The notes beneath the pieces were generated by a model. That model was not told where the DNA came from and made no database searches. It worked only from the letters and a program-made list of their open reading frames with translations. A stretch of 64,000 nt of DNA from a virus: positions 1 through 64,000 of IMG/VR virus record IMGVR_UViG_3300001336_000010. One strand, given 5' to 3'. The number at the start of each line of letters is the position of its first letter. The stretch's first letter is position 1. The position numbers and the translations under genes were made by a program. Below are positions 1 to 64,000 of this stretch, piece by piece.

Positions 1-3000
1 ACGCGGCCACGTCCGCGAACGCGGCCGGCGACAGCGCTGATGCGGCTTCGACCAGTGCTTCGACCGCTTCCACGAAAGCGACCGAGGCCAGCCAGTCGGC
101 CACGTCCGCGACCGAGGCCAAGAACGCGGCAGAGACCGCCAAGGCTGGGGCCGAAACCGCCGAGACCAACGCAGCGACCTCGGAAACGAACGCGGCCGGG
201 TCCGCGGCTTCGGCGGGCACGTCGGCCACCAACGCGGCCAACTCCGCGAACGCGGCTGGTGACAGCGCTGATGCGGCTTCGACCAGTGCTTCGACCGCGT
301 CCACGAAAGCGACCGAGGCCAGCCAGTCGGCCACTTCGGCTACCCAAGCCAGGAATGCTGCTCAAACAGCCCGGGCTAGGGCCGAAACCGCCGAGACCAA
401 TGCGGCTCTGTCCGAAACGAACGCGGAAGGGTCCGCAGCTTCCGCTTCCACATCAGCATCCAACGCGGCCAGCTCTGCAAATGACGCTGGGGACAGCGCT
501 GACGCTGCAGCGACCAGTGCGTCGACCGCTTCCACGAAGGCGACCGAGGCCAGCCAGTCCGCTGAAGCCTCTGAAACAGCCCAGCTGGCCGCGGAGACCG
601 CCAAGTCCGGTGCCGAAACCGCAGAGTTCAACGCTGCCACCTCGGAAACGAACGCGGCCGGGTCCGCGGCTTCGGCGGGCACGTCGGCCACCAACGCGGC
701 CTCCGCGAACGCGGCTGGTGACAGCGCTGATGCAGCTTCGACCAGTGCTTCGACCGCTTCCACGAAGGCGGATGAGGCCAGCCAGTCTGCAACCGCAGCC
801 ACCCAAGCCAGGAATGCTGCTCAAACAGCCCGGGCTAGGGCCGAAACCGCCGAGACCAATGCGGCAACCTCGGAAACGAACGCGGAAGGGTCCGCAGCTT
901 CGGCGGGCACGTCGGCCACCAACGCGGCCAATTCCGCGAACGCGGCTGGCGACAGCGCTGACGCAGCTTCGACCAGTGCTTCGACCGCATCCACGAAGGC
1001 CAATGACGCTGAACAGTCTGCCTCGGTAGCTACGGCCGCAAAGGATCTTGCCCAAACGGCCCGGACCCAGGCTCAGAATTTCCGCAACGGGGCCGTGAGT
1101 GCCAAGGAGGACGCCGAGACAGCTTCATCCAACGCTGCCACGTCAGCTGGCATAGCCACGGATGCTGCGAACGATGCTGGTGATAGCGCTGGCGCCGCGG
1201 CTGGTAGTGCCTCGACCGCCGCCTCGAAAGCGACGGATGCCGAGCAGTCGGCGACTGCCGCCCAGGGCTTCAGCACCACCGCCAGGTTGGTAGCTCAAGA
1301 TCTCCTGCCTTCGACGATGGAAGGGGAAGGGGACTTCTGGGTCAAATCGAATAATCAGCCCCCTGAGAACACAACCCCACATACGGATTATATGATCAGC
1401 TCTCTGACTGGGGGCAAGGTGGCTGTTGTTGGACCCACCAACGATACAATTGGCACACGCGGCTGGCTGCGGGTATCTCCGGGCCGGATCTACAAGTTCA
1501 CTGTGCAGGGCTATGTTTTCTCGGGTGGGACTGTCAATTCCCGTCTAGGTGGATATGGGCGGGACGCCACGGGGGCCTCAGCTTCCACCAACACCCAAAA
1601 CCCAGGCAATATCGTACTGACTGAAGCAGAGGGTCTGTTCACTAACTCGGCACTATTTTCTCTGGAAAACGAACCGGGAGTGACGCAGCTTGACGCGGGA
1701 ACGGTTGTTTTCCGTCCTCATTTCCGGGCCAATTCTGGGAGCAGCACCACTGGGACGGTACATCTTATCTCCCTCCTGGTTGAAGATGTCACGGAAAGCG
1801 TTGATGCCTCGAAGAGCGCTGGGGCCGCTTCTGATTTTGCCCAAGCGGCTTCCGTCAGTGCGAACGACGCCGGCCAGGAAGCTGCCGCGGCCACTCAGGC
1901 GAAGAACCTGGCTGAAACAGCCCGAGGGCAGGCTCAGACCTTCCGCAATGAAGCTGCGACTTCGGCCTCTAATGCCGAAGGATCTGCTGACACGGCCACC
2001 ATCCAGGCTGGGGTGGCCACGCAATCTGCAACGGATGCTGGTGTCAGTGCCGGGGCTGCATCTGACAGCGCAACTCTTGCAGGGACCAAGGCCACAGAAG
2101 CTGGCCAGGAGGCAACAGCGGCCACTCAGGCGAAGAACCTGGCTGAGACAGCCAAGGGGCAGGCTCAGACCTTCCGCAACGAAGCAGCGAACTCGGCCTC
2201 GAATGCCGAGGGGTCTGCTGACACAGCCACCATCCAAGCTGGTCTGGCGGCAGGATCAGCAAATGACGCTGGGGGCAGCGCTGACGCCGCCTCAGAAAGT
2301 GCCTCGACGGCTTCGACGAAGGCTGGCGAGGCTGGCGCTTCTGCGGAAGCTGCAAATACGGCGAAACTGGAGGCCCAAACAGCCCGTGGGCAGGCTCAGA
2401 CTTTCCGCAACGAGGCTGCATCTTCCAAGAGTGACGCTGAAGGAGCAGCCAATACAGCTACCATCCAGGCGGGGGTGGCCACGCAATCTGCAACGGATGC
2501 TGGGGAAAGCGCTGATGCCGCCTTCCAGAGTGCTTCGACGGCTTCGACGAAGGCTGATGCGGCTGGTGTTTCGGCTCAAGCCGCAAACGACGCCAAGCTG
2601 GAGGCTGAGACGGCCAAGACCAATGCAGAGGTGGCAAGGAACGAGGCTGTAAGTGCCAAGGATAACGCCGAGGGTTTTGCCTCCGCAGCGTCTGCTAGCC
2701 TTGCGCTGACGGCCAAACTGGCCTCGGCCACCCCGGTTCTGCCCTCGACGTTCGAAGAAGGGGCAATCCACTTCAGTTCCTCGTTCAATGGTCCCCCAGG
2801 GAGGGACCAGAGCTTCTCGGCAGACATGGCCACCCCTGAGAGACCCGATACTGGCCCGTCTATCCGGTTCACAGACACCTCCACTTCGGGGAACCGGATT
2901 GTTGCTTCGCAAGGGGCGATCCGGCTTCAGGAAGGTCACAAGTATCGGCTGCGGGTTCGCTTCATGCGGCTGGGGGCGACGTATACAAACGGGGATCCCT

Positions 3001-4757
3001 TTTCGGTCAATATCCGATATTTGGACAGCTCCTACACCTCGATATCTTCTCGTGTATGGTCGGAGATGGGCAGCAATGATGGGCCCAACAACACGGTGAC
3101 CGAGAAGGATTTCATCCTTGACACCACCGAGGTCACAATCCCATCAGGCACAATCTGGCTGCGCCCAATGGTGTTCAAGCGGGGCGACTACAATGAGACT
3201 GGTCAGTCCAATATGGTCTTGGCCCAGATGCTTTTCGAAGACATCACAGAGGTCGACGCTGCCCAATCCAAGGCCGGTGAGGCTTTCTCGGTTGCTACAA
3301 ATGCATCTTCTGCCACAGCGGGTATCACTCAACAGATCGAAGTCGAGTTTGGGAGCTGGGAAGGTTTCATTCTTGATGCGTCTTCTGCGATAGCCACGGC
3401 TGAAGGGGTTACTGCCAGAGACTACCTTGGAGTGGCCACTGGGGGGGGTGTCGCCTCTCTCGAGCTGCTGTCTTTCGATGGTGTAGAAGGATCGGGCACC
3501 TCGGTTGTCCTGACCGGTGATGAGATCATCGCAGACGGCAGCTTGACAGCCAAGAAACTGAAAGTCGGCTCCGACGCCAACCTGATCAACAACTCTGATT
3601 TCCGTCAGGGCCTGGCGAACTGGACTATAGAGGGGAATGGAAACATTGGGGCCCAAGGTAGCTTCCGGGTCCGTCAGCCTGGGGAAAACTGGGCCGGGAG
3701 CCACCACCCGACGCTTGAGATCAGTACCACTGAGCCTGAGACCAATAATGGTTTTGTCCGGGTCTCTGCCACTCCGATGGACAAGGACGGCAATATTCAA
3801 AAGGGCTATCTGGTTGAAGGTAATGCCTGGTACCAGATGTCCTGCCGCTGGTCCCTGCATCGGTGTAATGCCCGGTTTGTCGTTGACTGGTACGACGCCG
3901 ATGGAGGCAACCTCGGCGTCACTCAGCCCTTCAACGATAACAACCAGATTACCGGTCTAACCAACGACCCTGATAGCTGGCCTAAGAACGGTGTGATAGT
4001 CCAGGCGCCGGCCGGCGCCCGGTATGCTCGAGTGGGCTTCCAGATCTATCGGACGTTGACGCAGCAAACTTCGTTTGCCTTTATTCACAAGCCCTTCTTC
4101 GGACCCACGAAAGAGGGCGCCGATCTGATGAAGTACACCCCGGGAGGGAATACCCTGATCGATGGCAATTCGATCCGGACCGGGACCATCGAGGCGGGGA
4201 TGGGGGTATTCTCCGGGCCGTTGCAGTCCGACGACTTCTCCTCGGGTTCCGATGGATGGCAGATCAACAAGAACGGGTCGGCAGAGTTCAACCAGTTGAT
4301 CGTGCGTGAAAGTCTTGTGGTCGGGTCCGTGTCGGATATTAAGCAAAACTACTTCCCCAACGAGTACCGGTGGTACTCTGACGCCTGGACCCAGAGGGGT
4401 GACGATATTTCTCTTGGTCAAATGAACCCTGAAGATCTCTGGACTATCCACTTTGCGATTCAGTGGAGGAGCACCGGGTTCACACCAAGCGGAGATAAGT
4501 TCGATCCCACTTTTTCGGAAACACGCTTCCGAATTGACAGAGAGTACCAGGAAGACGGAGTCTGGCAGGGTTGGGTTACTATCTATGGCCTTGATACCAG
4601 GGACACATTCTGGCGCCAAGCAAACTTCTTTGAGAACATTGCGGGAAGCTACACAAACGTCCGGTACCGAATGATGACAGCTGTTGCCGGGGGCGAACCT
4701 CATCCCGGTAATCTCTTCAGAGGGGCTAACCTCTCCGCCAGAAAGATCGTCAGATAA
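1..4757 (+). CDS. Long tail fibre / tail-tip host-specificity protein (5' end outside window)
   Basis: The frame of ORF 1095..4757 stays open back to base 3 (AATSANAAGDSADAAST...). It has Ala/Ser/Thr-rich heptad repeats, beta-rich carbohydrate-binding-like modules, and a C-terminal GWQINKNGSAEFN motif typical of lambda J-like tip proteins. Confidence 0.85.
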   Translation, partial: AATSANAAGDSADAASTSASTASTKATEASQSATSATEAKNAAETAKAGAETAETNAATSETNAAGSAASAGTSATNAANSANAAGDSADAASTSASTASTKATEASQSATSATQARNAAQTARARAETAETNAALSETNAEGSAASASTSASNAASSANDAGDSADAAATSASTASTKATEASQSAEASETAQLAAETAKSGAETAEFNAATSETNAAGSAASAGTSATNAASANAAGDSADAASTSASTASTKADEASQSATAATQARNAAQTARARAETAETNAATSETNAEGSAASAGTSATNAANSANAAGDSADAASTSASTASTKANDAEQSASVATAAKDLAQTARTQAQNFRNGAVSAKEDAETASSNAATSAGIATDAANDAGDSAGAAAGSASTAASKATDAEQSATAAQGFSTTARLVAQDLLPSTMEGEGDFWVKSNNQPPENTTPHTDYMISSLTGGKVAVVGPTNDTIGTRGWLRVSPGRIYKFTVQGYVFSGGTVNSRLGGYGRDATGASASTNTQNPGNIVLTEAEGLFTNSALFSLENEPGVTQLDAGTVVFRPHFRANSGSSTTGTVHLISLLVEDVTESVDASKSAGAASDFAQAASVSANDAGQEAAAATQAKNLAETARGQAQTFRNEAATSASNAEGSADTATIQAGVATQSATDAGVSAGAASDSATLAGTKATEAGQEATAATQAKNLAETAKGQAQTFRNEAANSASNAEGSADTATIQAGLAAGSANDAGGSADAASESASTASTKAGEAGASAEAANTAKLEAQTARGQAQTFRNEAASSKSDAEGAANTATIQAGVATQSATDAGESADAAFQSASTASTKADAAGVSAQAANDAKLEAETAKTNAEVARNEAVSAKDNAEGFASAASASLALTAKLASATPVLPSTFEEGAIHFSSSFNGPPGRDQSFSADMATPERPDTGPSIRFTDTSTSGNRIVASQGAIRLQEGHKYRLRVRFMRLGATYTNGDPFSVNIRYLDSSYTSISSRVWSEMGSNDGPNNTVTEKDFILDTTEVTIPSGTIWLRPMVFKRGDYNETGQSNMVLAQMLFEDITEVDAAQSKAGEAFSVATNASSATAGITQQIEVEFGSWEGFILDASSAIATAEGVTARDYLGVATGGGVASLELLSFDGVEGSGTSVVLTGDEIIADGSLTAKKLKVGSDANLINNSDFRQGLANWTIEGNGNIGAQGSFRVRQPGENWAGSHHPTLEISTTEPETNNGFVRVSATPMDKDGNIQKGYLVEGNAWYQMSCRWSLHRCNARFVVDWYDADGGNLGVTQPFNDNNQITGLTNDPDSWPKNGVIVQAPAGARYARVGFQIYRTLTQQTSFAFIHKPFFGPTKEGADLMKYTPGGNTLIDGNSIRTGTIEAGMGVFSGPLQSDDFSSGSDGWQINKNGSAEFNQLIVRESLVVGSVSDIKQNYFPNEYRWYSDAWTQRGDDISLGQMNPEDLWTIHFAIQWRSTGFTPSGDKFDPTFSETRFRIDREYQEDGVWQGWVTIYGLDTRDTFWRQANFFENIAGSYTNVRYRMMTAVAGGEPHPGNLFRGANLSARKIVR
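30..1260 (+). repeat. Coding tandem repeat, ~231-nt (77-aa) unit, block 1
   Basis: GA(C/T)AGCGCTG anchor at 30, 261, 492, 720, 951 and 1182 (periods 231, 231, 228, 231, 231). Confidence 0.9.
1850..2700 (+). repeat. Coding tandem repeat, 231-nt unit, block 2
   Basis: GGCTCAGAC anchor (AQTFRNEAA) at 1931, 2162 and 2393. Confidence 0.85.
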
Positions 4758-4772
4758 ATAGGGGCATACAAG

Positions 4773-5171
4773 ATGATAATTTGGGCAAAACTTGAGACCG
4801 ACGGCTGCGTGTACTACGCGGGAATCTCGAAAGAGCTACCCACGGGTGCAGTTCAGCTACCCAGGGGTGTTATGCCTTCGGGAACCGGCTCTCTGATGTA
4901 CACTGAAGAAGAGGGGTGGGCCGAAAGGCCCCTCCTCCCTGACCCCGTGATCTCGGGCAACACAGTCTCAATGAGTAGCCCGCCGGAAGGGCTCCGCTGT
5001 ATTGTCATAGACTTTGAGACTCAGGCGCAACTCGGGAGTGTTTCTCCCGAGGAAGGAGAGCTGCTGGTTGAACTTCCGGACCCGGGGGTCTACCGACTTG
5101 AATTCGAGACACCCAGACCCTTCCAGAAGCCAGAAGATTTGATCTTCGAAGTTCAGGAGGAAGAAACATGA
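4773..5171 (+). CDS. Tail fibre-associated hypothetical protein
   Basis: Follows the fibre gene; ATGA-coupled to the next gene. Confidence 0.6.
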   Translation: MIIWAKLETDGCVYYAGISKELPTGAVQLPRGVMPSGTGSLMYTEEEGWAERPLLPDPVISGNTVSMSSPPEGLRCIVIDFETQAQLGSVSPEEGELLVELPDPGVYRLEFETPRPFQKPEDLIFEVQEEET

Positions 5172-5605
5172 CTGTAGTGACTCGAAATCAGAGTGCAATC
5201 CAAGCAGCCAAAGACCGGAAGCTGGGGGGAATTCGAGAGGCCCACATGAGGCGGGCTAACCAGATGATCGGAAAACTCAGAGAGAATTTCGTTACGTCCC
5301 TCCCCGGCCAGGACATGATCTACAAAGCCAAGGAGGATGAAGCCCGGTTGTATCTGTCCTTGGACCCCGAACCCGAAACACTGGATGGGTTCCCCTTCCT
5401 CAGAGCTGAGATAGGCATCCTGGCTCCCACAGCGGAGCTGGTAGCGCAGACGTGGATTGGTATGGGCGCTTACTGGCGAGAGGTAGCCGCCTCACTGGAG
5501 GGCCTTCGTATCGGGACCAAGGGGGCGCTTTCAGCGGCCAGTTCTGAGGCTGAGATGGACCAGATTATGGAAACCTTTGAACAGCAACTGGAGGCCTTGG
5601 GATGA
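5168..5605 (+). CDS. Putative tail fibre assembly/chaperone-type protein
   Basis: PGQDMIYKAKEDEAR...FPFLRAE motif common downstream of fibre genes; RBS GGAGG. Confidence 0.6.
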   Translation: MTVVTRNQSAIQAAKDRKLGGIREAHMRRANQMIGKLRENFVTSLPGQDMIYKAKEDEARLYLSLDPEPETLDGFPFLRAEIGILAPTAELVAQTWIGMGAYWREVAASLEGLRIGTKGALSAASSEAEMDQIMETFEQQLEALG

Positions 5606-6027
5606 TCCGCTTCGCAAAACGACATGATATCCCAGAAATGGCCCTCCTGGCCTTTCGGAACCGGGAGAGCTTCGGGGGCCTCATGACAGCAGAAGATCTG
5701 AACCGGATGCTCCGTGAGGAGGCGTCTCTTCTCATCGTGGCTGAGACCCACAAACTGGTCGAGTTCTCGGTCATGAAGATCTCTCACCACCCAGATCTTC
5801 GGATATGGTCCTCCTTCACCGCCGCGGAACCCGGCACCTCCTCTGAGATCAAGAGGCAGGTTCGGGAGTTCCAGGTCAAGATCGCCAAAGAGCTCGGGTT
5901 CGATAAGATATGGGGGCATGTTTTGCACAGCAACCCCGCAGCTCTGGCTCGGCGTATCAAGTCCGGTTGGACAGTGGAACAGGAAGGCTCCAGGGCTTCC
6001 CTGATCAGCCTGGAGGTCGCGACGTGA
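5602..6027 (+). CDS. Hypothetical protein, possible GNAT-fold
   Basis: Starts MIRFAKRHDIPEM (GNAT-like first strand and helix); AKELGFDKIW and GW motifs. Confidence 0.45.
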   Translation: MIRFAKRHDIPEMALLAFRNRESFGGLMTAEDLNRMLREEASLLIVAETHKLVEFSVMKISHHPDLRIWSSFTAAEPGTSSEIKRQVREFQVKIAKELGFDKIWGHVLHSNPAALARRIKSGWTVEQEGSRASLISLEVAT

Positions 6028-6344
6028 GGCAGCTCCCCCGCCCAATCTACATCACCTGGCGTGTTTTCCAATCCTTCGGCCAGACAGGTACTAGGTTGTT
6101 CAATGCAGTCGTTCTGGGGGGATCCACCCGACAGTCCACCAGCGCACGGGTTCACGTCGAGCAATGGCCTCGGGCCAGGGTGTGGATCAACAACTTCTTC
6201 CGCCTGTTCGGCCAGGAGGATCACTGCAGGGACTCCTGGGAGGCTGAGGTACATGACGCCCTGAGAACCCTCGAAAAGAACAAGATGTTTGAAGTCAAGT
6301 CCTGTTCCCAGAAACCTCCCAAGCATACTACCCGTAGCAGATAG
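6024..6344 (+). CDS. Hypothetical phage protein
   Basis: GTG start overlaps the upstream TGA, RBS GGAGG; STSAR...INNFF...DHCRDSW motif. Confidence 0.55.
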   Translation: MRQLPRPIYITWRVFQSFGQTGTRLFNAVVLGGSTRQSTSARVHVEQWPRARVWINNFFRLFGQEDHCRDSWEAEVHDALRTLEKNKMFEVKSCSQKPPKHTTRSR

Positions 6345-6356
6345 AAGGATATCCCT

Positions 6357-7046
6357 ATGGGAAAGCAGAAGACGAAGCCTCGCTACCAATCGGAGGAGGC
6401 TACGCCTCCTATCAGACAGCGCCGAGCACCACCGCTCAAACCCCGCAATGCGCGCCAGGCAGATCTGCTTTCCCTTCTCAGCACTCGTCAACTGACATTC
6501 GCCACTGGCCCCGCCGGCACGGGCAAATCCTATTGCGCCACTCGGTTCGCCTGCAGCCTGTTCGACACCCGGCAGATCGACAAGATCGTCGTCACCCGCC
6601 CAATGGTCACCTCGGAGGAAGACCCAGGGTTTCTGCCAGGGACGCTGGGGGAGAAATATGCCCCCTATTTTGCCCCAATCCGGGAGATCCTGGAGGAAGA
6701 CTTGGGCCGGGGTCAGATCGAGTATTTCATCAAGAGCGGCCAGATAGAAATTGCCCCACTGGCTTTCCTACGGGGCCACACTTTCAAAAACTGCTTCGTG
6801 CTGTTCGATGAGTGCCAGAACACCACCAAGTCGCAGATGAAGCTGTTCCTGACCCGGATCGGGGAAGGGGCGCGTCTCTGCCTGATGGGGGACACCGAAC
6901 AGGTGGATGAGCCGCATTTCTGTGGTCTGGAAGACGCTGTGGACCGGTTCGGCCGTCTACCCGAAACCGGCCTGGTTGAGTTTCTCGACGAGGACATTGT
7001 CCGGTCCCCTCTGGTGCGAAAAATTGTTTCCGGTTACCGGAGATAA
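6357..7046 (+). CDS. phoH: PhoH-family ATPase
   Basis: GPAGTGKS Walker A, PGFLPG, LAFLRGHTF, DECQN, LTRIGE, DIVRS. Confidence 0.95.
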   Translation: MGKQKTKPRYQSEEATPPIRQRRAPPLKPRNARQADLLSLLSTRQLTFATGPAGTGKSYCATRFACSLFDTRQIDKIVVTRPMVTSEEDPGFLPGTLGEKYAPYFAPIREILEEDLGRGQIEYFIKSGQIEIAPLAFLRGHTFKNCFVLFDECQNTTKSQMKLFLTRIGEGARLCLMGDTEQVDEPHFCGLEDAVDRFGRLPETGLVEFLDEDIVRSPLVRKIVSGYRR

Positions 7047-7106
7047 ACCAGTATTAACCGCAAATAGTCCTTAGGCTCTGACTTGAAAATCCAAGTCGAG
7101 AAGCCG

Positions 7107-7391
7107 ATGAACATTCAAACACCAAAGTATGGTAACTGGCTCACCTTTGGGAATGTGCTGACCATTATGTTTGGCGTGATATCCGCCACGGGCATGTTCT
7201 TCATCATGGACGCCAGAACACAGTCCAACGAGCGATATATCGTTGAAATCCGATCGGACGTGTCGAAGGTCGAGGAGGACGTTCGCGTCCTACAGACCGA
7301 CAGCGCCCGAAGCGAAGAGAAGTACATCGCTATCTTCAATTTGCTGAACCGGATCGACAGCAAAATAGAGCGTCTTGAGAGGCAGAGATAA
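7107..7391 (+). CDS. Membrane-anchored coiled-coil protein (possible lysis accessory)
   Basis: N-terminal transmembrane helix followed by a coiled coil. Confidence 0.55.
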   Translation: MNIQTPKYGNWLTFGNVLTIMFGVISATGMFFIMDARTQSNERYIVEIRSDVSKVEEDVRVLQTDSARSEEKYIAIFNLLNRIDSKIERLERQR

Positions 7392-8485
7392 TGGCCATGA
7401 CCGCCCAGCAGGAGGCGGTTTGGAGCCGTCGTGAAAAGGGGATGTCCCAGAGGGAGATCGCTGAAGAACTCAACATCTCACGGCGTACAGTACGAGGACA
7501 CCTCGCTGCGGTGAAGACAGACCCGGCCATTGCCGAAGCTATGGCCGCGTTCGGGCTCGAGATCCAACCTAACCAGGTGTGGTTCAAGAACCCACAGTTC
7601 TCTGTCCAGGCCAAGATCAAACCTCAGGGCGAAGCAGACTTTCTGACACGGGTCACTGAGGCCTTCGAGAACATCCCCCAAGCCCCTGATATCCAACGCA
7701 GGTTCCCGATCGATACCGAAATGATGGTGGTCTATCCGCTGTTCGATGTTCATCTGGGAATGCGCGCCCATGCAGGGGTTTCCGGTGAGGAAACCGACCT
7801 GAAGACGGGCGCGCAGCGTGTTCTAGAGGGGCTTTCCTATATCATGGGAGGGTCACCGAATTCCTACCGGGCCGTCATCATAAACGGCGGCGATTTCACT
7901 CACCAGACCGATGACATGAACAAGACCCGCCGAAGCGGCCATGGCCTCGATGTGGATGGTCGGAATGTGATGACGGTCCTGGAGGCCATAGAAGTGATCT
8001 CGGCCGGGATCGAGATGGCTCTCACCAAGCATGAGGTCGTGGACTATTACTCCGTTCCAGGTAACCACGACCCCCAAAACTGGGAAACGATCCTGATCGG
8101 CTTACGGGAACGCTATCGCAACCACCCTAGGGTGACGATCTACTTCAACTTCGACTTCGCGAATTCATCCGAGTTCTCGGTTGTTGAACATGGCGAGGTC
8201 GCGCTTTTCATCCACCACGGGGACAAGCGTACCCCGAAAGACCTGGCGATGTTCTGTGCGGCCGAGTTCCCAGACGTCTGGGGTCGGACCCGCTACCGTC
8301 TGCTGATCACAGGGCATCTTCACCACCTCAAGGTCGACGAGTTTCCAGGCATCACCTGGATGCAAATGCCCGCCCTCACCGTGCGCGACCAGCATGCCTC
8401 CGGGGGCTACCGCTCCCACTCTCTGATCATGGCCATGGGGTTCGATCGGAGGAGTGAAATTTCACGAAACCAGTGGAGACTATGA
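7391..8485 (+). CDS. HTH + calcineurin-like metallophosphoesterase
   Basis: N-terminal HTH (GMSQREIAEELNISRRTV); DVHLG, GGDFTH, GNHD, HHGD and GHLHH motifs. Confidence 0.85.
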   Translation: MAMTAQQEAVWSRREKGMSQREIAEELNISRRTVRGHLAAVKTDPAIAEAMAAFGLEIQPNQVWFKNPQFSVQAKIKPQGEADFLTRVTEAFENIPQAPDIQRRFPIDTEMMVVYPLFDVHLGMRAHAGVSGEETDLKTGAQRVLEGLSYIMGGSPNSYRAVIINGGDFTHQTDDMNKTRRSGHGLDVDGRNVMTVLEAIEVISAGIEMALTKHEVVDYYSVPGNHDPQNWETILIGLRERYRNHPRVTIYFNFDFANSSEFSVVEHGEVALFIHHGDKRTPKDLAMFCAAEFPDVWGRTRYRLLITGHLHHLKVDEFPGITWMQMPALTVRDQHASGGYRSHSLIMAMGFDRRSEISRNQWRL

Positions 8486-9123
8486 TGAAGACCCTCGACA
8501 TCCAGCACACCCTGAAGTCCCTAGGATACAACCCTGGTCCCTTGGATGGGATCGATGGACCAAAAACGCAGGCGGCACTCGCGCTGTACAACCGCCAGAA
8601 CCGAACGCCTCTGCACCGCGCACAGCCGCTGCCCTGGATGCGGGAAATCACGTCGGTCTTTGGGATGCACGAGGTCCGCGACAACGTCGCTCTGAGCCGC
8701 TGGTTGCGTTCCGATGGCCGCTTCCTTGGCGACCCGGCCCAGCTCCCCTGGTGTGGTGACGCCATTGATACTGCGTTCCGTCTGACACTGACGAAGGAGG
8801 TTCTCCCTCCGAAGCTCGAGGAGAACCCATATTGGGCGCGGCACTGGTCCGAGTTCGGCCAGGCATGCCCCCCCGTCTTTGGCGCGGTCGTGACCTTCTC
8901 CCGTGGTTCGGGAGGCCATGTGGGCTTCTTGATTGGCGTTTCTCGCGACGGGAAGCTGCTTCGGGTTCGGGGCGGCAACCAGTCGGACATGGTGACTGAC
9001 AGCTGGATTGGAGCGCATCGCCTACTGGCCTCCCGCTGGCCGAGCTCGGTCTCGACCCGGCTGCAGAAGCCCGCACCGGTGCTCGACTATGATGGTGGTT
9101 TTGTGTCCACGAACGAGGCCTGA
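8482..9123 (+). CDS. Endolysin: peptidoglycan-binding domain + TIGR02594/NlpC-P60-like peptidase
   Basis: LGYNPGPLDGIDGPKT binding motif; PWCG, GGHVGF, GGNQSD. Confidence 0.9.
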   Translation: MMKTLDIQHTLKSLGYNPGPLDGIDGPKTQAALALYNRQNRTPLHRAQPLPWMREITSVFGMHEVRDNVALSRWLRSDGRFLGDPAQLPWCGDAIDTAFRLTLTKEVLPPKLEENPYWARHWSEFGQACPPVFGAVVTFSRGSGGHVGFLIGVSRDGKLLRVRGGNQSDMVTDSWIGAHRLLASRWPSSVSTRLQKPAPVLDYDGGFVSTNEA

Positions 9124-9125
9124 TC

Positions 9126-9356
9126 ATGCTCCGCTATCTCACCACACTGGTGTTCGGACGTGGATCCTCCGGTAAGCGTGAGGGGGGTTGGGTCGTTTTT
9201 GTCATAACGACAGGGATCCTGCTCTGGCTGATCAGGGAGCATGCACAAGGCAAGGACATGTCGGCGTTCATCGGGCTGATGACCATTGCCTGGCCGGCGT
9301 CCATGGGGGCTGCTGTTGGGCCTCATGTCCTCCATCATATAAAGCCTCCAAAATGA
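9126..9356 (+). CDS. Putative holin
   Basis: 76 aa with two hydrophobic helices, directly after the endolysin. Confidence 0.6.
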   Translation: MLRYLTTLVFGRGSSGKREGGWVVFVITTGILLWLIREHAQGKDMSAFIGLMTIAWPASMGAAVGPHVLHHIKPPK

Positions 9357-9712
9357 GAATACTCCTCCTCTGCTTCCTCCTGGCTGGCTGTGGCGCCAGC
9401 CCCCTCAATCTCCTCACCGGAGGGGGGCCCAATGTCGCGGCCAACGTCCAGGCCGGCCAGACCAATTCTCAGACGGTTGGAACCACCAACAACGTGTCGC
9501 AGAAACTGGTTCGCCCAGTGGCCCGTGAAATCCGGCAGTCGAATGACACAAGCCGGGTCAAGTCTGATCGTGTGGAGACCGTGACGATGAATGAAGGACT
9601 AAACCACTGGTGGTTAATCGGCATTCTTCTCTGGTCACTGCTTTTGTGGGAACTTCCACGCCCCGCTCAGATGGGAGCTTGGATCAACAAGAAGGTATTC
9701 CGGCGTGGATGA
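9353..9712 (+). CDS. Lipoprotein with C-terminal TM helix, putative unimolecular spanin
   Basis: MRILLLCFLLAG-C lipobox plus C-terminal hydrophobic segment; last gene of the lysis cassette. Confidence 0.6.
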   Translation: MRILLLCFLLAGCGASPLNLLTGGGPNVAANVQAGQTNSQTVGTTNNVSQKLVRPVAREIRQSNDTSRVKSDRVETVTMNEGLNHWWLIGILLWSLLLWELPRPAQMGAWINKKVFRRG

Positions 9713-9938
9713 AGAAGACGAGGTATATATCCCGGTCGAGGTCACGCTGCTGGTTGAGATCGGCGGGGACGTCCACTTCCACAGGATAATGTGCGAAGCG
9801 CCGGAGTTCGAGATATCTTCCCAGATCGTCTCGACCTATGCCGAAATGGAGGGTGCTCGGATCCGGATCTGGCACAATGAGAAACCCTCGGAGCTTCCTC
9901 CAGCGGCCAACCATTGGGGCAGCCTCGTCCTGCAATGA
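9705..9938 (+). CDS. Hypothetical protein
   Basis: 77-aa ORF overlapping the upstream stop and ending at the terminator. Confidence 0.5.
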   Translation: MDEEDEVYIPVEVTLLVEIGGDVHFHRIMCEAPEFEISSQIVSTYAEMEGARIRIWHNEKPSELPPAANHWGSLVLQ

Positions 9939-9961
9939 AAAAGGCCCCGAAGGGCCTTTTT
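9938..9961. terminator. Bidirectional intrinsic terminator
   Basis: AAAAAGGCCC-CGAA-GGGCCTTTTT between convergent gene blocks. Confidence 0.9.
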
Positions 9962-10339
9962 CTAGAGAAATTTTCCGAACAACATCTTGATGGCCAGGAT
10001 GGGTGGCGGGATTGGATACCGACGCCGATGTGGCATGTCCTGGGTCTTGTACCAGTGGGGCATCATGTTGTCGGCCCAGGAGCCCCGGAACCACAGAACC
10101 AGATGCCCATCTCCCGTCTGGGTCCGCACGAACCAGAAGACGGCCTGGAAGGTGAGGACATAGAACCAGAAGCGGATCAGGTTCTTCTTCGCCAGTACAT
10201 ACAACAGGGTCAGGGCGAACCCGTCGCAGTCGTCGCGGATCGGTCCAGCCCCCTTGGTGATGTTCCAGGTATCCCACTTCCCATCCAAGGTGTAGATGAA
10301 GCGGTTCTCGACGCTCTGCAGTGCTTCCTCCCGGTTCAT
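9962..10339 (-). CDS. Transglutaminase-like cysteine protease-type protein
   Basis: DDCDGFA...GHLVL...WADN resembles the Cys-His-Asp triad of the BTLCP family. Confidence 0.5.
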   Translation of the reverse strand: MNREEALQSVENRFIYTLDGKWDTWNITKGAGPIRDDCDGFALTLLYVLAKKNLIRFWFYVLTFQAVFWFVRTQTGDGHLVLWFRGSWADNMMPHWYKTQDMPHRRRYPIPPPILAIKMLFGKFL

Positions 10340-12039
10340 GCTTCACACGCGCTGCAGCTGAGGATGTCCCGCACGAGCTCCTGGCTCATGTTCTGCCCCT
10401 TCTGGTAGTAGAGGGACTTTACCCCCATCCGCCACGCCGACAGGACTAGCTCGTTCACATCCTTCATTGGGGTCTTGGGGTGGATCATCAGATTGATCGA
10501 CTGCATCTGGTCGATGAAGTTCTGGCGGGCTGCGGCCTGCTGGATGATTTCCATCTGGGAGATTTCGCCGAAGGTCTTGAACACGGCCCTTTCATGGTCT
10601 GTCAGGCAGGTCAGGTGCTGAACCGAACCACCGCGGGCCAGAATGGACTTCCAGGTGTCATCGAGCCAGGTGTCTCTCCAGCGATCCTGTTCGTGGTCCG
10701 ACAGATCCTTGGGGATGAACTCCAGGACGCGGTCCTCGAGCAGCTCTTCCAGATAGGGGTTGCGGTAGGTGAACTTCCCCTTGGCGAGGTTCATCGTGCC
10801 ATAGGTGAACTGTTCGGGTTCGATCGAGGCCGACACCTGGCCAAGAATGAACGAAGAGCTCTTGGTGGGGGCGATGGCCGTCAGGGTGACATTACGGCGA
10901 CCGTATCCTTTGAGCAGGGGCGGCTCTCCGTAGATCTCGGCCAGTTTCTTGCTGGCTTCCAGGGCCTGGGTCGCGATGGTCTTGTGGACTTCCACGTTCA
11001 GCAGCTTGGCTTCGAAGCTCTCGAAGGGGATCATCTTGGAGTGCAGCATCGAGTGGTAGCCAAGGGTGCCCAGACCGATCGCGCGCTGGTTCACAGCGAA
11101 GTTGTGGGCGGCTTCCATGTGAGGCATGTTCGCCGTCTTCTCGATGTACTCGGACATGACAGCGTCGAGGAAGAACACATAGGTCTCGACCGCGTCGGTG
11201 TCCTTCCATTCGTCGTAGTAGAGCAGGTTCATCGAACCGAGGTCGCAGACGTAGCTCTCGTTCAGGCTTGAGGCCAGGGCGATCTCGCTGCACAGGTTCG
11301 AGCCCTTGATGATCATGCCTTTGTCGAGATAGACGTCTGGGGCCAGGCGGTTCACCGTGTCGTGGAAAACGATGTAGGGGAAGCCTGTCTCGTAACGCTT
11401 CTTGTGAACCCTGGCCCAGATCTGGCGCTTCTTGGGGTCACCGGCTTCCATTTCTTCCAACCACTGGTCCGTGACCGTGATGCCGAGGGACAGCTGTTGG
11501 ATCAGCGAACCCTCCTCACGACACCCGAGGAATTCCTCGATATCGGGGTGTTCGATCGGCAAATACGCGGCGAAGTTCCCCCGACGCACGTTCCCCTGGC
11601 TGATCACGTCGATCTGGGTTTCGAACAAGCGCATGAAATGCACAGGGCCATCGGCGTGACCACCCGTATTGATCTCTGACCCCCGTGGGCGTAGATCCCC
11701 GAAGAAGCCCGATGTGCCAGCTCCGTTCTTGGTCATCATGCCGACCTCGCCGAGCTTGGTCATCATGCCGGCGATGTCGTCAGGAATGTAGCTGTTGTTG
11801 CAGGAGATCGGCAGGCTGTAGCGGCCGAAGTTGGACATGACCGGGCTGGCCACGCTGTACCAGCCACGGCTGGCATAATCGTAGAACTTCCGGGCGAAGC
11901 CGGGGCTTTCCAGGATCAGTTCAGCGGTCTGGGCCATTTCCCAGAAACGCTGTTCGGTTGTCTGGCCTTCAGCCAGATAGCCCCGCGCCTGGAACTGGCG
12001 GGAGGCGGGGTTGGCCCATGAGAAGGGGATGCGTGTCAA
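10336..12039 (-). CDS. nrdA: Ribonucleotide reductase class I alpha subunit
   Basis: PISC, GSNLCSEI, AIAPTKSSS, KSLYY, C-terminal CSACE. Confidence 0.95.
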   Translation of the reverse strand: MTRIPFSWANPASRQFQARGYLAEGQTTEQRFWEMAQTAELILESPGFARKFYDYASRGWYSVASPVMSNFGRYSLPISCNNSYIPDDIAGMMTKLGEVGMMTKNGAGTSGFFGDLRPRGSEINTGGHADGPVHFMRLFETQIDVISQGNVRRGNFAAYLPIEHPDIEEFLGCREEGSLIQQLSLGITVTDQWLEEMEAGDPKKRQIWARVHKKRYETGFPYIVFHDTVNRLAPDVYLDKGMIIKGSNLCSEIALASSLNESYVCDLGSMNLLYYDEWKDTDAVETYVFFLDAVMSEYIEKTANMPHMEAAHNFAVNQRAIGLGTLGYHSMLHSKMIPFESFEAKLLNVEVHKTIATQALEASKKLAEIYGEPPLLKGYGRRNVTLTAIAPTKSSSFILGQVSASIEPEQFTYGTMNLAKGKFTYRNPYLEELLEDRVLEFIPKDLSDHEQDRWRDTWLDDTWKSILARGGSVQHLTCLTDHERAVFKTFGEISQMEIIQQAAARQNFIDQMQSINLMIHPKTPMKDVNELVLSAWRMGVKSLYYQKGQNMSQELVRDILSCSACEA

Positions 12040-13013
12040 AATAGGTCTCCTGCGTCAAACGACTGCGTCCCTTTTCCGTATTCGACGGGACGTTTCTGGA
12101 AGAAATCGGTGGTCGTGGTGCCGAGAGACTCCTCGTCCATCCACCGGGTGAGGGTCAGCATCTCCTTGCTGACCGGGAGAACCGGGGCGAACCCGATTGC
12201 GTCCAAGGACGTGTTGATGCGATCGGCGATGTAATTCTTGAGGACTTCGGGGGAGATCCCGGGCTCGGCATGAGCGTAGTCTCCCAGGATCCATTCAATC
12301 ACCTGGCCCTCGGCCAGAAAGGCTTCGAATGCCTCGCTGCGAACGCGCTCTTCCAGTTCGGCGTCGAACAGGTCGGGGTATTCTTCCCGCAGGGTGTTGA
12401 TGATCTTGATGCCCACTTGGGCGTGGAGCTGTTCTTCGTTCCGGGTGTATTCGACCTGCTGGGCCGTATCCTTGAGGACGTTGTGGAACCGGTTGAAGTG
12501 CATCACGATGAGAAACTGGCTGAACAGCGAGACGTTCTCGACGAAGAGGGTGAAGAGAGCAATCGCGTAGATGTATTGCTTGCGGTCGTCTTCGTAGGTC
12601 CGGTTGAGATACTTTCGCAGATACTTGACCCGGCCTTCAACAACGGGCTCCTTCAGGTTGTCCTCGAAGACGCTCTGCAGGCCAAGGACGCTCAAAAGCT
12701 TCTCATAGGCCTGATTGTGGATGACCTCGTTCTGCGCCATGACAAAGCCAAGGTCCGTGAGGCCGGGGTGGGGGAGATTGTCGCCCAGATTGGCCCAGAA
12801 TTTCTTGACCGCGATCTCGATCTGCCCGATGGCAGAGAGGGTGCGGACGATGACGCCTCGTTGTTCCGCGGTCAGTTCCCCATGAAACTGGGCATAATCG
12901 GACCGGAAGTTGAACTCGTTCGGCGTCCAGTGGCTCTGCCAGATTGCGTCGATGAAATCCTGGGTCCAAGGATACTTGTTCGGTTTTCGGGAAACCTGCT
13001 CAGTGAACAGCAT
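12036..13013 (-). CDS. nrdB: Ribonucleotide reductase class I beta subunit
   Basis: WTPNEF, NEVIHNQAY, ENVSLFSQF, NEEQLH, DFF..RPVEY. Confidence 0.95.
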   Translation of the reverse strand: MLFTEQVSRKPNKYPWTQDFIDAIWQSHWTPNEFNFRSDYAQFHGELTAEQRGVIVRTLSAIGQIEIAVKKFWANLGDNLPHPGLTDLGFVMAQNEVIHNQAYEKLLSVLGLQSVFEDNLKEPVVEGRVKYLRKYLNRTYEDDRKQYIYAIALFTLFVENVSLFSQFLIVMHFNRFHNVLKDTAQQVEYTRNEEQLHAQVGIKIINTLREEYPDLFDAELEERVRSEAFEAFLAEGQVIEWILGDYAHAEPGISPEVLKNYIADRINTSLDAIGFAPVLPVSKEMLTLTRWMDEESLGTTTTDFFQKRPVEYGKGTQSFDAGDLF

Positions 13014-13091
13014 GCGCAACTCCGGTTGAAATGAAAAGGTCCGGTGAGCAAGTCGCCGGACCTTCAGAACTACCAGATCGTTAAGTCAAAG

Positions 13092-13400
13092 TCATTCTTG
13101 ACTTCGGGAAATGGGCTGGATTTTTTTAATCGTTTGCTGGGCCATATGGGCCGCTCGGGCCTCCATGTCGCCGGAGTCAACGTCCAAGGCCCACCAGATC
13201 TTATGGAGGTTCCTCTCGGCCAGAGCCAGTTTGGCTTCCAACACATCCAAGCTGTCGGCCATTCTCTCCATCATCGGAATGGTCCCCAGCCGGGGGGAGT
13301 GGCCCGCCCGGTCAAGCAGACGGATCTGCTTCTCGATCGCTTCTCGGCTGATGTCAGTGTCGAATTCTGAAAAGCGATCGATGTCCTCTTGCGTGATCAT
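13092..13400 (-). CDS. Hypothetical protein
   Basis: ATGA-coupled ORF in the operon. Confidence 0.55.
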   Translation of the reverse strand: MITQEDIDRFSEFDTDISREAIEKQIRLLDRAGHSPRLGTIPMMERMADSLDVLEAKLALAERNLHKIWWALDVDSGDMEARAAHMAQQTIKKIQPISRSQE

Positions 13401-13936
13401 GTTCCGACAGCCTCCATCTCGGCGGCGACATCCCGGTTGACCGCTGCCTCGGTTGTGAACTTTTCAGGATACCGGGCAGACAGCTTGCCGATATTGGCCT
13501 GCTTGAGGTCGTCCAAGGTCCATCCCTCGTCTTCGGCCAGGATCTGGACAGCATATAGGACACTCCCGACATGCTGGCCAAACCGCGCTTCGTCGAGGTC
13601 CAGGCCATAGAACAAGCTGCGTTTGATGCAATCCAGACCCTCGCCTGCCGAGCCGAGCAATGCCCGGAAGGGGTCTTCCTCGACTAGCTCCCGGTTGCAG
13701 AGCAGGATCAGCTTCTCGATCTCGTCAAGCTCGAAGACCGAGGCCACGATCGCCACATACCAGAGGATATCGCCGAGCTCTTCCTTGACATTGGTCACAT
13801 CCTCGTCGCTGAGCAGCAGCTCGGCGACCTCGGTCGACATCCCGACGGCCGCATGGAGAAGTCGGGGTGTGTCCACCTTGAAGAGGTCGATGCTTTCGGT
13901 GCGGGTGGCTTGGTCGATGTAGTCTTTCATGGTCAT
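13397..13936 (-). CDS. MazG-like nucleotide pyrophosphohydrolase
   Basis: LLHAAVGMSTEVAEL, EELGDILWY, NIGKLSARYPEKF. Confidence 0.85.
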   Translation of the reverse strand: MTMKDYIDQATRTESIDLFKVDTPRLLHAAVGMSTEVAELLLSDEDVTNVKEELGDILWYVAIVASVFELDEIEKLILLCNRELVEEDPFRALLGSAGEGLDCIKRSLFYGLDLDEARFGQHVGSVLYAVQILAEDEGWTLDDLKQANIGKLSARYPEKFTTEAAVNRDVAAEMEAVGT

Positions 13937-14280
13937 TCCTGTTCTGTAAGCTGGAGAAAGTCTTCGCTGGTCATCAGGCTCATCGGGCTGTCGGCGCCGT
14001 TGTACCAGGTGCAGCTGAAGGGTCGTGCCTCGTCGAGGGCCAGTTCGAGGCCGTAGGAGATACCCAGCGCCCCCATATATTCCTGAGAGATCGCGTGAGT
14101 TGGATCAAAGAACACCCCATAGGGGTCTGCCCTCTCGGCGGCGATGAACGCAACGGTGCCGTCGTAGCTGATCTGCAACTCTGATCTGTCCCGGTCGAGA
14201 ACTTCGAACAAGGCGGCAGGGTCTTTTGGGGGGTTGAGTACCGGGGCCATAAGGCCCCGGCTAAATACATCACCGCTCAT
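13933..14280 (-). CDS. Hypothetical protein
   Basis: Coupled ORF in the operon. Confidence 0.55.
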   Translation of the reverse strand: MSGDVFSRGLMAPVLNPPKDPAALFEVLDRDRSELQISYDGTVAFIAAERADPYGVFFDPTHAISQEYMGALGISYGLELALDEARPFSCTWYNGADSPMSLMTSEDFLQLTEQE

Positions 14281-15106
14281 GGGCAGCCTCCCCGGGGATC
14301 ATCTTGCGGAACTGGCACCACCCATACAGGTTGCCATGCAGTTCTGGCTTGCCCCAGCGTTTGCGCGACCAGCGCTTGTCAGGTGTGGCCTGATGTTCTG
14401 TCGGGCTGGCATGTTTCGGGTCTCCTCCCATGAGACGATCGAACAGTGCCTTATCGGCCTCCAAAGTCGTGGAGACACCATCGTGGGTCAGATAGCTGAC
14501 CCGGGCGCAGCGCGCGGCAGAGACCTTGCGGGCCGTCTCGAGGTCAAGGGAGGGGTCTGTGGCGTAGGGAAGATGCCACTCACCAGGTTCCAACGGGGTT
14601 GGCTCCGATGCCTCGAGCGCGTCCAATATGGCGAAGGCCAAGGCCTGGATCGTAGGGTCGGCGTCCTCGTGTGCCCGGAGAGCGAAGAAGTTTGCCCAGT
14701 CCGTGCCCGTGGCAACCACCTCGATATGGCTCCAGGGCTCGAGCATACGGTTCGCGACCTGCTTGTGCGCCCCGGCCCACTGCGACACCCTGGCCCCCAG
14801 GATAGCGGCGCGCTTGACGCTGTGCCAGGCCAGACGCACCAGAACCCGGCGGATGCCGGTGAGCTCTGCTCCAGCTTGCATCCCCGGCTGGTTGGAGCCC
14901 CACGCGACGGGTTCGGCCGGATCGGCCAGGATGTTCTTGATCACCCGCTTGATCGGGACCGCCCGACTGGAGCCCGCGTTCCGGCTGGGCTTTCGATGCG
15001 TCATGAATTCAGAGTGGATAAGGCGGGGGTATTTGAGCTGGAAAGTGGTGAGCCGGATACCTTCCGGGCTCACACTGTCCAGAATAACCTTGGCTTCGAT
15101 GCTCAC
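14270..15106 (-). CDS. thyX: FAD-dependent thymidylate synthase (phage type)
   Basis: THRKPSRNAGSSRAVP, HKQVANRMLEP, SAARCARVSY, HASPTEHQA. Confidence 0.85.
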   Translation of the reverse strand: MSIEAKVILDSVSPEGIRLTTFQLKYPRLIHSEFMTHRKPSRNAGSSRAVPIKRVIKNILADPAEPVAWGSNQPGMQAGAELTGIRRVLVRLAWHSVKRAAILGARVSQWAGAHKQVANRMLEPWSHIEVVATGTDWANFFALRAHEDADPTIQALAFAILDALEASEPTPLEPGEWHLPYATDPSLDLETARKVSAARCARVSYLTHDGVSTTLEADKALFDRLMGGDPKHASPTEHQATPDKRWSRKRWGKPELHGNLYGWCQFRKMIPGEAAHER

Positions 15107-15336
15107 AGCTCAACCTCATTGAGCTGCGCGACCGCGCCGGCCAGGTGGTGGTCGATCAAGGTGGCGATAAGCGCCTCGTCCACGCCGGCCTGCTTGGCCT
15201 CCTGGTAGCAGTCCTTGTAGCAATGGATGAGATCCAATGCGGACTCGCGAATGATTGCCGTGAATTGTGCCGTCGCGTCGTTCAGTTCCCGGTGCAGAGT
15301 GCTCACGGGGTCTTCGGTTTGCATGATGGCTGTCAT
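15103..15336 (-). CDS. Hypothetical protein
   Basis: Coupled ORF. Confidence 0.55.
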   Translation of the reverse strand: MTAIMQTEDPVSTLHRELNDATAQFTAIIRESALDLIHCYKDCYQEAKQAGVDEALIATLIDHHLAGAVAQLNEVEL

Positions 15337-15890
15337 CTGGATCTTTCCTGTATGTAAGTGACTGCTTTTGCGTGAAGTTGTTCGATGGAGCCGGTGTTGT
15401 AGAAGGTCTCACTCGCCTCCAACCGGTTCATTTCCATCTCAGAGATGTGGGGATCATTGCCCTCCAACCCTGGCCGGTGGACCCGGACTAGCTCACCACC
15501 CAGATCCTCGATCACACGATGCTCGTGTTCGAACCTGATGTCGGTGCAGATTACATCTACGCCTTTGATCAAGAGCTCCTCGGCTTTATGGCGGAAGATC
15601 TCCGACCAGATTAGGTGATCTGGGTCGATCATCCTCCCCCATTCGGTGCCAAGACTCTGCATCGCCAACCGCGGGGTCGCCCCACGGAGGACTTCGCAAG
15701 GGGTCTGCTTCAGATCCCCATCGATCTTTCTCTGAATGATTTCCCCCTCCAGCCCTGCGGAGCGATACATCGACCAAAGCATACCCTTCAGAGGGTCGGC
15801 CATTTTCAGGACGAGGAACCCCCTCTGGATGAAAGGGTGCGAGAAGGTATCCTTCCCGCTGCCCTTGTTTCCTATCACACCAACCAGCAT
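15333..15890 (-). CDS. Deoxynucleoside monophosphate kinase
   Basis: GNKGSGKDT, ADPLK, TPRLAMQSLGTEWGR, DIRFEHE, HISE. Confidence 0.9.
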   Translation of the reverse strand: MLVGVIGNKGSGKDTFSHPFIQRGFLVLKMADPLKGMLWSMYRSAGLEGEIIQRKIDGDLKQTPCEVLRGATPRLAMQSLGTEWGRMIDPDHLIWSEIFRHKAEELLIKGVDVICTDIRFEHEHRVIEDLGGELVRVHRPGLEGNDPHISEMEMNRLEASETFYNTGSIEQLHAKAVTYIQERSR

Positions 15891-16228
15891 CAGTAGAACC
15901 AGGGTGTGCGGCGGATTGGTTGCCGGGTGGAGGGGACGGCATACTGGATGATCCATTCACCATCCCGCCCCTGACACATGGTGACGCGGCCACGGTCATG
16001 ATCGCGCTTGGCGTCGATCAAGGTCTGGGCATCCTCCACCGGCCAGTGGGGTGCTGTGGCACGGCGGCGGGAGATGATATGCCGTTGGAGAGATGGCCGG
16101 CCCCACCCTGGGAGATGATCCCCCCGCTCCATCATCGTGGCCCGGATGTCTGACAGCTTGCAGCCTGTCATCCGCTGGACCTCATATGGGTTCCGTGTCT
16201 TCTCGAGGGCGTCCGGTATTTTCTTCAT
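15890..16228 (-). CDS. Hypothetical phage protein
   Basis: Coupled ORF. Confidence 0.6.
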   Translation of the reverse strand: MKKIPDALEKTRNPYEVQRMTGCKLSDIRATMMERGDHLPGWGRPSLQRHIISRRRATAPHWPVEDAQTLIDAKRDHDRGRVTMCQGRDGEWIIQYAVPSTRQPIRRTPWFY

Positions 16229-17985
16229 TTTTTCAGCTCGATCGTGTTTTGGGTTTCGGGGCGCTTGTGAGTGACCAGGATCACCTGTGAGACCTGATCG
16301 GTGAGGCGTTGCAGTGCGTCGGCGGTGTAGGCCGCGCGGTCGTCGTCCATGGCTGCATCGACCTCATCGGCCATGAACAATGAGAAGACCCGGTTGGTTA
16401 GGATCTGACCGAGGGCGATGCGGATGGCCAGGTTGGCCACGGCCTTGCCGCTCCCGGAGAGCGTGTTGATCCGCTGCTGGTCGATCAGGATCTCGAAATC
16501 TTCGTCGACCTCGACCTCGTAGCGTTCACCGCCGGTCATGCGCGACAGCAGCATTGAGGCCACCTTGTTTAGCGACGGGAGAAGATGCGTCTTCACGCTG
16601 ACCTTCAGCGCCTGGATGATCTCGCGGGCCTTCAGGAACTCGCCCGACTTCTTCTCAAGGGCCTCGACCTCGGCTGTTTTCTCGTTGAACACCTCGAGGT
16701 CACGCTCGTAGCGCTTCTGGTCACGCTCGTAGATCTGGGCCATCTGAAGCTCTGTCTCCAGTGCGGCCAACTCCTGGTCCACACCCTCGAGCTCGGCGAA
16801 GCGCGCCTTCTTCTCTTCGAGGCCAGTGTTGTATTCGTTCCAGGCCTTCAACTGGCGCTGGTAGGTGTCCAGCTTGCCTTCGTAGTCCAGGACCAGAGAC
16901 AGTTCTTCGGAGCGATCCGGCATGTCGGCCAGGGTCGTCTCCATCGTCTCGATCCGCTCCTGCAGGTCGAGGATCTGGTCCGCGTTGCCCAGACGAGCCC
17001 GATGCTGATCCACCTGGCGACGGCTCATGTCCGGGCGCTCGGCCGGCTCGACGTCTGCCAACTCGCCAAGGTCGGCAACTGGCCACTCGTGCTGGCACTC
17101 GGGGCAGCAGATGTGACCTTGGGCCAGCAGGCGCTTCTTCTGGTCCCAACGGTCGGCGGCGTCGTGCTGGCTCTCGATCCCGTCCAGATCGGCTGCGGCC
17201 CATTCCTCGGGCTCGATGCCCTCGACCTTGCGGGTCAGGTTCTGGACCGACTGGATCAGGTTGTCCCGGGCCACACGGTAGTCCTTCAGCTCTTTCGAGC
17301 TGGCCTCGGACGGGCTGTCACCGGGGGCGACCGGCTCCCGCGGCGTGTGGGACAGGAACCCTTTCAGCTGGTTGAACTCGGCGAGGTCGGTGCGCAGCGA
17401 CTGCACGTCGATCTCTGAAGAGGGACGGTAGCCCTCGGGCTTGACCGGCACGGACGGCTCGATCAGGCCGGAGGCCAGTGCAGCCGCCTCCCGCTTGAGT
17501 GCGTTGCCTTCGCTGCCGCAGTGCTTGATCAGATCGTCCAGCACGTTGAGGCCTACCGTCTGGTCCACCATGGCCTTGCGGTTGGCCGGGGTCATCTCGG
17601 ACAGGGCTTCGATGTTGCCCTGGTTGCAGGCGTTGGCCACGTCGAACACGTTCAGGTCGTAGCCCAGCACCCGGCGGATGGCCTCGTCGACCGGCTTGGT
17701 GCCAGCCACGTTCAGGGTGTCGCCGGTCAGCGTGACCTTGGCGCCCTTGCGGACCACGGAGTAGTCCTCGCCGGCCACGATGAAGTCCAGCTCGACATGG
17801 AGCTTCTTGTAGTCCTCACCCTTGCCCCGTAGGGCCTTCGAGCCGAACAGCGCGTAGCGGATCATCTCGACGATCAACGACTTGCCGCTCTCGTTGGGGC
17901 CGATGACCCCGGTCAGGCCGGTCTCGAACGTGAACGTCCGGTCCTGATGGGTGAAGCAGTTGTCGAGGTATAAACGGGTGATCAT
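16225..17985 (-). CDS. SbcC/Rad50-like recombination ATPase
   Basis: GPNESGKS, CPEC zinc hook within a coiled coil, LSGSG signature, DEVD, VTH. Confidence 0.9.
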   Translation of the reverse strand: MITRLYLDNCFTHQDRTFTFETGLTGVIGPNESGKSLIVEMIRYALFGSKALRGKGEDYKKLHVELDFIVAGEDYSVVRKGAKVTLTGDTLNVAGTKPVDEAIRRVLGYDLNVFDVANACNQGNIEALSEMTPANRKAMVDQTVGLNVLDDLIKHCGSEGNALKREAAALASGLIEPSVPVKPEGYRPSSEIDVQSLRTDLAEFNQLKGFLSHTPREPVAPGDSPSEASSKELKDYRVARDNLIQSVQNLTRKVEGIEPEEWAAADLDGIESQHDAADRWDQKKRLLAQGHICCPECQHEWPVADLGELADVEPAERPDMSRRQVDQHRARLGNADQILDLQERIETMETTLADMPDRSEELSLVLDYEGKLDTYQRQLKAWNEYNTGLEEKKARFAELEGVDQELAALETELQMAQIYERDQKRYERDLEVFNEKTAEVEALEKKSGEFLKAREIIQALKVSVKTHLLPSLNKVASMLLSRMTGGERYEVEVDEDFEILIDQQRINTLSGSGKAVANLAIRIALGQILTNRVFSLFMADEVDAAMDDDRAAYTADALQRLTDQVSQVILVTHKRPETQNTIELKK

Positions 17986-18884
17986 TGCTCAAAAAACTCC
18001 ATCAGTTCGTCCTTGATCGACAGCCCGTCCAAGGCCGAAGCCAGGAGCTGGTTAATGTCGAGGCTTTCGAATTCCGAGGTGTCCACAACCACGTCCTCCC
18101 TGGCCTCACGCTTCGCAGTGAGCGACAGGCAGTCCAGATCATGGGGCAGGGTCTCGCCTTCCTTCAGCAGGACACGGACATTCAGGTTGGTGACGTCTTG
18201 CTCAATCGGCAGGCCAGTCGTCACATAGAGACGGCCGTCGGGATCCTCGGCATGGGTGTAGGGCTGCATCGAACCCGTCACGATGATCTTGACCCCATGG
18301 CGCTTCTCTTCGCGGGCCAGGTGGTCATGGCCAGAGATAGCCAGGGTGATGCCTTTCTTGGCCAGGAGCGCCGTGGGGATCACGTTGTGACCACCCCAAT
18401 CCTGAATATCCCAGTGGCCGAAAACCGCGTCGAGCCCGTCTGGTAGCTCGGCCACCAGCTCTTCAGTCGGCAGGAAAGGGTGGTAGGGAACGAACCCAAA
18501 ATTGCCGAAGACCACTGGTACGTCCTGGACGACAAGGATATTGTCCTGTGCCTCGACCAGTGCGGTGAAGAGATCGAAGCTGGACGACTTGCTGCAGTCC
18601 TTGGCCCGGTCGTGGTTGCCTTCCAGGATCACGAAGGTTGTGTTCGGGTTTTTGTTCGCCGCTCCGATGTAAAGCTCGGCCGCTTTCAGAACGACCTCGG
18701 GCGGAACCACGAACTTGTCAAACAGATCGCCCATGTTGACGTGATAGTCCGTATCGACGCTGTTGAGCCCGGTCTCGAACTCTTTCCAGACCATCGCCTC
18801 GCGATCGCCAACCCGGTGGAGGGGCACCCCCGTCTTGAAAACGCGACCCAGATGCGGGTCGCCCATGGTCGTGTAACTCTTCAT
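17982..18884 (-). CDS. SbcD/Mre11-like nuclease
   Basis: GDPHLG, GDLFD, GNHD, GHW, SGHDH; adjacent to the SbcC-like gene. Confidence 0.9.
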   Translation of the reverse strand: MKSYTTMGDPHLGRVFKTGVPLHRVGDREAMVWKEFETGLNSVDTDYHVNMGDLFDKFVVPPEVVLKAAELYIGAANKNPNTTFVILEGNHDRAKDCSKSSSFDLFTALVEAQDNILVVQDVPVVFGNFGFVPYHPFLPTEELVAELPDGLDAVFGHWDIQDWGGHNVIPTALLAKKGITLAISGHDHLAREEKRHGVKIIVTGSMQPYTHAEDPDGRLYVTTGLPIEQDVTNLNVRVLLKEGETLPHDLDCLSLTAKREAREDVVVDTSEFESLDINQLLASALDGLSIKDELMEFFEQ

Positions 18885-19414
18885 TTGGACGCCTCCTTGT
18901 TATCAAGGGCGGTGAACAGGGTGACGATCTGATGCAGAACGTCGTGGAGGGCGTTGTGGGCATCCCCTGAGAAGGGCAGTTCCCGGTCCAGGTTCGGCTG
19001 GCCAAGGGCCCAGGTGATGCTGCGCAAATCCTTGCAGTCCCAGTAGGCGAAGGGTTTGGCTATGCCATATTCGGCGAAGTAGCTCTCCAGGAACGGATAC
19101 TCGAACGAGATCGGCTTCGCCCAGAGCGTGACGTTCGTACCACACCAGGCTCCGAATTCCTGGATCACAGTGCGAGGGTCACGCATGCGGCGCCAGATGC
19201 CTTCGAGGATGTGTTCGTCCTGAGTGGCCCACCAGTCGCGGGTCTCTTCCTGCCAGTAACGATTGGCTGGTACACCCAGGCACTGGTTGAACATGTTCAT
19301 GTCGAGAGACCGGGTCTCCAGATCGAACTTTACGGCAGCAATCTGGATGATCGCTGTGTGGTTCGGGTTCGTCCCGGTGGTTTCGATGTCGACCATGATG
19401 TTGCTATATGTCAT
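18881..19414 (-). CDS. DEDDh 3'-5' exonuclease
   Basis: MVDIETTG...HNALHDVLHQ. Confidence 0.85.
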   Translation of the reverse strand: MTYSNIMVDIETTGTNPNHTAIIQIAAVKFDLETRSLDMNMFNQCLGVPANRYWQEETRDWWATQDEHILEGIWRRMRDPRTVIQEFGAWCGTNVTLWAKPISFEYPFLESYFAEYGIAKPFAYWDCKDLRSITWALGQPNLDRELPFSGDAHNALHDVLHQIVTLFTALDNKEASK

Positions 19415-19820
19415 ACTTGAATTCTTCCAGTTCTTGCCAGGTCATGGACTTCTTTGACCTTAGGGTGGTGTGGACAACTGGGGCGGGGATGCAGAACCAT
19501 TGGTCCAACTCTTCTGCTCTGACGAAGAAGAAGTAGATGCCTCCAGCAGCGACGGTGCGGCGCGAGGCAGCGATCTGCCCCTTGCGCAAGTTCTTGAAAT
19601 GAAAGTGTTTTGGATCGATGGTGGATTTCACTTCAGCGAAAAACCACTCCCCAGAAACCACACAGATGTAATCCGCGGGTTGGGCGGCAACGAAAGCCCT
19701 AGCGCCTCCGGTAGCCTTGGCTGCGGCCGTGTCCGTAAGACGGAACACGGCCGCATCCTTGCCATACTGCTCGAAGTGAGCTTCGAATGCCTGTTCGGCT
19801 TTTTTCCACTTTGCTCTCAT
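19404..19820 (-). CDS. PD-(D/E)xK nuclease, RecU-like Holliday junction resolvase
   Basis: PADY...FAEVKST...KGQ. Confidence 0.75.
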   Translation of the reverse strand: MRAKWKKAEQAFEAHFEQYGKDAAVFRLTDTAAAKATGGARAFVAAQPADYICVVSGEWFFAEVKSTIDPKHFHFKNLRKGQIAASRRTVAAGGIYFFFVRAEELDQWFCIPAPVVHTTLRSKKSMTWQELEEFKYDI

Positions 19821-20012
19821 GAAGTCGTTCTATATCACGACTTCAGTCGTGACTAGTTTCGACTTCTGGAAATCAGGATATCGATGGTCGGCTGATCCTC
19901 AACCGTGGTTACGACTTGGACACCTTCGATATGCCTGAGGGGCAGACAAGCGTCCTTGTAGGTCAAGGAGCCTTCGCAGTGGCACTCCTGGATAAAATCC
20001 GCCTGTTGTTGC

Positions 20013-20040
20013 AAAGAAAGGAGGATCCGAAGATCCTCCC
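20013..20040 (-). terminator. Intrinsic terminator with cUUCGg loop
   Basis: Minus strand GGAGGATC-TTCG-GATCCTCC-TTTCTTT. Confidence 0.7.
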
Positions 20041-20101
20041 TACGTTCTCCCGCAAACTGCGTTTGCGGGAGTGGAAATCGCGAGGATCATGAAGGCCGCG
20101 A

Positions 20102-20344
20102 TCATGAGGAACCCACCAACGAGCTCAGATTGGACGCAACAGCCTTGGCCTTGCGGCCCTCGGCCTTTGCCAGATTGCACCGCTTCTGGCACTGCTCTGC
20201 GGCTTCGGCCTCACGCTTGGCCCGCTCTTCCTCGGCCGCGGCCAGCGTCTCGAGCTGGTCGATGGTCTTCTGGAAGGAACCAACGATCTGTTCCACCGAC
20301 GGCTTCGGGAAAAGGCGGTTCCAGAGATATTGAAACACGTTCAT
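20102..20344 (-). CDS. Hypothetical coiled-coil protein
   Basis: TGATG-coupled to GapR. Confidence 0.6.
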   Translation of the reverse strand: MNVFQYLWNRLFPKPSVEQIVGSFQKTIDQLETLAAAEEERAKREAEAAEQCQKRCNLAKAEGRKAKAVASNLSSLVGSS

Positions 20345-20601
20345 CAGTTCATCCCCAGTGCTTGGCGATACATTTCTTCGACCGCTTCTTCTTCGGCGAT
20401 GTCGTCGGCTTCACGCTTGCGCAGGGCGATGATCTTGCGCATCACCTTGGTGTCGTATCCACGCCCCTTGGCCTCGGCCATGACCTCTTTCTGCTGGTCG
20501 GCGATGTCCTTCTTTTCAGCCTCGAGCCGCTCATAGCGCTCGATGAACTGGCGCAGCTCGTCGGCGGTCACGCGGTAGCTGTTGTAATCGTGATCGGTCA
20601 T
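20344..20601 (-). CDS. gapR: GapR (DUF2312) nucleoid-associated protein
   Basis: ELRQFIERYERLEAEKKDIADQQKEVMAEAKGRGYDTKVMRKIIALRK matches the alphaproteobacterial GapR consensus. Confidence 0.92.
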   Translation of the reverse strand: MTDHDYNSYRVTADELRQFIERYERLEAEKKDIADQQKEVMAEAKGRGYDTKVMRKIIALRKREADDIAEEEAVEEMYRQALGMN

Positions 20602-20817
20602 TTATGTCTCCCCTTGACACTCTTGGCATTCAGAAAAATCGTCGACCTCGTGGGGCTGAACCCACCACCCACAGCTCGAACACTCGATCGCGGCTTCGTC
20701 GAAGCCGCGGAGAAAATCTCCGGTTTCGTCGAAGAAATCATCCGGGAGCATTTCACATGATCCGAGAATCTTCTCACCGACCGCACGTCCCCGTTCAAAA
20801 TCAGCCTGGTCGGTCAT
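20602..20817 (-). CDS. Small zinc-finger protein
   Basis: CSSCGWW...CQEC. Confidence 0.55.
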   Translation of the reverse strand: MTDQADFERGRAVGEKILGSCEMLPDDFFDETGDFLRGFDEAAIECSSCGWWVQPHEVDDFSECQECQGET

Positions 20818-21038
20818 GCCGGCAACTCCTTGGCCAGCTGCTCGGGCCGGGACAGGAAGCGACCGTTCGAGCCGATCTTCTTGGTCGGGGTGCGCCGGCG
20901 GTTTTTCTTCGTCGACAGCTCACGGAACCCACTTGGGTTCATGGCTGCCATCTCGGCCCATAGGGCTATCTTGGTCAGAGCATCTCCCTTCCCATGCAGG
21001 GGGATGTGGACCGGGGCGAACTTACGCCGCTGCAGCAT
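20814..21038 (-). CDS. Hypothetical basic protein
   Basis: ATG at 21038 with RBS GAGGAG; fills the gap in the operon. Confidence 0.5.
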   Translation of the reverse strand: MLQRRKFAPVHIPLHGKGDALTKIALWAEMAAMNPSGFRELSTKKNRRRTPTKKIGSNGRFLSRPEQLAKELPA

Positions 21039-23553
21039 ACTGCTTCTCCTCAAAAAGGTAGTGGATGACCTGCTGGATTTGTTCGTCATCCAGCCTCTGG
21101 TCCTTAGTCTCAGCGGGGAGCCAGCCCTCCAGGGCAGGAGCCTCGTCGAGTTCGATTTGCCCCAGAGGGGCCCGCTCTGGGTGGTAGGGCTCGAAAGTCC
21201 GACCCATAGAGGCGGTTGCGTCAACAGCCAGGTTGCTGATGATTTCGGGATGGTGGCACATGGCCGTCTTGACCAGTTTGATGAACTCGATCGCATCGTC
21301 GCGGTGGACCGAGAAAACCAATTCGTCGTGGATCGGGATCATGAACCGGGCGCGCAGGCCACGGGCCTTGATCTGCTTGTTGATCTCCAGGATCGACCGC
21401 TTGGCCAGTGTGGCGCAGCTGCCTTGGATCATCGAGTTGACGATCTGGTTGCCAGCACGGTTGGTGAGCTTGCGGACGAACAGGTTCCCGAAGTTGGCCA
21501 GACCCTGCTGGTCTGTGGACTCCCACCGGGAGCGCCACATGTGTTGCCATTGGTAGCTGGCTTCAAACTTTTGCCGACGGTGGCCATCTGGCAAGGTCAC
21601 AAAGCCTTTGTCCCGGGCCTCGTTGATCAGATCAACGCGCCACTGCTCGGCTTCAGGGAAGGTCTCGCGGTAGGCTGCGGTCATCTCCCACATCTTTTCG
21701 GAGGACCAGCCCATAGCTTCGCCGGTGGTGTTGAGGGCTCCAGAATACCAGTAGCCGAAGTTGCTCACCTTACCGACCTTGCCGCGAAGATCCTTGGTGA
21801 CCTCAGAGACGAGGATCCCGAACATATCGGCGGCAGCTTTTTTGTGGAGATCCTTGAAAGGGATCTGGCCGTAGGCTTCCTTGAAGCCTTCGTCGCCCGA
21901 GAACTCACCGATCAGAACCAGCTCGATCTGAGACCAGTCTACCGAAACGATCACATGGTCGTCTTCATCCGGGAGATAGAAACCGCGGATGTAGGTGCTT
22001 TCTCCCTTCTTGGCCAGCTGCATCGGGTTGGGGAAAGACGCTGCCATCCGCCGGCTGTTCAACTGCGAACTGACCACGGGGTAGACCCGCTGAGTTTCGG
22101 GGTCGCACAGCTGCAGATAGGGGGTCAGATACAGCTTCATGCGCTGCTCGATCCCCGCCATGTCGTTCAGGATTTTGATCAGAGGAGCGACATACTCGTT
22201 CTTCTTCTCCAACTTCTCCCGAGCATCCTTGTCCGAGGCGACCTTCCCCTTGGAGTAGATCGGTTTGATCCCTGGCAGGTCGTACATCAGGGTCCGCATC
22301 ATCATGTAGTGCGAGAAGTTGGGCCCCTTCGGCTTGGGCAAGCCCCGTTCCCCGGCCCAGGCGTTCGACACCGCGCCAGCCGTGGTCGCGGCGACCTCGA
22401 ACAGATCGTGGCTGTGGGCCGGCAGATCCTTGGTGGCCCAGGCCGTGATCCGGTCACGGTAGGTCTTGCCCCGGCTCTTACCGTACCAGGTCTCGTTCAT
22501 CAGCCACTGGTTCGGTTCCTCTGGGAACGGCAGCATCTCCCGAACCAGGGCCTGGAGCTCAATGACCTTCTCGGCATAGTGGTCGCGTTCAATGGCGCGG
22601 CGCTTGTGAACCTGATCCAGGTTGATCCGCATCCCCTTCTGCCAGATCTCCGAGAACACATAGATCATCGGATTTTCCTGCTCAAAGAAGGTGTTGAGCA
22701 GTTTATCGTTCTGATACATCAGCATCGGCAGCAGGCGGTGGAAGATCTTCACGGCCCAGTAGGCATCGTCAGCGCCGTAGGCAGCGACCTCCTCGCCCGT
22801 CAGCTGGCCCATATGGGCCTTGCCGTTCAACACCTGGTCAAACGTGGTCTGCTCATAGTAGAACAGGCTCTTGACCAGCTTCTTCAGGCCGTAGCCATAG
22901 GCCAGGTCTTTGACCATTGCGTTGTAGCTGAACGAACTGGAGGTCGTCTTGCCGATGATCTTTCCCAGCAAGTCGGCTTGCTTCTCTGTCAGCTCCCCGT
23001 AGGGGTCCATATCCGAGAAAGTGGCGCCGATAGCCGCAAGCATGTTGCGCATGCCTCCGAAGCCCTCTCCGATCATCTTGCCGGGTTCGTACTGATCTTC
23101 GTTGAATGCCGAGACGGCCATTTGGAGGGTGCAGATGACGTTCTCGAGCTCATAACCGAGCGAGGTGTTCATCATCGTGATTTCGAACGGCCCATTGTGG
23201 CAGATCCAGTGAGCCCCCTCAGGCTTGGCGTCTAGGATCTGGCGGGCCTCTTCCCAAGGGATCCGGTTCTCTACGTCTGCATGGGCCAGGTTGAGATAGT
23301 AGGCGGTTTCGCCTTCATCACAGTACCAGGAGAAACCTGTGACGGTGGTACGACGGGTGTCGAAGATCAGTTTCTTTGCCTTCGACTTGTGGCCATCGTC
23401 GTTGACTTTCATAAACTGGTTCAGACCTTCGTGGCGATCGGCGTCCTGGGTCTCGATGTCGAAACCAACCAGGCCAGCGGTAGAAATCTCCTCGAGAAGA
23501 TCCTCCTTGATGTGCTCCCAATTACGGGCATCTACCAGAGTGGATTTGATCAT
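21022..23553 (-). CDS. polA: Family A DNA polymerase with 3'-5' exonuclease
   Basis: FDIET exonuclease motif; DWSQIEL (motif A), KVSNFGYWY (motif B), IHDE (motif C). Confidence 0.93.
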   Translation of the reverse strand: MIKSTLVDARNWEHIKEDLLEEISTAGLVGFDIETQDADRHEGLNQFMKVNDDGHKSKAKKLIFDTRRTTVTGFSWYCDEGETAYYLNLAHADVENRIPWEEARQILDAKPEGAHWICHNGPFEITMMNTSLGYELENVICTLQMAVSAFNEDQYEPGKMIGEGFGGMRNMLAAIGATFSDMDPYGELTEKQADLLGKIIGKTTSSSFSYNAMVKDLAYGYGLKKLVKSLFYYEQTTFDQVLNGKAHMGQLTGEEVAAYGADDAYWAVKIFHRLLPMLMYQNDKLLNTFFEQENPMIYVFSEIWQKGMRINLDQVHKRRAIERDHYAEKVIELQALVREMLPFPEEPNQWLMNETWYGKSRGKTYRDRITAWATKDLPAHSHDLFEVAATTAGAVSNAWAGERGLPKPKGPNFSHYMMMRTLMYDLPGIKPIYSKGKVASDKDAREKLEKKNEYVAPLIKILNDMAGIEQRMKLYLTPYLQLCDPETQRVYPVVSSQLNSRRMAASFPNPMQLAKKGESTYIRGFYLPDEDDHVIVSVDWSQIELVLIGEFSGDEGFKEAYGQIPFKDLHKKAAADMFGILVSEVTKDLRGKVGKVSNFGYWYSGALNTTGEAMGWSSEKMWEMTAAYRETFPEAEQWRVDLINEARDKGFVTLPDGHRRQKFEASYQWQHMWRSRWESTDQQGLANFGNLFVRKLTNRAGNQIVNSMIQGSCATLAKRSILEINKQIKARGLRARFMIPIHDELVFSVHRDDAIEFIKLVKTAMCHHPEIISNLAVDATASMGRTFEPYHPERAPLGQIELDEAPALEGWLPAETKDQRLDDEQIQQVIHYLFEEKQYAAAA

Positions 23554-23644
23554 GACTTATCCTATCAGGCACGAGGCCTGTTGTCTGAAACAGCAGTGTG
23601 AGGAAAGTTGCGCGCCCAACCTGGGGCTGAGCGCGCGGGGTGAA

Positions 23645-24331
23645 TTACTTCACCAGCTCGAAGCTGACAGTGCCCCAGTTGTTGCCGTTGTGTTCGATCT
23701 CCTTGGCGATGACATTCACCTTGATGACCTGGTCAGTCTTGCCCTGGTCGTCCATCGCCTCGTAGAAGTCCGACCAGTCGCTGAAGCGCGACGGGGCCGA
23801 CGTATCATAGCCGATGATCGTGCCGGCCGGGATCGTTTCTTCCTTGAGCTTGATGTCCTTGGTCAGGGTCAGCTTGATCTCGGCTGCGAAATAGGGCTCT
23901 GCGTTGCCGCCGGAAGCCTGCCGTGCCTTCATCAGAGCGTCGTGCCAGGAGCCGCCCTTGTTGCAGGTCACGCCGTCATAGGACGACAGATACTGCGCCG
24001 GGTTGCCGAAGCGGACAGTGTGCTTCAGCTGGAAGCCGCGGCCTTCGTTCATGTCGAGCTCGGCTTCGAAGTCCTGGATCAGATCCTTGTTCTTGCCGAC
24101 CCGGAAACCGTACTCGGTCGGCTTCAGGTAGAGGGTGCTGCGGGGCAGCAGGCCAGTCGCGGCCTGGACGCTTTTCATCGACGGCTTGGCGAAAGTCACG
24201 GCATGGCCGTTGCTGTTCACGTTGCCTTCGATCAGGTCAGTGCCGGGGGTGGCTGCTGCCTGGCTTTCATCGGCGGCCATTTTCTCGGCGGCGGCGGAAG
24301 CTTGGTTGATCGCGTCTTGAATAGATGCCAT
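23645..24331 (-). CDS. Putative single-stranded DNA-binding protein
   Basis: Lies between polymerase and helicase; beta-rich; position-based inference. Confidence 0.5.
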   Translation of the reverse strand: MASIQDAINQASAAAEKMAADESQAAATPGTDLIEGNVNSNGHAVTFAKPSMKSVQAATGLLPRSTLYLKPTEYGFRVGKNKDLIQDFEAELDMNEGRGFQLKHTVRFGNPAQYLSSYDGVTCNKGGSWHDALMKARQASGGNAEPYFAAEIKLTLTKDIKLKEETIPAGTIIGYDTSAPSRFSDWSDFYEAMDDQGKTDQVIKVNVIAKEIEHNGNNWGTVSFELVK

Positions 24332-24500
24332 GTTATTTAGTCCTTAGTCAGGGTTGGTTGCTACGAATGATCTCTTTGGCTGGGAACGTGAGGGGGAAGC
24401 TCCAACTTCCCCCTCACACCATCCGAGGAGCATGCCGACAGTGTATCGACACGGCTACTAATGATTGATTTGAGATCAACAATCAATCACTTTGTCCGAC

Positions 24501-25937
24501 TTAATTTCCGGAAATCAAGTCGGACATTCTCAAGGCTCCACTCTGCTTCGGCTTCGGAAGCGGCTTCGCCTTCTTGCTGGACTGCTTGAGCTTGATCCGC
24601 TCTTTGGTCTCGTCGACCGAGTGCGCGAGGGCCGACTTCTTGTCGACGATCTCGAAGATCTTCTGGTCCATGCTGTTCTCGTATTCCATCACGGTGATCA
24701 GCAGGGGAGTCTCACGCTTGCCGCGGATGGCGCGGCGGTATGCCTGGACGAAGCTGCTGTCCATGTAATCCAGCGAGATGAAGATGATGTGGTCCACATG
24801 AGGCCAGTTGAAGCCCACGCCGGCCGTCGCGGCCGAGGCGATCACGATGTCCAGCTCACCAGCTTGGAACGCCGCGTCGATCTCGGACCGCTTCTTCGAC
24901 GAGACCCGGCCGTCGATCATGCCGACCCGGAACCCCATCTTCTTGCATTGCGCCACGAGGCGGTCGTGCTGCTCAGTCAGCGCCGAGAAGATGACCAGTG
25001 GTTTGCCAGTGCGCTTGTGATCCTCCAAGTGGATCTGCAGGCGTTCTTCCTTGCCAGTGGTCTTGATCTTGTCGAGCGGCGGGCCGAAGGCCTGGGGATG
25101 CTCCATCAACTGGCGACACCGGATCAGGTTCACCCCTGGAAGGGTGCCGTCCAGAAAGCTCTCCTCGAGCTCGAGCAGGGCGGTCTCCTCGAACTCAGTG
25201 TAGAACTCGCGCTGTTTGGGGTCCATCTCGCAGAGCTCGTGGACGATCACCTTGGCCTCGGGGCCGTAGGCTTCCTCGAAGGTGTGCCGGATGGCGAAGT
25301 TCTTGAACAAGGCGCCAACCATCGGGGCCTTCTGCCAGGCCACGACGCGCCCGTAGTCGTCCTCGATCGCGTGGCGCATCTTGAAGTGGAAGTGGTTCTG
25401 GTAGGCCCCCGGCGCACACAGCTGGATCAGCGGAAAGGCTGTGTCCAGGCGACCGTCGATGATGGTGCCTGTCATAGCCACGAGGTAGGTGGTTCGTTCC
25501 ATGAAAGCGTAGAGCGATTGTGTCCGCTGCGACTCGTCGGATTTGAACCCCATGTGCCATTCGTCACCGATCAGACAATCGATGTCAGGATGATACTCAA
25601 CCAGGGTTTGCCAGTTGCGGGCGAAGCAGTCGAAGCCCATCAGGAAGACCTTGGCGTCGGACCGCATCTGCTGGTCACGCTTGGTCGGCGTCCCATCGAC
25701 GATGACCACGTCCTGCTCGTCGAAGTGATCGTTCCACTGCAGGAGCTCGTCCCGGTTTTTCTTCAGCAGAGACTTGGGCATCGTCCAGATGGTTCGGACG
25801 CCTTTCTCTCTGTAGAGCCACCCCATGAAAACGCAGACAGGAGCCGTTTTACCGACTCCGGGGTCACTGAAATTCCCTGTTCTGGGTTTCAGCATCATGA
25901 AGGCTAGGTCTGCGACCTGGTAATCTCGTAGTTCCAT
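24501..25937 (-). CDS. SNF2-type SF2 helicase
   Basis: LRDYQ, DPGVGKT, DEWH, MTGT, AGVGFN, QAYRRAIR. Confidence 0.9.
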   Translation of the reverse strand: MELRDYQVADLAFMMLKPRTGNFSDPGVGKTAPVCVFMGWLYREKGVRTIWTMPKSLLKKNRDELLQWNDHFDEQDVVIVDGTPTKRDQQMRSDAKVFLMGFDCFARNWQTLVEYHPDIDCLIGDEWHMGFKSDESQRTQSLYAFMERTTYLVAMTGTIIDGRLDTAFPLIQLCAPGAYQNHFHFKMRHAIEDDYGRVVAWQKAPMVGALFKNFAIRHTFEEAYGPEAKVIVHELCEMDPKQREFYTEFEETALLELEESFLDGTLPGVNLIRCRQLMEHPQAFGPPLDKIKTTGKEERLQIHLEDHKRTGKPLVIFSALTEQHDRLVAQCKKMGFRVGMIDGRVSSKKRSEIDAAFQAGELDIVIASAATAGVGFNWPHVDHIIFISLDYMDSSFVQAYRRAIRGKRETPLLITVMEYENSMDQKIFEIVDKKSALAHSVDETKERIKLKQSSKKAKPLPKPKQSGALRMSDLISGN

Positions 25938-25964
25938 ATGATCCTCTCGGATGGTTTGTGAATA

Positions 25965-26669
25965 TCAGGAGCGTTCGCGTATCTGTCTCGTGCGGCGATC
26001 CTCTCTGGTTTCCCATGGCGCATCGAGTTCTTCTCGACGAGCGTATCGTCGGATCAGGGTCGCCCCGAGGTTTTCCAAAGGAAGCATCGTCAGATCCGAA
26101 AGGTCGAACTTTCTGATCTGTGTCTGGATCCTTTGAATGGGGGGGCGGGTGATAACCTCCGGTCGACCGACCAGGACTACCGGTCTGGCCACATACATCG
26201 AGAGCTTTCCGATTGTATCGACAAGTGATTGAGCCTTCTGGTCAACCTGGGTCAGAATTAGCGGCTGGATATTGGTGGCATTCAATTCCTTTTCCAACTG
26301 CGTCATTTTCATTAACCAAGCGGGTCTGATTATTTGCTTAATGGGAGAACTCAGACGGGAAAGATTGGTCAGATAATAGGCCAGGGACTCCTCTGGGTCT
26401 TCAACATAGAAGACCCCTTGACCTGCCGGTTTGGGAATGGGCAGCATCGCTTGGACCAGTGGGTCTGGGAAGATCTGCATGAAGGTTTCCCAGTGGATCC
26501 GATCCGGCACCGGCGCCGCGGCGGGCACCAGGTGGTTGCACATCCCTCCTTTGACCTCGAAGGGACAAGTGCCTTTCAAACCAACAAAATTGTTTCCCTT
26601 TCTCCCTTGGACCAGCCAGGCCACGGCGCCATCCCAGTGGATTCCGTAGCTCTCGACGAGCTGGGTCAT
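25965..26669 (-). CDS. Hypothetical protein
   Basis: 234-aa ORF with RBS GAGGAGG. Confidence 0.6.
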   Translation of the reverse strand: MTQLVESYGIHWDGAVAWLVQGRKGNNFVGLKGTCPFEVKGGMCNHLVPAAAPVPDRIHWETFMQIFPDPLVQAMLPIPKPAGQGVFYVEDPEESLAYYLTNLSRLSSPIKQIIRPAWLMKMTQLEKELNATNIQPLILTQVDQKAQSLVDTIGKLSMYVARPVVLVGRPEVITRPPIQRIQTQIRKFDLSDLTMLPLENLGATLIRRYARREELDAPWETREDRRTRQIRERS

Positions 26670-26816
26670 GCTGCCTCCTCTCGAGCTACAAAGGCCGCGG
26701 CGAGTCGCCCAGCCTTTCCCTTGTCATTGAAGGCCATTGATTTCAGAGACACCAGGTAGTGGTGGTGGCCTAGATGGTAGGCCCTGACAAAAGTCCAGTA
26801 TCGTTTCAGTTGCGTG

Positions 26817-27203
26817 TCAACCATCGTTGTCCTCCAGTATATTCCCGATCTTTGTCTGAGTGTATGCGGCAATGTCCAGCAAATCCAGCAACTCGATTTC
26901 AGTTGTGCCTTGTTCGACCTTGCGCAACTTTATTACCGACCAGCCGAGATCGTTTGCAGCGTCGGTCACACCAACATCCATCTTGTGGCGAAAAGTGTAA
27001 AGATGTACTCCGATCCTGGTGTGGGTGCGGCTGAGAGATTTCTTGTTCCGCAGGGTGCGAGGGCGGCGTGGGATGTTGTTTTCCACCAGGATTTGAGAGA
27101 CCCTCTTCTCAGAAAGGCCATAGCACCGGGCCAGTTCGTGAAGCTGCTTTCCATCCTGGTAGTCTTGGCAGATGTAGTTGTCCCGCTCGATGTTGCTCGT
27201 CAT
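26817..27203 (-). CDS. Transcriptional regulator with two HTH motifs (Mor-like + XRE-like)
   Basis: LHELARCYGLSEKRVSQIL and AANDLGWSVIKLRKVEQG. Confidence 0.65.
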   Translation of the reverse strand: MTSNIERDNYICQDYQDGKQLHELARCYGLSEKRVSQILVENNIPRRPRTLRNKKSLSRTHTRIGVHLYTFRHKMDVGVTDAANDLGWSVIKLRKVEQGTTEIELLDLLDIAAYTQTKIGNILEDNDG

Positions 27204-27211
27204 GATCGTCC

Positions 27212-27786
27212 TTATAGAATTCGTTTTACACTTTGTTTTACACTTTTGGATTTTCCCCTTCTTCCTTGGGCTTCCTTCGACATCGATTTTCGATGTGCTT
27301 GGGCCCTATATTTCTGTGCCATTTCGAGCGTCCGGTGACCGGTGACGGCCTGGATCTCAGCGTCCGTTGCCCCGGTCTCGGCCAGCTCCTGGGCCGCGTT
27401 GTAGCGCCATCCGTGGATGACGTATTTCTCGGCCCCGATCCTGGTTCGGATCTCATGGATCCGGGTCTGGACCGCTCGTTTTGAAAGCGACCCACTGGTC
27501 TTTCTTCCTGGAAAGATCGGTCCCTGCTTCTTTCGAAAGGGAGCCAGGTATTCCTGAAGTCGCCGAGGGCAGTATACTTGGACGACCGATAGTAATCGTC
27601 GATCAGATTGTTGAACGTGGTTTTCACGTTCTTGTCACCGGTGCCCAACCGGGCTTTCCAGTAGGCAACAGCAAACTCGGGGGTCTCCGGGTTGTCCGGA
27701 AGGCGGACGCTCTGTTCCCCCCTCCGGAAATAGTAGTAGGTCTTCCCTCTGGATTTGACCGGCTGGATGTATTTCAGCTTCACCAT
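27212..27786 (-). pseudogene. int: Tyrosine integrase with internal deletion and frameshift
   Basis: N-terminal arm domain (GKTYYYFRR...RLPDNPETPEF..AY) joins out of frame at ~27570 to the catalytic C-terminus (YVIHGWRYNAAQELAE...AVTGHRTLEMAQKY). Confidence 0.85.
27223..27246. repeat. 12-bp tandem direct repeat GTTTTACACTTT (possible integrase arm sites)
   Basis: Two adjacent copies at the 3' end of the integrase remnant. Confidence 0.55.
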
Positions 27787-27950
27787 GCAAAGCTTTCTCC
27801 AGACGTGTCACCAGAGAGGCGCTTCTCCATCTCGCTGACGTTCCACCGCGGGTGCTTGCCCCCAATGAAGGTCGGCGGCGGGACCGCTCCCGCGTCCACC
27901 AGATCCTGGAACTCTTTGATTTTCATATCGAGAAGTTGGGCGGTCATCAT
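27780..27950 (-). CDS. xis: Excisionase-like HTH protein
   Basis: Translated by hand: MMTAQLLDMKIKEFQDLVDAGAVPPPTFIGGKHPRWNVSEMEKRL..., overlapping the int start. Confidence 0.7.
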   Translation of the reverse strand: MMTAQLLDMKIKEFQDLVDAGAVPPPTFIGGKHPRWNVSEMEKRLSGDTSGESFAW

Positions 27951-27974
27951 GAGATCCTCTCGGATGAGGTGGGG

Positions 27975-28190
27975 TCAGGCGACCTTTCTGAACGGATAGT
28001 CCTCCGGCCGGGACTTGATCAAGGCGTTGAAGCTGCGACCGACTGACGCAGCCGTGACGATCTCGTCGTGCAGTTCCGGGGGCACGTTGTCGTAGTGGTA
28101 TTCGGCCCCGCTGTTGAAGCGGACGCCCAGGACGTTGCCCTCATGGGCCACAGCGTCGATGTTGCTGCTGTCAACTTTCTGATAGATCAT
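27975..28190 (-). CDS. KTSC domain protein
   Basis: VDSSNIDAVAH...LGVRFNSGAEYHYDNVP...AASVGRSFN. Confidence 0.9.
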   Translation of the reverse strand: MIYQKVDSSNIDAVAHEGNVLGVRFNSGAEYHYDNVPPELHDEIVTAASVGRSFNALIKSRPEDYPFRKVA

Positions 28191-28453
28191 GGTTTTCTCC
28201 AGTATCCAAGACATTCAGGGTGGGTTTTGTGGCCTCCGAAGTAGTACCCCTCGGGGGCCTTCTCATTCAGGCGACGGACCATGTCGAGATACAGGTCTAC
28301 CCCCGCCTGGCTCTCCCACCACGGATCGAACGGCGGAAGGAGAGTTTGCTTGTAGCCGGCCAGGAGCCTGGACAGCTTGTGGACCACTGGTCCAAGATCG
28401 CCTTCAAACTCGGCGATCAGTTCGTCTGTGAAAACTTGGCGGTCATTTGTCAT
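28187..28453 (-). CDS. Hypothetical protein
   Basis: LNEKAPEGYYFG..GYW motif; coupled to the KTSC gene. Confidence 0.6.
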   Translation of the reverse strand: MTNDRQVFTDELIAEFEGDLGPVVHKLSRLLAGYKQTLLPPFDPWWESQAGVDLYLDMVRRLNEKAPEGYYFGGHKTHPECLGYWRKP

Positions 28454-28499
28454 TTCCAGAAATATACCACAGTCTGACTTGCTCACCACACTAATATAC

Positions 28500-28517
28500 T
28501 TGATTTCCGGAAATCAA
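28500..28517. promoter_or_regulatory. Perfect 18-bp palindrome TTGATTTCCGGAAATCAA (operator-like)
   Basis: Between divergent genes; the core recurs at seven other sites. Confidence 0.65.
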
Positions 28518-28556
28518 AACACTACCGTCCCGACACCATCTGAGCAAAGGACTACT

Positions 28557-28931
28557 ATGACCCTCACCTTTCAGAAGAGTATGTCGATGACTGACGAAAA
28601 CCTGACCTTGAAAGCCGCCGATCTTGTGGCTGCTTACGTCTCTCACAACACGATCAGTGCCTCCGAGCTCCCGGATCTACTGAACAAGGTCATCCAGACC
28701 TTGCACCAGAGGGGCGAAGCACAAGGCCCCCAGCCGGCGGTGCCGATCGAGGACTCTGTGCATGACGACTATCTGGTCTGTCTGGAAGACGGAGAGAAGG
28801 TGGTCCTCCTCTCCCGGTATTTGAAGTCACATTTTGAAATGACACCAGAGGACTATCGCACCAAGTGGGGGCTCCCAGAGGATTACCCGTGGATGAACGC
28901 ATTCATTTCCGCGACAGAATTGAATTCATAG
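28557..28931 (+). CDS. mucR: Ros/MucR family regulator, C-terminally truncated
   Basis: AADLVAAYVSHNTI...PAVPIEDSVHDDYLVCLEDG...MTPEDYRTKWGLPEDYP; similarity stops abruptly after YP. Confidence 0.85.
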   Translation: MTLTFQKSMSMTDENLTLKAADLVAAYVSHNTISASELPDLLNKVIQTLHQRGEAQGPQPAVPIEDSVHDDYLVCLEDGEKVVLLSRYLKSHFEMTPEDYRTKWGLPEDYPWMNAFISATELNS

Positions 28932-29065
28932 AGCTTGACCTGGCCGATGCGCGAAAGCGCATCGACCGAGGTTTCCCCGCCGTTGTAGGCGTCGACAGCG
29001 TCGACACCGAACACGACGGCGATTTCAAGCGGCGAATTTTTCCATTTCCAATTTCTTGGTTGCAT
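28883..29065 (-). pseudogene. Truncated hypothetical gene fused tail-to-tail with mucR
   Basis: Ends at MNAFIHG*, overlapping the point where MucR similarity ends. Confidence 0.4.
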
Positions 29066-29792
29066 AGACCATTTCCTTGTCAGGGTCTTTTTTCAAAGAT
29101 CCCTTCGCCCGCAGACCCACCACGCAGGGTGAGGGGTCCAAGAAACGAAGGTCATGATCATCACCGTCGATCACTGGAAATCCGAACAGGCTGCCACCGA
29201 TCTCGTCTGTGATCGCAGCGACGTTCATGCCCGCCCGGAGGACTTCCCTGGCGTAATGCTCGTTATTCTCGTGGAGGGAAAAGGTGAGGTGGTAATTACT
29301 TGGCCGGTCACGAAACATCCTCTTGTGGTGCTTCGTGTAGTCGTAGAACTGCGTGTCGGGGAAGTCACGGAAGATTTCCGGAAATTGACGCTCCCACTGC
29401 CAGTCCGAGAACACGTTCAGCCGGATGGCCGCGTCCTGGTTCCGGCTGATTTCCTTCCGAAGCTGGGCCATGAATTCGTCCCGGGCCCGGAAGAACCAGA
29501 TGGTGCGAAAGATCCGCCCCATCCAGATCGGGTTCGATCCGTCCCTGCGGACGAAATGCTCGGCACCGCGGCCGGAAGTGAAGATGCAGTGCTTCGTGCA
29601 TTCGGGGGAACGGGAGGCGCAAACCTCCCATCCCGATATGTCGGCCGGGGCCAGTGACAGGCCCAGACCTTTCCAGTTTTTCTTGGATGATTTGCGGAGC
29701 TTGACGTTCTCGTTGCTCAGCAACTTTTGGGGGCGCCAGCCCGCAACAAAGCGCGCTTCGGCTTCACGCCGAGCGTTGTCGTAGATATCCAT
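29025..29792 (-). CDS. Gp88-like phage protein (Cys cluster)
   Basis: LSLAPA...VCASRSPECTKHC...GRG, IRLNVFSD, QFYDYTK, NYHLTFS, DGDDHDLRFLD. Confidence 0.75.
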   Translation of the reverse strand: MDIYDNARREAEARFVAGWRPQKLLSNENVKLRKSSKKNWKGLGLSLAPADISGWEVCASRSPECTKHCIFTSGRGAEHFVRRDGSNPIWMGRIFRTIWFFRARDEFMAQLRKEISRNQDAAIRLNVFSDWQWERQFPEIFRDFPDTQFYDYTKHHKRMFRDRPSNYHLTFSLHENNEHYAREVLRAGMNVAAITDEIGGSLFGFPVIDGDDHDLRFLDPSPCVVGLRAKGSLKKDPDKEMVYATKKLEMEKFAA

Positions 29793-29820
29793 AAGATCCT
29801 CGCGGATGAGTGGTTGGGGT

Positions 29821-30126
29821 TTAGTGGAGCAGCTCGTCGATACGGTCGAGATAGATGGCCATCGCCATTGTGAGATCCTTCAGGTCGGCCTCGCGGGCCA
29901 TCTCCCGGATCTGGATGTCCTTGCGTGGGGTGAAGTTGGGCTTCACCTCCACTTCGGGTTCGGCCGGTGCCCCGACCAGATCGGTCAGGACGTCCAGCGC
30001 TGGTTGGACCAGGGGTTGAACCTCCTCGTAGCTGGCCTTGTTGGATTGGGCCGACTTGCTGATCAGCTCCAGGGTTTCGACGATTTTGGCGACCCGCTTC
30101 CGGTTCGTGTCGTTGTCAAAGCTCAT
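29821..30126 (-). CDS. Hypothetical protein
   Basis: Coupled ORF. Confidence 0.55.
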   Translation of the reverse strand: MSFDNDTNRKRVAKIVETLELISKSAQSNKASYEEVQPLVQPALDVLTDLVGAPAEPEVEVKPNFTPRKDIQIREMAREADLKDLTMAMAIYLDRIDELLH

Positions 30127-30484
30127 CGTCGGACACCCAGATCCAGGCCTGGACATACGCCCCCGGATCTTCGCCCTTGGAGACGATGGCCGTGCTATCG
30201 ATCTCCAGTTCTCCGTCCTTCTGGCGATCCATCGCGGCCTTCACATAGGGATCATCCGAGTTGTCGGGGGGAAAGACGTCATGCTCCACGACCTGGATGC
30301 TATCCATGAAGGATAGGCGGTCGCAGAGATGGTCAAAGCCCTCCCGCCAGTCTTCGGGAGCGGGATCGAACTCGAAATACGAGGAAACCCACTCGTGGGC
30401 CAGTTTGTCGGCCTCGGCCGCAGTGTTCACCACGACCGTGTCGACGCCAGAGTCGTCGTTGTATGTGATGGTCCAGATTTTCAT
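30116..30484 (-). CDS. Hypothetical protein
   Basis: DGELEID...GAYVQAWIWV. Confidence 0.6.
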   Translation of the reverse strand: MKIWTITYNDDSGVDTVVVNTAAEADKLAHEWVSSYFEFDPAPEDWREGFDHLCDRLSFMDSIQVVEHDVFPPDNSDDPYVKAAMDRQKDGELEIDSTAIVSKGEDPGAYVQAWIWVSDDEL

Positions 30485-30723
30485 GCCATGATACTCCCGG
30501 CTGCGCGGGCTGCATCAGCGTAGACTGACAGAGGATGCTCAGCAGTGAACCAGCGGTCGCACAGCCCGAACAGGATGTCGGGGTCTTCGGGGTCCATTTC
30601 AGTGATGAGCCAGGTGGCTGCGCCCCAAGGACAGAAGATCTTCAGGACTGGTTTGTAGTCCTCGCCGGGGGTGGCACCATTCTTGAGCAGCTGGCGCTCG
30701 ATTTCCTTGGTGATCAGTTTCAT
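30481..30723 (-). pseudogene. DUF2958-like protein with apparent internal deletion
   Basis: PVLKIFCPWGAATWLITEMD...LFGLCD jumps straight to RWFTAEHPLSVYA; the usual LG.G.PELGYV segment is missing. Confidence 0.65.
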
Positions 30724-30782
30724 GCTATCCTCCTTCGGATACGGGTTGAATTGGTAGCAAACGTCAGCGAACCGGTTGGGCA

Positions 30783-31034
30783 TCAGGAGTATTCGAGCTC
30801 CTCGATGAAGTGTTCGAGACGGTTGATCGTTTCTTCCCCAAGCCAGGAGACCGCCTCGTCCCTGCGTAGCTTGAGACCGTTCAGGGTCAGGTGATCGAAC
30901 TGAGCCGTCACCTGGATCCCTGCGGGCGCGAAGGGCTCCGCGGGGAAGCGTTCGACATCCAGTTCGAAACTGGCTGGAACCCCCTCGAGGTAGCCGTGTG
31001 GGGTGTCGATTTCGACTTCTGCTTCATACTGCAT
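30783..31034 (-). CDS. Hypothetical protein
   Basis: Coupled ORF. Confidence 0.5.
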   Translation of the reverse strand: MQYEAEVEIDTPHGYLEGVPASFELDVERFPAEPFAPAGIQVTAQFDHLTLNGLKLRRDEAVSWLGEETINRLEHFIEELEYS

Positions 31035-31359
31035 AGCTGAATAGCTCCCATGTCAGATTGTGGCCGGCCGCAGTCTTGAGCCGCAGTAGGCGGGTCAGAA
31101 ACTCGTCCGACTTGAAGTTGACGCTGATCTCGACGCCGGTGACGTCGCAGGGTTCGACCCCCACCATGGTGTGGCCGGAACTCGCCTGCCCGAAATCTCC
31201 GAACTCCCCGGTCACACGGATCGGTTTGCCCGCCAGGGCTTTGATCGGGATCAGGGTTTCCAACCCCTCCTGGTTCAGGATCGAAACCGAGTGCTGGTTG
31301 GCCCCAGCCGCAGTGACGCCGTAGAAAGTCCCCAAGGGGACGTCGATGTTGCGTTTCAT
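31024..31359 (-). CDS. Hypothetical protein
   Basis: Coupled ORF. Confidence 0.5.
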   Translation of the reverse strand: MKRNIDVPLGTFYGVTAAGANQHSVSILNQEGLETLIPIKALAGKPIRVTGEFGDFGQASSGHTMVGVEPCDVTGVEISVNFKSDEFLTRLLRLKTAAGHNLTWELFSYAV

Positions 31360-31943
31360 GTCAGATGTCCCTTGTTGATGGAGGTCAGGTATTCCCTAAC
31401 CATGTCGTGCGGGACGCCCTCCATCATTGGCCTGGAGATCACATCCTCCCAACAGGTTGGGGTATGCTGATCCAGGAGCATTTCAACGATCTCCTCGACC
31501 TCTTCTGGCGACCAGGGGTCATCGAGATCCGGCATCGGAGGGATCTCGCTGATAGGCGGGGGCTTATGCTCCCCCGTCACCTCACGGATTTCAAAATGCA
31601 GCGGGTTCACACAAAGCGGAGTGCCGCAGTGGTTGGCCATTTTGAATTCATAGGACGGTTTGTAGAGCAATAAGAAGAGAACGCGATGAACAGGGGTCTG
31701 TTTTTTCTGCCAGTTGATGACCCCGTATTGCCTTTCGTTGAAGACTTGGGTCACTCGGAGCCCTTGCTTTCGGCAGTTGATTGACTTGACCCTGCCATTC
31801 GAGGTTCTGGCCATTTTGGCCCCTGTCCAGGGGAGGCAGTCCATCGTCAGATCCTCATGGGGCACCTCCCCCAGGAGGATCTTCTCCAGGAGGGGGTAGT
31901 TGGTCTTCTCGGCCAGTCGTTTGAACAAGGTTTCACGGCGCAT
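31356..31943 (-). CDS. HNH-like (homing endonuclease-derived) protein
   Basis: CLPWTGA...YG...VHRV...HCGTPLCVNPLHF. Confidence 0.6.
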   Translation of the reverse strand: MRRETLFKRLAEKTNYPLLEKILLGEVPHEDLTMDCLPWTGAKMARTSNGRVKSINCRKQGLRVTQVFNERQYGVINWQKKQTPVHRVLFLLLYKPSYEFKMANHCGTPLCVNPLHFEIREVTGEHKPPPISEIPPMPDLDDPWSPEEVEEIVEMLLDQHTPTCWEDVISRPMMEGVPHDMVREYLTSINKGHLT

Positions 31944-32011
31944 CTTCAAGGTTCTCCCACAAGGCAATTTCGGCTGGGTCTGTCGGGCCGATCCAGTCAC
32001 TAGCATGAGGC

Positions 32012-32365
32012 TCAACCCCCCACCGTTTCTGCGAAGACCGCCCCAGGGTAGGCTTCTTCGAGGGTTCGGTGAACTTCCTCAACCTCGGCCCAGGTCAGGT
32101 CTTCCCATTCCTGGAATGGATCCTCGCCGTCGGGGCGCAGAACCACGTCGAAGTGGGTGATTTCTTCACCGACTTGCGCCGCAGTGTCGCCGTTCATGGC
32201 GAAGGTCTCAACCATAAGTTGTTTGCCGAATGCATCGGCCAGCCGGGCCATCTTGCGCATCTCGGCCCGGGCTTGAACCACGCCTTCGGCGTTGCCCTTG
32301 GTCAGCAGGGCTTCAATGACGCTGCACATATCCTCCCAATTGGGCTTGATGTTGATCGTTTTCAT
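32012..32365 (-). CDS. Hypothetical protein
   Basis: ORF with RBS AAGGA. Confidence 0.5.
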   Translation of the reverse strand: MKTINIKPNWEDMCSVIEALLTKGNAEGVVQARAEMRKMARLADAFGKQLMVETFAMNGDTAAQVGEEITHFDVVLRPDGEDPFQEWEDLTWAEVEEVHRTLEEAYPGAVFAETVGG

Positions 32366-32529
32366 GTTTGGATTCCTTCGATTTGAAACTCACTGTTGTC
32401 GACTTCGGTCAGATCGAAGTCTTCAGGGTCGCCATTCTCGATTTGAGCGATGGCATCCTCTGCCGTCTCGGCTTGCACGACGCAGAGGTAGTAGACGGTC
32501 TGAGACCGGGTGAGATTGAAGTCCTTCAT
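32362..32529 (-). CDS. Small acidic hypothetical protein
   Basis: Hand-translated MKDFNLTRSQTVYYLCVVQAETAEDAIAQIENGD...; ATGA overlaps on both sides. Confidence 0.55.
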   Translation of the reverse strand: MKDFNLTRSQTVYYLCVVQAETAEDAIAQIENGDPEDFDLTEVDNSEFQIEGIQT

Positions 32530-32924
32530 GGAGACACCCTCGCGCTGTCGGGCCCCAGACTGACGCTCACCGGCTCATCCTCGCCCGGGGCGTAACAGTG
32601 GACGCGGACCTCGCCGTTCTCGACCTCGATCCAGATCGAGGCCCCGGTTTCGAAAAGGAGATCAACGCGGATGGCCTCTTGCTCGATCAAGTATTCGACT
32701 GAGGTTCCGTCTTCAGGATCCCAAGACTCGAGGGTTTGCGGGGCCAGTTCGAAATGATCAACGGTGCCTGCAATGAGTTCGGAAAGATCATCTCCAACCA
32801 GAGCCCACTCGTGGTCGTCATTCACGACCTGGAATTCGCCGGGGGACTCAGGGTTGACCTTGGGATCCCGTGGCCCAATTTTGAAGCCATTATTGTGCAA
32901 CAGAATTTTGTTCATGTCTGGCAT
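32526..32924 (-). CDS. Hypothetical protein
   Basis: Coupled ORF. Confidence 0.5.
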   Translation of the reverse strand: MPDMNKILLHNNGFKIGPRDPKVNPESPGEFQVVNDDHEWALVGDDLSELIAGTVDHFELAPQTLESWDPEDGTSVEYLIEQEAIRVDLLFETGASIWIEVENGEVRVHCYAPGEDEPVSVSLGPDSARVSP

Positions 32925-33364
32925 TTGATTGCCGCTCCTATCAGTTTTTCCTGAACGCCGGCATAGCGCTTGCGCAGTGCCCGCTGGATGTGTCGGTTGA
33001 GGTGAAGCCAGCGTTTCGGGTCCAGATTGTCCCGCTGATCGGCCAGCTTCACCTTGATGGCGCGAATGTTTCCAGACGCGCAGATCCGGTCTACATATTC
33101 CGCATAGGTCATCTCCTTCTTGTTGTGGGTGAGCAGGGCGACGGTCTCGACCACCTCGGGGGGATAGAGAACCGCCAGATCGTCCAGGGTCACGTCGGTG
33201 TCCTCGACGATGTCGTGTAGCCAGGCTGCATGCTGGGTGGCCTCGTCCTCGTCCTTGAGAAAGGAGGCGACCCGCATCATGTGGTCAGCCATCGGCACAC
33301 CACCGCGGTCCTCCTGGCCCGCGAATTTCTCGCGGACCAGGGCTTCGGTTTCATGCAGGTTCAT
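32912..33364 (-). CDS. HD-domain protein, RelA/SpoT hydrolase-like
   Basis: HMMRVA...AAWLHDIVEDT...LLTH...VKLADQRDNL. Confidence 0.85.
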   Translation of the reverse strand: MNLHETEALVREKFAGQEDRGGVPMADHMMRVASFLKDEDEATQHAAWLHDIVEDTDVTLDDLAVLYPPEVVETVALLTHNKKEMTYAEYVDRICASGNIRAIKVKLADQRDNLDPKRWLHLNRHIQRALRKRYAGVQEKLIGAAIKCQT

Positions 33365-33926
33365 TTTCGAGATCCAGGAATTCTTCGCTGGTTGGCAGGT
33401 TGTCGAGGAGGTAGGTGGCGACCAGAGAGACCGGACGATAATACTCGGCGCTCGGGTCGTCCATTTCAGCGAAACGGCCAGTGCAGCCTTCAGTGCGGAA
33501 GCCGCTGTAGACCTCGAACGTGTTTGCATCGAGATCAATCACATAGGCCCATTCACAGAACATGCCTTCGGCAGCGAAATCGAGACTGTCTTTCAGTGCC
33601 AGTCCCCCGTTGTCGAGGACCAGCTGGAGGACACCAGCGCCGGTGCTGCGGTGCAGCTCCGGGAATTTTTCGTCGAACCTGTCGGAGATAGCCATTGTGG
33701 CCCAACCACTGTCATCCGCCCCGACTTCCTGCCAGCGGTCCCAGATCTCTTCCTCCGAGAGGAAGCTGCAATTCCCGACAGCGGCTTTGAACCGATCCAG
33801 CGGCGTCTTCCGCAGAAAGTTCAGTGCGGTCAGGCCCTGGCCACCTGGGTAGCCGTCCCACTGGCAGTATTGCGCGACTTTGTGTTCGCCGTTCAGATAG
33901 ACGGCGGTCAGATTACGGGTTCCCAT
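33351..33926 (-). CDS. Hypothetical phage protein
   Basis: MGTRNLT...AQYCQWDGYP...FCEWAYVIDLD. Confidence 0.7.
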   Translation of the reverse strand: MGTRNLTAVYLNGEHKVAQYCQWDGYPGGQGLTALNFLRKTPLDRFKAAVGNCSFLSEEEIWDRWQEVGADDSGWATMAISDRFDEKFPELHRSTGAGVLQLVLDNGGLALKDSLDFAAEGMFCEWAYVIDLDANTFEVYSGFRTEGCTGRFAEMDDPSAEYYRPVSLVATYLLDNLPTSEEFLDLENEPA

Positions 33927-34084
33927 CAGATGGTCTCCTTGTAGATTTCGTGGCAGAATTGGTTGTCGGTGTGGTCCGAGATCAGATCTTCGCCGTCATT
34001 GACCGAGATGGTCAGCCCGCGGCTCAGGATGGCGTCGATCAGCTTGTTGACGATCCGGGTTTCAGTGGGGGAGAGATATCTCAT
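33926..34084 (-). pseudogene. Short hypothetical gene, probably internally deleted
   Basis: ISVNDGE is joined directly to DLISDHTDN; 52 aa. Confidence 0.4.
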
Positions 34085-34479
34085 ATGATCTCGAGCCCCC
34101 GGAGGTAGCTGGTGTCGATCCACTTCTGCCAGCGGTCGGCGGTGTCAAAACCGTGGCGGGCTTCGTCCATCGTGAGCAGAAGGCCTTCTTCGTCCCGACA
34201 GTATCGGGCATACTGTCCCGTTTCTGCGTTGTAGAGCTCGAAGCCTGCGTTGTAAGCGTCCCCTGCTTCATAGGTCCAGATGAACGAGAGTTTGTTCGCC
34301 TTCAGAAGGTTGTAGACATCATGGTCGAGCTCCCCGTAATTGACCTCGTCGAAGGTCATGAAACCTTCAACCATGGTCTCTGGTCCCATGATCTCCTTGA
34401 TCTGGGAGAGCAGTGCCTCCCAGTGTGGCTTCTGGACCCGCCCGATTACGGACAGTGTGCAGTATGTGCGGTCACCCAT
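34081..34479 (-). CDS. Hypothetical protein
   Basis: MGDRTY...FDEVNYGEL; preceded by the SD hairpin. Confidence 0.65.
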   Translation of the reverse strand: MGDRTYCTLSVIGRVQKPHWEALLSQIKEIMGPETMVEGFMTFDEVNYGELDHDVYNLLKANKLSFIWTYEAGDAYNAGFELYNAETGQYARYCRDEEGLLLTMDEARHGFDTADRWQKWIDTSYLRGLEII

Positions 34480-34548
34480 GTGATCCTCCATTGGATTTGG
34501 TCCAGCCACCGAGGTGTGGCGGCTGGATGGTGTCATGCGGGTCGTCCG

Positions 34549-34887
34549 TCACAGCGGAACGGTGCCCACCTTGCGAAGCGGGGTTTTCAAGACCAGCGGG
34601 TCGTTGCATTTGGTGTCGACTTCGTTCACCCGATAGAGGGTCGTCCCGCCGACCAGGATGTCTCCGACCTCGACGGACCCCTGGTCCACCTCGATGTGGT
34701 ATCTCCGGCTCTCAGCCGCGCCGATCGCGATCGTGTAGGGAACCACTTCTTCGAGGGTCGCTGGGTCAAAGGCTTTGACGCCACCCCCGCCCTTGAGCTC
34801 GAGGACCAGCCAGTTGCGGCTGTCCTTGGCCAGCAATGTGCCGTACTGATCGTCCTTGGTTTTGTAGATGGGCTTCGCTTTTGTCAT
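34549..34887 (-). CDS. Hypothetical protein
   Basis: ATG at 34887 with RBS AAGGAG. Confidence 0.6.
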   Translation of the reverse strand: MTKAKPIYKTKDDQYGTLLAKDSRNWLVLELKGGGGVKAFDPATLEEVVPYTIAIGAAESRRYHIEVDQGSVEVGDILVGGTTLYRVNEVDTKCNDPLVLKTPLRKVGTVPL

Positions 34888-35025
34888 GGACTTCTCCTTC
34901 TCTGTCTTGACAAGTTCAAAATGTGCTGCAGCGCGGTTGATGCAGCTGTGATGGGTCTTGATGTAATGGGTGGTGATCGTGTGAGGTTTCACCCAGACCA
35001 CCCTCTGGTGAGCGAAGCCGGAACG

Positions 35026-35238
35026 CAGCATGTCATCGGCCTCGGCAAAAGCTGGTAATCCCGAGAACCAGATCCGCGGGTCACCTTGCTTGGTCTTCGG
35101 CCTGTAGAGCGAGACCCGCGACACCGTGGCCCGATCCACGTCGACCAATCTCGCGTCCAGTTGCTCCCCGTGTTCGCTGGCGCCCAGACCTTGGCCATCG
35201 TAGTCGTGAAGTCCATGATCGCGAAGGTAGTTTCTTAA
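35026..35238 (-). pseudogene. Fragment of an MvaI/BcnI-family restriction endonuclease
   Basis: LRNYLRDHGLHDYDGQG...SLYRPKTKQGDPRIWFSGL; no start codon, abuts the MTase stop codon. Confidence 0.65.
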
Positions 35239-36662
35239 TTGAGTGCGTTATCCAAGATATTGCGGAAGTGTCGACCGACTGCTTCGGCTAAACCGACGGG
35301 TACCGCGTTTCCAATCTGCGTGTACTTTGGAACTTCCCGGTCGAACAACCCCTCAAGGGGGTTGCCAGCCCGCCGCAGGCCACCAGTGGTGCGTTTACCC
35401 TTAAATTGGTACCAGTCAGGGAATAGCTGCAAGCGAGCCCATTCGCGAACCGTCAGGACCCGTGGCTGACTAAAATGGACGTAATCGTCTGGGAGAGACG
35501 TCGCAGTGATATTCGGCGAGTGGTTGCCCCAGCGGGCACGCAACACTCTCTGATAAAACTTCTTGGTCTTGAATTGTTCGGGGATCTCACCGTCGTTGAT
35601 CAGCATGTGCGAGAATTTCTCGACAACGGCCAATTTGTGCTTGCTGTACTCCTGATCCGTCAGGACGACCTTCATGTCAGGCGCCCACTCCGGGGGACGT
35701 CGCAGGGTCTCGGCGACGCCGGGTTTCGGTTTGCGGGGGTACTTTGTGGTTTCGAAGACTCCTTTTTGGAAGTCTTGCGAACGCAGGATCTCTTCGACGC
35801 GATCGTCAACGAGGTCTCCCAAGAGATCAACCAAGTCGGGATAGGGGCGCTCTCCTGCTGCTGGAAGGAAGCGGCACTTCACGGCATCCTCGGGATGTGC
35901 ATTCGGGTCGAGGAGATCCGAGGAGGAGACGATATCCTTCCGAATCCCGACCAACAGGACTCGCGGTCGATTCTGCGGAACGCCGTAATCTTTCGCGTAG
36001 ACGAGCTTCCAGCGTACCTCGTACCCGGGGATCGACTTGAACTCCGCGAACACGTCCGGCCAGATCGGCTCGCCACCCTCCTTTGTCCACTTCGCATTCA
36101 AGAGACCGCGCACGTTCTCGAACAGGAAAACCCTCGGACGAAGGCGGCGAATGATTTCAGCCATCCTTTGGTACAACTGGTTCGACGGGATCTCCCTACG
36201 ATCTACTGCGTATGAACGCCGTATCCCGATCCCGGAATATCCCTGGCAGGGTGGGCCGCCGGTTAGCACGTCTAGGGAGCTTCCACCCCCGGCTTTCGTG
36301 CTCACGGTGTCGAATTTCAGACCGATCTCGCCGAGGTTGGCGAGGTCGGCCACGAGTTGTTCAAGGCGTTTTCCCTGCAGTTCGTGCGCGTCGTTGCACC
36401 TAAGCGAGGCATTCGCGGAAAATTTTTGTCCCCCGAGTTCGTGCTGCCGGTTCGCGAGGTATGTGGCCATCGCATGTTCGTTCAGCTCGTTCACGAAGGC
36501 GGGGGTGAAACCTGCATTTTCGAAGCCTAGCGACAGCCCGCCACAGCCCGCAAAAAGGTCGACCATGCCATACACGCGAGACTTGGAGCGGACGCTCTTC
36601 GCGTTGGACGCCCCGTGTTGTTCTGTCGTGTCGTGCGTGGCCGGAATTTGCAGCATGCTCAC
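35235..36662 (-). CDS. dcm: DNA (cytosine-5)-methyltransferase
   Basis: DLFAGCGG, GGPPCQGYS, FENV, PQNRPR, RVLTVREWARLQLFPD, IGNAVP. Confidence 0.95.
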   Translation of the reverse strand: MSMLQIPATHDTTEQHGASNAKSVRSKSRVYGMVDLFAGCGGLSLGFENAGFTPAFVNELNEHAMATYLANRQHELGGQKFSANASLRCNDAHELQGKRLEQLVADLANLGEIGLKFDTVSTKAGGGSSLDVLTGGPPCQGYSGIGIRRSYAVDRREIPSNQLYQRMAEIIRRLRPRVFLFENVRGLLNAKWTKEGGEPIWPDVFAEFKSIPGYEVRWKLVYAKDYGVPQNRPRVLLVGIRKDIVSSSDLLDPNAHPEDAVKCRFLPAAGERPYPDLVDLLGDLVDDRVEEILRSQDFQKGVFETTKYPRKPKPGVAETLRRPPEWAPDMKVVLTDQEYSKHKLAVVEKFSHMLINDGEIPEQFKTKKFYQRVLRARWGNHSPNITATSLPDDYVHFSQPRVLTVREWARLQLFPDWYQFKGKRTTGGLRRAGNPLEGLFDREVPKYTQIGNAVPVGLAEAVGRHFRNILDNALN

Positions 36663-36767
36663 CTCAGGTTTTTAGTGCCGTTTGCTTCGTGGCACCGATA
36701 GCATATGTGGCGGGTGCTGTCCAGGCGAAAACCGGATATAGTGCCCATCGATCGCGCGCCCGTTGGC

Positions 36768-37319
36768 TCATGGCACGGGCGCCACCTGATCATTCGACGA
36801 CCTCCACGAAGCCACCGAATGACTGCGTTTGAACGTGTCCATCTGCGCCTCCTGGATAGATGCCAGGATTTCGGTAGGCACCTCTGGTTGGACCTTCTCG
36901 GTCGCCAGAGCATTCATCCACAGCAGTGGATAGTGGTTCTCTTCGAGATACTCGCTGCCACGACACTTCGGGCACCAACCACCAGTCTGGTCCATGTGGC
37001 CACAGTAGCCGCACTTGAAGAACTGCCGGCGATACTCGTTCAGCTCTTCGAGGTTGATGATGTAATGGCCCCAACGACAACGGCGGTTGATCGACATGTA
37101 GTCGGCCCAGTCATGGATCCGGACGCCACAGGTCGTGTTGACCTGGTCATCGAACAAGTGCTGGGGATCGACTTCGAACTCGTGCGTCCCGGGCTGGTGG
37201 AACCCACCGCCCCCATTGCCCCAGACATTGAAGTGCTCGTGAGCAGTGTCGAAAAGATGTCTCGGGTAGTCCGGGTCATCGACTGTAACTGGGCCGTAGC
37301 CCACGACTTGGATTTTCAT
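36768..37319 (-). CDS. Zinc-ribbon hypothetical protein, probably 3'-truncated by the MTase insert
   Basis: CGYCG...CPKC; the C-terminus runs into the MTase upstream region. Confidence 0.55.
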   Translation of the reverse strand: MKIQVVGYGPVTVDDPDYPRHLFDTAHEHFNVWGNGGGGFHQPGTHEFEVDPQHLFDDQVNTTCGVRIHDWADYMSINRRCRWGHYIINLEELNEYRRQFFKCGYCGHMDQTGGWCPKCRGSEYLEENHYPLLWMNALATEKVQPEVPTEILASIQEAQMDTFKRSHSVASWRSSNDQVAPVP

Positions 37320-37388
37320 GCTATCCTCCTACGGATACTTTGGACCTAGCAGTGGCTCGAAAGTCCTGCTAGGTCCGATTTCGGGAAA

Positions 37389-37792
37389 TCACCAAGAGGA
37401 ATCGTATTCGAAATCCCACTTGTTTACGGGGAAGAGCTCCAGCACCCGGTCGATCTCGCTGACCGTGTATTCCAGGTCTTTGAGATACCACTCGTCGTAT
37501 TCGGTGGCGCCAAAGAAGAACCCCGACTGGGTCGGGAGGGTCTCTGCGGCCGTCTCTGGGTTGTCCAGAACCCCTTGGCAGACGTTGCGCAGCTGGGTGA
37601 GCTGCTCCCGGCTGACCTGGTGGGGACGATGTCCACGAACCACTTGTGGATGGCGTTGGCCTTGCGCCAGTAGATCGCCTCGCACGCGATCGAGGTGATC
37701 TTGGCCCCGGCCGGGATCAGATCCGGCAGTTGGGGTTGGTGTTCGTCGAACCAGATGATCCGGTTCGCTTTGAGAAACATGTCAAGTCCCAT
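37389..37792 (-). pseudogene. Frameshifted hypothetical phage gene
   Basis: MGLDM...YWRKANAIHKWFVDIV in one frame continues as HQVSREQL...LPTQSGFFFG..YDEWY...YDSSW in another (shift near 37625). Confidence 0.75.
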
Positions 37793-37824
37793 TTGATCCT
37801 CCTACGGATTTCAGATTTCAGATT

Positions 37825-38049
37825 TCAGGCGTTCTGCAGTTTCTCCAGAACGATTTGCAGGTCTGTGATCCCGAGCTTGATGCGCTGGATCGCAGTATCC
37901 CGGTCGAAGCATTCCTCATCGTCGGAAAGCTCGGCCAGGACGAACGAGAGCAGGGCATCCCCGTGCTTGTCGTCGTAGCGATATTCGGGGATGTCCGAGA
38001 ACTCACCGAAGGCATAGACCTTCAGGGCTTCCTTCTGGAACTGGTTCAT
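37825..38049 (-). CDS. Hypothetical protein
   Basis: TGATG-coupled to the ligase gene. Confidence 0.55.
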   Translation of the reverse strand: MNQFQKEALKVYAFGEFSDIPEYRYDDKHGDALLSFVLAELSDDEECFDRDTAIQRIKLGITDLQIVLEKLQNA

Positions 38050-39104
38050 CAGTCGCTCCTCTTCTGGTCAAAGCCCCAATCGACGACGACCGGGAAGCGT
38101 GGGATCCCGTCCGGGGTCGGGGTGAAGTAGCGGACCGTGGCCCAGACGGGCAGGGGCCCTTCCAGCAGTGCCTTCATCGCCGGCTGCGTGCCACGCACCC
38201 CCGCGCCGAAGACCCGGCCGTCAGGGAGGCTGACGCGGAACCTCTTGGCGAAACCCGACCAGTTGCCGACCCCTTCTTCGACGGCCACGACCGAGAATTC
38301 ATCCGAAAGGAATTCCTTGCGCTTCAGGAGCGTCTTGGACCGCTTGCCAGGTTCATATGGCCTGTCGGCCCGGATCATCTGACCTTCGTAGCCCTCGTCC
38401 AGCCATTCGGCATACAAGGCGTCCAGTGTGTCGATGCCGGTGAAGTAGTGTGTGCTGACCTGGTGAACCCCCTGGATACCGCGGAGCAGCTGCAGTCGAT
38501 CTTCAAAATTTAAACTCGTGTCGACCAGGTCATAGACGTGGTATTGCACCAGTGCTTCGGCCTCGGCCGTGGCCTTGTCCTTGCGGACGAGGCTGGTGAT
38601 CTGGTTGAAATCGTCCTTCAGCTCGTGGTTGTAGAGCTCCCCATCCAGGATCAGGTGCGGCTTGTCCTCGAACAAGCGCGTCAGCCTGGAGCGGATGTGG
38701 GTCAGGGACCTGATCGGCTTTCCAGTGCGGGTCCACAGCCCATCGGCCCGGGCGATGCACCGGATGCCGTCCAGCTTGGGCTGGGCATACCCTTGGGTGA
38801 TCGACCCGTCCCAGGTCTTGGCCAGCATCGGCTTGGTGAAGTGGACCTTGTCGATATTCCCGATGTCGTAGAAATAACCCTGGTCCAGCTTTTTGCGATA
38901 CTCGGCATTGACCTCGAGCTTCGCTTGCTGCTCGGGGCTGGTCTCGTTGCTCCGTCCGACGTTCTTGGGCCAGGCCTTGGTCCAGCCAGAGGTGGTAAGT
39001 TTGCCGCCTCGCCGGCCCGAGATGCTACGGTAGCGGTCACCGTCGAGTTCCATGGACCACTGGCGGATTTCGCCGGTGGTGTCGCGCTTGTAGAGCGTCA
39101 TCAT
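38049..39104 (-). CDS. lig: ATP-dependent DNA ligase
   Basis: PMLA, QPKLDGIRC (KxDG), LDGELY, YDL, GYEGQMIR, LLKRK. Confidence 0.93.
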   Translation of the reverse strand: MMTLYKRDTTGEIRQWSMELDGDRYRSISGRRGGKLTTSGWTKAWPKNVGRSNETSPEQQAKLEVNAEYRKKLDQGYFYDIGNIDKVHFTKPMLAKTWDGSITQGYAQPKLDGIRCIARADGLWTRTGKPIRSLTHIRSRLTRLFEDKPHLILDGELYNHELKDDFNQITSLVRKDKATAEAEALVQYHVYDLVDTSLNFEDRLQLLRGIQGVHQVSTHYFTGIDTLDALYAEWLDEGYEGQMIRADRPYEPGKRSKTLLKRKEFLSDEFSVVAVEEGVGNWSGFAKRFRVSLPDGRVFGAGVRGTQPAMKALLEGPLPVWATVRYFTPTPDGIPRFPVVVDWGFDQKRSD

Positions 39105-39529
39105 TTCTGCAGTTTCCTTGCGATGGTCGAAGCCAGGCTGTAGCTGTCGTTCTGGTTCGGGATGGAGTTCAGGAGGTTCAGTGCGGACTGCAGCAGCTCG
39201 GTTTCAGTCGGCAGGAAGTCGAGCTTCTTGCACATCTCGCGCCAGTCCGGTTTCAGATCGGGGTCGGCGTGGATGAATGCCTTCGCGGTGTCCCAGATCA
39301 CGCAGTTTTCCATGAACCATGGGACGAATTCCCAGTCGAAGGCGTAGCCATCCATCCGGTCGCCCTTGTTGGCGATATGGTAGCCCTCGCTGATCTTGGG
39401 GCCGAGCGACACGCAACACAGACGGGCGTTTCCCGTGCCGCCAAGGAGTTCGAAATCATACCCGGACTCGAGCATATGCTCCCAGGCACACAGGGAAGCC
39501 TCAACGTGCGTGGCATAGTAGAACTTCAT
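39101..39529 (-). CDS. Hypothetical protein
   Basis: FDWEFVPWF motif; coupled. Confidence 0.6.
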   Translation of the reverse strand: MKFYYATHVEASLCAWEHMLESGYDFELLGGTGNARLCCVSLGPKISEGYHIANKGDRMDGYAFDWEFVPWFMENCVIWDTAKAFIHADPDLKPDWREMCKKLDFLPTETELLQSALNLLNSIPNQNDSYSLASTIARKLQK

Positions 39530-40137
39530 GCTGCTCTCCTTTCGAGAAAGTTGATGATCCGCCAGAAGCGGTCAGCTTGTGGGCCATCCCACATCGCGTT
39601 GTGGACCCCGCCATTGCAGAGGAAATTTTCCATCAGGCCGATTTCGTCGAGATCCGGATCTTCGATCCGAGCGGCGCACTCGACCAGTGTTCCGATCTGG
39701 TTGTGATCCCAGTCCTCGATCGGCCCCCAGTCCTCGGGGTCAGGCGAGTAGAAGGAAATGAACCCGGAGCGACTGGTGAACCGCTCCCGACACACGGCCC
39801 GGAAGGCTTCGGCCGGCACCATTTCCTGCAGGCGCTCGATATCCTCGGGGGTCAGGTCCACGAAGATCCGGTCGGTCTCGAAGTTGTATCCCCGCGGCGA
39901 GATCAGGCTTTCGAATTTCCCGTCCAGCCCCAGCCATTCGAGGAACGCCGCCGCATACGCTTTGGCGTATTCCAGCCGCGCCGACCCGAAGTCAGCGGCG
40001 TCGTAGGCCAGGTTGGTCAGGGTGTCAGAGGCCGGGACGTTCTCCAGTGACCGCTCGATCTCATTGTCGAATTCGGCGTCGTGGACCGAGCAGTAGAACC
40101 CTGAGAAAGGGATCGTGCTGTTAAATGACGCGGACAT
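39526..40137 (-). CDS. Hypothetical phage protein
   Basis: IPFSGFY, SPRGYNFETDRIF, FTSRSGFISFY. Confidence 0.7.
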   Translation of the reverse strand: MSASFNSTIPFSGFYCSVHDAEFDNEIERSLENVPASDTLTNLAYDAADFGSARLEYAKAYAAAFLEWLGLDGKFESLISPRGYNFETDRIFVDLTPEDIERLQEMVPAEAFRAVCRERFTSRSGFISFYSPDPEDWGPIEDWDHNQIGTLVECAARIEDPDLDEIGLMENFLCNGGVHNAMWDGPQADRFWRIINFLERRAA

Positions 40138-40402
40138 AGTAGGTCACTCCTCTCAGTTCGGCGTAGTGCCAGTCGAATTGGAAATACTCGCGGACCGCCG
40201 ACTCCCAGTCGATGTGCTTGAAGAGCCAGTTGTCGTCGGTCAGCTCACTGATCGACTTCAGGTAATCAGCCCGCTCGTCTTCAGCGATGAGTTCGGCCCC
40301 GTGGTCCCATTCGCAGTAGGGCCGCAGCTCGTCCCGGAAGGCGATCAGCTCTTCGAGATCGACGTCGTCGTCGATTTCAAGATCGATGTGCTTACTGTTC
40401 AT
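40121..40402 (-). CDS. Small acidic protein (ArdA-like C-terminal motif)
   Basis: Very acidic; HIDWESAVRE motif. Confidence 0.5.
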   Translation of the reverse strand: MNSKHIDLEIDDDVDLEELIAFRDELRPYCEWDHGAELIAEDERADYLKSISELTDDNWLFKHIDWESAVREYFQFDWHYAELRGVTYYVRVI

Positions 40403-40694
40403 CTTGCGACCTCGCCCAATCCCAGTATCCGAGGCGCGTGTCGCCGTTGGAGACTTCGTAAATCCAGTCGTCGACGGGTTGGTTGGGGTGGTCGTCCCAG
40501 ATCGACCCAGAATTGACGACCCGGTCGAAGTAGACCTCCAGTCGCCAGGTATCGATCAGGGACTCCGGGCGGAGGAAGCCGGCACCGAAGAGCTGGCGCT
40601 GGATCGCGATGCGGAGGTCGATTGCGTCCTCCTCAATATCAGGGGTCGCCTCCATCTCCATGTAGATGTGGGCTTCAAGTGTATGGATGGGCAT
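40392..40694 (-). CDS. Hypothetical protein
   Basis: DWIYEVSNGDTRLGYWDW; preceded by the SD hairpin. Confidence 0.6.
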   Translation of the reverse strand: MPIHTLEAHIYMEMEATPDIEEDAIDLRIAIQRQLFGAGFLRPESLIDTWRLEVYFDRVVNSGSIWDDHPNQPVDDWIYEVSNGDTRLGYWDWARSQDEQ

Positions 40695-41101
40695 ATGATC
40701 CTCCATCGGATGCAGTGGTTTAGTCCTCGAGAATTTCCCGGACTTTCTTCAGGGCGCGGCGCGTTCCAGTGTTGGGTATCGGCCCAGCAGGAAAGGTTTC
40801 GTGTCGTTCGACACGTGATCCTCCATCGGATGACTTGCTTTTGGTAGTAGCAAGCCGCTAGGCTTGCTGCTCTATCGGATATGTGTCGAAGAGATTGCAT
40901 GCTTGCAGCACGACCCGGAACTTTTTCGGCTTCGGTGGTAGGAAATGCCATTCGAACCGGGTTCGCGGTTCGGCCTGGAGGAAGTGCTGGATCCCCTCGG
41001 ACAGGCTGCGCCACCGATGCAGCAGACCGTGCCACAGTCGGCTTTGGGTTTGTGGTGGGTGGCCTTCAGATACTCGTCGAACGTCTCGAGGTCCGGTTGC
41101 A

Positions 41102-41578
41102 TCAGATCAGTCCTTTGCTTCTGAATGAGGTTTCGGTGCCCTTGCCGACGATGATGTGGTCATGGACCACGATCCCGAGCGTCTCGGCCGCGGCCACGAT
41201 CTGCTTGGTCATTTCGATGTCAGCAGGGCTGGGTTCGGGATTCCCCGACGGATGGTTGTGGATCAGGATCACCGCCGATGCGTTCAGCAAAAGTGCAGTA
41301 CACATGATCTCGCGAGGATAGACCGGGACGTGGTCAACGGTTCCGGTGCCGTGGTGGTGGTCCTTGATCAGCCGGTTGCTGCGGTCCAGATACAGGACGT
41401 GGAAATTCTCGAGGGACGCCTGATAGGTGACCTGGCAGTAATCCAGCAGCCGGTCCCAGGAGGTGATCACTGGCCGCGAGTTGAGTTCCCGGGCCAGCTC
41501 GGCCCGGACTTTTTCCATAAGCTCGGTCACCATGACGTTGCCCCATTTCGAGGCGGTCTCGACGAGTTTCCGGGTCAT
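41102..41578 (-). CDS. radC: RadC-like JAB domain protein
   Basis: ENFHVLYLD...GTVDHVPVYPREI...HNHPSGNPEPSPAD...HDHIIVG. Confidence 0.92.
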   Translation of the reverse strand: MTRKLVETASKWGNVMVTELMEKVRAELARELNSRPVITSWDRLLDYCQVTYQASLENFHVLYLDRSNRLIKDHHHGTGTVDHVPVYPREIMCTALLLNASAVILIHNHPSGNPEPSPADIEMTKQIVAAAETLGIVVHDHIIVGKGTETSFRSKGLI

Positions 41579-41871
41579 TTGAGCGTCTCCAGTCTGAGAT
41601 CTTCGAGGGCGTATTCGAGGGCGCGCATCTTGGTCAGCACATGCTGGGCTCGGTCCTGCAGCAGATCTTCGGCTGCGGTCTCGATCGCCTCGTTCACCAT
41701 CTCCTCGAAGACCCGGATCGGGATCTGGACGTTGTTGATCCAGACCTCGGCGGTCAGTGTCTCGCTGTTCCGCCACTCGGGGGTGTCCGCGATCTCGATC
41801 GCGGTCTGCCGGTCCTGCATGGCCAGGTGGGCCACCAGGATGCTGCTGATCTTGGATCGGGTCATTGTCAT
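41575..41871 (-). CDS. Hypothetical protein
   Basis: Coupled ORF. Confidence 0.55.
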   Translation of the reverse strand: MTMTRSKISSILVAHLAMQDRQTAIEIADTPEWRNSETLTAEVWINNVQIPIRVFEEMVNEAIETAAEDLLQDRAQHVLTKMRALEYALEDLRLETLK

Positions 41872-42746
41872 TCGAAGATCTCCTCGATGCAGTCGCTCAG
41901 GTCGAAGTCGGGATCGGGCTCCTCGCCGTTGGCCCATTGGGAGAAGATCTCGACCTCAGCCTTCAGGATGAGTTCAATTTTTGAACGGAGCTTGGGCGCG
42001 ATCCGCTTGACGCCGTATTCCTTGCGGACGTCGGAGCGGGAGACGTAGATGTAGCCGGTCTGGCCACTGTCCCCTGGGCAGTGGAAGCCCGTGGTGTTGA
42101 ACGCGACCCCGCCGTGCTCGTAGCGGTAGACCGGGAGCCAGATGCAGTCGCTCAGGTCGAAGTCGGGATCGGGCTCCTCGTCGCCGCAGTGGCGGATTGC
42201 CAGGGTGCCGAAGTTGCATGAGAATGTCATCCTTCCATTGGTGTGGGGGGCGAAGCTGCGGGCGTCTTCGAGGCCGTCGCAGTAATCGGAGCAGTGGAAC
42301 GGATCGGTCAGAACCACTTGGTTGTCCGAAGGGCGGCACATCCAGTTGTGCCGGTGGCCATCGAACCAGAATGGTTTCTGGTCTTCGCGCCGGCCGGTGA
42401 TGTCCCACATGACCTGCTCAAGCTCGGTCCCGAAATCGACCCCGTCGATATCGTGGTAATCCATCAGGTGCATGAACCCGGTGCGGGAGACGTGGTCGAT
42501 CCTGGTCAGCTCCTCCATCACGGCCAGGAATGTGTTCGATCTGAAATCGACATGGACCGCGTGGATGCGAGGCATCCAGGGGTAGGGGGAGGGGTGCGAG
42601 AGGCAGTATCCGGCCCAGTAGAGCCAGCAGTCCCGACTGGCGTTGACGCCGCGTTTGACCACGGTGCCGGGGGTGGTGCCTTTGTAGACGTGGGCATAGC
42701 TGCCGGATCCAGTGCGGTTTTCGGGCTCATAGGTGAAATCAAACAT
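41868..42746 (-). CDS. T7 gp0.7-like protein kinase domain fused to a fragment of another phage protein
   Basis: GSGSYAHVY, VVK, PRIH, MEEL, DGHRHNWM, LTDP; then LPVYRYEHGG...DSGQTGYIY. Confidence 0.7.
   Translation of the reverse strand: MFDFTYEPENRTGSGSYAHVYKGTTPGTVVKRGVNASRDCWLYWAGYCLSHPSPYPWMPRIHAVHVDFRSNTFLAVMEELTRIDHVSRTGFMHLMDYHDIDGVDFGTELEQVMWDITGRREDQKPFWFDGHRHNWMCRPSDNQVVLTDPFHCSDYCDGLEDARSFAPHTNGRMTFSCNFGTLAIRHCGDEEPDPDFDLSDCIWLPVYRYEHGGVAFNTTGFHCPGDSGQTGYIYVSRSDVRKEYGVKRIAPKLRSKIELILKAEVEIFSQWANGEEPDPDFDLSDCIEEIFE
41886..42180. repeat. 40-bp identical direct repeats (41886-41925, 42141-42180)
   Basis: GATGCAGTCGCTCAGGTCGAAGTCGGGATCGGGCTCCTCG occurs twice. Confidence 0.95.
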
Positions 42747-43218
42747 CGATGATCTCCAGATTTTGGCGACACCATGCAGGGAGGCGCACAAGTCGGCTGG
42801 TGGTCTTGGACCTGTAGGTGGCACGGTGGTGGTGGACGAAATCCGTCCCCCAACCCGGTGCGGGTTCGGGGATGCGGATGGTCTGGCCGGGTTTGGGCTT
42901 GGGTCGGTTGTTCCAGGTGCGGGACCGTTCGCGGAACTCGACGGCATGCTCGTTGTGCGGCGGCGGGGCCAGTTTGAGGATGGTCGGGGGGCACCGGCAG
43001 TATTGCGGGGCCGGCCCCATGGTCTCGTCCATGTCCTTGTACATGAACTCGCCGCGGTATCGCTGGGTCAGGATCACGATGATCGGGAGGTCAGTAGCCG
43101 CGGCGAACCAGACGCTGCCCACCTTTTGCAGGCGCAGCAGATCGTGGTTGACGAAGAGGGTCTCGATGAATGCCTTCTCATCGAAGCAGTAGGGAATGTT
43201 GAAACCAGTCCAGCCCAT
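42739..43218 (-). CDS. DUF6927-like protein
   Basis: MGW...YKDMDETMGP...CPPTILKL...FRER. Confidence 0.7.
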   Translation of the reverse strand: MGWTGFNIPYCFDEKAFIETLFVNHDLLRLQKVGSVWFAAATDLPIIVILTQRYRGEFMYKDMDETMGPAPQYCRCPPTILKLAPPPHNEHAVEFRERSRTWNNRPKPKPGQTIRIPEPAPGWGTDFVHHHRATYRSKTTSRLVRLPAWCRQNLEIIDV

Positions 43219-43219
43219 G

Positions 43220-43639
43220 TCAGTACTCCGCTCTGGTGTTGACGTCTTCGACGGCGTGGATGTCGTCGAGGTTGATCTCGCTGATCACCTCGCCCGTGGC
43301 GTCGATCGCGATCGCAGCTCCCGTGAGGTAGCGGAGCTTCTCGTTTCCGACTTCGATCCAGACGAACAGCCCGCCGGGGTCGTCGGCGAAGGCCAGGTGG
43401 ACGACGTCCAGCAGGCTCAGGTCTTCGTCTTCGGTGTAGGAGTGGCCGAGGATGCCGAGGAAGTCGGCATCCTCGGCTTCGGGCATAATGGTCGGGGTGC
43501 CATAGGGGTCGACACTGAGGATGCAGTTCAGATCGCCCTTGCTCGGGGTCTGGATCGGGAAGAGCATTTGCAGTGCGTCAAGCTTGACGGGATCGAACCG
43601 GACATAGTTCGACCGGGCAGTTGCGTCGTAGTTGGCCAT
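43220..43639 (-). CDS. Hypothetical protein
   Basis: MANY...RSNY...EVGNEKLRYLTG.A...I.LDDI. Confidence 0.7.
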   Translation of the reverse strand: MANYDATARSNYVRFDPVKLDALQMLFPIQTPSKGDLNCILSVDPYGTPTIMPEAEDADFLGILGHSYTEDEDLSLLDVVHLAFADDPGGLFVWIEVGNEKLRYLTGAAIAIDATGEVISEINLDDIHAVEDVNTRAEY

Positions 43640-43643
43640 GGGA

Positions 43644-43952
43644 TCAATCCTCCGCTTGCTGTGTGGGGGTAGTCGGGTGGCTCAGGTAGGGTGGCCTACG
43701 AATGAGCGAGATGGCTCTGTGCGAGCCTTTCCGGGCCTCCGACGGATAGGGTTCCTGCAGTCCACGGTTCCAGACGTTGACGTCGTCATTCATCCACGGT
43801 TCGAAATACCCGTCGGCCATGAGGTGGCCGATAGCGCAGGCGTGGCCTTCGGGGGTACGGTAGACGCAGTTGTTGTGGTCGCCCTTTGCGAGGGCGTTCT
43901 GGGTAATGACGCCAGTCACGGCGATGTCGAAGAACTTCTGGAATTTATGCAT
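43644..43952 (-). pseudogene. Truncated hypothetical gene reading into the repeat
   Basis: CVYRTPEGHACAIGHL, then runs out of frame into the 69-bp repeat. Confidence 0.5.
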
Positions 43953-44167
43953 CAGATTACTCCCATCATGATGGCTGCAGATTGGCAGGAATTGGTGCCA
44001 CAGGACTCGCACCATCCAGCGTCCTGATCGGGTTCGAACTCGGTCGAGTAGTCGCAGTCTTCGTTCATGCAGATTGCTGGCATGACTCCGTCGAAAACGT
44101 AGTCTTCGACCATTTCTTCGGGGGTGGCGTAGCCCCAGTCGCGGGCCAGGGTGTTCAGTTTGTCCAT
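43952..44167 (-). CDS. Small zinc-ribbon protein
   Basis: ICMNEDCDY...EPDQDAGWCESCG. Confidence 0.7.
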   Translation of the reverse strand: MDKLNTLARDWGYATPEEMVEDYVFDGVMPAICMNEDCDYSTEFEPDQDAGWCESCGTNSCQSAAIMMGVI

Positions 44168-44223
44168 GGGATCAATCCTCCGCTTGCTGTGTGGGGGTAG
44201 TCGGGTGGCTCAGGTAGGGTGGC

Positions 44224-44604
44224 CTACGAATGGGTGATGACGTTCTCAGAGAGGCGTTTCATGGTCGCCTCGAGATCGGGCAGTATCGGGGAGCCGATTT
44301 CACGGCCGGTTTCGATGAGATCAGCCAGGTTGCGCTGGAAGTCGCGTTCACGGGCGGCGAGGGGCGTTTCCTGGTCGAGAACCCACTGACGCAAGGTTTC
44401 GAGGGTCTCAGGGATCCTCTCGCAATCGAGGGCGTATAGGACGGGGCTGCGGATCCGCTTGTTGTTGCGGTCCATCTCGATACTGATGGCGAAGGGCTTG
44501 CCACAGAAGTTGAGGTAGGGGGAGGTCTCGACGCGCTTGAAGCCCAGCTCTACGGCGAGGGTTTCGAGGGCCTGGACACGGTTGAGTAGCGTTTGAAGTT
44601 CCAT
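44224..44604 (-). CDS. Hypothetical protein, first gene of the early block
   Basis: ATG at 44604 preceded by the SD hairpin. Confidence 0.65.
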   Translation of the reverse strand: MELQTLLNRVQALETLAVELGFKRVETSPYLNFCGKPFAISIEMDRNNKRIRSPVLYALDCERIPETLETLRQWVLDQETPLAARERDFQRNLADLIETGREIGSPILPDLEATMKRLSENVITHS

Positions 44605-44669
44605 GATATCCTCCATCGGATGGTTAGATTTGCAGTGCAAGTTTTGCAGTGCGCGATTGGCGGGGGTGG

Positions 44670-44765
44670 TGTCAGGCGCAGCACGTCATGCCGGGTAGGG
44701 TATGTCCGGCGCAGCACGTCATGCCGGGTAGGTATGTCCGGCGCAGCACGTCATGCCGGGTAGGG
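44670..44765. repeat. Tandem repeat, ~32-33 bp x ~3
   Basis: GGCGCAGCACGTCATGCCGGGTAGG(G)TATGTCC at 44675, 44708 and 44740. Confidence 0.95.
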
Positions 44766-44833
44766 TTCGATCATTTCTGGAAATCGAACAGAGGGTTGTA
44801 GGGTTGTAGGGTCGGGTTCGAAGGCGAAGTCTC

Positions 44834-45074
44834 AGGGGTCTACTTTCAATTCTCTCTATTAACTTTAATTTAATTTCTAGAAATCGAAAAATTTCACCAG
44901 AGACTAAAAAAAAGTAGACCCCTTAAACTTTTAACTTTCTCTCTTCTTCTCTTCTTTTTTCCTTGACTGATCTTCTTAGAAAGAAGAAAAGAAGAAATAT
45001 ATAGAGAAAACAGCAAAAAAGCTATTAAAAACAAGAACTTATAAGCCGTTCTTAAAGTTGCCATTTCCGGAAAT
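44834..45074. other. AT-rich palindromic region, candidate replication origin
   Basis: 13-bp inverted repeat centred on ATTTCTAGAAAT, followed by pyrimidine/purine tracts; the most AT-rich part of the window. Confidence 0.45.
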
Positions 45075-45236
45075 TGACAGGATGTCGCAGGCAAATCGTC
45101 CAACCCTGTTGGTATCCCACGAACTCTTTTTGGCCGATGTTCACGTTTTGTCTCGCGAGAGCGTGACCTCTCCCGGCCGAACCCGAGCCCGAACCAGAAC
45201 ACTTTTCGAACCCGACTGGTATCCAGAAGCACCAAA

Positions 45237-45425
45237 TCACGATCTGCCTCGCGGGGGCGTGAGCCCTTCTGGTCGCTTGTCGGTGTAAATCACATACAAC
45301 TCTGCAATCAGAGCGAGTGCGCCGAGAACCACGAACATACCTGAGACAACCAAAGCCAACCACAGTATCGTGTCGGGCAAGCCTTGGTTCAGACCAACCA
45401 GTTCACCTGGAATTGTTTCTCGCAT
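45237..45425 (-). CDS. Small membrane protein
   Basis: RBS GAGGAG; one long hydrophobic helix. Confidence 0.5.
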   Translation of the reverse strand: MRETIPGELVGLNQGLPDTILWLALVVSGMFVVLGALALIAELYVIYTDKRPEGLTPPRGRS

Positions 45426-45778
45426 AGTTTTTTCTCCTCATAGTTGCGAACCCGCACCAGAAACTGGCTCGGGTTCGAGGGTTCAAAATTTGAACTCGGG
45501 GAAAAAAGTCGGAATTTTCCTCTCGCGGATACTCCGGCTTTTGCATACGCGCGTCTGCGCGCCCCTGGGGGTGCCCGGAGGGCTGCTAGGTAGCAGCCCA
45601 CCGCTTGCGTGGCCCTTCGCCACGCGGCGTATATTCGCGCCTTGTGCCGGGTTTGACCCTGACAGGCGGGGCGGGATCCGGCATGGCCACGGGCACAGTA
45701 TCCCGCCAATGGTCACGGATCGCGCGTGCCGTCTGACCAACCTTTTTAGGGTTGGCCAGCGTTGGCAAGGCGTATAGG

Positions 45779-46465
45779 TCAAGCGGCATTGGCATCGGCC
45801 AGCAGAGCCGCGCGGCGCTCTTGCTCGGCTTGTGCCGCGTCAATCAGACTGGCCAGCGCCTCATCCGACAGGCCGGACAGGTCAGGTGCGGCCATGGGCT
45901 GGCCATTGTCTGACTGGTCAATCGTGGCGATTGCCCTGGCGATAACCGGCTCATCAAGACCCATGGAAAGCAAGCCAGTTGCGCTTTGCGCCGCGCTTTC
46001 CATGGCTTCCACCGCTTCCGCTTTCTTGGCTTCCGCTTCCGCTTTCTTTTCATCCTTCATTTTTTGCGCATGGTTTGCGTCGCCATACTTGGCCCAATCG
46101 ACCAGCCGCAAAACAGACCCGGCGTCGCTGGCTTCTGCCGCGAAAAAACAGGCCTGAATAAAATGTTGCACACTAGTATACTCGCTGGTCAATTCGGCCG
46201 CGAATAGGTTACCGAATTCTTTTGCAATGGCCATGGCTTGGCTTGCTTTGGTGCTACACTCACCCTTGCCCCGGCCAGCAGCGGCCAGCGCCGCGCGGAT
46301 ATTGGTTTGCATAGTGGCGGGTTTAACATCACCCAGCATTGTTTCGCGATAGGCTGTGAAGGAGAGCCAGATCATGCCGCGCATAGCCAAGCGTGATCCC
46401 GTGGCGGTCTCGCTTGCGCCCGTTGCCAGCAACGTTTCTGTAGTCGTGTCATAAAGCATGTTCAT
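45779..46465 (-). CDS. Hypothetical Ala-rich protein
   Basis: RBS AAAGGA, ATG at 46465; composition differs from neighbouring genes. Confidence 0.65.
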   Translation of the reverse strand: MNMLYDTTTETLLATGASETATGSRLAMRGMIWLSFTAYRETMLGDVKPATMQTNIRAALAAAGRGKGECSTKASQAMAIAKEFGNLFAAELTSEYTSVQHFIQACFFAAEASDAGSVLRLVDWAKYGDANHAQKMKDEKKAEAEAKKAEAVEAMESAAQSATGLLSMGLDEPVIARAIATIDQSDNGQPMAAPDLSGLSDEALASLIDAAQAEQERRAALLADANAA

Positions 46466-46730
46466 TGTGTTATTCCTTTGTCTGTGGTGGTTCAAAATTT
46501 GAACCTGTTGCAATTTGGACACAGCTCCGCCACCCCCCTCGCGGGGCTGCGTGTGTGTCCGGTTTGGTTCGGAGGCTTGCTGGGGACGAACCCCGGCCCG
46601 AGAACCTGGCACCTGTATGAGCCTTTATAGGGGCAGCGTCATTCTGGGGGGACCACCGTGCCCTATTCAGTCCCCGGAAAATTTTGAGATTTCACTTTTA
46701 ACCAAAGTGAACCACCTCTATACTCCTGGT

Positions 46731-46913
46731 ATGAAATGTCCTCATTGCTCCAACGACTTGTCGCCGACCGCAAAGAGCTGCCCTCAATGTGGTCACGTAA
46801 TCGAGCCGTCACTCACGGACCAGATCCTTGCACCACCCGGCGTGGGTTTCGCGATCTTCTGGGGAATTTGCACGTTGCTATTTCTCTGGGTGCTTTTCTC
46901 GGCTGTGGGCTGA
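46731..46913 (+). CDS. Double zinc-ribbon + transmembrane protein
   Basis: MKCPHC...CPQCG plus C-terminal TM helix. Confidence 0.65.
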   Translation: MKCPHCSNDLSPTAKSCPQCGHVIEPSLTDQILAPPGVGFAIFWGICTLLFLWVLFSAVG

Positions 46914-47225
46914 AATGAAACTGACGCACCGCGAGAAATGGTTCGTGGACCAAAGTCTTCGAACCCGAACCTATTTGAACAGGCTCGGCATCAGCGCCAC
47001 GAGAGGCTTATCTCGTGGGGCTGGTGCAAAAGATGCCCCTTAGAAGGGGTTTCACTAACCCCACTGGTTTCGAGAACACTCGGCGCATAATTAAGGGGGT
47101 GTCCATTTCGGACACCCCTAGTCTTGTAAGCCCCATGGCATCCGATAGAGGATCCTAAGAAGGCGATCGTCTACGAACCCTGATCTGTTGGACTTTGATG
47201 GGTTCGTAGACATCCGCGTAGACGG

Positions 47226-49673
47226 TCACGACGTCTTCTCGTTCACAAGTGTGATCAAGTCGTAATACGTCTCTTGGCCTCCCATCGCGTTGGTCTCGAT
47301 CACCAGGTTGAACTTCATTTCGCTCTGCATTTCCCGCATTTGCTGACGGAAGGCCCTCAAACCAACAGGCTTCGCACCCCCCGGACCGAAGCAGAAACTC
47401 CAATACTCTTTGTACAGCTTGTTTTCCAAGGTGCGGCTCGAATGATTGGGACAGGAGTCCCGAACGATCCTGATCGCTGGGGACTCCTCCATAAAAAAAC
47501 GCACAGAGTTGTTCTCCTGTGCCACTTCCCGCAGGAGTTGTTTGTGAGACATAGGCAGGGTGTATTCGCTGTTGCGCACCAGACGCGCCAGGCCCAGGAC
47601 TGCCCAAGCGACGATCGACTCGCGTTCCTCCGACACGATGATGTTACCAAGGTCCACCCGGCGCTTGCTGGGGTCCACCGGCTTGTTGAACTCGAGGATC
47701 AGCCACCGTCGGTTGAAGCCCTCCGAGGTGTCGTCTGTCTTCGGCGTGTGATTGGATGCGAACCAGTGTGTGCAGTTGGGCCTGAACTTGAAGATCTGCT
47801 GGCCTTTCTGCTGGCCCGACATCTCTGCGCCATCGACGATATCCTTGAAGCGCTGGCCGTCGATCTTCTTCTTTTCCGACAGCTCCCCGCACACGTTGAT
47901 CAGCTTCTCATGCATCATCGTGGGCATGAACTTGTCGCCCCATTCGTTCGGAGGCACAAAACACTTGGCCTCCTCCGGCACCAGCGACTGAGCAATGGTC
48001 AGCATCTGAGATTTGCCGGATTTTGCCACCCCCTGGCACAGCACCACTCGCTGGTAGCGCGGGCCGAGCCCGAAAAGGGTCACGGACAGTGCCTCCTGGA
48101 GCGCATCGACCTTGTCATAGAAGTCTTCGTCATGGCCCCAGCTGTCATGCAGGAACTGAAAGAAGTGGGGGCTGTTACCGGCCTCCTCGGGCAGGTATCG
48201 AAACGGCAGCGTGTAGACCATCCCGAAGTCAGGGCTGTGGTCATGCAGGACCAGGTCTTCGTCCAGAAACCCGTTGGCGAAGTTTACGCCCCGCTTCTCG
48301 CTGGTCTTGATACCTGTGTCGGCCAGGTTCAGGATGGTCGCGTAGATGCCTTTGTGGTCGGAATGCTTCTTTCCGGCCTGCAAATGCCCATATTCCTGCG
48401 AAATTCGGGCCATAATGGTCTCTTGGGGCATTTCTTCCCAGTGTGAGCCCATATAACGCCACAAACCGGCGCCATAACGGCGAATTTCGTTCAACTGGGT
48501 CAGATCCTCCAACACGGCCTGGGCGATCTCGTTATGATCCGACCCAGTGATGCCATTGGACCTTAGTTCGCGGATCCGCTGCTTCAGCAGGGGGGCCCGG
48601 GCCCCGATTGCCCCCACATCGGCGATATACTGGACCAGTCGGCCTTCATCCAAGCTGCTGAGGTTGCTCGATCGGGCCACGCGCTCCAAAATCTGATCAA
48701 CCGCGGCCGCACGACCCCGGCTCTGCTCCGGGTGGCGTGTAAACTCGTCCTGGAGGAAGTCGATCATCTCGTCGTAGGACCACTCTTCGTCGTCCTTGCT
48801 GAAATTCAGGCCGAGTTCGCGCTTTTCCTCCTCGGTCATGTCCGCGTCCCAACCCTCGGGCAACGGCTTGCGCTTCTCGTGGACGTCACGATGGAGGAAG
48901 CGGATCAGGTTGTCGACGTGCTTCTCGACATCAACGCCGTCCCCGGCCACGGCTTCGACGAACTCGGTGTTGTAGGAGCGCAGCATACCCACGGCTTCCT
49001 TGACCGTGCGCTCCCCGCGCATCACAGCGTAGGCGAACAGGCCGGCCTTCTCGGTAAGCGAGATGTCACGCGCCCCGGAGGACACGAAATCGGTGACCCG
49101 GCTGGATCCGGAGATAGACAGCTGGACGCCACCCTCAGTCTGTAGGGCACCCCGAAGGATTTCCTCGATCTGAGGGTCCAGAACCGGCAGTTTGTCCAAG
49201 ACCGACAGCAGATCGCAGTTGGCCTTATAGGGCATGCCGGTCTTAGGGTGGATCGAGGGAGGCAACACCACCTGGGTCCGCTCCGACAGCAACTCGCAGA
49301 GGCTTTCACCCGAAGCGGTCTTGATCCGGAATGTCTTGTGACCGGTGTATTTGAAGGCCAGAACCATACCCTTCTGGCCGATCCGGACCCAGGGGGACGG
49401 GGGCAGAAGGTCTCGAATGAGCTGGATCAGCCCCTCGTTCTCGGTATCGATGTCGAGAACACAGATCCCCGACTGCTTGCCCAGAACGAGGCCTATGTTC
49501 CCGGTCGAGCAGGACTGAAGCCAGTCGGCTTGGACCTGTTCGGGGACCGGGGTGTCGTGATACTGGCTCCATTCCATGGGAACGGGGCGTTTTTCGCGGG
49601 AGTAGAGGGGGATGACTGACAGCCCCTGGGCGAAATACCTTGGGGCTGTATCGGCGAAAATATTGTCGCTCAT
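47226..49673 (-). CDS. Primase-polymerase fused to D5-like SF3 helicase
   Basis: N-terminal Prim-Pol (NIGLVLG..LDID, VLPPSIHP); GVAKSGKS Walker A, ASNH, RRWL. Confidence 0.92.
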   Translation of the reverse strand: MSDNIFADTAPRYFAQGLSVIPLYSREKRPVPMEWSQYHDTPVPEQVQADWLQSCSTGNIGLVLGKQSGICVLDIDTENEGLIQLIRDLLPPSPWVRIGQKGMVLAFKYTGHKTFRIKTASGESLCELLSERTQVVLPPSIHPKTGMPYKANCDLLSVLDKLPVLDPQIEEILRGALQTEGGVQLSISGSSRVTDFVSSGARDISLTEKAGLFAYAVMRGERTVKEAVGMLRSYNTEFVEAVAGDGVDVEKHVDNLIRFLHRDVHEKRKPLPEGWDADMTEEEKRELGLNFSKDDEEWSYDEMIDFLQDEFTRHPEQSRGRAAAVDQILERVARSSNLSSLDEGRLVQYIADVGAIGARAPLLKQRIRELRSNGITGSDHNEIAQAVLEDLTQLNEIRRYGAGLWRYMGSHWEEMPQETIMARISQEYGHLQAGKKHSDHKGIYATILNLADTGIKTSEKRGVNFANGFLDEDLVLHDHSPDFGMVYTLPFRYLPEEAGNSPHFFQFLHDSWGHDEDFYDKVDALQEALSVTLFGLGPRYQRVVLCQGVAKSGKSQMLTIAQSLVPEEAKCFVPPNEWGDKFMPTMMHEKLINVCGELSEKKKIDGQRFKDIVDGAEMSGQQKGQQIFKFRPNCTHWFASNHTPKTDDTSEGFNRRWLILEFNKPVDPSKRRVDLGNIIVSEERESIVAWAVLGLARLVRNSEYTLPMSHKQLLREVAQENNSVRFFMEESPAIRIVRDSCPNHSSRTLENKLYKEYWSFCFGPGGAKPVGLRAFRQQMREMQSEMKFNLVIETNAMGGQETYYDLITLVNEKTS

Positions 49674-50146
49674 GTCGAGGGTTCCAATGCTTCCTGAAGC
49701 CGTTCCATCACCTTCGTGCGCTGGGTAGCGTCCATCTCATCTTCCATGATCGAGAGCACGGTGTCGTGGAAGCGGCTGATTTGCTTGAGATTGGCCGTGC
49801 GTTCCTGAATGCCGACGATTTTGTCGAGCAGCGCGGTCGCGGTGCGGAAGTAGGCCATCGTTTCGGTGTTGTCCTTGGCATCCAGCTTCTTGCTGAAGTC
49901 CGTCAGCAGCTTGAACAGGTCATTGCTTTCCCGCTCCAACCTGGCCCATTTGCCGCCCTCGAGCGGCTCGTCTTCCTCGGACGCGGCCGCGGCGACTTGG
50001 GTCACCAGCTTGTCCAAGACCACCAGCTCGTCCCCCGAATAGGGGGCATCGAGGAGGTACTCGGGGTCGCTTTCTATGTTCTGCAGGATGATGTCGAGTG
50101 CAAACGCCGCACCCTCGGGTAGCGGGGGATAGTAGAAGTCGTTCAT
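49670..50146 (-). CDS. Hypothetical helical protein
   Basis: RBS GGAG; coupled to the primase gene, divergent from terminase. Confidence 0.65.
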   Translation of the reverse strand: MNDFYYPPLPEGAAFALDIILQNIESDPEYLLDAPYSGDELVVLDKLVTQVAAAASEEDEPLEGGKWARLERESNDLFKLLTDFSKKLDAKDNTETMAYFRTATALLDKIVGIQERTANLKQISRFHDTVLSIMEDEMDATQRTKVMERLQEALEPST

Positions 50147-50281
50147 GTAGCTCTCCAGTTTGGCAAAACCGTTATACAGTCAAAAACTGAAACATAAAGT
50201 TTTGCTTTTCGTTCATTTCGGGAAATTGAAGTCGTCTTGCAGTTAGAATGAAGATGAGCTAGAGGTATATCAAGTCTACGT

Positions 50282-52039
50282 TTGAGGATTTTCGTGCAAA
50301 ACCCGTACCTCCTGGAGCTGATCCGTCGGGCGCAAGCCCGATACAACATCGAGACCGTCGATATGGCTCTGGGGGAATGGATCTGTCAGAACACGCACCT
50401 GCGTGGCCGACCCTTCAATTTCGACAGATATCCCTTCCAGCGGCAGATCACGGACGACCTCCACCCCAACATGGATGTGATCAAGCCGTCGCAGGTGGGC
50501 CTGAGCGAAGTGCAGATCCGTAAGTCTCTGGCGTTCATCGCCCGGAACCGCGGCACCACCCTGATCTTCACCATGCCGAACGAGAAGATGTTCAAGCGCA
50601 TGTCGACCACCAGGATCAAACCACTGGTGGAAGAGGAGAAAGCCTTCAACCTAGAGACGCGGACAGGCGAGAAGCCGGCGCGATCCATGGGTCTGTTCCA
50701 GGTCGGAAGCAGTTTCATGTTCGTGACCGGTGCGACCGAGGGGGATGCCACCTCGATCTCGGCCGATGTGGTTATGAACGACGAGATTGACTTGACTGAC
50801 CAGCAGATGCTGACGTTGTTCAACTCTCGCCTGCAGAACTCTGACTGGAAGATCAATCAGCGCTTCTCGACCCCGACTTTCTCCAACTTTGGAGTGGACA
50901 AGGGCTACTCGGTGTCGGACCAGCGCGAGTATCTGTGCAAATGCACGGCCTGTAACCACTGGCAGGCCCCGCTGTTCCGGCCGCAATTCATCCATGTTCC
51001 AGGGTTGTCGAGCGACGTTGGAGATCTGCTGGAGATCGACGAGCAGATGATCGACGAGGGCAAGGTCGACATTCAGGGCAGCTACGTCAAATGTGAGAAG
51101 TGCCATTCGCCCCTGGACCTCGGGAACTCCGAGAACCGGGAGTGGGTGGCCCGTTTCGCCTCCCGGACGCATCACCGTGGCTACCGCGTGTCGCCATTCT
51201 CGACCGATCGACTGCCTCCGGAATACATCCTGACCCAGATGATGAAGTACAAGTCCCGCGACTACATGCGGGGCTGGTATAACACCGTGCTGGGGGAGGC
51301 CCACACTGATGGCAACTCGCGCCTGTCGGACGCCGACATCCAGGCGTGTTTCACCTCACAGATGAGCATCCCTAAGGTCGATATCGTCAAGCCAACATGG
51401 GTTGGCATCGATATGGGGGCGGTCTGCCATGTGATCGTGGCCCAGGGCGACAGCGTCGAGAGCCTGGACCTGATCCGTTTCAGCGAAGTGCCAGTCAAGG
51501 AGCTGAATGACCATGTCAAGGACATCCTGGCCACATACAACGTGATTGGAGGGGCCGTCGACAGGCACCCCTACACTCCGAATGCCGACGATCTTTTCGA
51601 GATTTCCCAAGGCAAGATCCTGCCTGTGGAATACCGGGGCCAGAAGAGCGTCAACCTGGTCGAGGACCAGGTGACGGAAGAGGTGATCTACGCCCAGGCC
51701 CACCGGACGACGGCCATTGACGCGGTCGCGGCCGCGGTGCGCCGGAAGCGGTGGCGCTTCTCAGGATATGGTAACCAGAAGTCGATCATCACGGATCATC
51801 TCAAGGACATGGTGCGGGACGAGAACCCGGAGAAGGAAGCGACCTGGGTCAAGCTGAGCAACAACGACCACTATTTCCACGCCATGGTGTTCCTGGGCCT
51901 GGGTCTGAAGCTGAAAGAGACCCAACGAGGCCTAACCGAGAACCCTCGGACCAGTGCCATCGTCTCGAGCGCGAACATGACCCACGCGCACAACAACCTC
52001 CTGCATAAGCCCAAACGACCCGGCGCCGGATTGCTCTAA
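50282..52039 (+). CDS. terL: Terminase large subunit (GpA-like)
   Basis: KPSQVGLSE, MNDEID, FSTPT, CxxC pairs, YNTVLGE, GIDMG, DHYFHA; exact start uncertain. Confidence 0.9.
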   Translation: MRIFVQNPYLLELIRRAQARYNIETVDMALGEWICQNTHLRGRPFNFDRYPFQRQITDDLHPNMDVIKPSQVGLSEVQIRKSLAFIARNRGTTLIFTMPNEKMFKRMSTTRIKPLVEEEKAFNLETRTGEKPARSMGLFQVGSSFMFVTGATEGDATSISADVVMNDEIDLTDQQMLTLFNSRLQNSDWKINQRFSTPTFSNFGVDKGYSVSDQREYLCKCTACNHWQAPLFRPQFIHVPGLSSDVGDLLEIDEQMIDEGKVDIQGSYVKCEKCHSPLDLGNSENREWVARFASRTHHRGYRVSPFSTDRLPPEYILTQMMKYKSRDYMRGWYNTVLGEAHTDGNSRLSDADIQACFTSQMSIPKVDIVKPTWVGIDMGAVCHVIVAQGDSVESLDLIRFSEVPVKELNDHVKDILATYNVIGGAVDRHPYTPNADDLFEISQGKILPVEYRGQKSVNLVEDQVTEEVIYAQAHRTTAIDAVAAAVRRKRWRFSGYGNQKSIITDHLKDMVRDENPEKEATWVKLSNNDHYFHAMVFLGLGLKLKETQRGLTENPRTSAIVSSANMTHAHNNLLHKPKRPGAGLL

Positions 52040-52117
52040 GGCAGATTTTCAAGATGCCCTCTAGTAGGCTGAAGTCCTTATCTGGTATATGTCAAGTCAA
52101 ACCGGATAGGATTTCTA

Positions 52118-53599
52118 ATGGCTGGCGCTCTCGACAGTATTCTCAAAGTCGTATTCCCACGGCGAATGAAGCCCAAGGGCACTGCTCAAACGAACACCTA
52201 TTCGGCTGACCGAACAGACCAAGTCCTGTCGGCCCCCGACTACCGAGACCACCTCAAGGATCTGTTCAACACTCGGCAGAGCGAGAGCAGCCAAAGCCTC
52301 CTCAAAGAGCTGTTTGTCCACGACCCGGATGTTTCAGCGGCGGTCAACGCTTTTCTGACCGTGGCGGATACCGAGCCGGTATTCACTGTGCGGGATCCAG
52401 ACGGCAAGTTCGATCGCGAGGGCCAGAAGGCTCTGAACACGATCATCGCCACATTGACCACCCGCTACGATTACTCGAAGGGCTTCATGATGAAGCCGTC
52501 GATCCGCGCCTTGTGCGAGGACATGCGGTATATGCTGCTGCTGCGCGGGGGCATTGGCGAGGAACTGGTCTTCGACAAGTCCCAGATGCCTGTCGAGGTG
52601 CGCCACGTTGACATGCAGAGCGTGGAGTGGTTCGAGAAAGAGCCCAACATGTTCGTGCCGCAGCAGCGGGCACCAGCCTCCAACGAGGAGATCAGCCTGG
52701 ACGTGCCGACCTTCTTCGTGAAGTTCTTCCGCCGCGACCCGACCTCGATCTATACCTTCTCTCCCTTCGTCAGCTCGATCAACACCGTCGCCGCCCGCCA
52801 ACAGGTCATCAATGACCTGTATCGGATCATGCAGACCACGGGTTTCCCCCGGATCGAGGCCAGCGTGATGGAAGAGGTGCTTCTGAAAAACGCACCGGCC
52901 GAGATCCAGGCAAACGGCAAGAAGCAGCGTGAATACGTCGAGCAGGAGATCGCCCGCGTTCAGACCTTCCTGTCCAACGTCCGCGCCGACCAGGCCCTGG
53001 TCCACACAGACGCGGTCGAGATGTCGATGTTCAATGACAAGAACCCGAGCAATGGTCTGGACATCACCAGCATCATCGGGGCTTTGAACGCCATGAACCA
53101 GGCCGGCCTGCGCTCCATGGCCACCATCCTGGGACGCGGCGAAAGCGGGGTCAACACGGCCTCCGTCGAGGCGCGGATCTTCTCCATGCATGCTGAGGCA
53201 CTGAACAAGCCGATCGCCGATCTTCTGTCCCAGATGCTGACCATGGCGCTTCGCGTCGTGGCCCAGTCCGAGAGCCGGGTCGAGTGCCGCTTCCGTCCGG
53301 TCGAGCTGCGGCCGCAGACCGAGCTTGAGCCGCAGCTGACCATGCGGGCCGCGCGTCTCAAGGAGGATCTGTCCCTCGGGGTTATCTCGGACGACGAGTA
53401 TCACCTGGAGATGTACAACCGGATCCGCCCGGACGACGCCCCGGAGCTCTCTGGCACAGGCTTCATGCAATCGCAAAACATCGGCGTGGACGAGAACAAC
53501 GTCACCCCGAACGCCGACCCGATGGGACGGTCTTTGACCCCCAAAGGTAGCGCGTCGGCGAAGGGCAGCGACGTCACCAAGAAGCCAGCTCCGAAGTAA
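52118..53599 (+). CDS. Portal protein
   Basis: 493 aa directly after terL; position and size. Confidence 0.75.
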   Translation: MAGALDSILKVVFPRRMKPKGTAQTNTYSADRTDQVLSAPDYRDHLKDLFNTRQSESSQSLLKELFVHDPDVSAAVNAFLTVADTEPVFTVRDPDGKFDREGQKALNTIIATLTTRYDYSKGFMMKPSIRALCEDMRYMLLLRGGIGEELVFDKSQMPVEVRHVDMQSVEWFEKEPNMFVPQQRAPASNEEISLDVPTFFVKFFRRDPTSIYTFSPFVSSINTVAARQQVINDLYRIMQTTGFPRIEASVMEEVLLKNAPAEIQANGKKQREYVEQEIARVQTFLSNVRADQALVHTDAVEMSMFNDKNPSNGLDITSIIGALNAMNQAGLRSMATILGRGESGVNTASVEARIFSMHAEALNKPIADLLSQMLTMALRVVAQSESRVECRFRPVELRPQTELEPQLTMRAARLKEDLSLGVISDDEYHLEMYNRIRPDDAPELSGTGFMQSQNIGVDENNVTPNADPMGRSLTPKGSASAKGSDVTKKPAPK

Positions 53600-53615
53600 C
53601 AGGTAGGAATCATCC

Positions 53616-54491
53616 ATGACGCTTTCCACAACCATTGTTACAGGGGTGCTCTATAACCCCGCAGGCGCGGTTCTTGCCAATAAGCGGATCGAAATCAGGC
53701 CCCTTTCAGGCGGCATCTCGAGTGTTGCGGGTGGCGCCCGTATCCCCCTCCAAATGGTTGGGTCAACCGACGAGAATGGGGCAATCGGCCTCCAGTCAGA
53801 GAATGGGTTTACTGTTGGAGTTCCCCTTTCCATGGGGAAATACCACCTCAACGTGGACCGTATGACCCAAGTTCTCACGATCGACGCCGCCATGGTGGCA
53901 AGTGGGGCTGTGAACCTTCAAGACACACTGGTGGGGGAGACTGAGGTTGTCCCCCGAGACCGGGGGTTGCCCCCAGGGGGCGTTTTTGGGCAGGTTCTGG
54001 CCAAGACGTCTTCGCTTGAATATGCAGTTTCATGGGTAACCCCCACGAACGCAGAAACGGAAGATGGGGCAACCCTGGTCACCTGGGAAAGCGTTACGGA
54101 CAAACCGGCCACCTTCCCACCGACGAGCCACCAGCATCAGATCTCAGACATCTCCGGTCTCCAGGAGGCCATTTCGGCCGAGATCCTGTGGGGGGATATT
54201 AGTCAGAAACCAGAACTCTACTCCAGGGCCCAAGTCGATACCCTGGTGCAGAATTTCGAGACGTCTTCCCAGATTGACCAACGAGATTTGGCAAACCGGG
54301 ATCGGGGCAACCACGAGGGGACACAAGCGGCCGAGACTATTTCTGATTTCAATGCAGCTGTGGATGCCCGACTGCAAAGCAGCGACAAGGTCTCCAGCAG
54401 CAGCGTCACGAACATCGTTTCGCTGACCCAGACTGAATATGACGCTCTCGAGACCATAAGCCCCACCACGCTCTATGTGATTGTCGAATGA
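53616..54491 (+). CDS. Fibre-like virion protein
   Basis: GQVLAKTS, WESVTDKPATFPPTSHQHQISDISGL, NHEGTQ, LTQTEYDAL...TLYVI are fibre-type motifs. Confidence 0.65.
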   Translation: MTLSTTIVTGVLYNPAGAVLANKRIEIRPLSGGISSVAGGARIPLQMVGSTDENGAIGLQSENGFTVGVPLSMGKYHLNVDRMTQVLTIDAAMVASGAVNLQDTLVGETEVVPRDRGLPPGGVFGQVLAKTSSLEYAVSWVTPTNAETEDGATLVTWESVTDKPATFPPTSHQHQISDISGLQEAISAEILWGDISQKPELYSRAQVDTLVQNFETSSQIDQRDLANRDRGNHEGTQAAETISDFNAAVDARLQSSDKVSSSSVTNIVSLTQTEYDALETISPTTLYVIVE

Positions 54492-55288
54492 GACTGGATA
54501 AGCTTTTTCTGGGGCAACTGCCCGCCAGCCAGGCTTATCTTGGGGGTAGCCTGATCTCCACGGGACAGGTGCTTCCGCCCACTGATGAAGGGGGAGGTGA
54601 TAGTGAAAACCAGATTTTCCCGACGTCTTTCTATGGGGTGGGCCCTGGACAGATACCGACACATTGGGATTTTCGGGCCGCGGCTGCAACGCAGAGCCTC
54701 GCGGACTCGGCTCCCTACGGCCCAACCCCCAACCTGGGTGGGGCGGGATCGATGTTCAATCTAACCCCAGGGCCGGATCCTGTGCTTTACGACAGTACCT
54801 TTGACGCCAGCCAGAACAACGGCACTACCAGCCGGATGGAGATAGACAACCGGGTAGATCTCGTGGGGGTACACACCATGTTCACTGGCTACCTGACCAA
54901 GGATGCTGCAACCACCCTTGGTTTCAACAAGAGCTTTAAGACTGAGATACGTTTCATTCCTGGCAATAATCGCGTGAACATCACCTCGTCTGAGGGTACA
55001 CGGTCGTTTTTTGGGCCCGTGCCAGACAACCAGTGGTTTGTGGGAGAGCTTATATGTGATGGCAGTACGCTCGATGTCCGCATCAATGGGCAGAGCCTCG
55101 GCCAGCAACCCCTAGCTTTGTCCCCGGGGGATTTGGCTGTCGACGTGCTGTTCAACCGGGCGTCCCACACAGTTCCATTCAATGGCTACTGCACCGACGC
55201 ATTGGGGATCATCCTCGGGGGAGATCCTGAAGTCTACACCACTGCGCGCCAGTACCTGGCCGACAAAGTAGGGATTACTCTCCCATGA
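54488..55288 (+). CDS. Beta-rich (LamG/ConA-like) protein
   Basis: LFLGQ..AYLG N-terminus; QWF...DGSTLDVRING; C-terminal YLADKVGI. Confidence 0.5.
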   Translation: MRLDKLFLGQLPASQAYLGGSLISTGQVLPPTDEGGGDSENQIFPTSFYGVGPGQIPTHWDFRAAAATQSLADSAPYGPTPNLGGAGSMFNLTPGPDPVLYDSTFDASQNNGTTSRMEIDNRVDLVGVHTMFTGYLTKDAATTLGFNKSFKTEIRFIPGNNRVNITSSEGTRSFFGPVPDNQWFVGELICDGSTLDVRINGQSLGQQPLALSPGDLAVDVLFNRASHTVPFNGYCTDALGIILGGDPEVYTTARQYLADKVGITLP

Positions 55289-55635
55289 TAAAAAGGCTCT
55301 GGGATATTTTCAAAGTTCCAGGGGGGAACACGACGCCGCACCACCGGGGGGCGACTTTCTTCTGGCACTGGGGGCTGGGCATTCTGCCAGGAGCTTTGCT
55401 GGGAACCTGGGGGTGGGAACCTGGGCTGGCCACAGCCCTAACTGTGGGGGTGGTCTACTGGGGGCTCAAGGAGCGCCAGGACATCGCGTCTGGAGGGTCT
55501 CGTCGTGACAGTTTCGAGGACTCCCTTGCTGTGGCTTTGGGGGGAACAGCAGGGGCCATGGTGCCTGAAGTGTTCGTCCCAGTCCTTCTAGGACATCTGG
55601 GGGCGTTGATTGTCACAGCGGCAAATCCGCGCTGA
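55285..55635 (+). CDS. Membrane protein
   Basis: Several Gly-rich hydrophobic segments; KERQD...DSFED. Confidence 0.55.
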   Translation: MIKRLWDIFKVPGGNTTPHHRGATFFWHWGLGILPGALLGTWGWEPGLATALTVGVVYWGLKERQDIASGGSRRDSFEDSLAVALGGTAGAMVPEVFVPVLLGHLGALIVTAANPR

Positions 55636-55722
55636 AGATTTTCAAATAACTACTTGGCTTGACTTGGAGGTATCGGTTATCTTGCCAGTCAAATAACCAC
55701 CTAACGGATGTGAACCAGGTAG

Positions 55723-56835
55723 ATGCTGCGTCAAAAGCAAGTCGAAATCACGGACGAGATTGTTGCCCAGATCGAGCAGGTTACCAAAACCTCGATCGAT
55801 CGGAACAACATCATCGTCTTCGAAGCCGCCGCGCTTTCGACCGAGCCACTCCACAAGCGCGGCTCGATCTACCATGAAGCGCGCGCGGTGCGTAGCACCC
55901 TCGAGGACATGGTTCAGCGGCTCAACTCCGGTGAGGAGAGCGTCCCTCTCCACACAATGCATATGCAGAGCAACGAGCTGCCCAAGGGGCGTGTGTTCCA
56001 GGCCCGTATTTCGGACGAGCCCAACGGCTCCAGTGTTCTGCGGGCGATGTTCTATCTGCCGCTCTCAGAGCGGGAGCTGATCGAGAAGATCAATCTGTCG
56101 ATCCTGGACGAAGTCTCGGTTGGCCTGAAGTCAAAGCAGGCGCTCTGCTCCAAATGTGGGTTCGATTTCTTCGGCCCGGAAGCCGACTTCATGAACCTCA
56201 TGACGCAGACTTGCGACAATGATCACATCATCGGCGAAGATGGCATGCACCTGAAGCTGGTCGGTATCGATCGGTGGATGGAACTGTCGCTGGTTTCGCG
56301 CGGTGCGTCGGACAAGCCCAAGATCCTGAGCCGCGTAAAGAACCTGGTCTCCAAGGTCGAACAGGACCGGATGGCCGCGGATGGCAAGCCTCTCGAGGCG
56401 CTTTGCCTCTTCACCTCAACAGCAATGGAGACTCCCCAAATGGCGGACAAGACTGAGACCAAGGACTTCGATGCAAAAGCTGCGATCGAAGCTCTGGAGG
56501 CCAAGATCACGGAACTGACCGAGAACCTGGCCAGCAAGGACAAAGAACCGGATGCAGAACTTCAGGCCCAGCTGGACGCGGCCAACGCCCGCGTGGCCGA
56601 GCTGGAAGCTGCCGCTGATCCCGAGCCCGATCTGCAGGCACAGCTGGACGCGGCCAACGCCCGCATCGCTGAGCTGGAAGCTGAGCCCGAGCCCGAGCCC
56701 GAGCCCGAACCCAAAACCAACGCTGCACCGGATGTCCCGGTTGGCGGGGTGGCTGCCTCCGCAGTCTCTGACGCGAAGAAGGACGATCATCTGCATCTTC
56801 GTGCTTCCGCGTTCAAAACCAACCGTCGCGCATAA
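55723..56835 (+). CDS. Prohead protease / scaffold
   Basis: EVSVG and ELSLV motifs; C-terminal coiled coil with duplicated LQAQLDAANAR(V/I)AELEA. Confidence 0.75.
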   Translation: MLRQKQVEITDEIVAQIEQVTKTSIDRNNIIVFEAAALSTEPLHKRGSIYHEARAVRSTLEDMVQRLNSGEESVPLHTMHMQSNELPKGRVFQARISDEPNGSSVLRAMFYLPLSERELIEKINLSILDEVSVGLKSKQALCSKCGFDFFGPEADFMNLMTQTCDNDHIIGEDGMHLKLVGIDRWMELSLVSRGASDKPKILSRVKNLVSKVEQDRMAADGKPLEALCLFTSTAMETPQMADKTETKDFDAKAAIEALEAKITELTENLASKDKEPDAELQAQLDAANARVAELEAAADPEPDLQAQLDAANARIAELEAEPEPEPEPEPKTNAAPDVPVGGVAASAVSDAKKDDHLHLRASAFKTNRRA

Positions 56836-56846
56836 GGAGAATAGAT

Positions 56847-57269
56847 ATGGCGATTATCGGTCAGGGGATCTCCCTGCGTGGGATGACCCACGAAAAATTT
56901 CACTATCCGTTCTACCTGGTTGCAGGGATCACGAGCGCGGACGTCGGCAAGGCTGTCGCGATTGACACCTCGGCTGCAAATACCGTGAAGCTGGCCGGCG
57001 ACGGTGAGCAGGTCATCGGCAACCTCGTTGTTGTTGAAGACCGAGGTGTCGAGGGCGTCCTGGTGGGCACGATCGCTCTGCGTGGTGGTTTCCGTTTCCA
57101 GGAAGTCGACACACCGGCACTGGCCCTGGCCATCGGCGACACAGTCGTTGGCGCTGGCGACGGCGAGGTGCGCGCTCGTACCAATGCCGCAGGTGACGCC
57201 AAAGAGGCCGATCACTCGGACAACATCGTCGTCGACGTTGACGGCACCAACATCACAATCGTGCGCTAA
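56847..57269 (+). CDS. Capsid decoration/cement protein
   Basis: Small beta-rich protein between scaffold and major capsid genes. Confidence 0.65.
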   Translation: MAIIGQGISLRGMTHEKFHYPFYLVAGITSADVGKAVAIDTSAANTVKLAGDGEQVIGNLVVVEDRGVEGVLVGTIALRGGFRFQEVDTPALALAIGDTVVGAGDGEVRARTNAAGDAKEADHSDNIVVDVDGTNITIVR

Positions 57270-57283
57270 GGGAGACACAGCAC

Positions 57284-58474
57284 ATGAAACATTTCGATCT
57301 TACTGGTGTGCGCAAAACGCCTGTCGAGAACGTGCTGGCCGCTCTGAAAGCGGAAAGCGCTCACGACTCGCGTGAAGCCGGCGCCAAGCTGATTGCCCAA
57401 GCCCGGGACGTCGGCCTGAACCTTCGCGACTATCTTACCCTCGCGATCGACACCCGGGCAGGGGAACACAAGGAGCGTTTCGGCGCTGCCAACCTGAACG
57501 GCTACGAAGCCGCTTTGGATTACCTGAACCTGCCCTTCCACAATGACCTCGAGCAGGGTGTCCTGCTGCAGGCCGCGTCGGAAACCTTCCAGACATTCCC
57601 CGGCACCCGGGCGCTGTTCCCCGAAGTCGTGGACGACATGCTGCGCTGGCAGAACCGCCAGGAGCAGTTCGAGAACACCGACGCTCTGGTGGGCCAGTCC
57701 CGCACGATCTCGGGTATCGAGATGGTCTCGACCGTGGTCCTGGACGACAGTGAAGAGCGCGACACGTATATCGTGCCGGAACTCGCCAACATCCCTGTCC
57801 GCACGATCCGCACCAGCGAGACGTCGGTGAAGATGTTCAAGCACGGTTCGGCCTATCGTACGTCGTACGAGTTCAACCGTCGTGCCTCGTTGGACATTCT
57901 GACCCCGTTCGCCACGCGCGTTCAGCGTCAGCTGGAGATCTCGAAGGTCACGGCTGCAATCTCCGTCCTGGTCAACGGCGACGGCGTCAACGGCGCGGCT
58001 CCCACGGAAGACCTGTCGGCCTACGGCGCAGACTTCTCGGGCGGCAAGAGCCTGAAGGACAACTATCGCGCCCTGGCGAAGTTCCTGATGTCCCGTGCCC
58101 GCAACGGCAACCCAGTGGATACCCTTGTTGGCAACTTCGACACCTATGTCGAGCTGATGTTCATGTTCATGCCGACCTTGAACAACGCGAACAGCTCGGA
58201 CGCAGAAGCTCTCGCCTCCATGGGTGGTCCCAGCCTGCAGCTGCCGATCATGGGCGGTACCGTTCGCTTCGCAGTCGCTTCGGCAATGCCCGCGAACCGC
58301 CTGATGGCCTTCTCGAAGGGTGAAACCCTGGAAGAGCTGGTCGAGGCTGGTGCTGCGATCTCGGAGAACGAGCGTTCGATCACCAACCAGGCGCTGACGT
58401 ACGTGCGCTCGGAAGTGACTGGCTACAAGCTGGCGTTCGGCGATACCCGCACGATTCTGCGCACCAACGCCTAA
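57284..58474 (+). CDS. Major capsid protein
   Basis: 396 aa, strongly biased codons, followed by a terminator; position. Confidence 0.8.
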   Translation: MKHFDLTGVRKTPVENVLAALKAESAHDSREAGAKLIAQARDVGLNLRDYLTLAIDTRAGEHKERFGAANLNGYEAALDYLNLPFHNDLEQGVLLQAASETFQTFPGTRALFPEVVDDMLRWQNRQEQFENTDALVGQSRTISGIEMVSTVVLDDSEERDTYIVPELANIPVRTIRTSETSVKMFKHGSAYRTSYEFNRRASLDILTPFATRVQRQLEISKVTAAISVLVNGDGVNGAAPTEDLSAYGADFSGGKSLKDNYRALAKFLMSRARNGNPVDTLVGNFDTYVELMFMFMPTLNNANSSDAEALASMGGPSLQLPIMGGTVRFAVASAMPANRLMAFSKGETLEELVEAGAAISENERSITNQALTYVRSEVTGYKLAFGDTRTILRTNA

Positions 58475-58495
58475 ACCCAGCTGGTCTGGACATAT

Positions 58496-58527
58496 AGGCC
58501 CACCCGCGCCCGTGGGTGGGCCTTTTT
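58496..58527 (+). terminator. Intrinsic terminator
   Basis: AGGCCCACCC-loop-GGGTGGGCCT-TTTT. Confidence 0.9.
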
Positions 58528-58543
58528 CGTAAAGGATGGAACC

Positions 58544-58867
58544 ATGAAAGTAATCGCGAAGACCACCGGGCCGTTCATGTTGATGGACACCCAGACGAAC
58601 GACCTCCTGGTCGACTACGAACCCCGGGTCGTCACCTGGACCCAGTTCAAGGAAGCCAGGTCGGGAAAGGGCCAGATCAAGTCCCTGGCGTCGAACCTGC
58701 CCAACGAGGCGAATGACGCGGATTTCCAGGAATACCTGGCCGAAGCCGGCGATGAAGACTTGGCTGTGGCGTCCTATGTTTCCGCTTTGAGCCCGGAGCC
58801 CGAACCCAAGCCGAAGCCGAAACCGAAGCGGGCAACCAAGCAGACTCCGGCCGAGACGGGGGAGTAA
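58544..58867 (+). CDS. Hypothetical virion-module protein
   Basis: Follows the capsid gene. Confidence 0.6.
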   Translation: MKVIAKTTGPFMLMDTQTNDLLVDYEPRVVTWTQFKEARSGKGQIKSLASNLPNEANDADFQEYLAEAGDEDLAVASYVSALSPEPEPKPKPKPKRATKQTPAETGE

Positions 58868-58870
58868 ACC

Positions 58871-59578
58871 ATGTGGTTCACCGCCAATGAGGACGTCACA
58901 CTGACGATCGAGTTCAAGGTCAATGGCGATTACGTCATCCCGACGGAGGCCACGGCCACCGTTCGGGATGCGGAGGGCGCCCCGATCAGTGGGCTCGAAG
59001 ATATCTCACTGGCGGTGGGTTCCACCAATGCACCCCTGGTTATCCCCGCGGTGCATAACATGGTCACCCCTGGGAACTCTTTCGAGACGCGGTTTGTCAC
59101 TGTGGGGTTCGTTCACAACACGCGGCACTGGCGGATCTCAAAAAGCTACAGGATCAGCCCGCTCCTGCTGATGACCACCGGGCCGGATGACGTGCGACGG
59201 GAGCTGGGTCTGGATGGCTCCGAGCTGCCCGACGAGGATATCGATCTTACCAGTGCCTACCTGCGACTTGAGGATGAGCTCGGCAGCATATTCACCGAGG
59301 CCCTCAAGTCTGGAAACTCCAAGGCCATTTCCGCAAACCGGGCCATCTCCCTTCGGGCGGCGCTAGATATCGTGGACAGCCTACCCTTCCGTGTGGCTGT
59401 CAAGATGAAAGCCGAGGACAGCTCCATTGATCGGATGAAGGAGTTCGACGTGGCGATGATAAGGCTACGTCTGGGCCAGCGACTTTCCGAAATGACCGAC
59501 CATCTAGAGAATTTCACTGACACTGGGCGCACCTCCTTCGTGGTTGGAACACCAACAGACGCCATAACGGGAGCCTAA
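58871..59578 (+). CDS. Putative head-tail adaptor
   Basis: Position; DVRRELGLDGSELPDEDI. Confidence 0.55.
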   Translation: MWFTANEDVTLTIEFKVNGDYVIPTEATATVRDAEGAPISGLEDISLAVGSTNAPLVIPAVHNMVTPGNSFETRFVTVGFVHNTRHWRISKSYRISPLLLMTTGPDDVRRELGLDGSELPDEDIDLTSAYLRLEDELGSIFTEALKSGNSKAISANRAISLRAALDIVDSLPFRVAVKMKAEDSSIDRMKEFDVAMIRLRLGQRLSEMTDHLENFTDTGRTSFVVGTPTDAITGA

Positions 59579-59579
59579 C

Positions 59580-60098
59580 ATGCACCGCAAGATGCGAGAT
59601 CGCTTCTCGGTCACCATGCGCACCCGAGAAGGACACCAGTTCAACGCTCAGTTCGGAGACCCAGGGGCCTACCCCCGGCCGCGAAAGGAGATCCAAAACC
59701 TTCCCCACAGAGCTGTGGTTACCCACCGCGACTCTGTGGCCAAGGCTGGCGATCTTGTGGTCTACGATGGCGTTGAATATCTTCTATGCGGTCAGCACGT
59801 CATGGCCAACCTGAAGCGGTTTCTGGCTGTGGAGATCAATGCCAGGGTGCGTTGGGTGCGCGCTGGAGACGTCATTGACCCCGTCACTCTGATGAAACGC
59901 TCCTGGGATGAGGTAGAACTTGATCCCCAGTTGAGTGTCACCCGAGAACCAGGACGGGCTTTCGAGGAAGCCGATTTCAAGATGTCGCAGAACCGTATGT
60001 TCACCTATGCCGATGTGCAGCTGGGAGACCGTCTGGATGACATGAAGGTGATCCTGGTCGAAGATCTATTCGGGATCCGCATGCTAGAGGTCGCCTAA
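59580..60098 (+). CDS. Putative head-closure protein
   Basis: Position. Confidence 0.5.
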   Translation: MHRKMRDRFSVTMRTREGHQFNAQFGDPGAYPRPRKEIQNLPHRAVVTHRDSVAKAGDLVVYDGVEYLLCGQHVMANLKRFLAVEINARVRWVRAGDVIDPVTLMKRSWDEVELDPQLSVTREPGRAFEEADFKMSQNRMFTYADVQLGDRLDDMKVILVEDLFGIRMLEVA

Positions 60099-60829
60099 TG
60101 GCCAACCCAAACGCCCAGAAGTTTGCTGCCATGAGACAGCAGGTCGCGGGAACCCTCCAGAACTCCTTCAATCGAAGCACGGAAGAAATCCGCCTGAGCA
60201 TTACTCGGCAGATCCAGCAGTATGCCCGGGATTTCTACAAAGGCATGTTGGGCGAAGGCCTGGCCCAAGAGTCCCAGTTCTATTCGCCCCTGAGTGCCAG
60301 ATACCAGGCTCGGAAGGACCGACTAACCGGCAGCAAAACCGGCCGGGGGTTCTACGAGTTCTCAGGGGGCTTGAAAAGATCGCTCCTGAAGCGCGACCCA
60401 ATGGCCGACTTCGGGGTGCCAGAGGTCAACTACGTCTCGCAGTTCGGCAATAAAACCAGATCTGGATACAAAGCCGCAGGGCCAAACCTTTTCCGGGATC
60501 CTAAAGGCAGGTTCGCCAGCCCTGGCGCTGCTCTTGATCTGTTCGCTGTCCTTGGGGTGGAGCTCTTTCCCAAACTCGTGGGTAAGAACAAGGGGGCGAT
60601 ACTGGGCATTTATCCTAATGTGAAAACCCGCGTCACGCTGGCCCAACGTGGCCGAAAGGCTACCACCTACAAATACACCCGAGCAGGTCTGCGCACCCGC
60701 CTCGAGATGATGGAGTATGGCCACGGAGGGAAGCCCCCACCACGGCCGCTCTTGTTCGAGTATATGCGCCGGTACCGCGGGGTTCGGCTGAAGAGCAAGA
60801 TCGAAGCAATCATGAATAGAGGTTTCTGA
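60098..60829 (+). CDS. Putative neck/tail-completion protein
   Basis: Basic; PLSARYQARK...SGGLK...PPRPL. Confidence 0.55.
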   Translation: MANPNAQKFAAMRQQVAGTLQNSFNRSTEEIRLSITRQIQQYARDFYKGMLGEGLAQESQFYSPLSARYQARKDRLTGSKTGRGFYEFSGGLKRSLLKRDPMADFGVPEVNYVSQFGNKTRSGYKAAGPNLFRDPKGRFASPGAALDLFAVLGVELFPKLVGKNKGAILGIYPNVKTRVTLAQRGRKATTYKYTRAGLRTRLEMMEYGHGGKPPPRPLLFEYMRRYRGVRLKSKIEAIMNRGF

Positions 60830-61272
60830 TGTTCCCGACCCAGTACCACAACATCCAATCGTCATTGCTGCGCTTCTGCAGTCAGTTCCGCCTCGACATG
60901 GCCGCAAAGGGGGTCTCCCTGGAGACCGTGAACATGGACGCGCATACAGATGAGAGCGAATGGCCGGAGGGGGATTTCATCGGGGTAGGGGAGTCTGAGA
61001 TCCTGATCGAAGAGACATACTCAGGGTCGTGCTTCTTTGCCCTCTCCACCTTGGATGACACCAACCTCTATCGTATGGGTCAGTTGATGAAGGAGCTGTC
61101 CTCCAGGCTGCTGCCGAACAGGAGCATCCCCGTCTATGATACAGAGACGGGGATGCAAATCGGGAGCATTTTCGTATTGCAGGGAACGAAGATCGAAGCG
61201 CCGATGCCGACAAAGACCCAGCCGATCCAGCCCATCCTCGTCAACTACGAGACGGACCTCCGTTCCTTTTGA
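60829..61272 (+). CDS. Putative tail terminator
   Basis: Position before the tail tube gene. Confidence 0.5.
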   Translation: MFPTQYHNIQSSLLRFCSQFRLDMAAKGVSLETVNMDAHTDESEWPEGDFIGVGESEILIEETYSGSCFFALSTLDDTNLYRMGQLMKELSSRLLPNRSIPVYDTETGMQIGSIFVLQGTKIEAPMPTKTQPIQPILVNYETDLRSF

Positions 61273-61429
61273 GGACTTCCAGATCGCTTTCGACGTTCGC
61301 GTCGATTGCGCTCTCCAACAGGACACCAATCTCACCGTTGCGCGCCCGACGATTGAGCTTGGCGCGGGCGTCAATTTGATCGACCAGCCGTTTTGGGAGT
61401 CGGATGGTGAATGCCTTCAAGTCGTCCAT
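61241..61429 (-). CDS. Arc-like ribbon-helix-helix DNA-binding protein
   Basis: FTIRLPKRLVDQIDARAKLNRRARNGEI; RBS AGGAG. Confidence 0.85.
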   Translation of the reverse strand: MDDLKAFTIRLPKRLVDQIDARAKLNRRARNGEIGVLLESAIDANVESDLEVLKRNGGPSRS

Positions 61430-61546
61430 GGTTTTCTCCTAATTTGGACTTTAGATACACTGAAAATAACCTGAAAGAACCTTTGTGTCGACCCTGGTTT
61501 GAAAGTAATGTCTGGTTCAAATTCAAGTCAAACAGGAGATTGACCC

Positions 61547-62311
61547 ATGGCCGGTGAAGCCAAAACCTCTGCCTTTATGCTCGGCACCGCAACCGTGATG
61601 CTGGGTATGCCCGACAAGCTTTTCGATCTGAACCCCGAGGACCACAGCATCGGCCTGGTCAAGAATTTTCGCATCACTGCGGAACCCAGCTACACTGATC
61701 TGACCCAAGGGGTCCGCAACCAGATCGTTTACTCGGTGATGACCGGGAACATGGTCAAGGCTGCGATGGAGACCTACGAATACACGGGCAGCAACATCGC
61801 CTACTCGCTGGGCCTGGAAGGCGCAGGGTTTACCGGTCAGACCGAAGAAACCAACGTCACGACCGCCTCGATCGCTGATGCCACTGATCTGGCCGTTGAT
61901 GACGAGAGCGGTTTCGCTGTCGGCGACTGGGTCATGATCTCGGGTTCGACCAATGATCGTGTCCAGGTGCGCAAGTTGACCGCGGCTTCCACTGGCTCCC
62001 TTGAGTTCGCTCAGCCTCTGCTGTTGCCCGTCGCCGCTGGCGCGGTGGTCCAGAAGGCCAACGCAATCGGTGTGGGTTCCAAAGCCGAACAGCCCTTCCT
62101 CTCCGCGAAGATTGTGGGTGTCCTGGCCGACGGCACCGAAGTGGTGCTGCTGTGCCCGAAGGTCCGGATCACCAACGGTTTCTCGCTGGGCTTCACAACC
62201 GAGAACTTCGACAATCTGCCGTACGAATTCACGTTCTACGACCAGGTGGCCTCGGACCCCTTCTTCACCGAGTTCGCTGGTGAACAGGCGAAGCTTCTCA
62301 CCACGAAGTAA
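61547..62311 (+). CDS. Major tail tube protein
   Basis: Position before chaperones and tape measure; strong RBS and codon bias. Confidence 0.75.
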   Translation: MAGEAKTSAFMLGTATVMLGMPDKLFDLNPEDHSIGLVKNFRITAEPSYTDLTQGVRNQIVYSVMTGNMVKAAMETYEYTGSNIAYSLGLEGAGFTGQTEETNVTTASIADATDLAVDDESGFAVGDWVMISGSTNDRVQVRKLTAASTGSLEFAQPLLLPVAAGAVVQKANAIGVGSKAEQPFLSAKIVGVLADGTEVVLLCPKVRITNGFSLGFTTENFDNLPYEFTFYDQVASDPFFTEFAGEQAKLLTTK

Positions 62312-62386
62312 TCGAACTGGTGTATTGCTTGATCGCTGCGTATGTTTTATTACAGGCGCAGCGATTTTAATTTGAGGTAGACACCT

Positions 62387-62776
62387 ATGACGCAAGAGAA
62401 ACCCCAGCACACCTTTACAATTACTGTGGATGGACAGCCGAAGGACATCAAGATGACCTTCGGGCTGTTGAACCAGCTGGTCCGCACGATCGGGGACATC
62501 GAGTCCGTCGCGGACATCAGCTTCGATATTGAGCTGCGGGAGGCCCTCTTGCAGGAGTGCCTGGCCCCCCGGGACGAGAACGGCCGCATCGAAAAAGAGG
62601 TCAACCTCTTCCTGATCGACGTGAACCCTGATGATGTCATCGACCTTCTGGATTGGGTGGGGGCGCACGTCACCGATTTTTTGCTGGCGCAGATGACGCG
62701 CGCGAAAGAGATGATGGAGCACCGCAGCGATCAGGTGAAAGCCCTGATGCCTACATCAACTGGTACTCCAGCCTAA
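62387..62776 (+). CDS. Tail assembly chaperone (G)
   Basis: Between tube and tape measure genes; contains slippery T TTT TTG at 62677-62683. Confidence 0.75.
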   Translation: MTQEKPQHTFTITVDGQPKDIKMTFGLLNQLVRTIGDIESVADISFDIELREALLQECLAPRDENGRIEKEVNLFLIDVNPDDVIDLLDWVGAHVTDFLLAQMTRAKEMMEHRSDQVKALMPTSTGTPA

Positions 62777-63042
62777 ATTTTTCGGAGGCACTCGTCCTGG
62801 CTTTTGGATGTGTGCCTTCGGAACTCGACAAGATGTACTGGGTCTACACTTTGGACGACTTGAAGACCAAGACGCGGTTGTTCTTGTCGGACAAGCAGGC
62901 TCAGGCGGCTCAGGATTTCCAGAACCTCGCTCTGGTGGCGAGACAACTTTTCGGTGGAAAGTCTGATAAACCGACCGAGGAAATTGAAGTCCCGAAGAAC
63001 ATCCACGAGATGAAGTCGGCTTTCAACAAAGTATTCGGATAA
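62677..63042 (+). CDS. Tail assembly chaperone extension (GT) via -1 frameshift
   Basis: The -1 frame is open from the heptamer to TAA at 63042. Confidence 0.7.
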   Translation, partial: FFAGADDARERDDGAPQRSGESPDAYINWYSSLNFSEALVLAFGCVPSELDKMYWVYTLDDLKTKTRLFLSDKQAQAAQDFQNLALVARQLFGGKSDKPTEEIEVPKNIHEMKSAFNKVFG

Positions 63043-63113
63043 GTAAACCACCATGAACCACTTAGGAGAGGTAAGTATGGGGGGATATTCGCCCTCATTC
63101 GGACCTCTCCTTC

Positions 63114-64000
63114 ATGGCAACTGGCAATAACTCAGGGAACGGATCGACGCGCCTCGAGATAGGCCCGTCCACCCGATCTCAATCTGACATCCAAAAGTTC
63201 CTGACGGTCCTCCGAAATATCGAGAAGACCGTCTCGGAGACGACTGCCAAGTTCAACCTCATGGGGTTGGGGCTGGACCGATCGTCCAAGACTCTGGGAG
63301 AAATGAAAGCCCAGATGCAGCAGTTCAAGCTGCTGTCTCAGAGCATCGAACGCAACTCCATTATGCAGTCCCCTGGCAGGTATTTTCAGGGCCAGCAGTT
63401 CCAGGCTGCACAACGGGTCGAGCGGACCTCACGGCTCGGAACCAATACCGGGCAGGAGATAGCCCTCCAGAAAGAAGGTCTTGCTCTCGCGAAGGAGGGC
63501 GCACGGTATTACCGTCAGCGCAACATGCAGCAGCGGGTGTTCAATCTTGACCTGCAGGCTACCACCGAGAGCTTCCGCAAGATCCAGACCATTCAGAAGG
63601 CCCGCCAGATCAGCGAAGCGGCCCTGGTGCGTATGGGGGGAGAGGTTCAGCAGGGCAACACGGCTGCCGCCCGGGCCTCTGAGCGCCTCCACCGTCTCGC
63701 CGAAGCGCGGGTGCGTATGCTCCAGAACGAGGCCAAGGTTGCCAAGGATCTGACACGAGAGACCGAGAAACGCGCTGCAGCCATACGAAAGTCGGCTCTG
63801 GGCGATCGTCAGCTGGAGGAAGCCAAGCGCCAGGAGCGCCGCCGCATGATCAACGGCGACGGCGGTGCCAGCCTGTTCATGATCCAGGCCAGCATCATGG
63901 CGAACTATGTTGCCATGAATGCCTTGCGGCAGTCGGTCACAGGGGGCATCGAATTCGCGGGTCAGCTGGACGAGAGCCTGCGAAACCTCCAGGCGATCAC
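63114..64000 (+). CDS. Tape measure protein (N-terminal part, runs off window)
   Basis: Open from ATG 63114 to the window end; helical, Gln/Arg/Ala-rich; follows the G/GT genes. Confidence 0.8.
   Translation, partial: MATGNNSGNGSTRLEIGPSTRSQSDIQKFLTVLRNIEKTVSETTAKFNLMGLGLDRSSKTLGEMKAQMQQFKLLSQSIERNSIMQSPGRYFQGQQFQAAQRVERTSRLGTNTGQEIALQKEGLALAKEGARYYRQRNMQQRVFNLDLQATTESFRKIQTIQKARQISEAALVRMGGEVQQGNTAAARASERLHRLAEARVRMLQNEAKVAKDLTRETEKRAAAIRKSALGDRQLEEAKRQERRRMINGDGGASLFMIQASIMANYVAMNALRQSVTGGIEFAGQLDESLRNLQAI

Follow-up and report, generated by a model that had tools for sequence, protein, structure and literature searches.

The closest described counterpart of the element reported here is SAS of the Cluster K mycobacteriophages, which, as far as the excerpted description goes, occurs in 11-19 copies per genome, 3-7 bp before start codons that are mostly ATG, in the non-structural half of the genome and in one orientation except for single reversed copies (Pope et al. 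2011, PMC3203893). In the same excerpts, the genes concerned are separated from the upstream gene by more than 50 bp, the Shine-Dalgarno (SD) core lies inside the repeat, conservation extends beyond 16S pairing, the outer bases show the symmetry GGG...CCC, and the sequence is nearly absent from the host (PMC3203893). The function of SAS was not known in 2011 (PMC3203893) and, in the portion available of a recent account, was still unverified in 2025 (PMC12699233). Partial accounts further describe a SAS-like motif, GGGAAAGGACCCC, in ten copies in Microbacterium Cluster EF phages (PMC7302621), and a 26-bp repeat in Citrobacter phage Mordin (PMC4611695). Over-conserved repeats at ribosome sites have stood without explanation in actinophages since 2011; the same logic is now seen in alphaproteobacterial phages, in a simpler form, that of a 4-bp stem holding the SD sequence. 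SD-sequestering hairpins are also familiar from translational coupling and RNA thermometers, in which an anti-SD-like arm masks part of the SD from upstream until heat or a ribosome on the preceding gene melts the structure. CsrA/RsmA sites and T4 RegB/RegA targets, for their part, have GGA or GGAG in the ribosome-binding region of numerous early messages.

The window analyzed here is a stretch of 64,000 nucleotides (positions 1 to 64,000) of the 75,285-bp viral record IMGVR_UViG_3300001336_000010, hereafter G000. The phage is presumed to infect marine Rhodobacter-type bacteria, and stand-in genomes were used in place of the host. A sequence-only reading of the window had described ten genes with a hairpin ATCC-loop-GGAT exactly 3 nt before the start codon. 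All ten elements were found at the minus-strand places given, and an eleventh minus-strand copy, at 47153, had been missed (single coordinates give the A of ATCC):

25935..25952, minus strand: ATCC-GAGA-GGAT-cat-ATG, SNF2-type helicase gene (24501-25937), upstream stop 27 nt before the ATG
27948..27965, minus strand: ATCC-GAGA-GGAT-ctc-ATG, 56-aa ORF (27780-27950) directly after the KTSC gene (27978-28190)
29790..29807, minus strand: ATCC-GCGA-GGAT-ctt-ATG, GP88-family gene (29025-29792)
30721..30740, minus strand: ATCC-GAAGGA-GGAT-agc-ATG, DUF2958 gene (30481-30723), gap of 59 nt
34477..34496, minus strand: ATCC-AATGGA-GGAT-cac-ATG, 132-aa ORF (34081-34479)
37317..37336, minus strand: ATCC-GTAGGA-GGAT-agc-ATG, 183-aa ORF (36768-37319, phrog_26133)
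37790..37809, minus strand: ATCC-GTAGGA-GGAT-caa-ATG, 122-aa ORF (37424-37792)
40692..40711, minus strand: ATCC-GATGGA-GGAT-cat-ATG, 100-aa ORF (40392-40694)
40812..40831, minus strand: ATCC-GATGGA-GGAT-cac-GTG, frame of 21 codons only, 120 nt upstream of the site at 40692..40711
44602..44621, minus strand: ATCC-GATGGA-GGAT-atc-ATG, 126-aa ORF (44224-44604), the first gene after about 1.2 kb without a called gene
47134..47153, minus strand: variant ATCC-TCTATC-GGAT-gcc-ATG, same stem and spacing, pyrimidine loop, no SD in the loop

Stem and spacer had been called invariant, which holds for the stem and for the length of the spacer but not for its sequence. The GTG at 40814 opens no more than the short frame listed, and the label 'xis' given to the 56-aa ORF found neither a Pfam nor a PHROG match. 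The variant copy at 47134..47153 is the mirror image of a GATGGA-type element (14/14 pairs, one of them G-U) and is flanked by strong hairpins, the non-coding sequence around it being highly structured (z = -5.1); no such mirror copy was found on the early strand of the related phage genomes G001 and G003 or of the Inquilinus contig discussed below. In G003, the gene order KTSC-hairpin-small gene recurs, and in G001 the orthologue of the GP88-family gene is preceded by ATCC-GAGA-GGAT-cat-ATG.

The element is real and phage-specific, with strand and position fixed; relatives conserve it, and by called genes it is limited to early genes that do not overlap the preceding one. Over both strands of the window, the pattern ATCC-N4/6-GGAT-N3-RTG matched 14 times, against a mean of 0.27 and a maximum of 2 in 100 dinucleotide shuffles. 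Eleven of these matches are the minus-strand copies, ten with an SD-type purine-rich loop and one with the pyrimidine loop; two of the three on the plus strand are palindromic echoes of minus-strand sites, and the third (27438) falls within a minus-strand gene. The remaining 64-75 kb of the record held no copy of ATCC-loop-GGAT. In line with the earlier observation that virion genes lack the element, no gene on their (plus) strand has a copy with an SD-type loop. In a survey of every 4-nt stem (loop 4-6 nt, 3-nt spacer, then ATG), ATCC was the sole enriched stem both in G000 (11 copies, runner-up 3) and in G001, a 78.8-kb relative (12 copies, runner-up 2), where all 12 copies share a strand and the opposite strand has none. 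All 22 SD-type sites of the two genomes have the stem ATCC/GGAT, lie on the early strand and stand exactly 3 nt from the start codon (21 ATG, 1 GTG), and sites with a single stem mismatch number only three in both genomes together. Upstream of the ten G000 sites there is no conserved sequence and no evident ESAS-like 17-bp inverted repeat, and the window yielded no match to Rfam families at gathering score.

The stem being invariant in G000 and nearly so in G001, these genomes are uninformative on pairing, and covariation comes from relatives only. On a provirus contig of Inquilinus limosus MP06, 25 sites were picked without regard to outer pairing, by inner CC/GG, loop YGNGA, spacing and ATG. 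Both outer pairs are Watson-Crick in 24 of them, with five stem types (shuffles, mean 8.5; 0/20,000 reach 24). The proportion of paired cells was 99% versus 83%, 17 cells were changed on both sides versus 4.9 (0/500 shuffles), and the pairing score was 0.462 as compared with at most 0.171 in slid controls. Judged from these counts, the two arms change together in this distant relative, and an RNA hairpin is the best reading because the stems stay complementary across all five types. The claim that an SD alone does not explain the 5' ATCC was also borne out. Contiguous pairing with the 16S 3' end of a Rhodobacteraceae genome, GGAUCACCUCCUUUCU, does not account for the ATCC arm, which, being 5' of the SD, cannot extend the SD helix on the 16S tail GGATCACCTCCTTTCT; and the 5' arm differs among lineages yet stays complementary to the 3' arm. 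The isolated hairpin has a predicted stability of -2.4 to -3.2 kcal/mol at 37 C, -5.1 to -5.7 kcal/mol at 20 C and -6.3 to -7.1 kcal/mol at 10 C. In local context, the stem pair probability exceeds 0.3 at 17 of the 22 sites of G000 and G001; the other five lack a predicted stem, and the pair probability at 34477..34496 is 0.01. A predicted value of -3 kcal/mol at 37 C is that of a weak hairpin and, from work on the MS2 coat gene, would reportedly be below the stability that lowers translation.

Among orthologues of the helicase gene with at least 57% identity, the element is retained in seven of eight genomes (G000, G001, L106, L107, L116 and L117, and, with one arm mutated, L027), and more distant helicase relatives have ATCC-N5-GGAT (L114) or TCCC-TGAGA-GGGA (L108). 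Further variants, TTCC/GGAA and AACC/GGTT, stand at plausible gene starts in G001. In G003, ATCC is retained at two sites, that of the helicase among them, with the 3' arm GGAA, an uncompensated change that favors sequence over structure. Copy number varies widely among close relatives (10, 12, 5 and 1); contig C142 of G002, whose helicase is 76% identical, has a single copy, so most early genes can do without the element. Most tagged G000 genes have no homologue in G001 or G003. When every ATG of 46 related loci was taken, the count (126) was not above that in offset controls (99.3). Each host stand-in (4.2-5.6 Mb) contains 20-33 pattern matches, most of which have a loop unlike an SD. Similarly, 14 of the 15 genomic matches to the Inquilinus-type element lie on the provirus contig, which holds eleven near-identical 19-mers.

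The 15 nt upstream of the sites contain 9-15% G, compared with 28-32% in the genomes. By a crude gene model, whose caller overlooked two of the ten sites, 24 minus-strand genes are set off from the preceding gene by at least 20 nt, and 8 of these have the element, as do none of 36 abutting or overlapping ones and none of 28 plus-strand genes; hand arithmetic from these counts puts the gap bias at C(24,8)/C(60,8), about 3e-4. No site adjoins a called upstream gene without a gap. The gap is 20-31 nt at 12 of the 22 sites, and a crude nearest-ORF measure is negative at two. In the Inquilinus provirus, some copies have the upstream stop codon inside the loop.

In our estimation, it is probable (roughly 0.6) that the element is a lineage-specific start-associated mRNA module, in which a 4-bp AUCC/GGAU hairpin gates or sets the initiation of early genes. 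The SD would be carried by the 3' arm and the loop, the hairpin being the one structured part of a G-poor leader and ending exactly 3 nt short of the start codon, and the genes served would be those early ones that load ribosomes on their own, without overlap with an upstream stop. The RNA hairpin, if it forms as we infer, must open before the 30S subunit can pair with GGAGG, and would in this way set or gate initiation. Opening may be brought about by ribosomes that terminate on the upstream gene, 20-30 nt away, by temperature or by a reader; equally, the hairpin may provide each cassette with a self-contained, context-independent ribosome site.

That the hairpin is an address for a dedicated reader (a phage RNA-binding protein, a nuclease or an antisense RNA) switching the early genes jointly is a more tentative proposition. 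Such a partner would fit the uniformity of sequence, and not just of pairing, within a genome (the 22 ATCC stems and the Inquilinus 19-mers), the near absence of near-miss copies and the retention of ATCC in G003 despite broken pairing. The five stems tolerated in the Inquilinus provirus argue, in contrast, against a strict reading of stem sequence. As to the phage protein or nuclease put forward in the sequence-only reading, a Pfam scan of 49 early proteins turned up no RNA-binding family. Its statement that no CsrA-type or RegB protein is evident agrees with our searches: the CsrA family (PF02599) was absent from five of five records (four host stand-ins, which may not be the true host, and the phage), with controls ringing in E. 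coli, B. subtilis and T. maritima, and the RegB and RegA families (PF10715, PF01818) gave no match in five of five phage records in a search in which no positive control rang. KTSC, which had been named as a candidate, is a small early protein whose gene adjoins a site and which the whole group conserves; it is a candidate by position only, as it occurs throughout the wider phage group, JWF-like records without the ATCC element included, and the domain is called DNA-binding in the excerpt available (PMC9503650). As an antisense RNA, the mirror copy at 47134-47153 could pair 14/14 with GATGGA-type sites; against this, no counterpart was found in G001, G003 or the Inquilinus contig. In a broader version, held just as tentatively, KTSC or a similar small conserved early protein, or an antisense RNA such as the 47134-47153 hairpin, would switch ten early genes jointly, and unrelated phages, with their SAS-like tags, would have converged on the same general strategy, the private control of translation.

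We consider it unlikely that the element is instead the 5' end of mobile early-gene cassettes, made uniform by copying or recombination in one phage gene pool, with the ATCC arm carried along rather than selected for translation. This recombination joint, also raised earlier, is compatible with the unrelated nature of the genes fronted, their scarcity of homologues, the varying copy number and the discrete stem, loop and spacer types of the Inquilinus sites, whose identical 19-mers could reflect copying or a sequence-specific reader no less than a role purely in cis. Nucleotide homology to relatives does stop at the element's 5' edge in both shared accessory genes, at 29807 (5 nt off, upstream) and at 37336 (0 nt, at the 5' A; versus G003), but any phage is likely to have mosaic joints where genes meet, and two edge cases weigh little. 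The eight invariant bases and the SD common to all sites are too few for homology-driven exchange; compensatory stem changes, the fixed spacer and G-poor flanks indicate selection on RNA; and the helicase site was inherited vertically together with both flanking genes (G002 C142). Very improbable, in our view, is a DNA-level site, either a palindrome bound by a dimeric phage regulator or a hairpin-type promoter. The arms do form a DNA palindrome, and the Inquilinus form TCCCTGAGAGGGA could fold into 5 bp of stem around a loop of 3 nt, like the hairpin promoters of phage N4. However, half-site spacing varies (4, 5 or 6 nt), strand and start-codon distance are fixed, the SD lies within the element, some Inquilinus copies are within operons, and a sigma-70 scan returned fewer promoter-like sites than shuffles did. 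A better candidate operator is the palindrome ATTTC-NN-GAAAT, with nine exact copies; only two of the ten sites have one in the 400 nt upstream.

The compensatory changes in a relative argue that selection sees the RNA hairpin of the module favored here, and the Inquilinus limosus MP06 provirus, with about 25 sites of five stem types in an isolate genome, is possibly a tractable system. If a reader exists, the hairpins would constitute a phage-private layer of translational control; if not, they would be a natural self-contained ribosome-site module, relevant to phage genome mosaicism and to the design of context-independent expression. With respect to known systems, GGA lies in the loop of the seven hexaloop sites, as in CsrA targets, but the three tetraloop sites have neither a loop GGA nor, unlike CsrA/RegB targets, GGAG; neither CsrA nor RegB/RegA accounts for the conserved 5' arm. 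As in coupling hairpins and RNA thermometers, predicted stability responds to temperature, about doubling from 37 C to 10-20 C, but those hairpins are single, gene-specific and usually longer, whereas here one 4-bp module precedes 10-25 unrelated genes per phage. The Cluster EF motif and the Mordin repeat are likewise over-conserved ribosome-site repeats of unexplained role before a subset of genes, the former with complementary outer bases around the SD; sequences and phages are unrelated, and the excerpts of the two reports mention neither covariation nor fixed spacing (PMC7302621, PMC4611695). The element most resembles SAS, in the many copies of one short sequence (ten plus one variant in G000, 12 in G001) placed a few bases before the start, in one orientation and at non-structural genes only, in its outer symmetry, in its rarity in the host (here, stand-ins) and in conservation exceeding 16S 3'-end pairing. 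It differs in showing no sequence similarity (GGGATAGGAGCCC versus ATCC-loop-GGAT), in an SD that shares bases with the 3' arm, that of SAS being contained between the two arms in the excerpts, in a spacer of exactly 3 nt, loops of two or three lengths and compensatory stem changes in relatives, in the lack of an evident ESAS-like inverted repeat upstream, and in its alphaproteobacterial hosts. As judged from sequence, the element is thus an analogue of SAS rather than a homologue.

The short hairpin that the sequence-only reading had placed before ten minus-strand genes, ATCC-N4/6-GGAT enclosing part of the SD and lying 3 nt before the start codon (hereafter, the element), was confirmed by counting: ATCC-N4,6-GGAT-N3-RTG matched 14 times in the window, compared to a mean of 0.27 and a maximum of 2 in 100 shuffles. 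Eleven of the 14 matches were on the minus strand, ten of these with a purine-rich loop, and all ten purine-loop copies ended 3 nt before a start codon (9 ATG, 1 GTG). Every site listed in that reading was present, but an eleventh copy with a pyrimidine loop, at 47153 (sites being numbered by the A of ATCC), had been overlooked.

25.9-44.6 kb, minus strand: ten copies of the element, with loops GAGA (two), GCGA, GAAGGA, AATGGA, GTAGGA (two) and GATGGA (three)
47134-47153, minus strand: mirror-image copy ATCC-TCTATC-GGAT, between a 13-bp and a 9-bp hairpin

ATCC was the sole 4-nt stem enriched in this geometry (11 copies vs 3 for the runner-up), and near-misses with one stem mismatch were scarce, numbering one in the window and two in the related record G001. 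The reversed arrangement GGAT-N0-3-ATCC stood at background level only, Rfam gave no family match to the window, and 8-mer enrichment ahead of ATGs was uninformative.

The window covers the first 64 kb of a virus record 75,285 bp long. On the plus strand, virion genes extend from ~50.3 kb past the end of the record to ~9.9 kb, one plus-strand gene encoding a Ros/MucR product, and early and replication genes occupy the minus strand from ~50.1 kb down to 10.0 kb. This early arm encodes a primase-polymerase, RadC, a DNA ligase, a C5 methylase, an HD protein, GP88, DUF2958, KTSC, an HTH protein, an SNF2 helicase and a family-A DNA polymerase; the label 'xis' once given to the gene at 27954 found no support in family comparison. 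All ten sites fall within 25.9-44.6 kb, in the half of the early arm nearer the promoter, and the distal replication genes, polymerase included, lack the element, as does the final 11 kb of the record. With a crude gene model, which overlooked the 37792 gene and a 21-codon frame, the element preceded 8 of the 24 minus-strand genes lying at least 20 nt from their upstream neighbor, none of 36 genes abutting or overlapping the upstream gene, and none of 28 plus-strand genes, in line with the earlier remark that it is not seen ahead of virion genes.

By called genes, a non-coding gap precedes every site; the crude nearest-ORF value is negative at 2 of the 22 sites of the window and G001, 44621 among them. 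In the window, counting ORFs of 50 aa or more, the ATG is 24-177 nt from the closest upstream stop except at 44621, which follows ~1.2 kb without a called gene and where the measure of -55 derives from an uncalled 55-aa ORF. Of the 22 gaps in the window and G001 combined, 12 measure 20-31 nt, barely longer than the element itself. The 15 nt upstream of the element are A/C-rich, with 9-15% G vs 28-32% across the genomes, and the first 15 nt of the tagged ORFs are likewise G-poor. Between 25.8 and 45.7 kb, a search for sigma-70 promoters and for terminators returned fewer sites than shuffles.

Several leaders have features of their own. Three tandem GAAATCT units (37810-37830, minus strand) abut the 37809 hairpin upstream and overlap the upstream stop codon. 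An 11-bp stem GGACCTAGCAG/CTGCTAGGTCC (37337-37424, minus strand) lies just upstream of the 37336 hairpin, and an 8-bp stem AGCAAGCC/GGCTTGCT (40832-40872, minus strand) just upstream of the 40831 hairpin, neither followed by a T-run. Two minus-strand genes have one and the same 24-nt leader, ending GCGGAGGATTGATCCC-ATG, at 43639-43665 and 44167-44193; in G001, the orthologue of the second of these (44167) instead has the canonical ATCC-GTTGGA-GGAT-atc-ATG, so that one gene family uses two different ribosome-site modules. The GTG site had been counted as preceding a gene; the site is there, but the frame that the GTG at 40814 opens (40749-40814, minus strand) has only 21 codons. It shows a weak similarity to the N-terminal ends of ORFs from two JWF-like records (E about 1, small database) and is possibly what is left of a truncated gene.

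The mirror-image copy lies after the primase-polymerase stop in a stretch (47000-47235, minus strand) with a folding energy of -94.9 kcal/mol (z = -5.1 vs shuffles), in the order 13-bp hairpin, ATCC-TCTATC-GGAT mini-hairpin, 9-bp hairpin GGGGUGUCC/GGACACCCC. This stretch may encode a structured RNA instead of the 42-codon ORF that opens 3 nt downstream of the mini-hairpin. The loop TCTATC recurs in another hairpin, ACCC-TCTATC-GGGT, at 34641 inside a gene.

Comparison with related phages, proposed earlier as a check, found the motif again on the early strand. G001 (IMG/VR, 78.8 kb, with terminal repeats) has a helicase 73% identical to that of the window phage and conserved genes that are collinear at ~70% nucleotide identity; it carries 12 copies on the early strand, compared to none on the opposite strand and none in a backwards control. 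The tagged genes are mostly not common to the two phages. Other relatives carried the element as follows.

G003, related record: five copies, plus two with the outer pair broken
G012, related record: four copies on a single strand
G004, partial related record: two copies
G002 assembly, second contig: three copies
G002 phage contig C142: one copy, despite a helicase 76% identical
Psychromarinibacter: copies on several scaffolds
Helicase start, loops: window phage GAGA, G001 GGAA, related loci L106 GATA, L107 GAGA, L117 GGAT and L116 GAAGGA
Helicase start in related locus L027: GTGA loop, 3′ arm GGAA

Farther away, the helicase start bears no element in L026 (a 60% relative), ATCC-GTTGA-GGAT-ctt-ATG in L114 (48%) and TCCC-TGAGA-GGGA-caa-ATG in L108 (48%), and the element is missing at the helicase gene of JWF-like records. 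In exact scans of IMG/VR, the hexaloop form followed by ATG was confined to G001 and two single matches, and the tetraloop form was recovered in 97 stretches, almost all single, G003 and G012 being the multi-match records; the single tetraloop matches are taken as chance level, the expectation being a rough estimate from the approximate database size. The JWF-type TTCC-N5-GGAA-N5-ATG, with 3 copies only in 81.5 kb, is suggestive at best, and a Hyphomicrobiales locus has three copies in which the spacer is 4 nt. When every ATG in 46 related loci was considered, preceding NNCC/GGNN hairpins were not above offset controls (126 vs 99.3), a count made without gene starts and hence too noisy.

Since the stem is invariant in the window, its copies there are uninformative for or against pairing, and it is from relatives that the hairpin reading draws its support. 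Sites on the 119,858-bp contig of Inquilinus limosus MP06, for which IMG/VR lists a provirus of 82.6 kb that gives the same motif matches, were chosen solely by an inner CC/GG, a YGNGA loop, a 3-nt spacer and ATG (n = 25). Both outer pairs were Watson-Crick in 24 of them, whereas shuffling the 3′ letters paired 8.5 on average and reached 24 in 0 of 20,000 trials. The stems were TCCC/GGGA (13), TTCC/GGAA (5), ATCC/GGAT (4), CTCC/GGAG (1) and ACCC/GGGT (1), five types that require at least four double changes. In the 25-site alignment, 99% of cells were paired vs 83% in shuffles; the two variable pairs changed solely on both sides, in 17 cells vs 4.9 (0 of 500 shuffles), these cells not being independent events, as same-type copies are probably related by copying. 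The covariation score was 0.462, compared to 0.145 in shuffles and at most 0.171 with slid partners. About 25 start-linked hairpins are spread over loci L132-L137 of this genome (G008 contig C1, e.g. 91.7-113 kb).

In G001, TTCC-GCTGGA-GGAA-aac-ATG precedes a 227-aa ORF (L022, minus strand, start near 77650), and AACC-AGAAGA-GGTT-att-ATG precedes a homologue of a window gene. The 227-aa ORF begins MRILHIEDD and, by eye, resembles a response-regulator receiver domain. Two sites in G003 speak against pairing, as ATCC stands opposite GGAA there. The isolated hairpin is predicted at -2.4 to -3.2 kcal/mol at 37 °C, and the stem appears in the ensemble (probability >0.3) at 17 of 22 sites; stability rises to about -5.5 kcal/mol at 20 °C and about -6.7 at 10 °C, a range relevant to a marine host. 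Extension of SD pairing with the 16S tail (GGAUCACCUCCUUUCU) by the 5′ arm was ruled out on geometry, and this arm varies between lineages, tracking the 3′ arm; the argument that an SD alone does not explain the 5′ ATCC thus holds.

The host is probably a roseobacter-group alphaproteobacterium, because helicase homologues (70-78% identity) come from sources named Rhodobacteraceae/Paracoccaceae, Epibacterium and Psychromarinibacter, related contigs are present in such assemblies, and the single sequencing run containing window DNA is an aquatic metagenome. DNA was compared for a minority of the 120 helicase homologues listed. A helicase search of metagenomes gave distant matches only, and no RNA run was among the sequencing runs listed as containing window DNA. 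No close DNA relative was found in the public phage collection by megablast, the DNA polymerase being at most 44% identical to those of Achromobacter phage JWF, Xylophilus phage Lumi and Caulobacter phage Seuss; no tRNAs were found. Counts in the stand-in genomes used in place of the host, and in the Inquilinus genome, led us to reject the element as a ribosome-site form in general use by the host. The pattern TCCC-N5-GGGA-N3-ATG has 15 matches in the Inquilinus genome (6.9 Mb), 14 of them on the provirus contig.

Judged by these sequence comparisons, the element is a conserved, phage-private module fixed at one position, with arms that pair, and we favor, at a probability of about 0.6, a cis-acting RNA role in initiation. 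The stem would contain the final GG of GGAGG (or GAGG), so that opening would be needed for 30S binding, and the hairpin would stand alone in a leader kept free of G, and therefore of competing structure, by selection. Three non-exclusive uses can be envisaged. The hairpin may be a gate opened by the ribosome of the upstream gene, which fits the upstream stop found ~1-11 nt before the 5′ arm at 12 of 22 sites and, likewise, the TGA stop of the upstream gene inside the hairpin loop at eight Inquilinus provirus sites (gap of 7 or 9 nt). It may be a self-contained ribosome site performing alike in any neighborhood, as would suit a hypervariable cassette region; in both of the shared accessory genes (n = 2), homology to relatives breaks off where the element begins on its 5′ side, which fits. 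Or it may be the site of a reader. That the element merely marks a cassette boundary seems improbable to us.

A dedicated reader switching these genes as a regulon is a tentative proposal that we regard as less likely. KTSC (27978-28190) is one of a handful of small proteins of the early arm with conservation across G001, G003, G012, G004, JWF-like records and the Inquilinus contig, and it was not found in the single-site contig C142, a correlation that rests on one genome. Pfam reportedly remarks that this domain might bind RNA. A recognized RNA-binding domain was found in none of 49 early proteins scanned. As the sequence-only reading had it, no CsrA or RegB-type protein is evident: profile searches found CsrA in neither four stand-in genomes nor the phage, with positive controls, and no RegB/RegA homologue in five phage records, a search without positive control. 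The mirror-image copy could pair 14/14 with the three GATGGA sites, but is not conserved in the relatives examined, whose early strands yielded no convincing antisense copies. In the accessible part of one source, the KTSC domain is termed DNA-binding (PMC9503650).

A site acting at the DNA level, such as an operator, is very unlikely, as loop length varies whereas the element keeps to one strand and to a constant distance from the start codon, and a better operator candidate exists in a separate palindrome.

24504, 28452, 28503, 29374, 37378, 44773, 44873, 45063 and 50215: exact copies of ATTTC-NN-GAAAT

With nine exact copies in the window and 14 at no more than one mismatch, this palindrome is possibly an operator, distinct from the hairpin; it lies within 400 nt upstream of only 2 of the 10 hairpin sites.

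In the literature on roseophages and on the JWF/Seuss group, supplementary material aside, no description of the element was found. The closest kind is the start-associated sequences (SAS) of Cluster K mycobacteriophages and Microbacterium Cluster EF phages, whose role is still termed unverified in the accessible part of a 2025 survey (PMC12699233). As far as the accessible parts of the SAS reports go (PMC3203893, PMC7302621), the two are alike in copy number and position before ATG, in their limitation to non-structural genes in one orientation with an odd reversed copy, in being rare in the host and conserved beyond 16S pairing, and in having complementary outer bases. Genes tagged by SAS in Cluster K are separated from the upstream gene by more than 50 bp; the gaps here are often only 20-31 nt. 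Unlike SAS, the element has an unrelated sequence, an SD overlapping the stem and a fixed spacer, and lacks a repeat like ESAS, the 17-bp inverted repeat upstream of SAS; the stem-loops upstream of 37336 and 40831 are not such a repeat, as they have no sequence in common. On these grounds the element is an analogue of SAS and not a member by descent.
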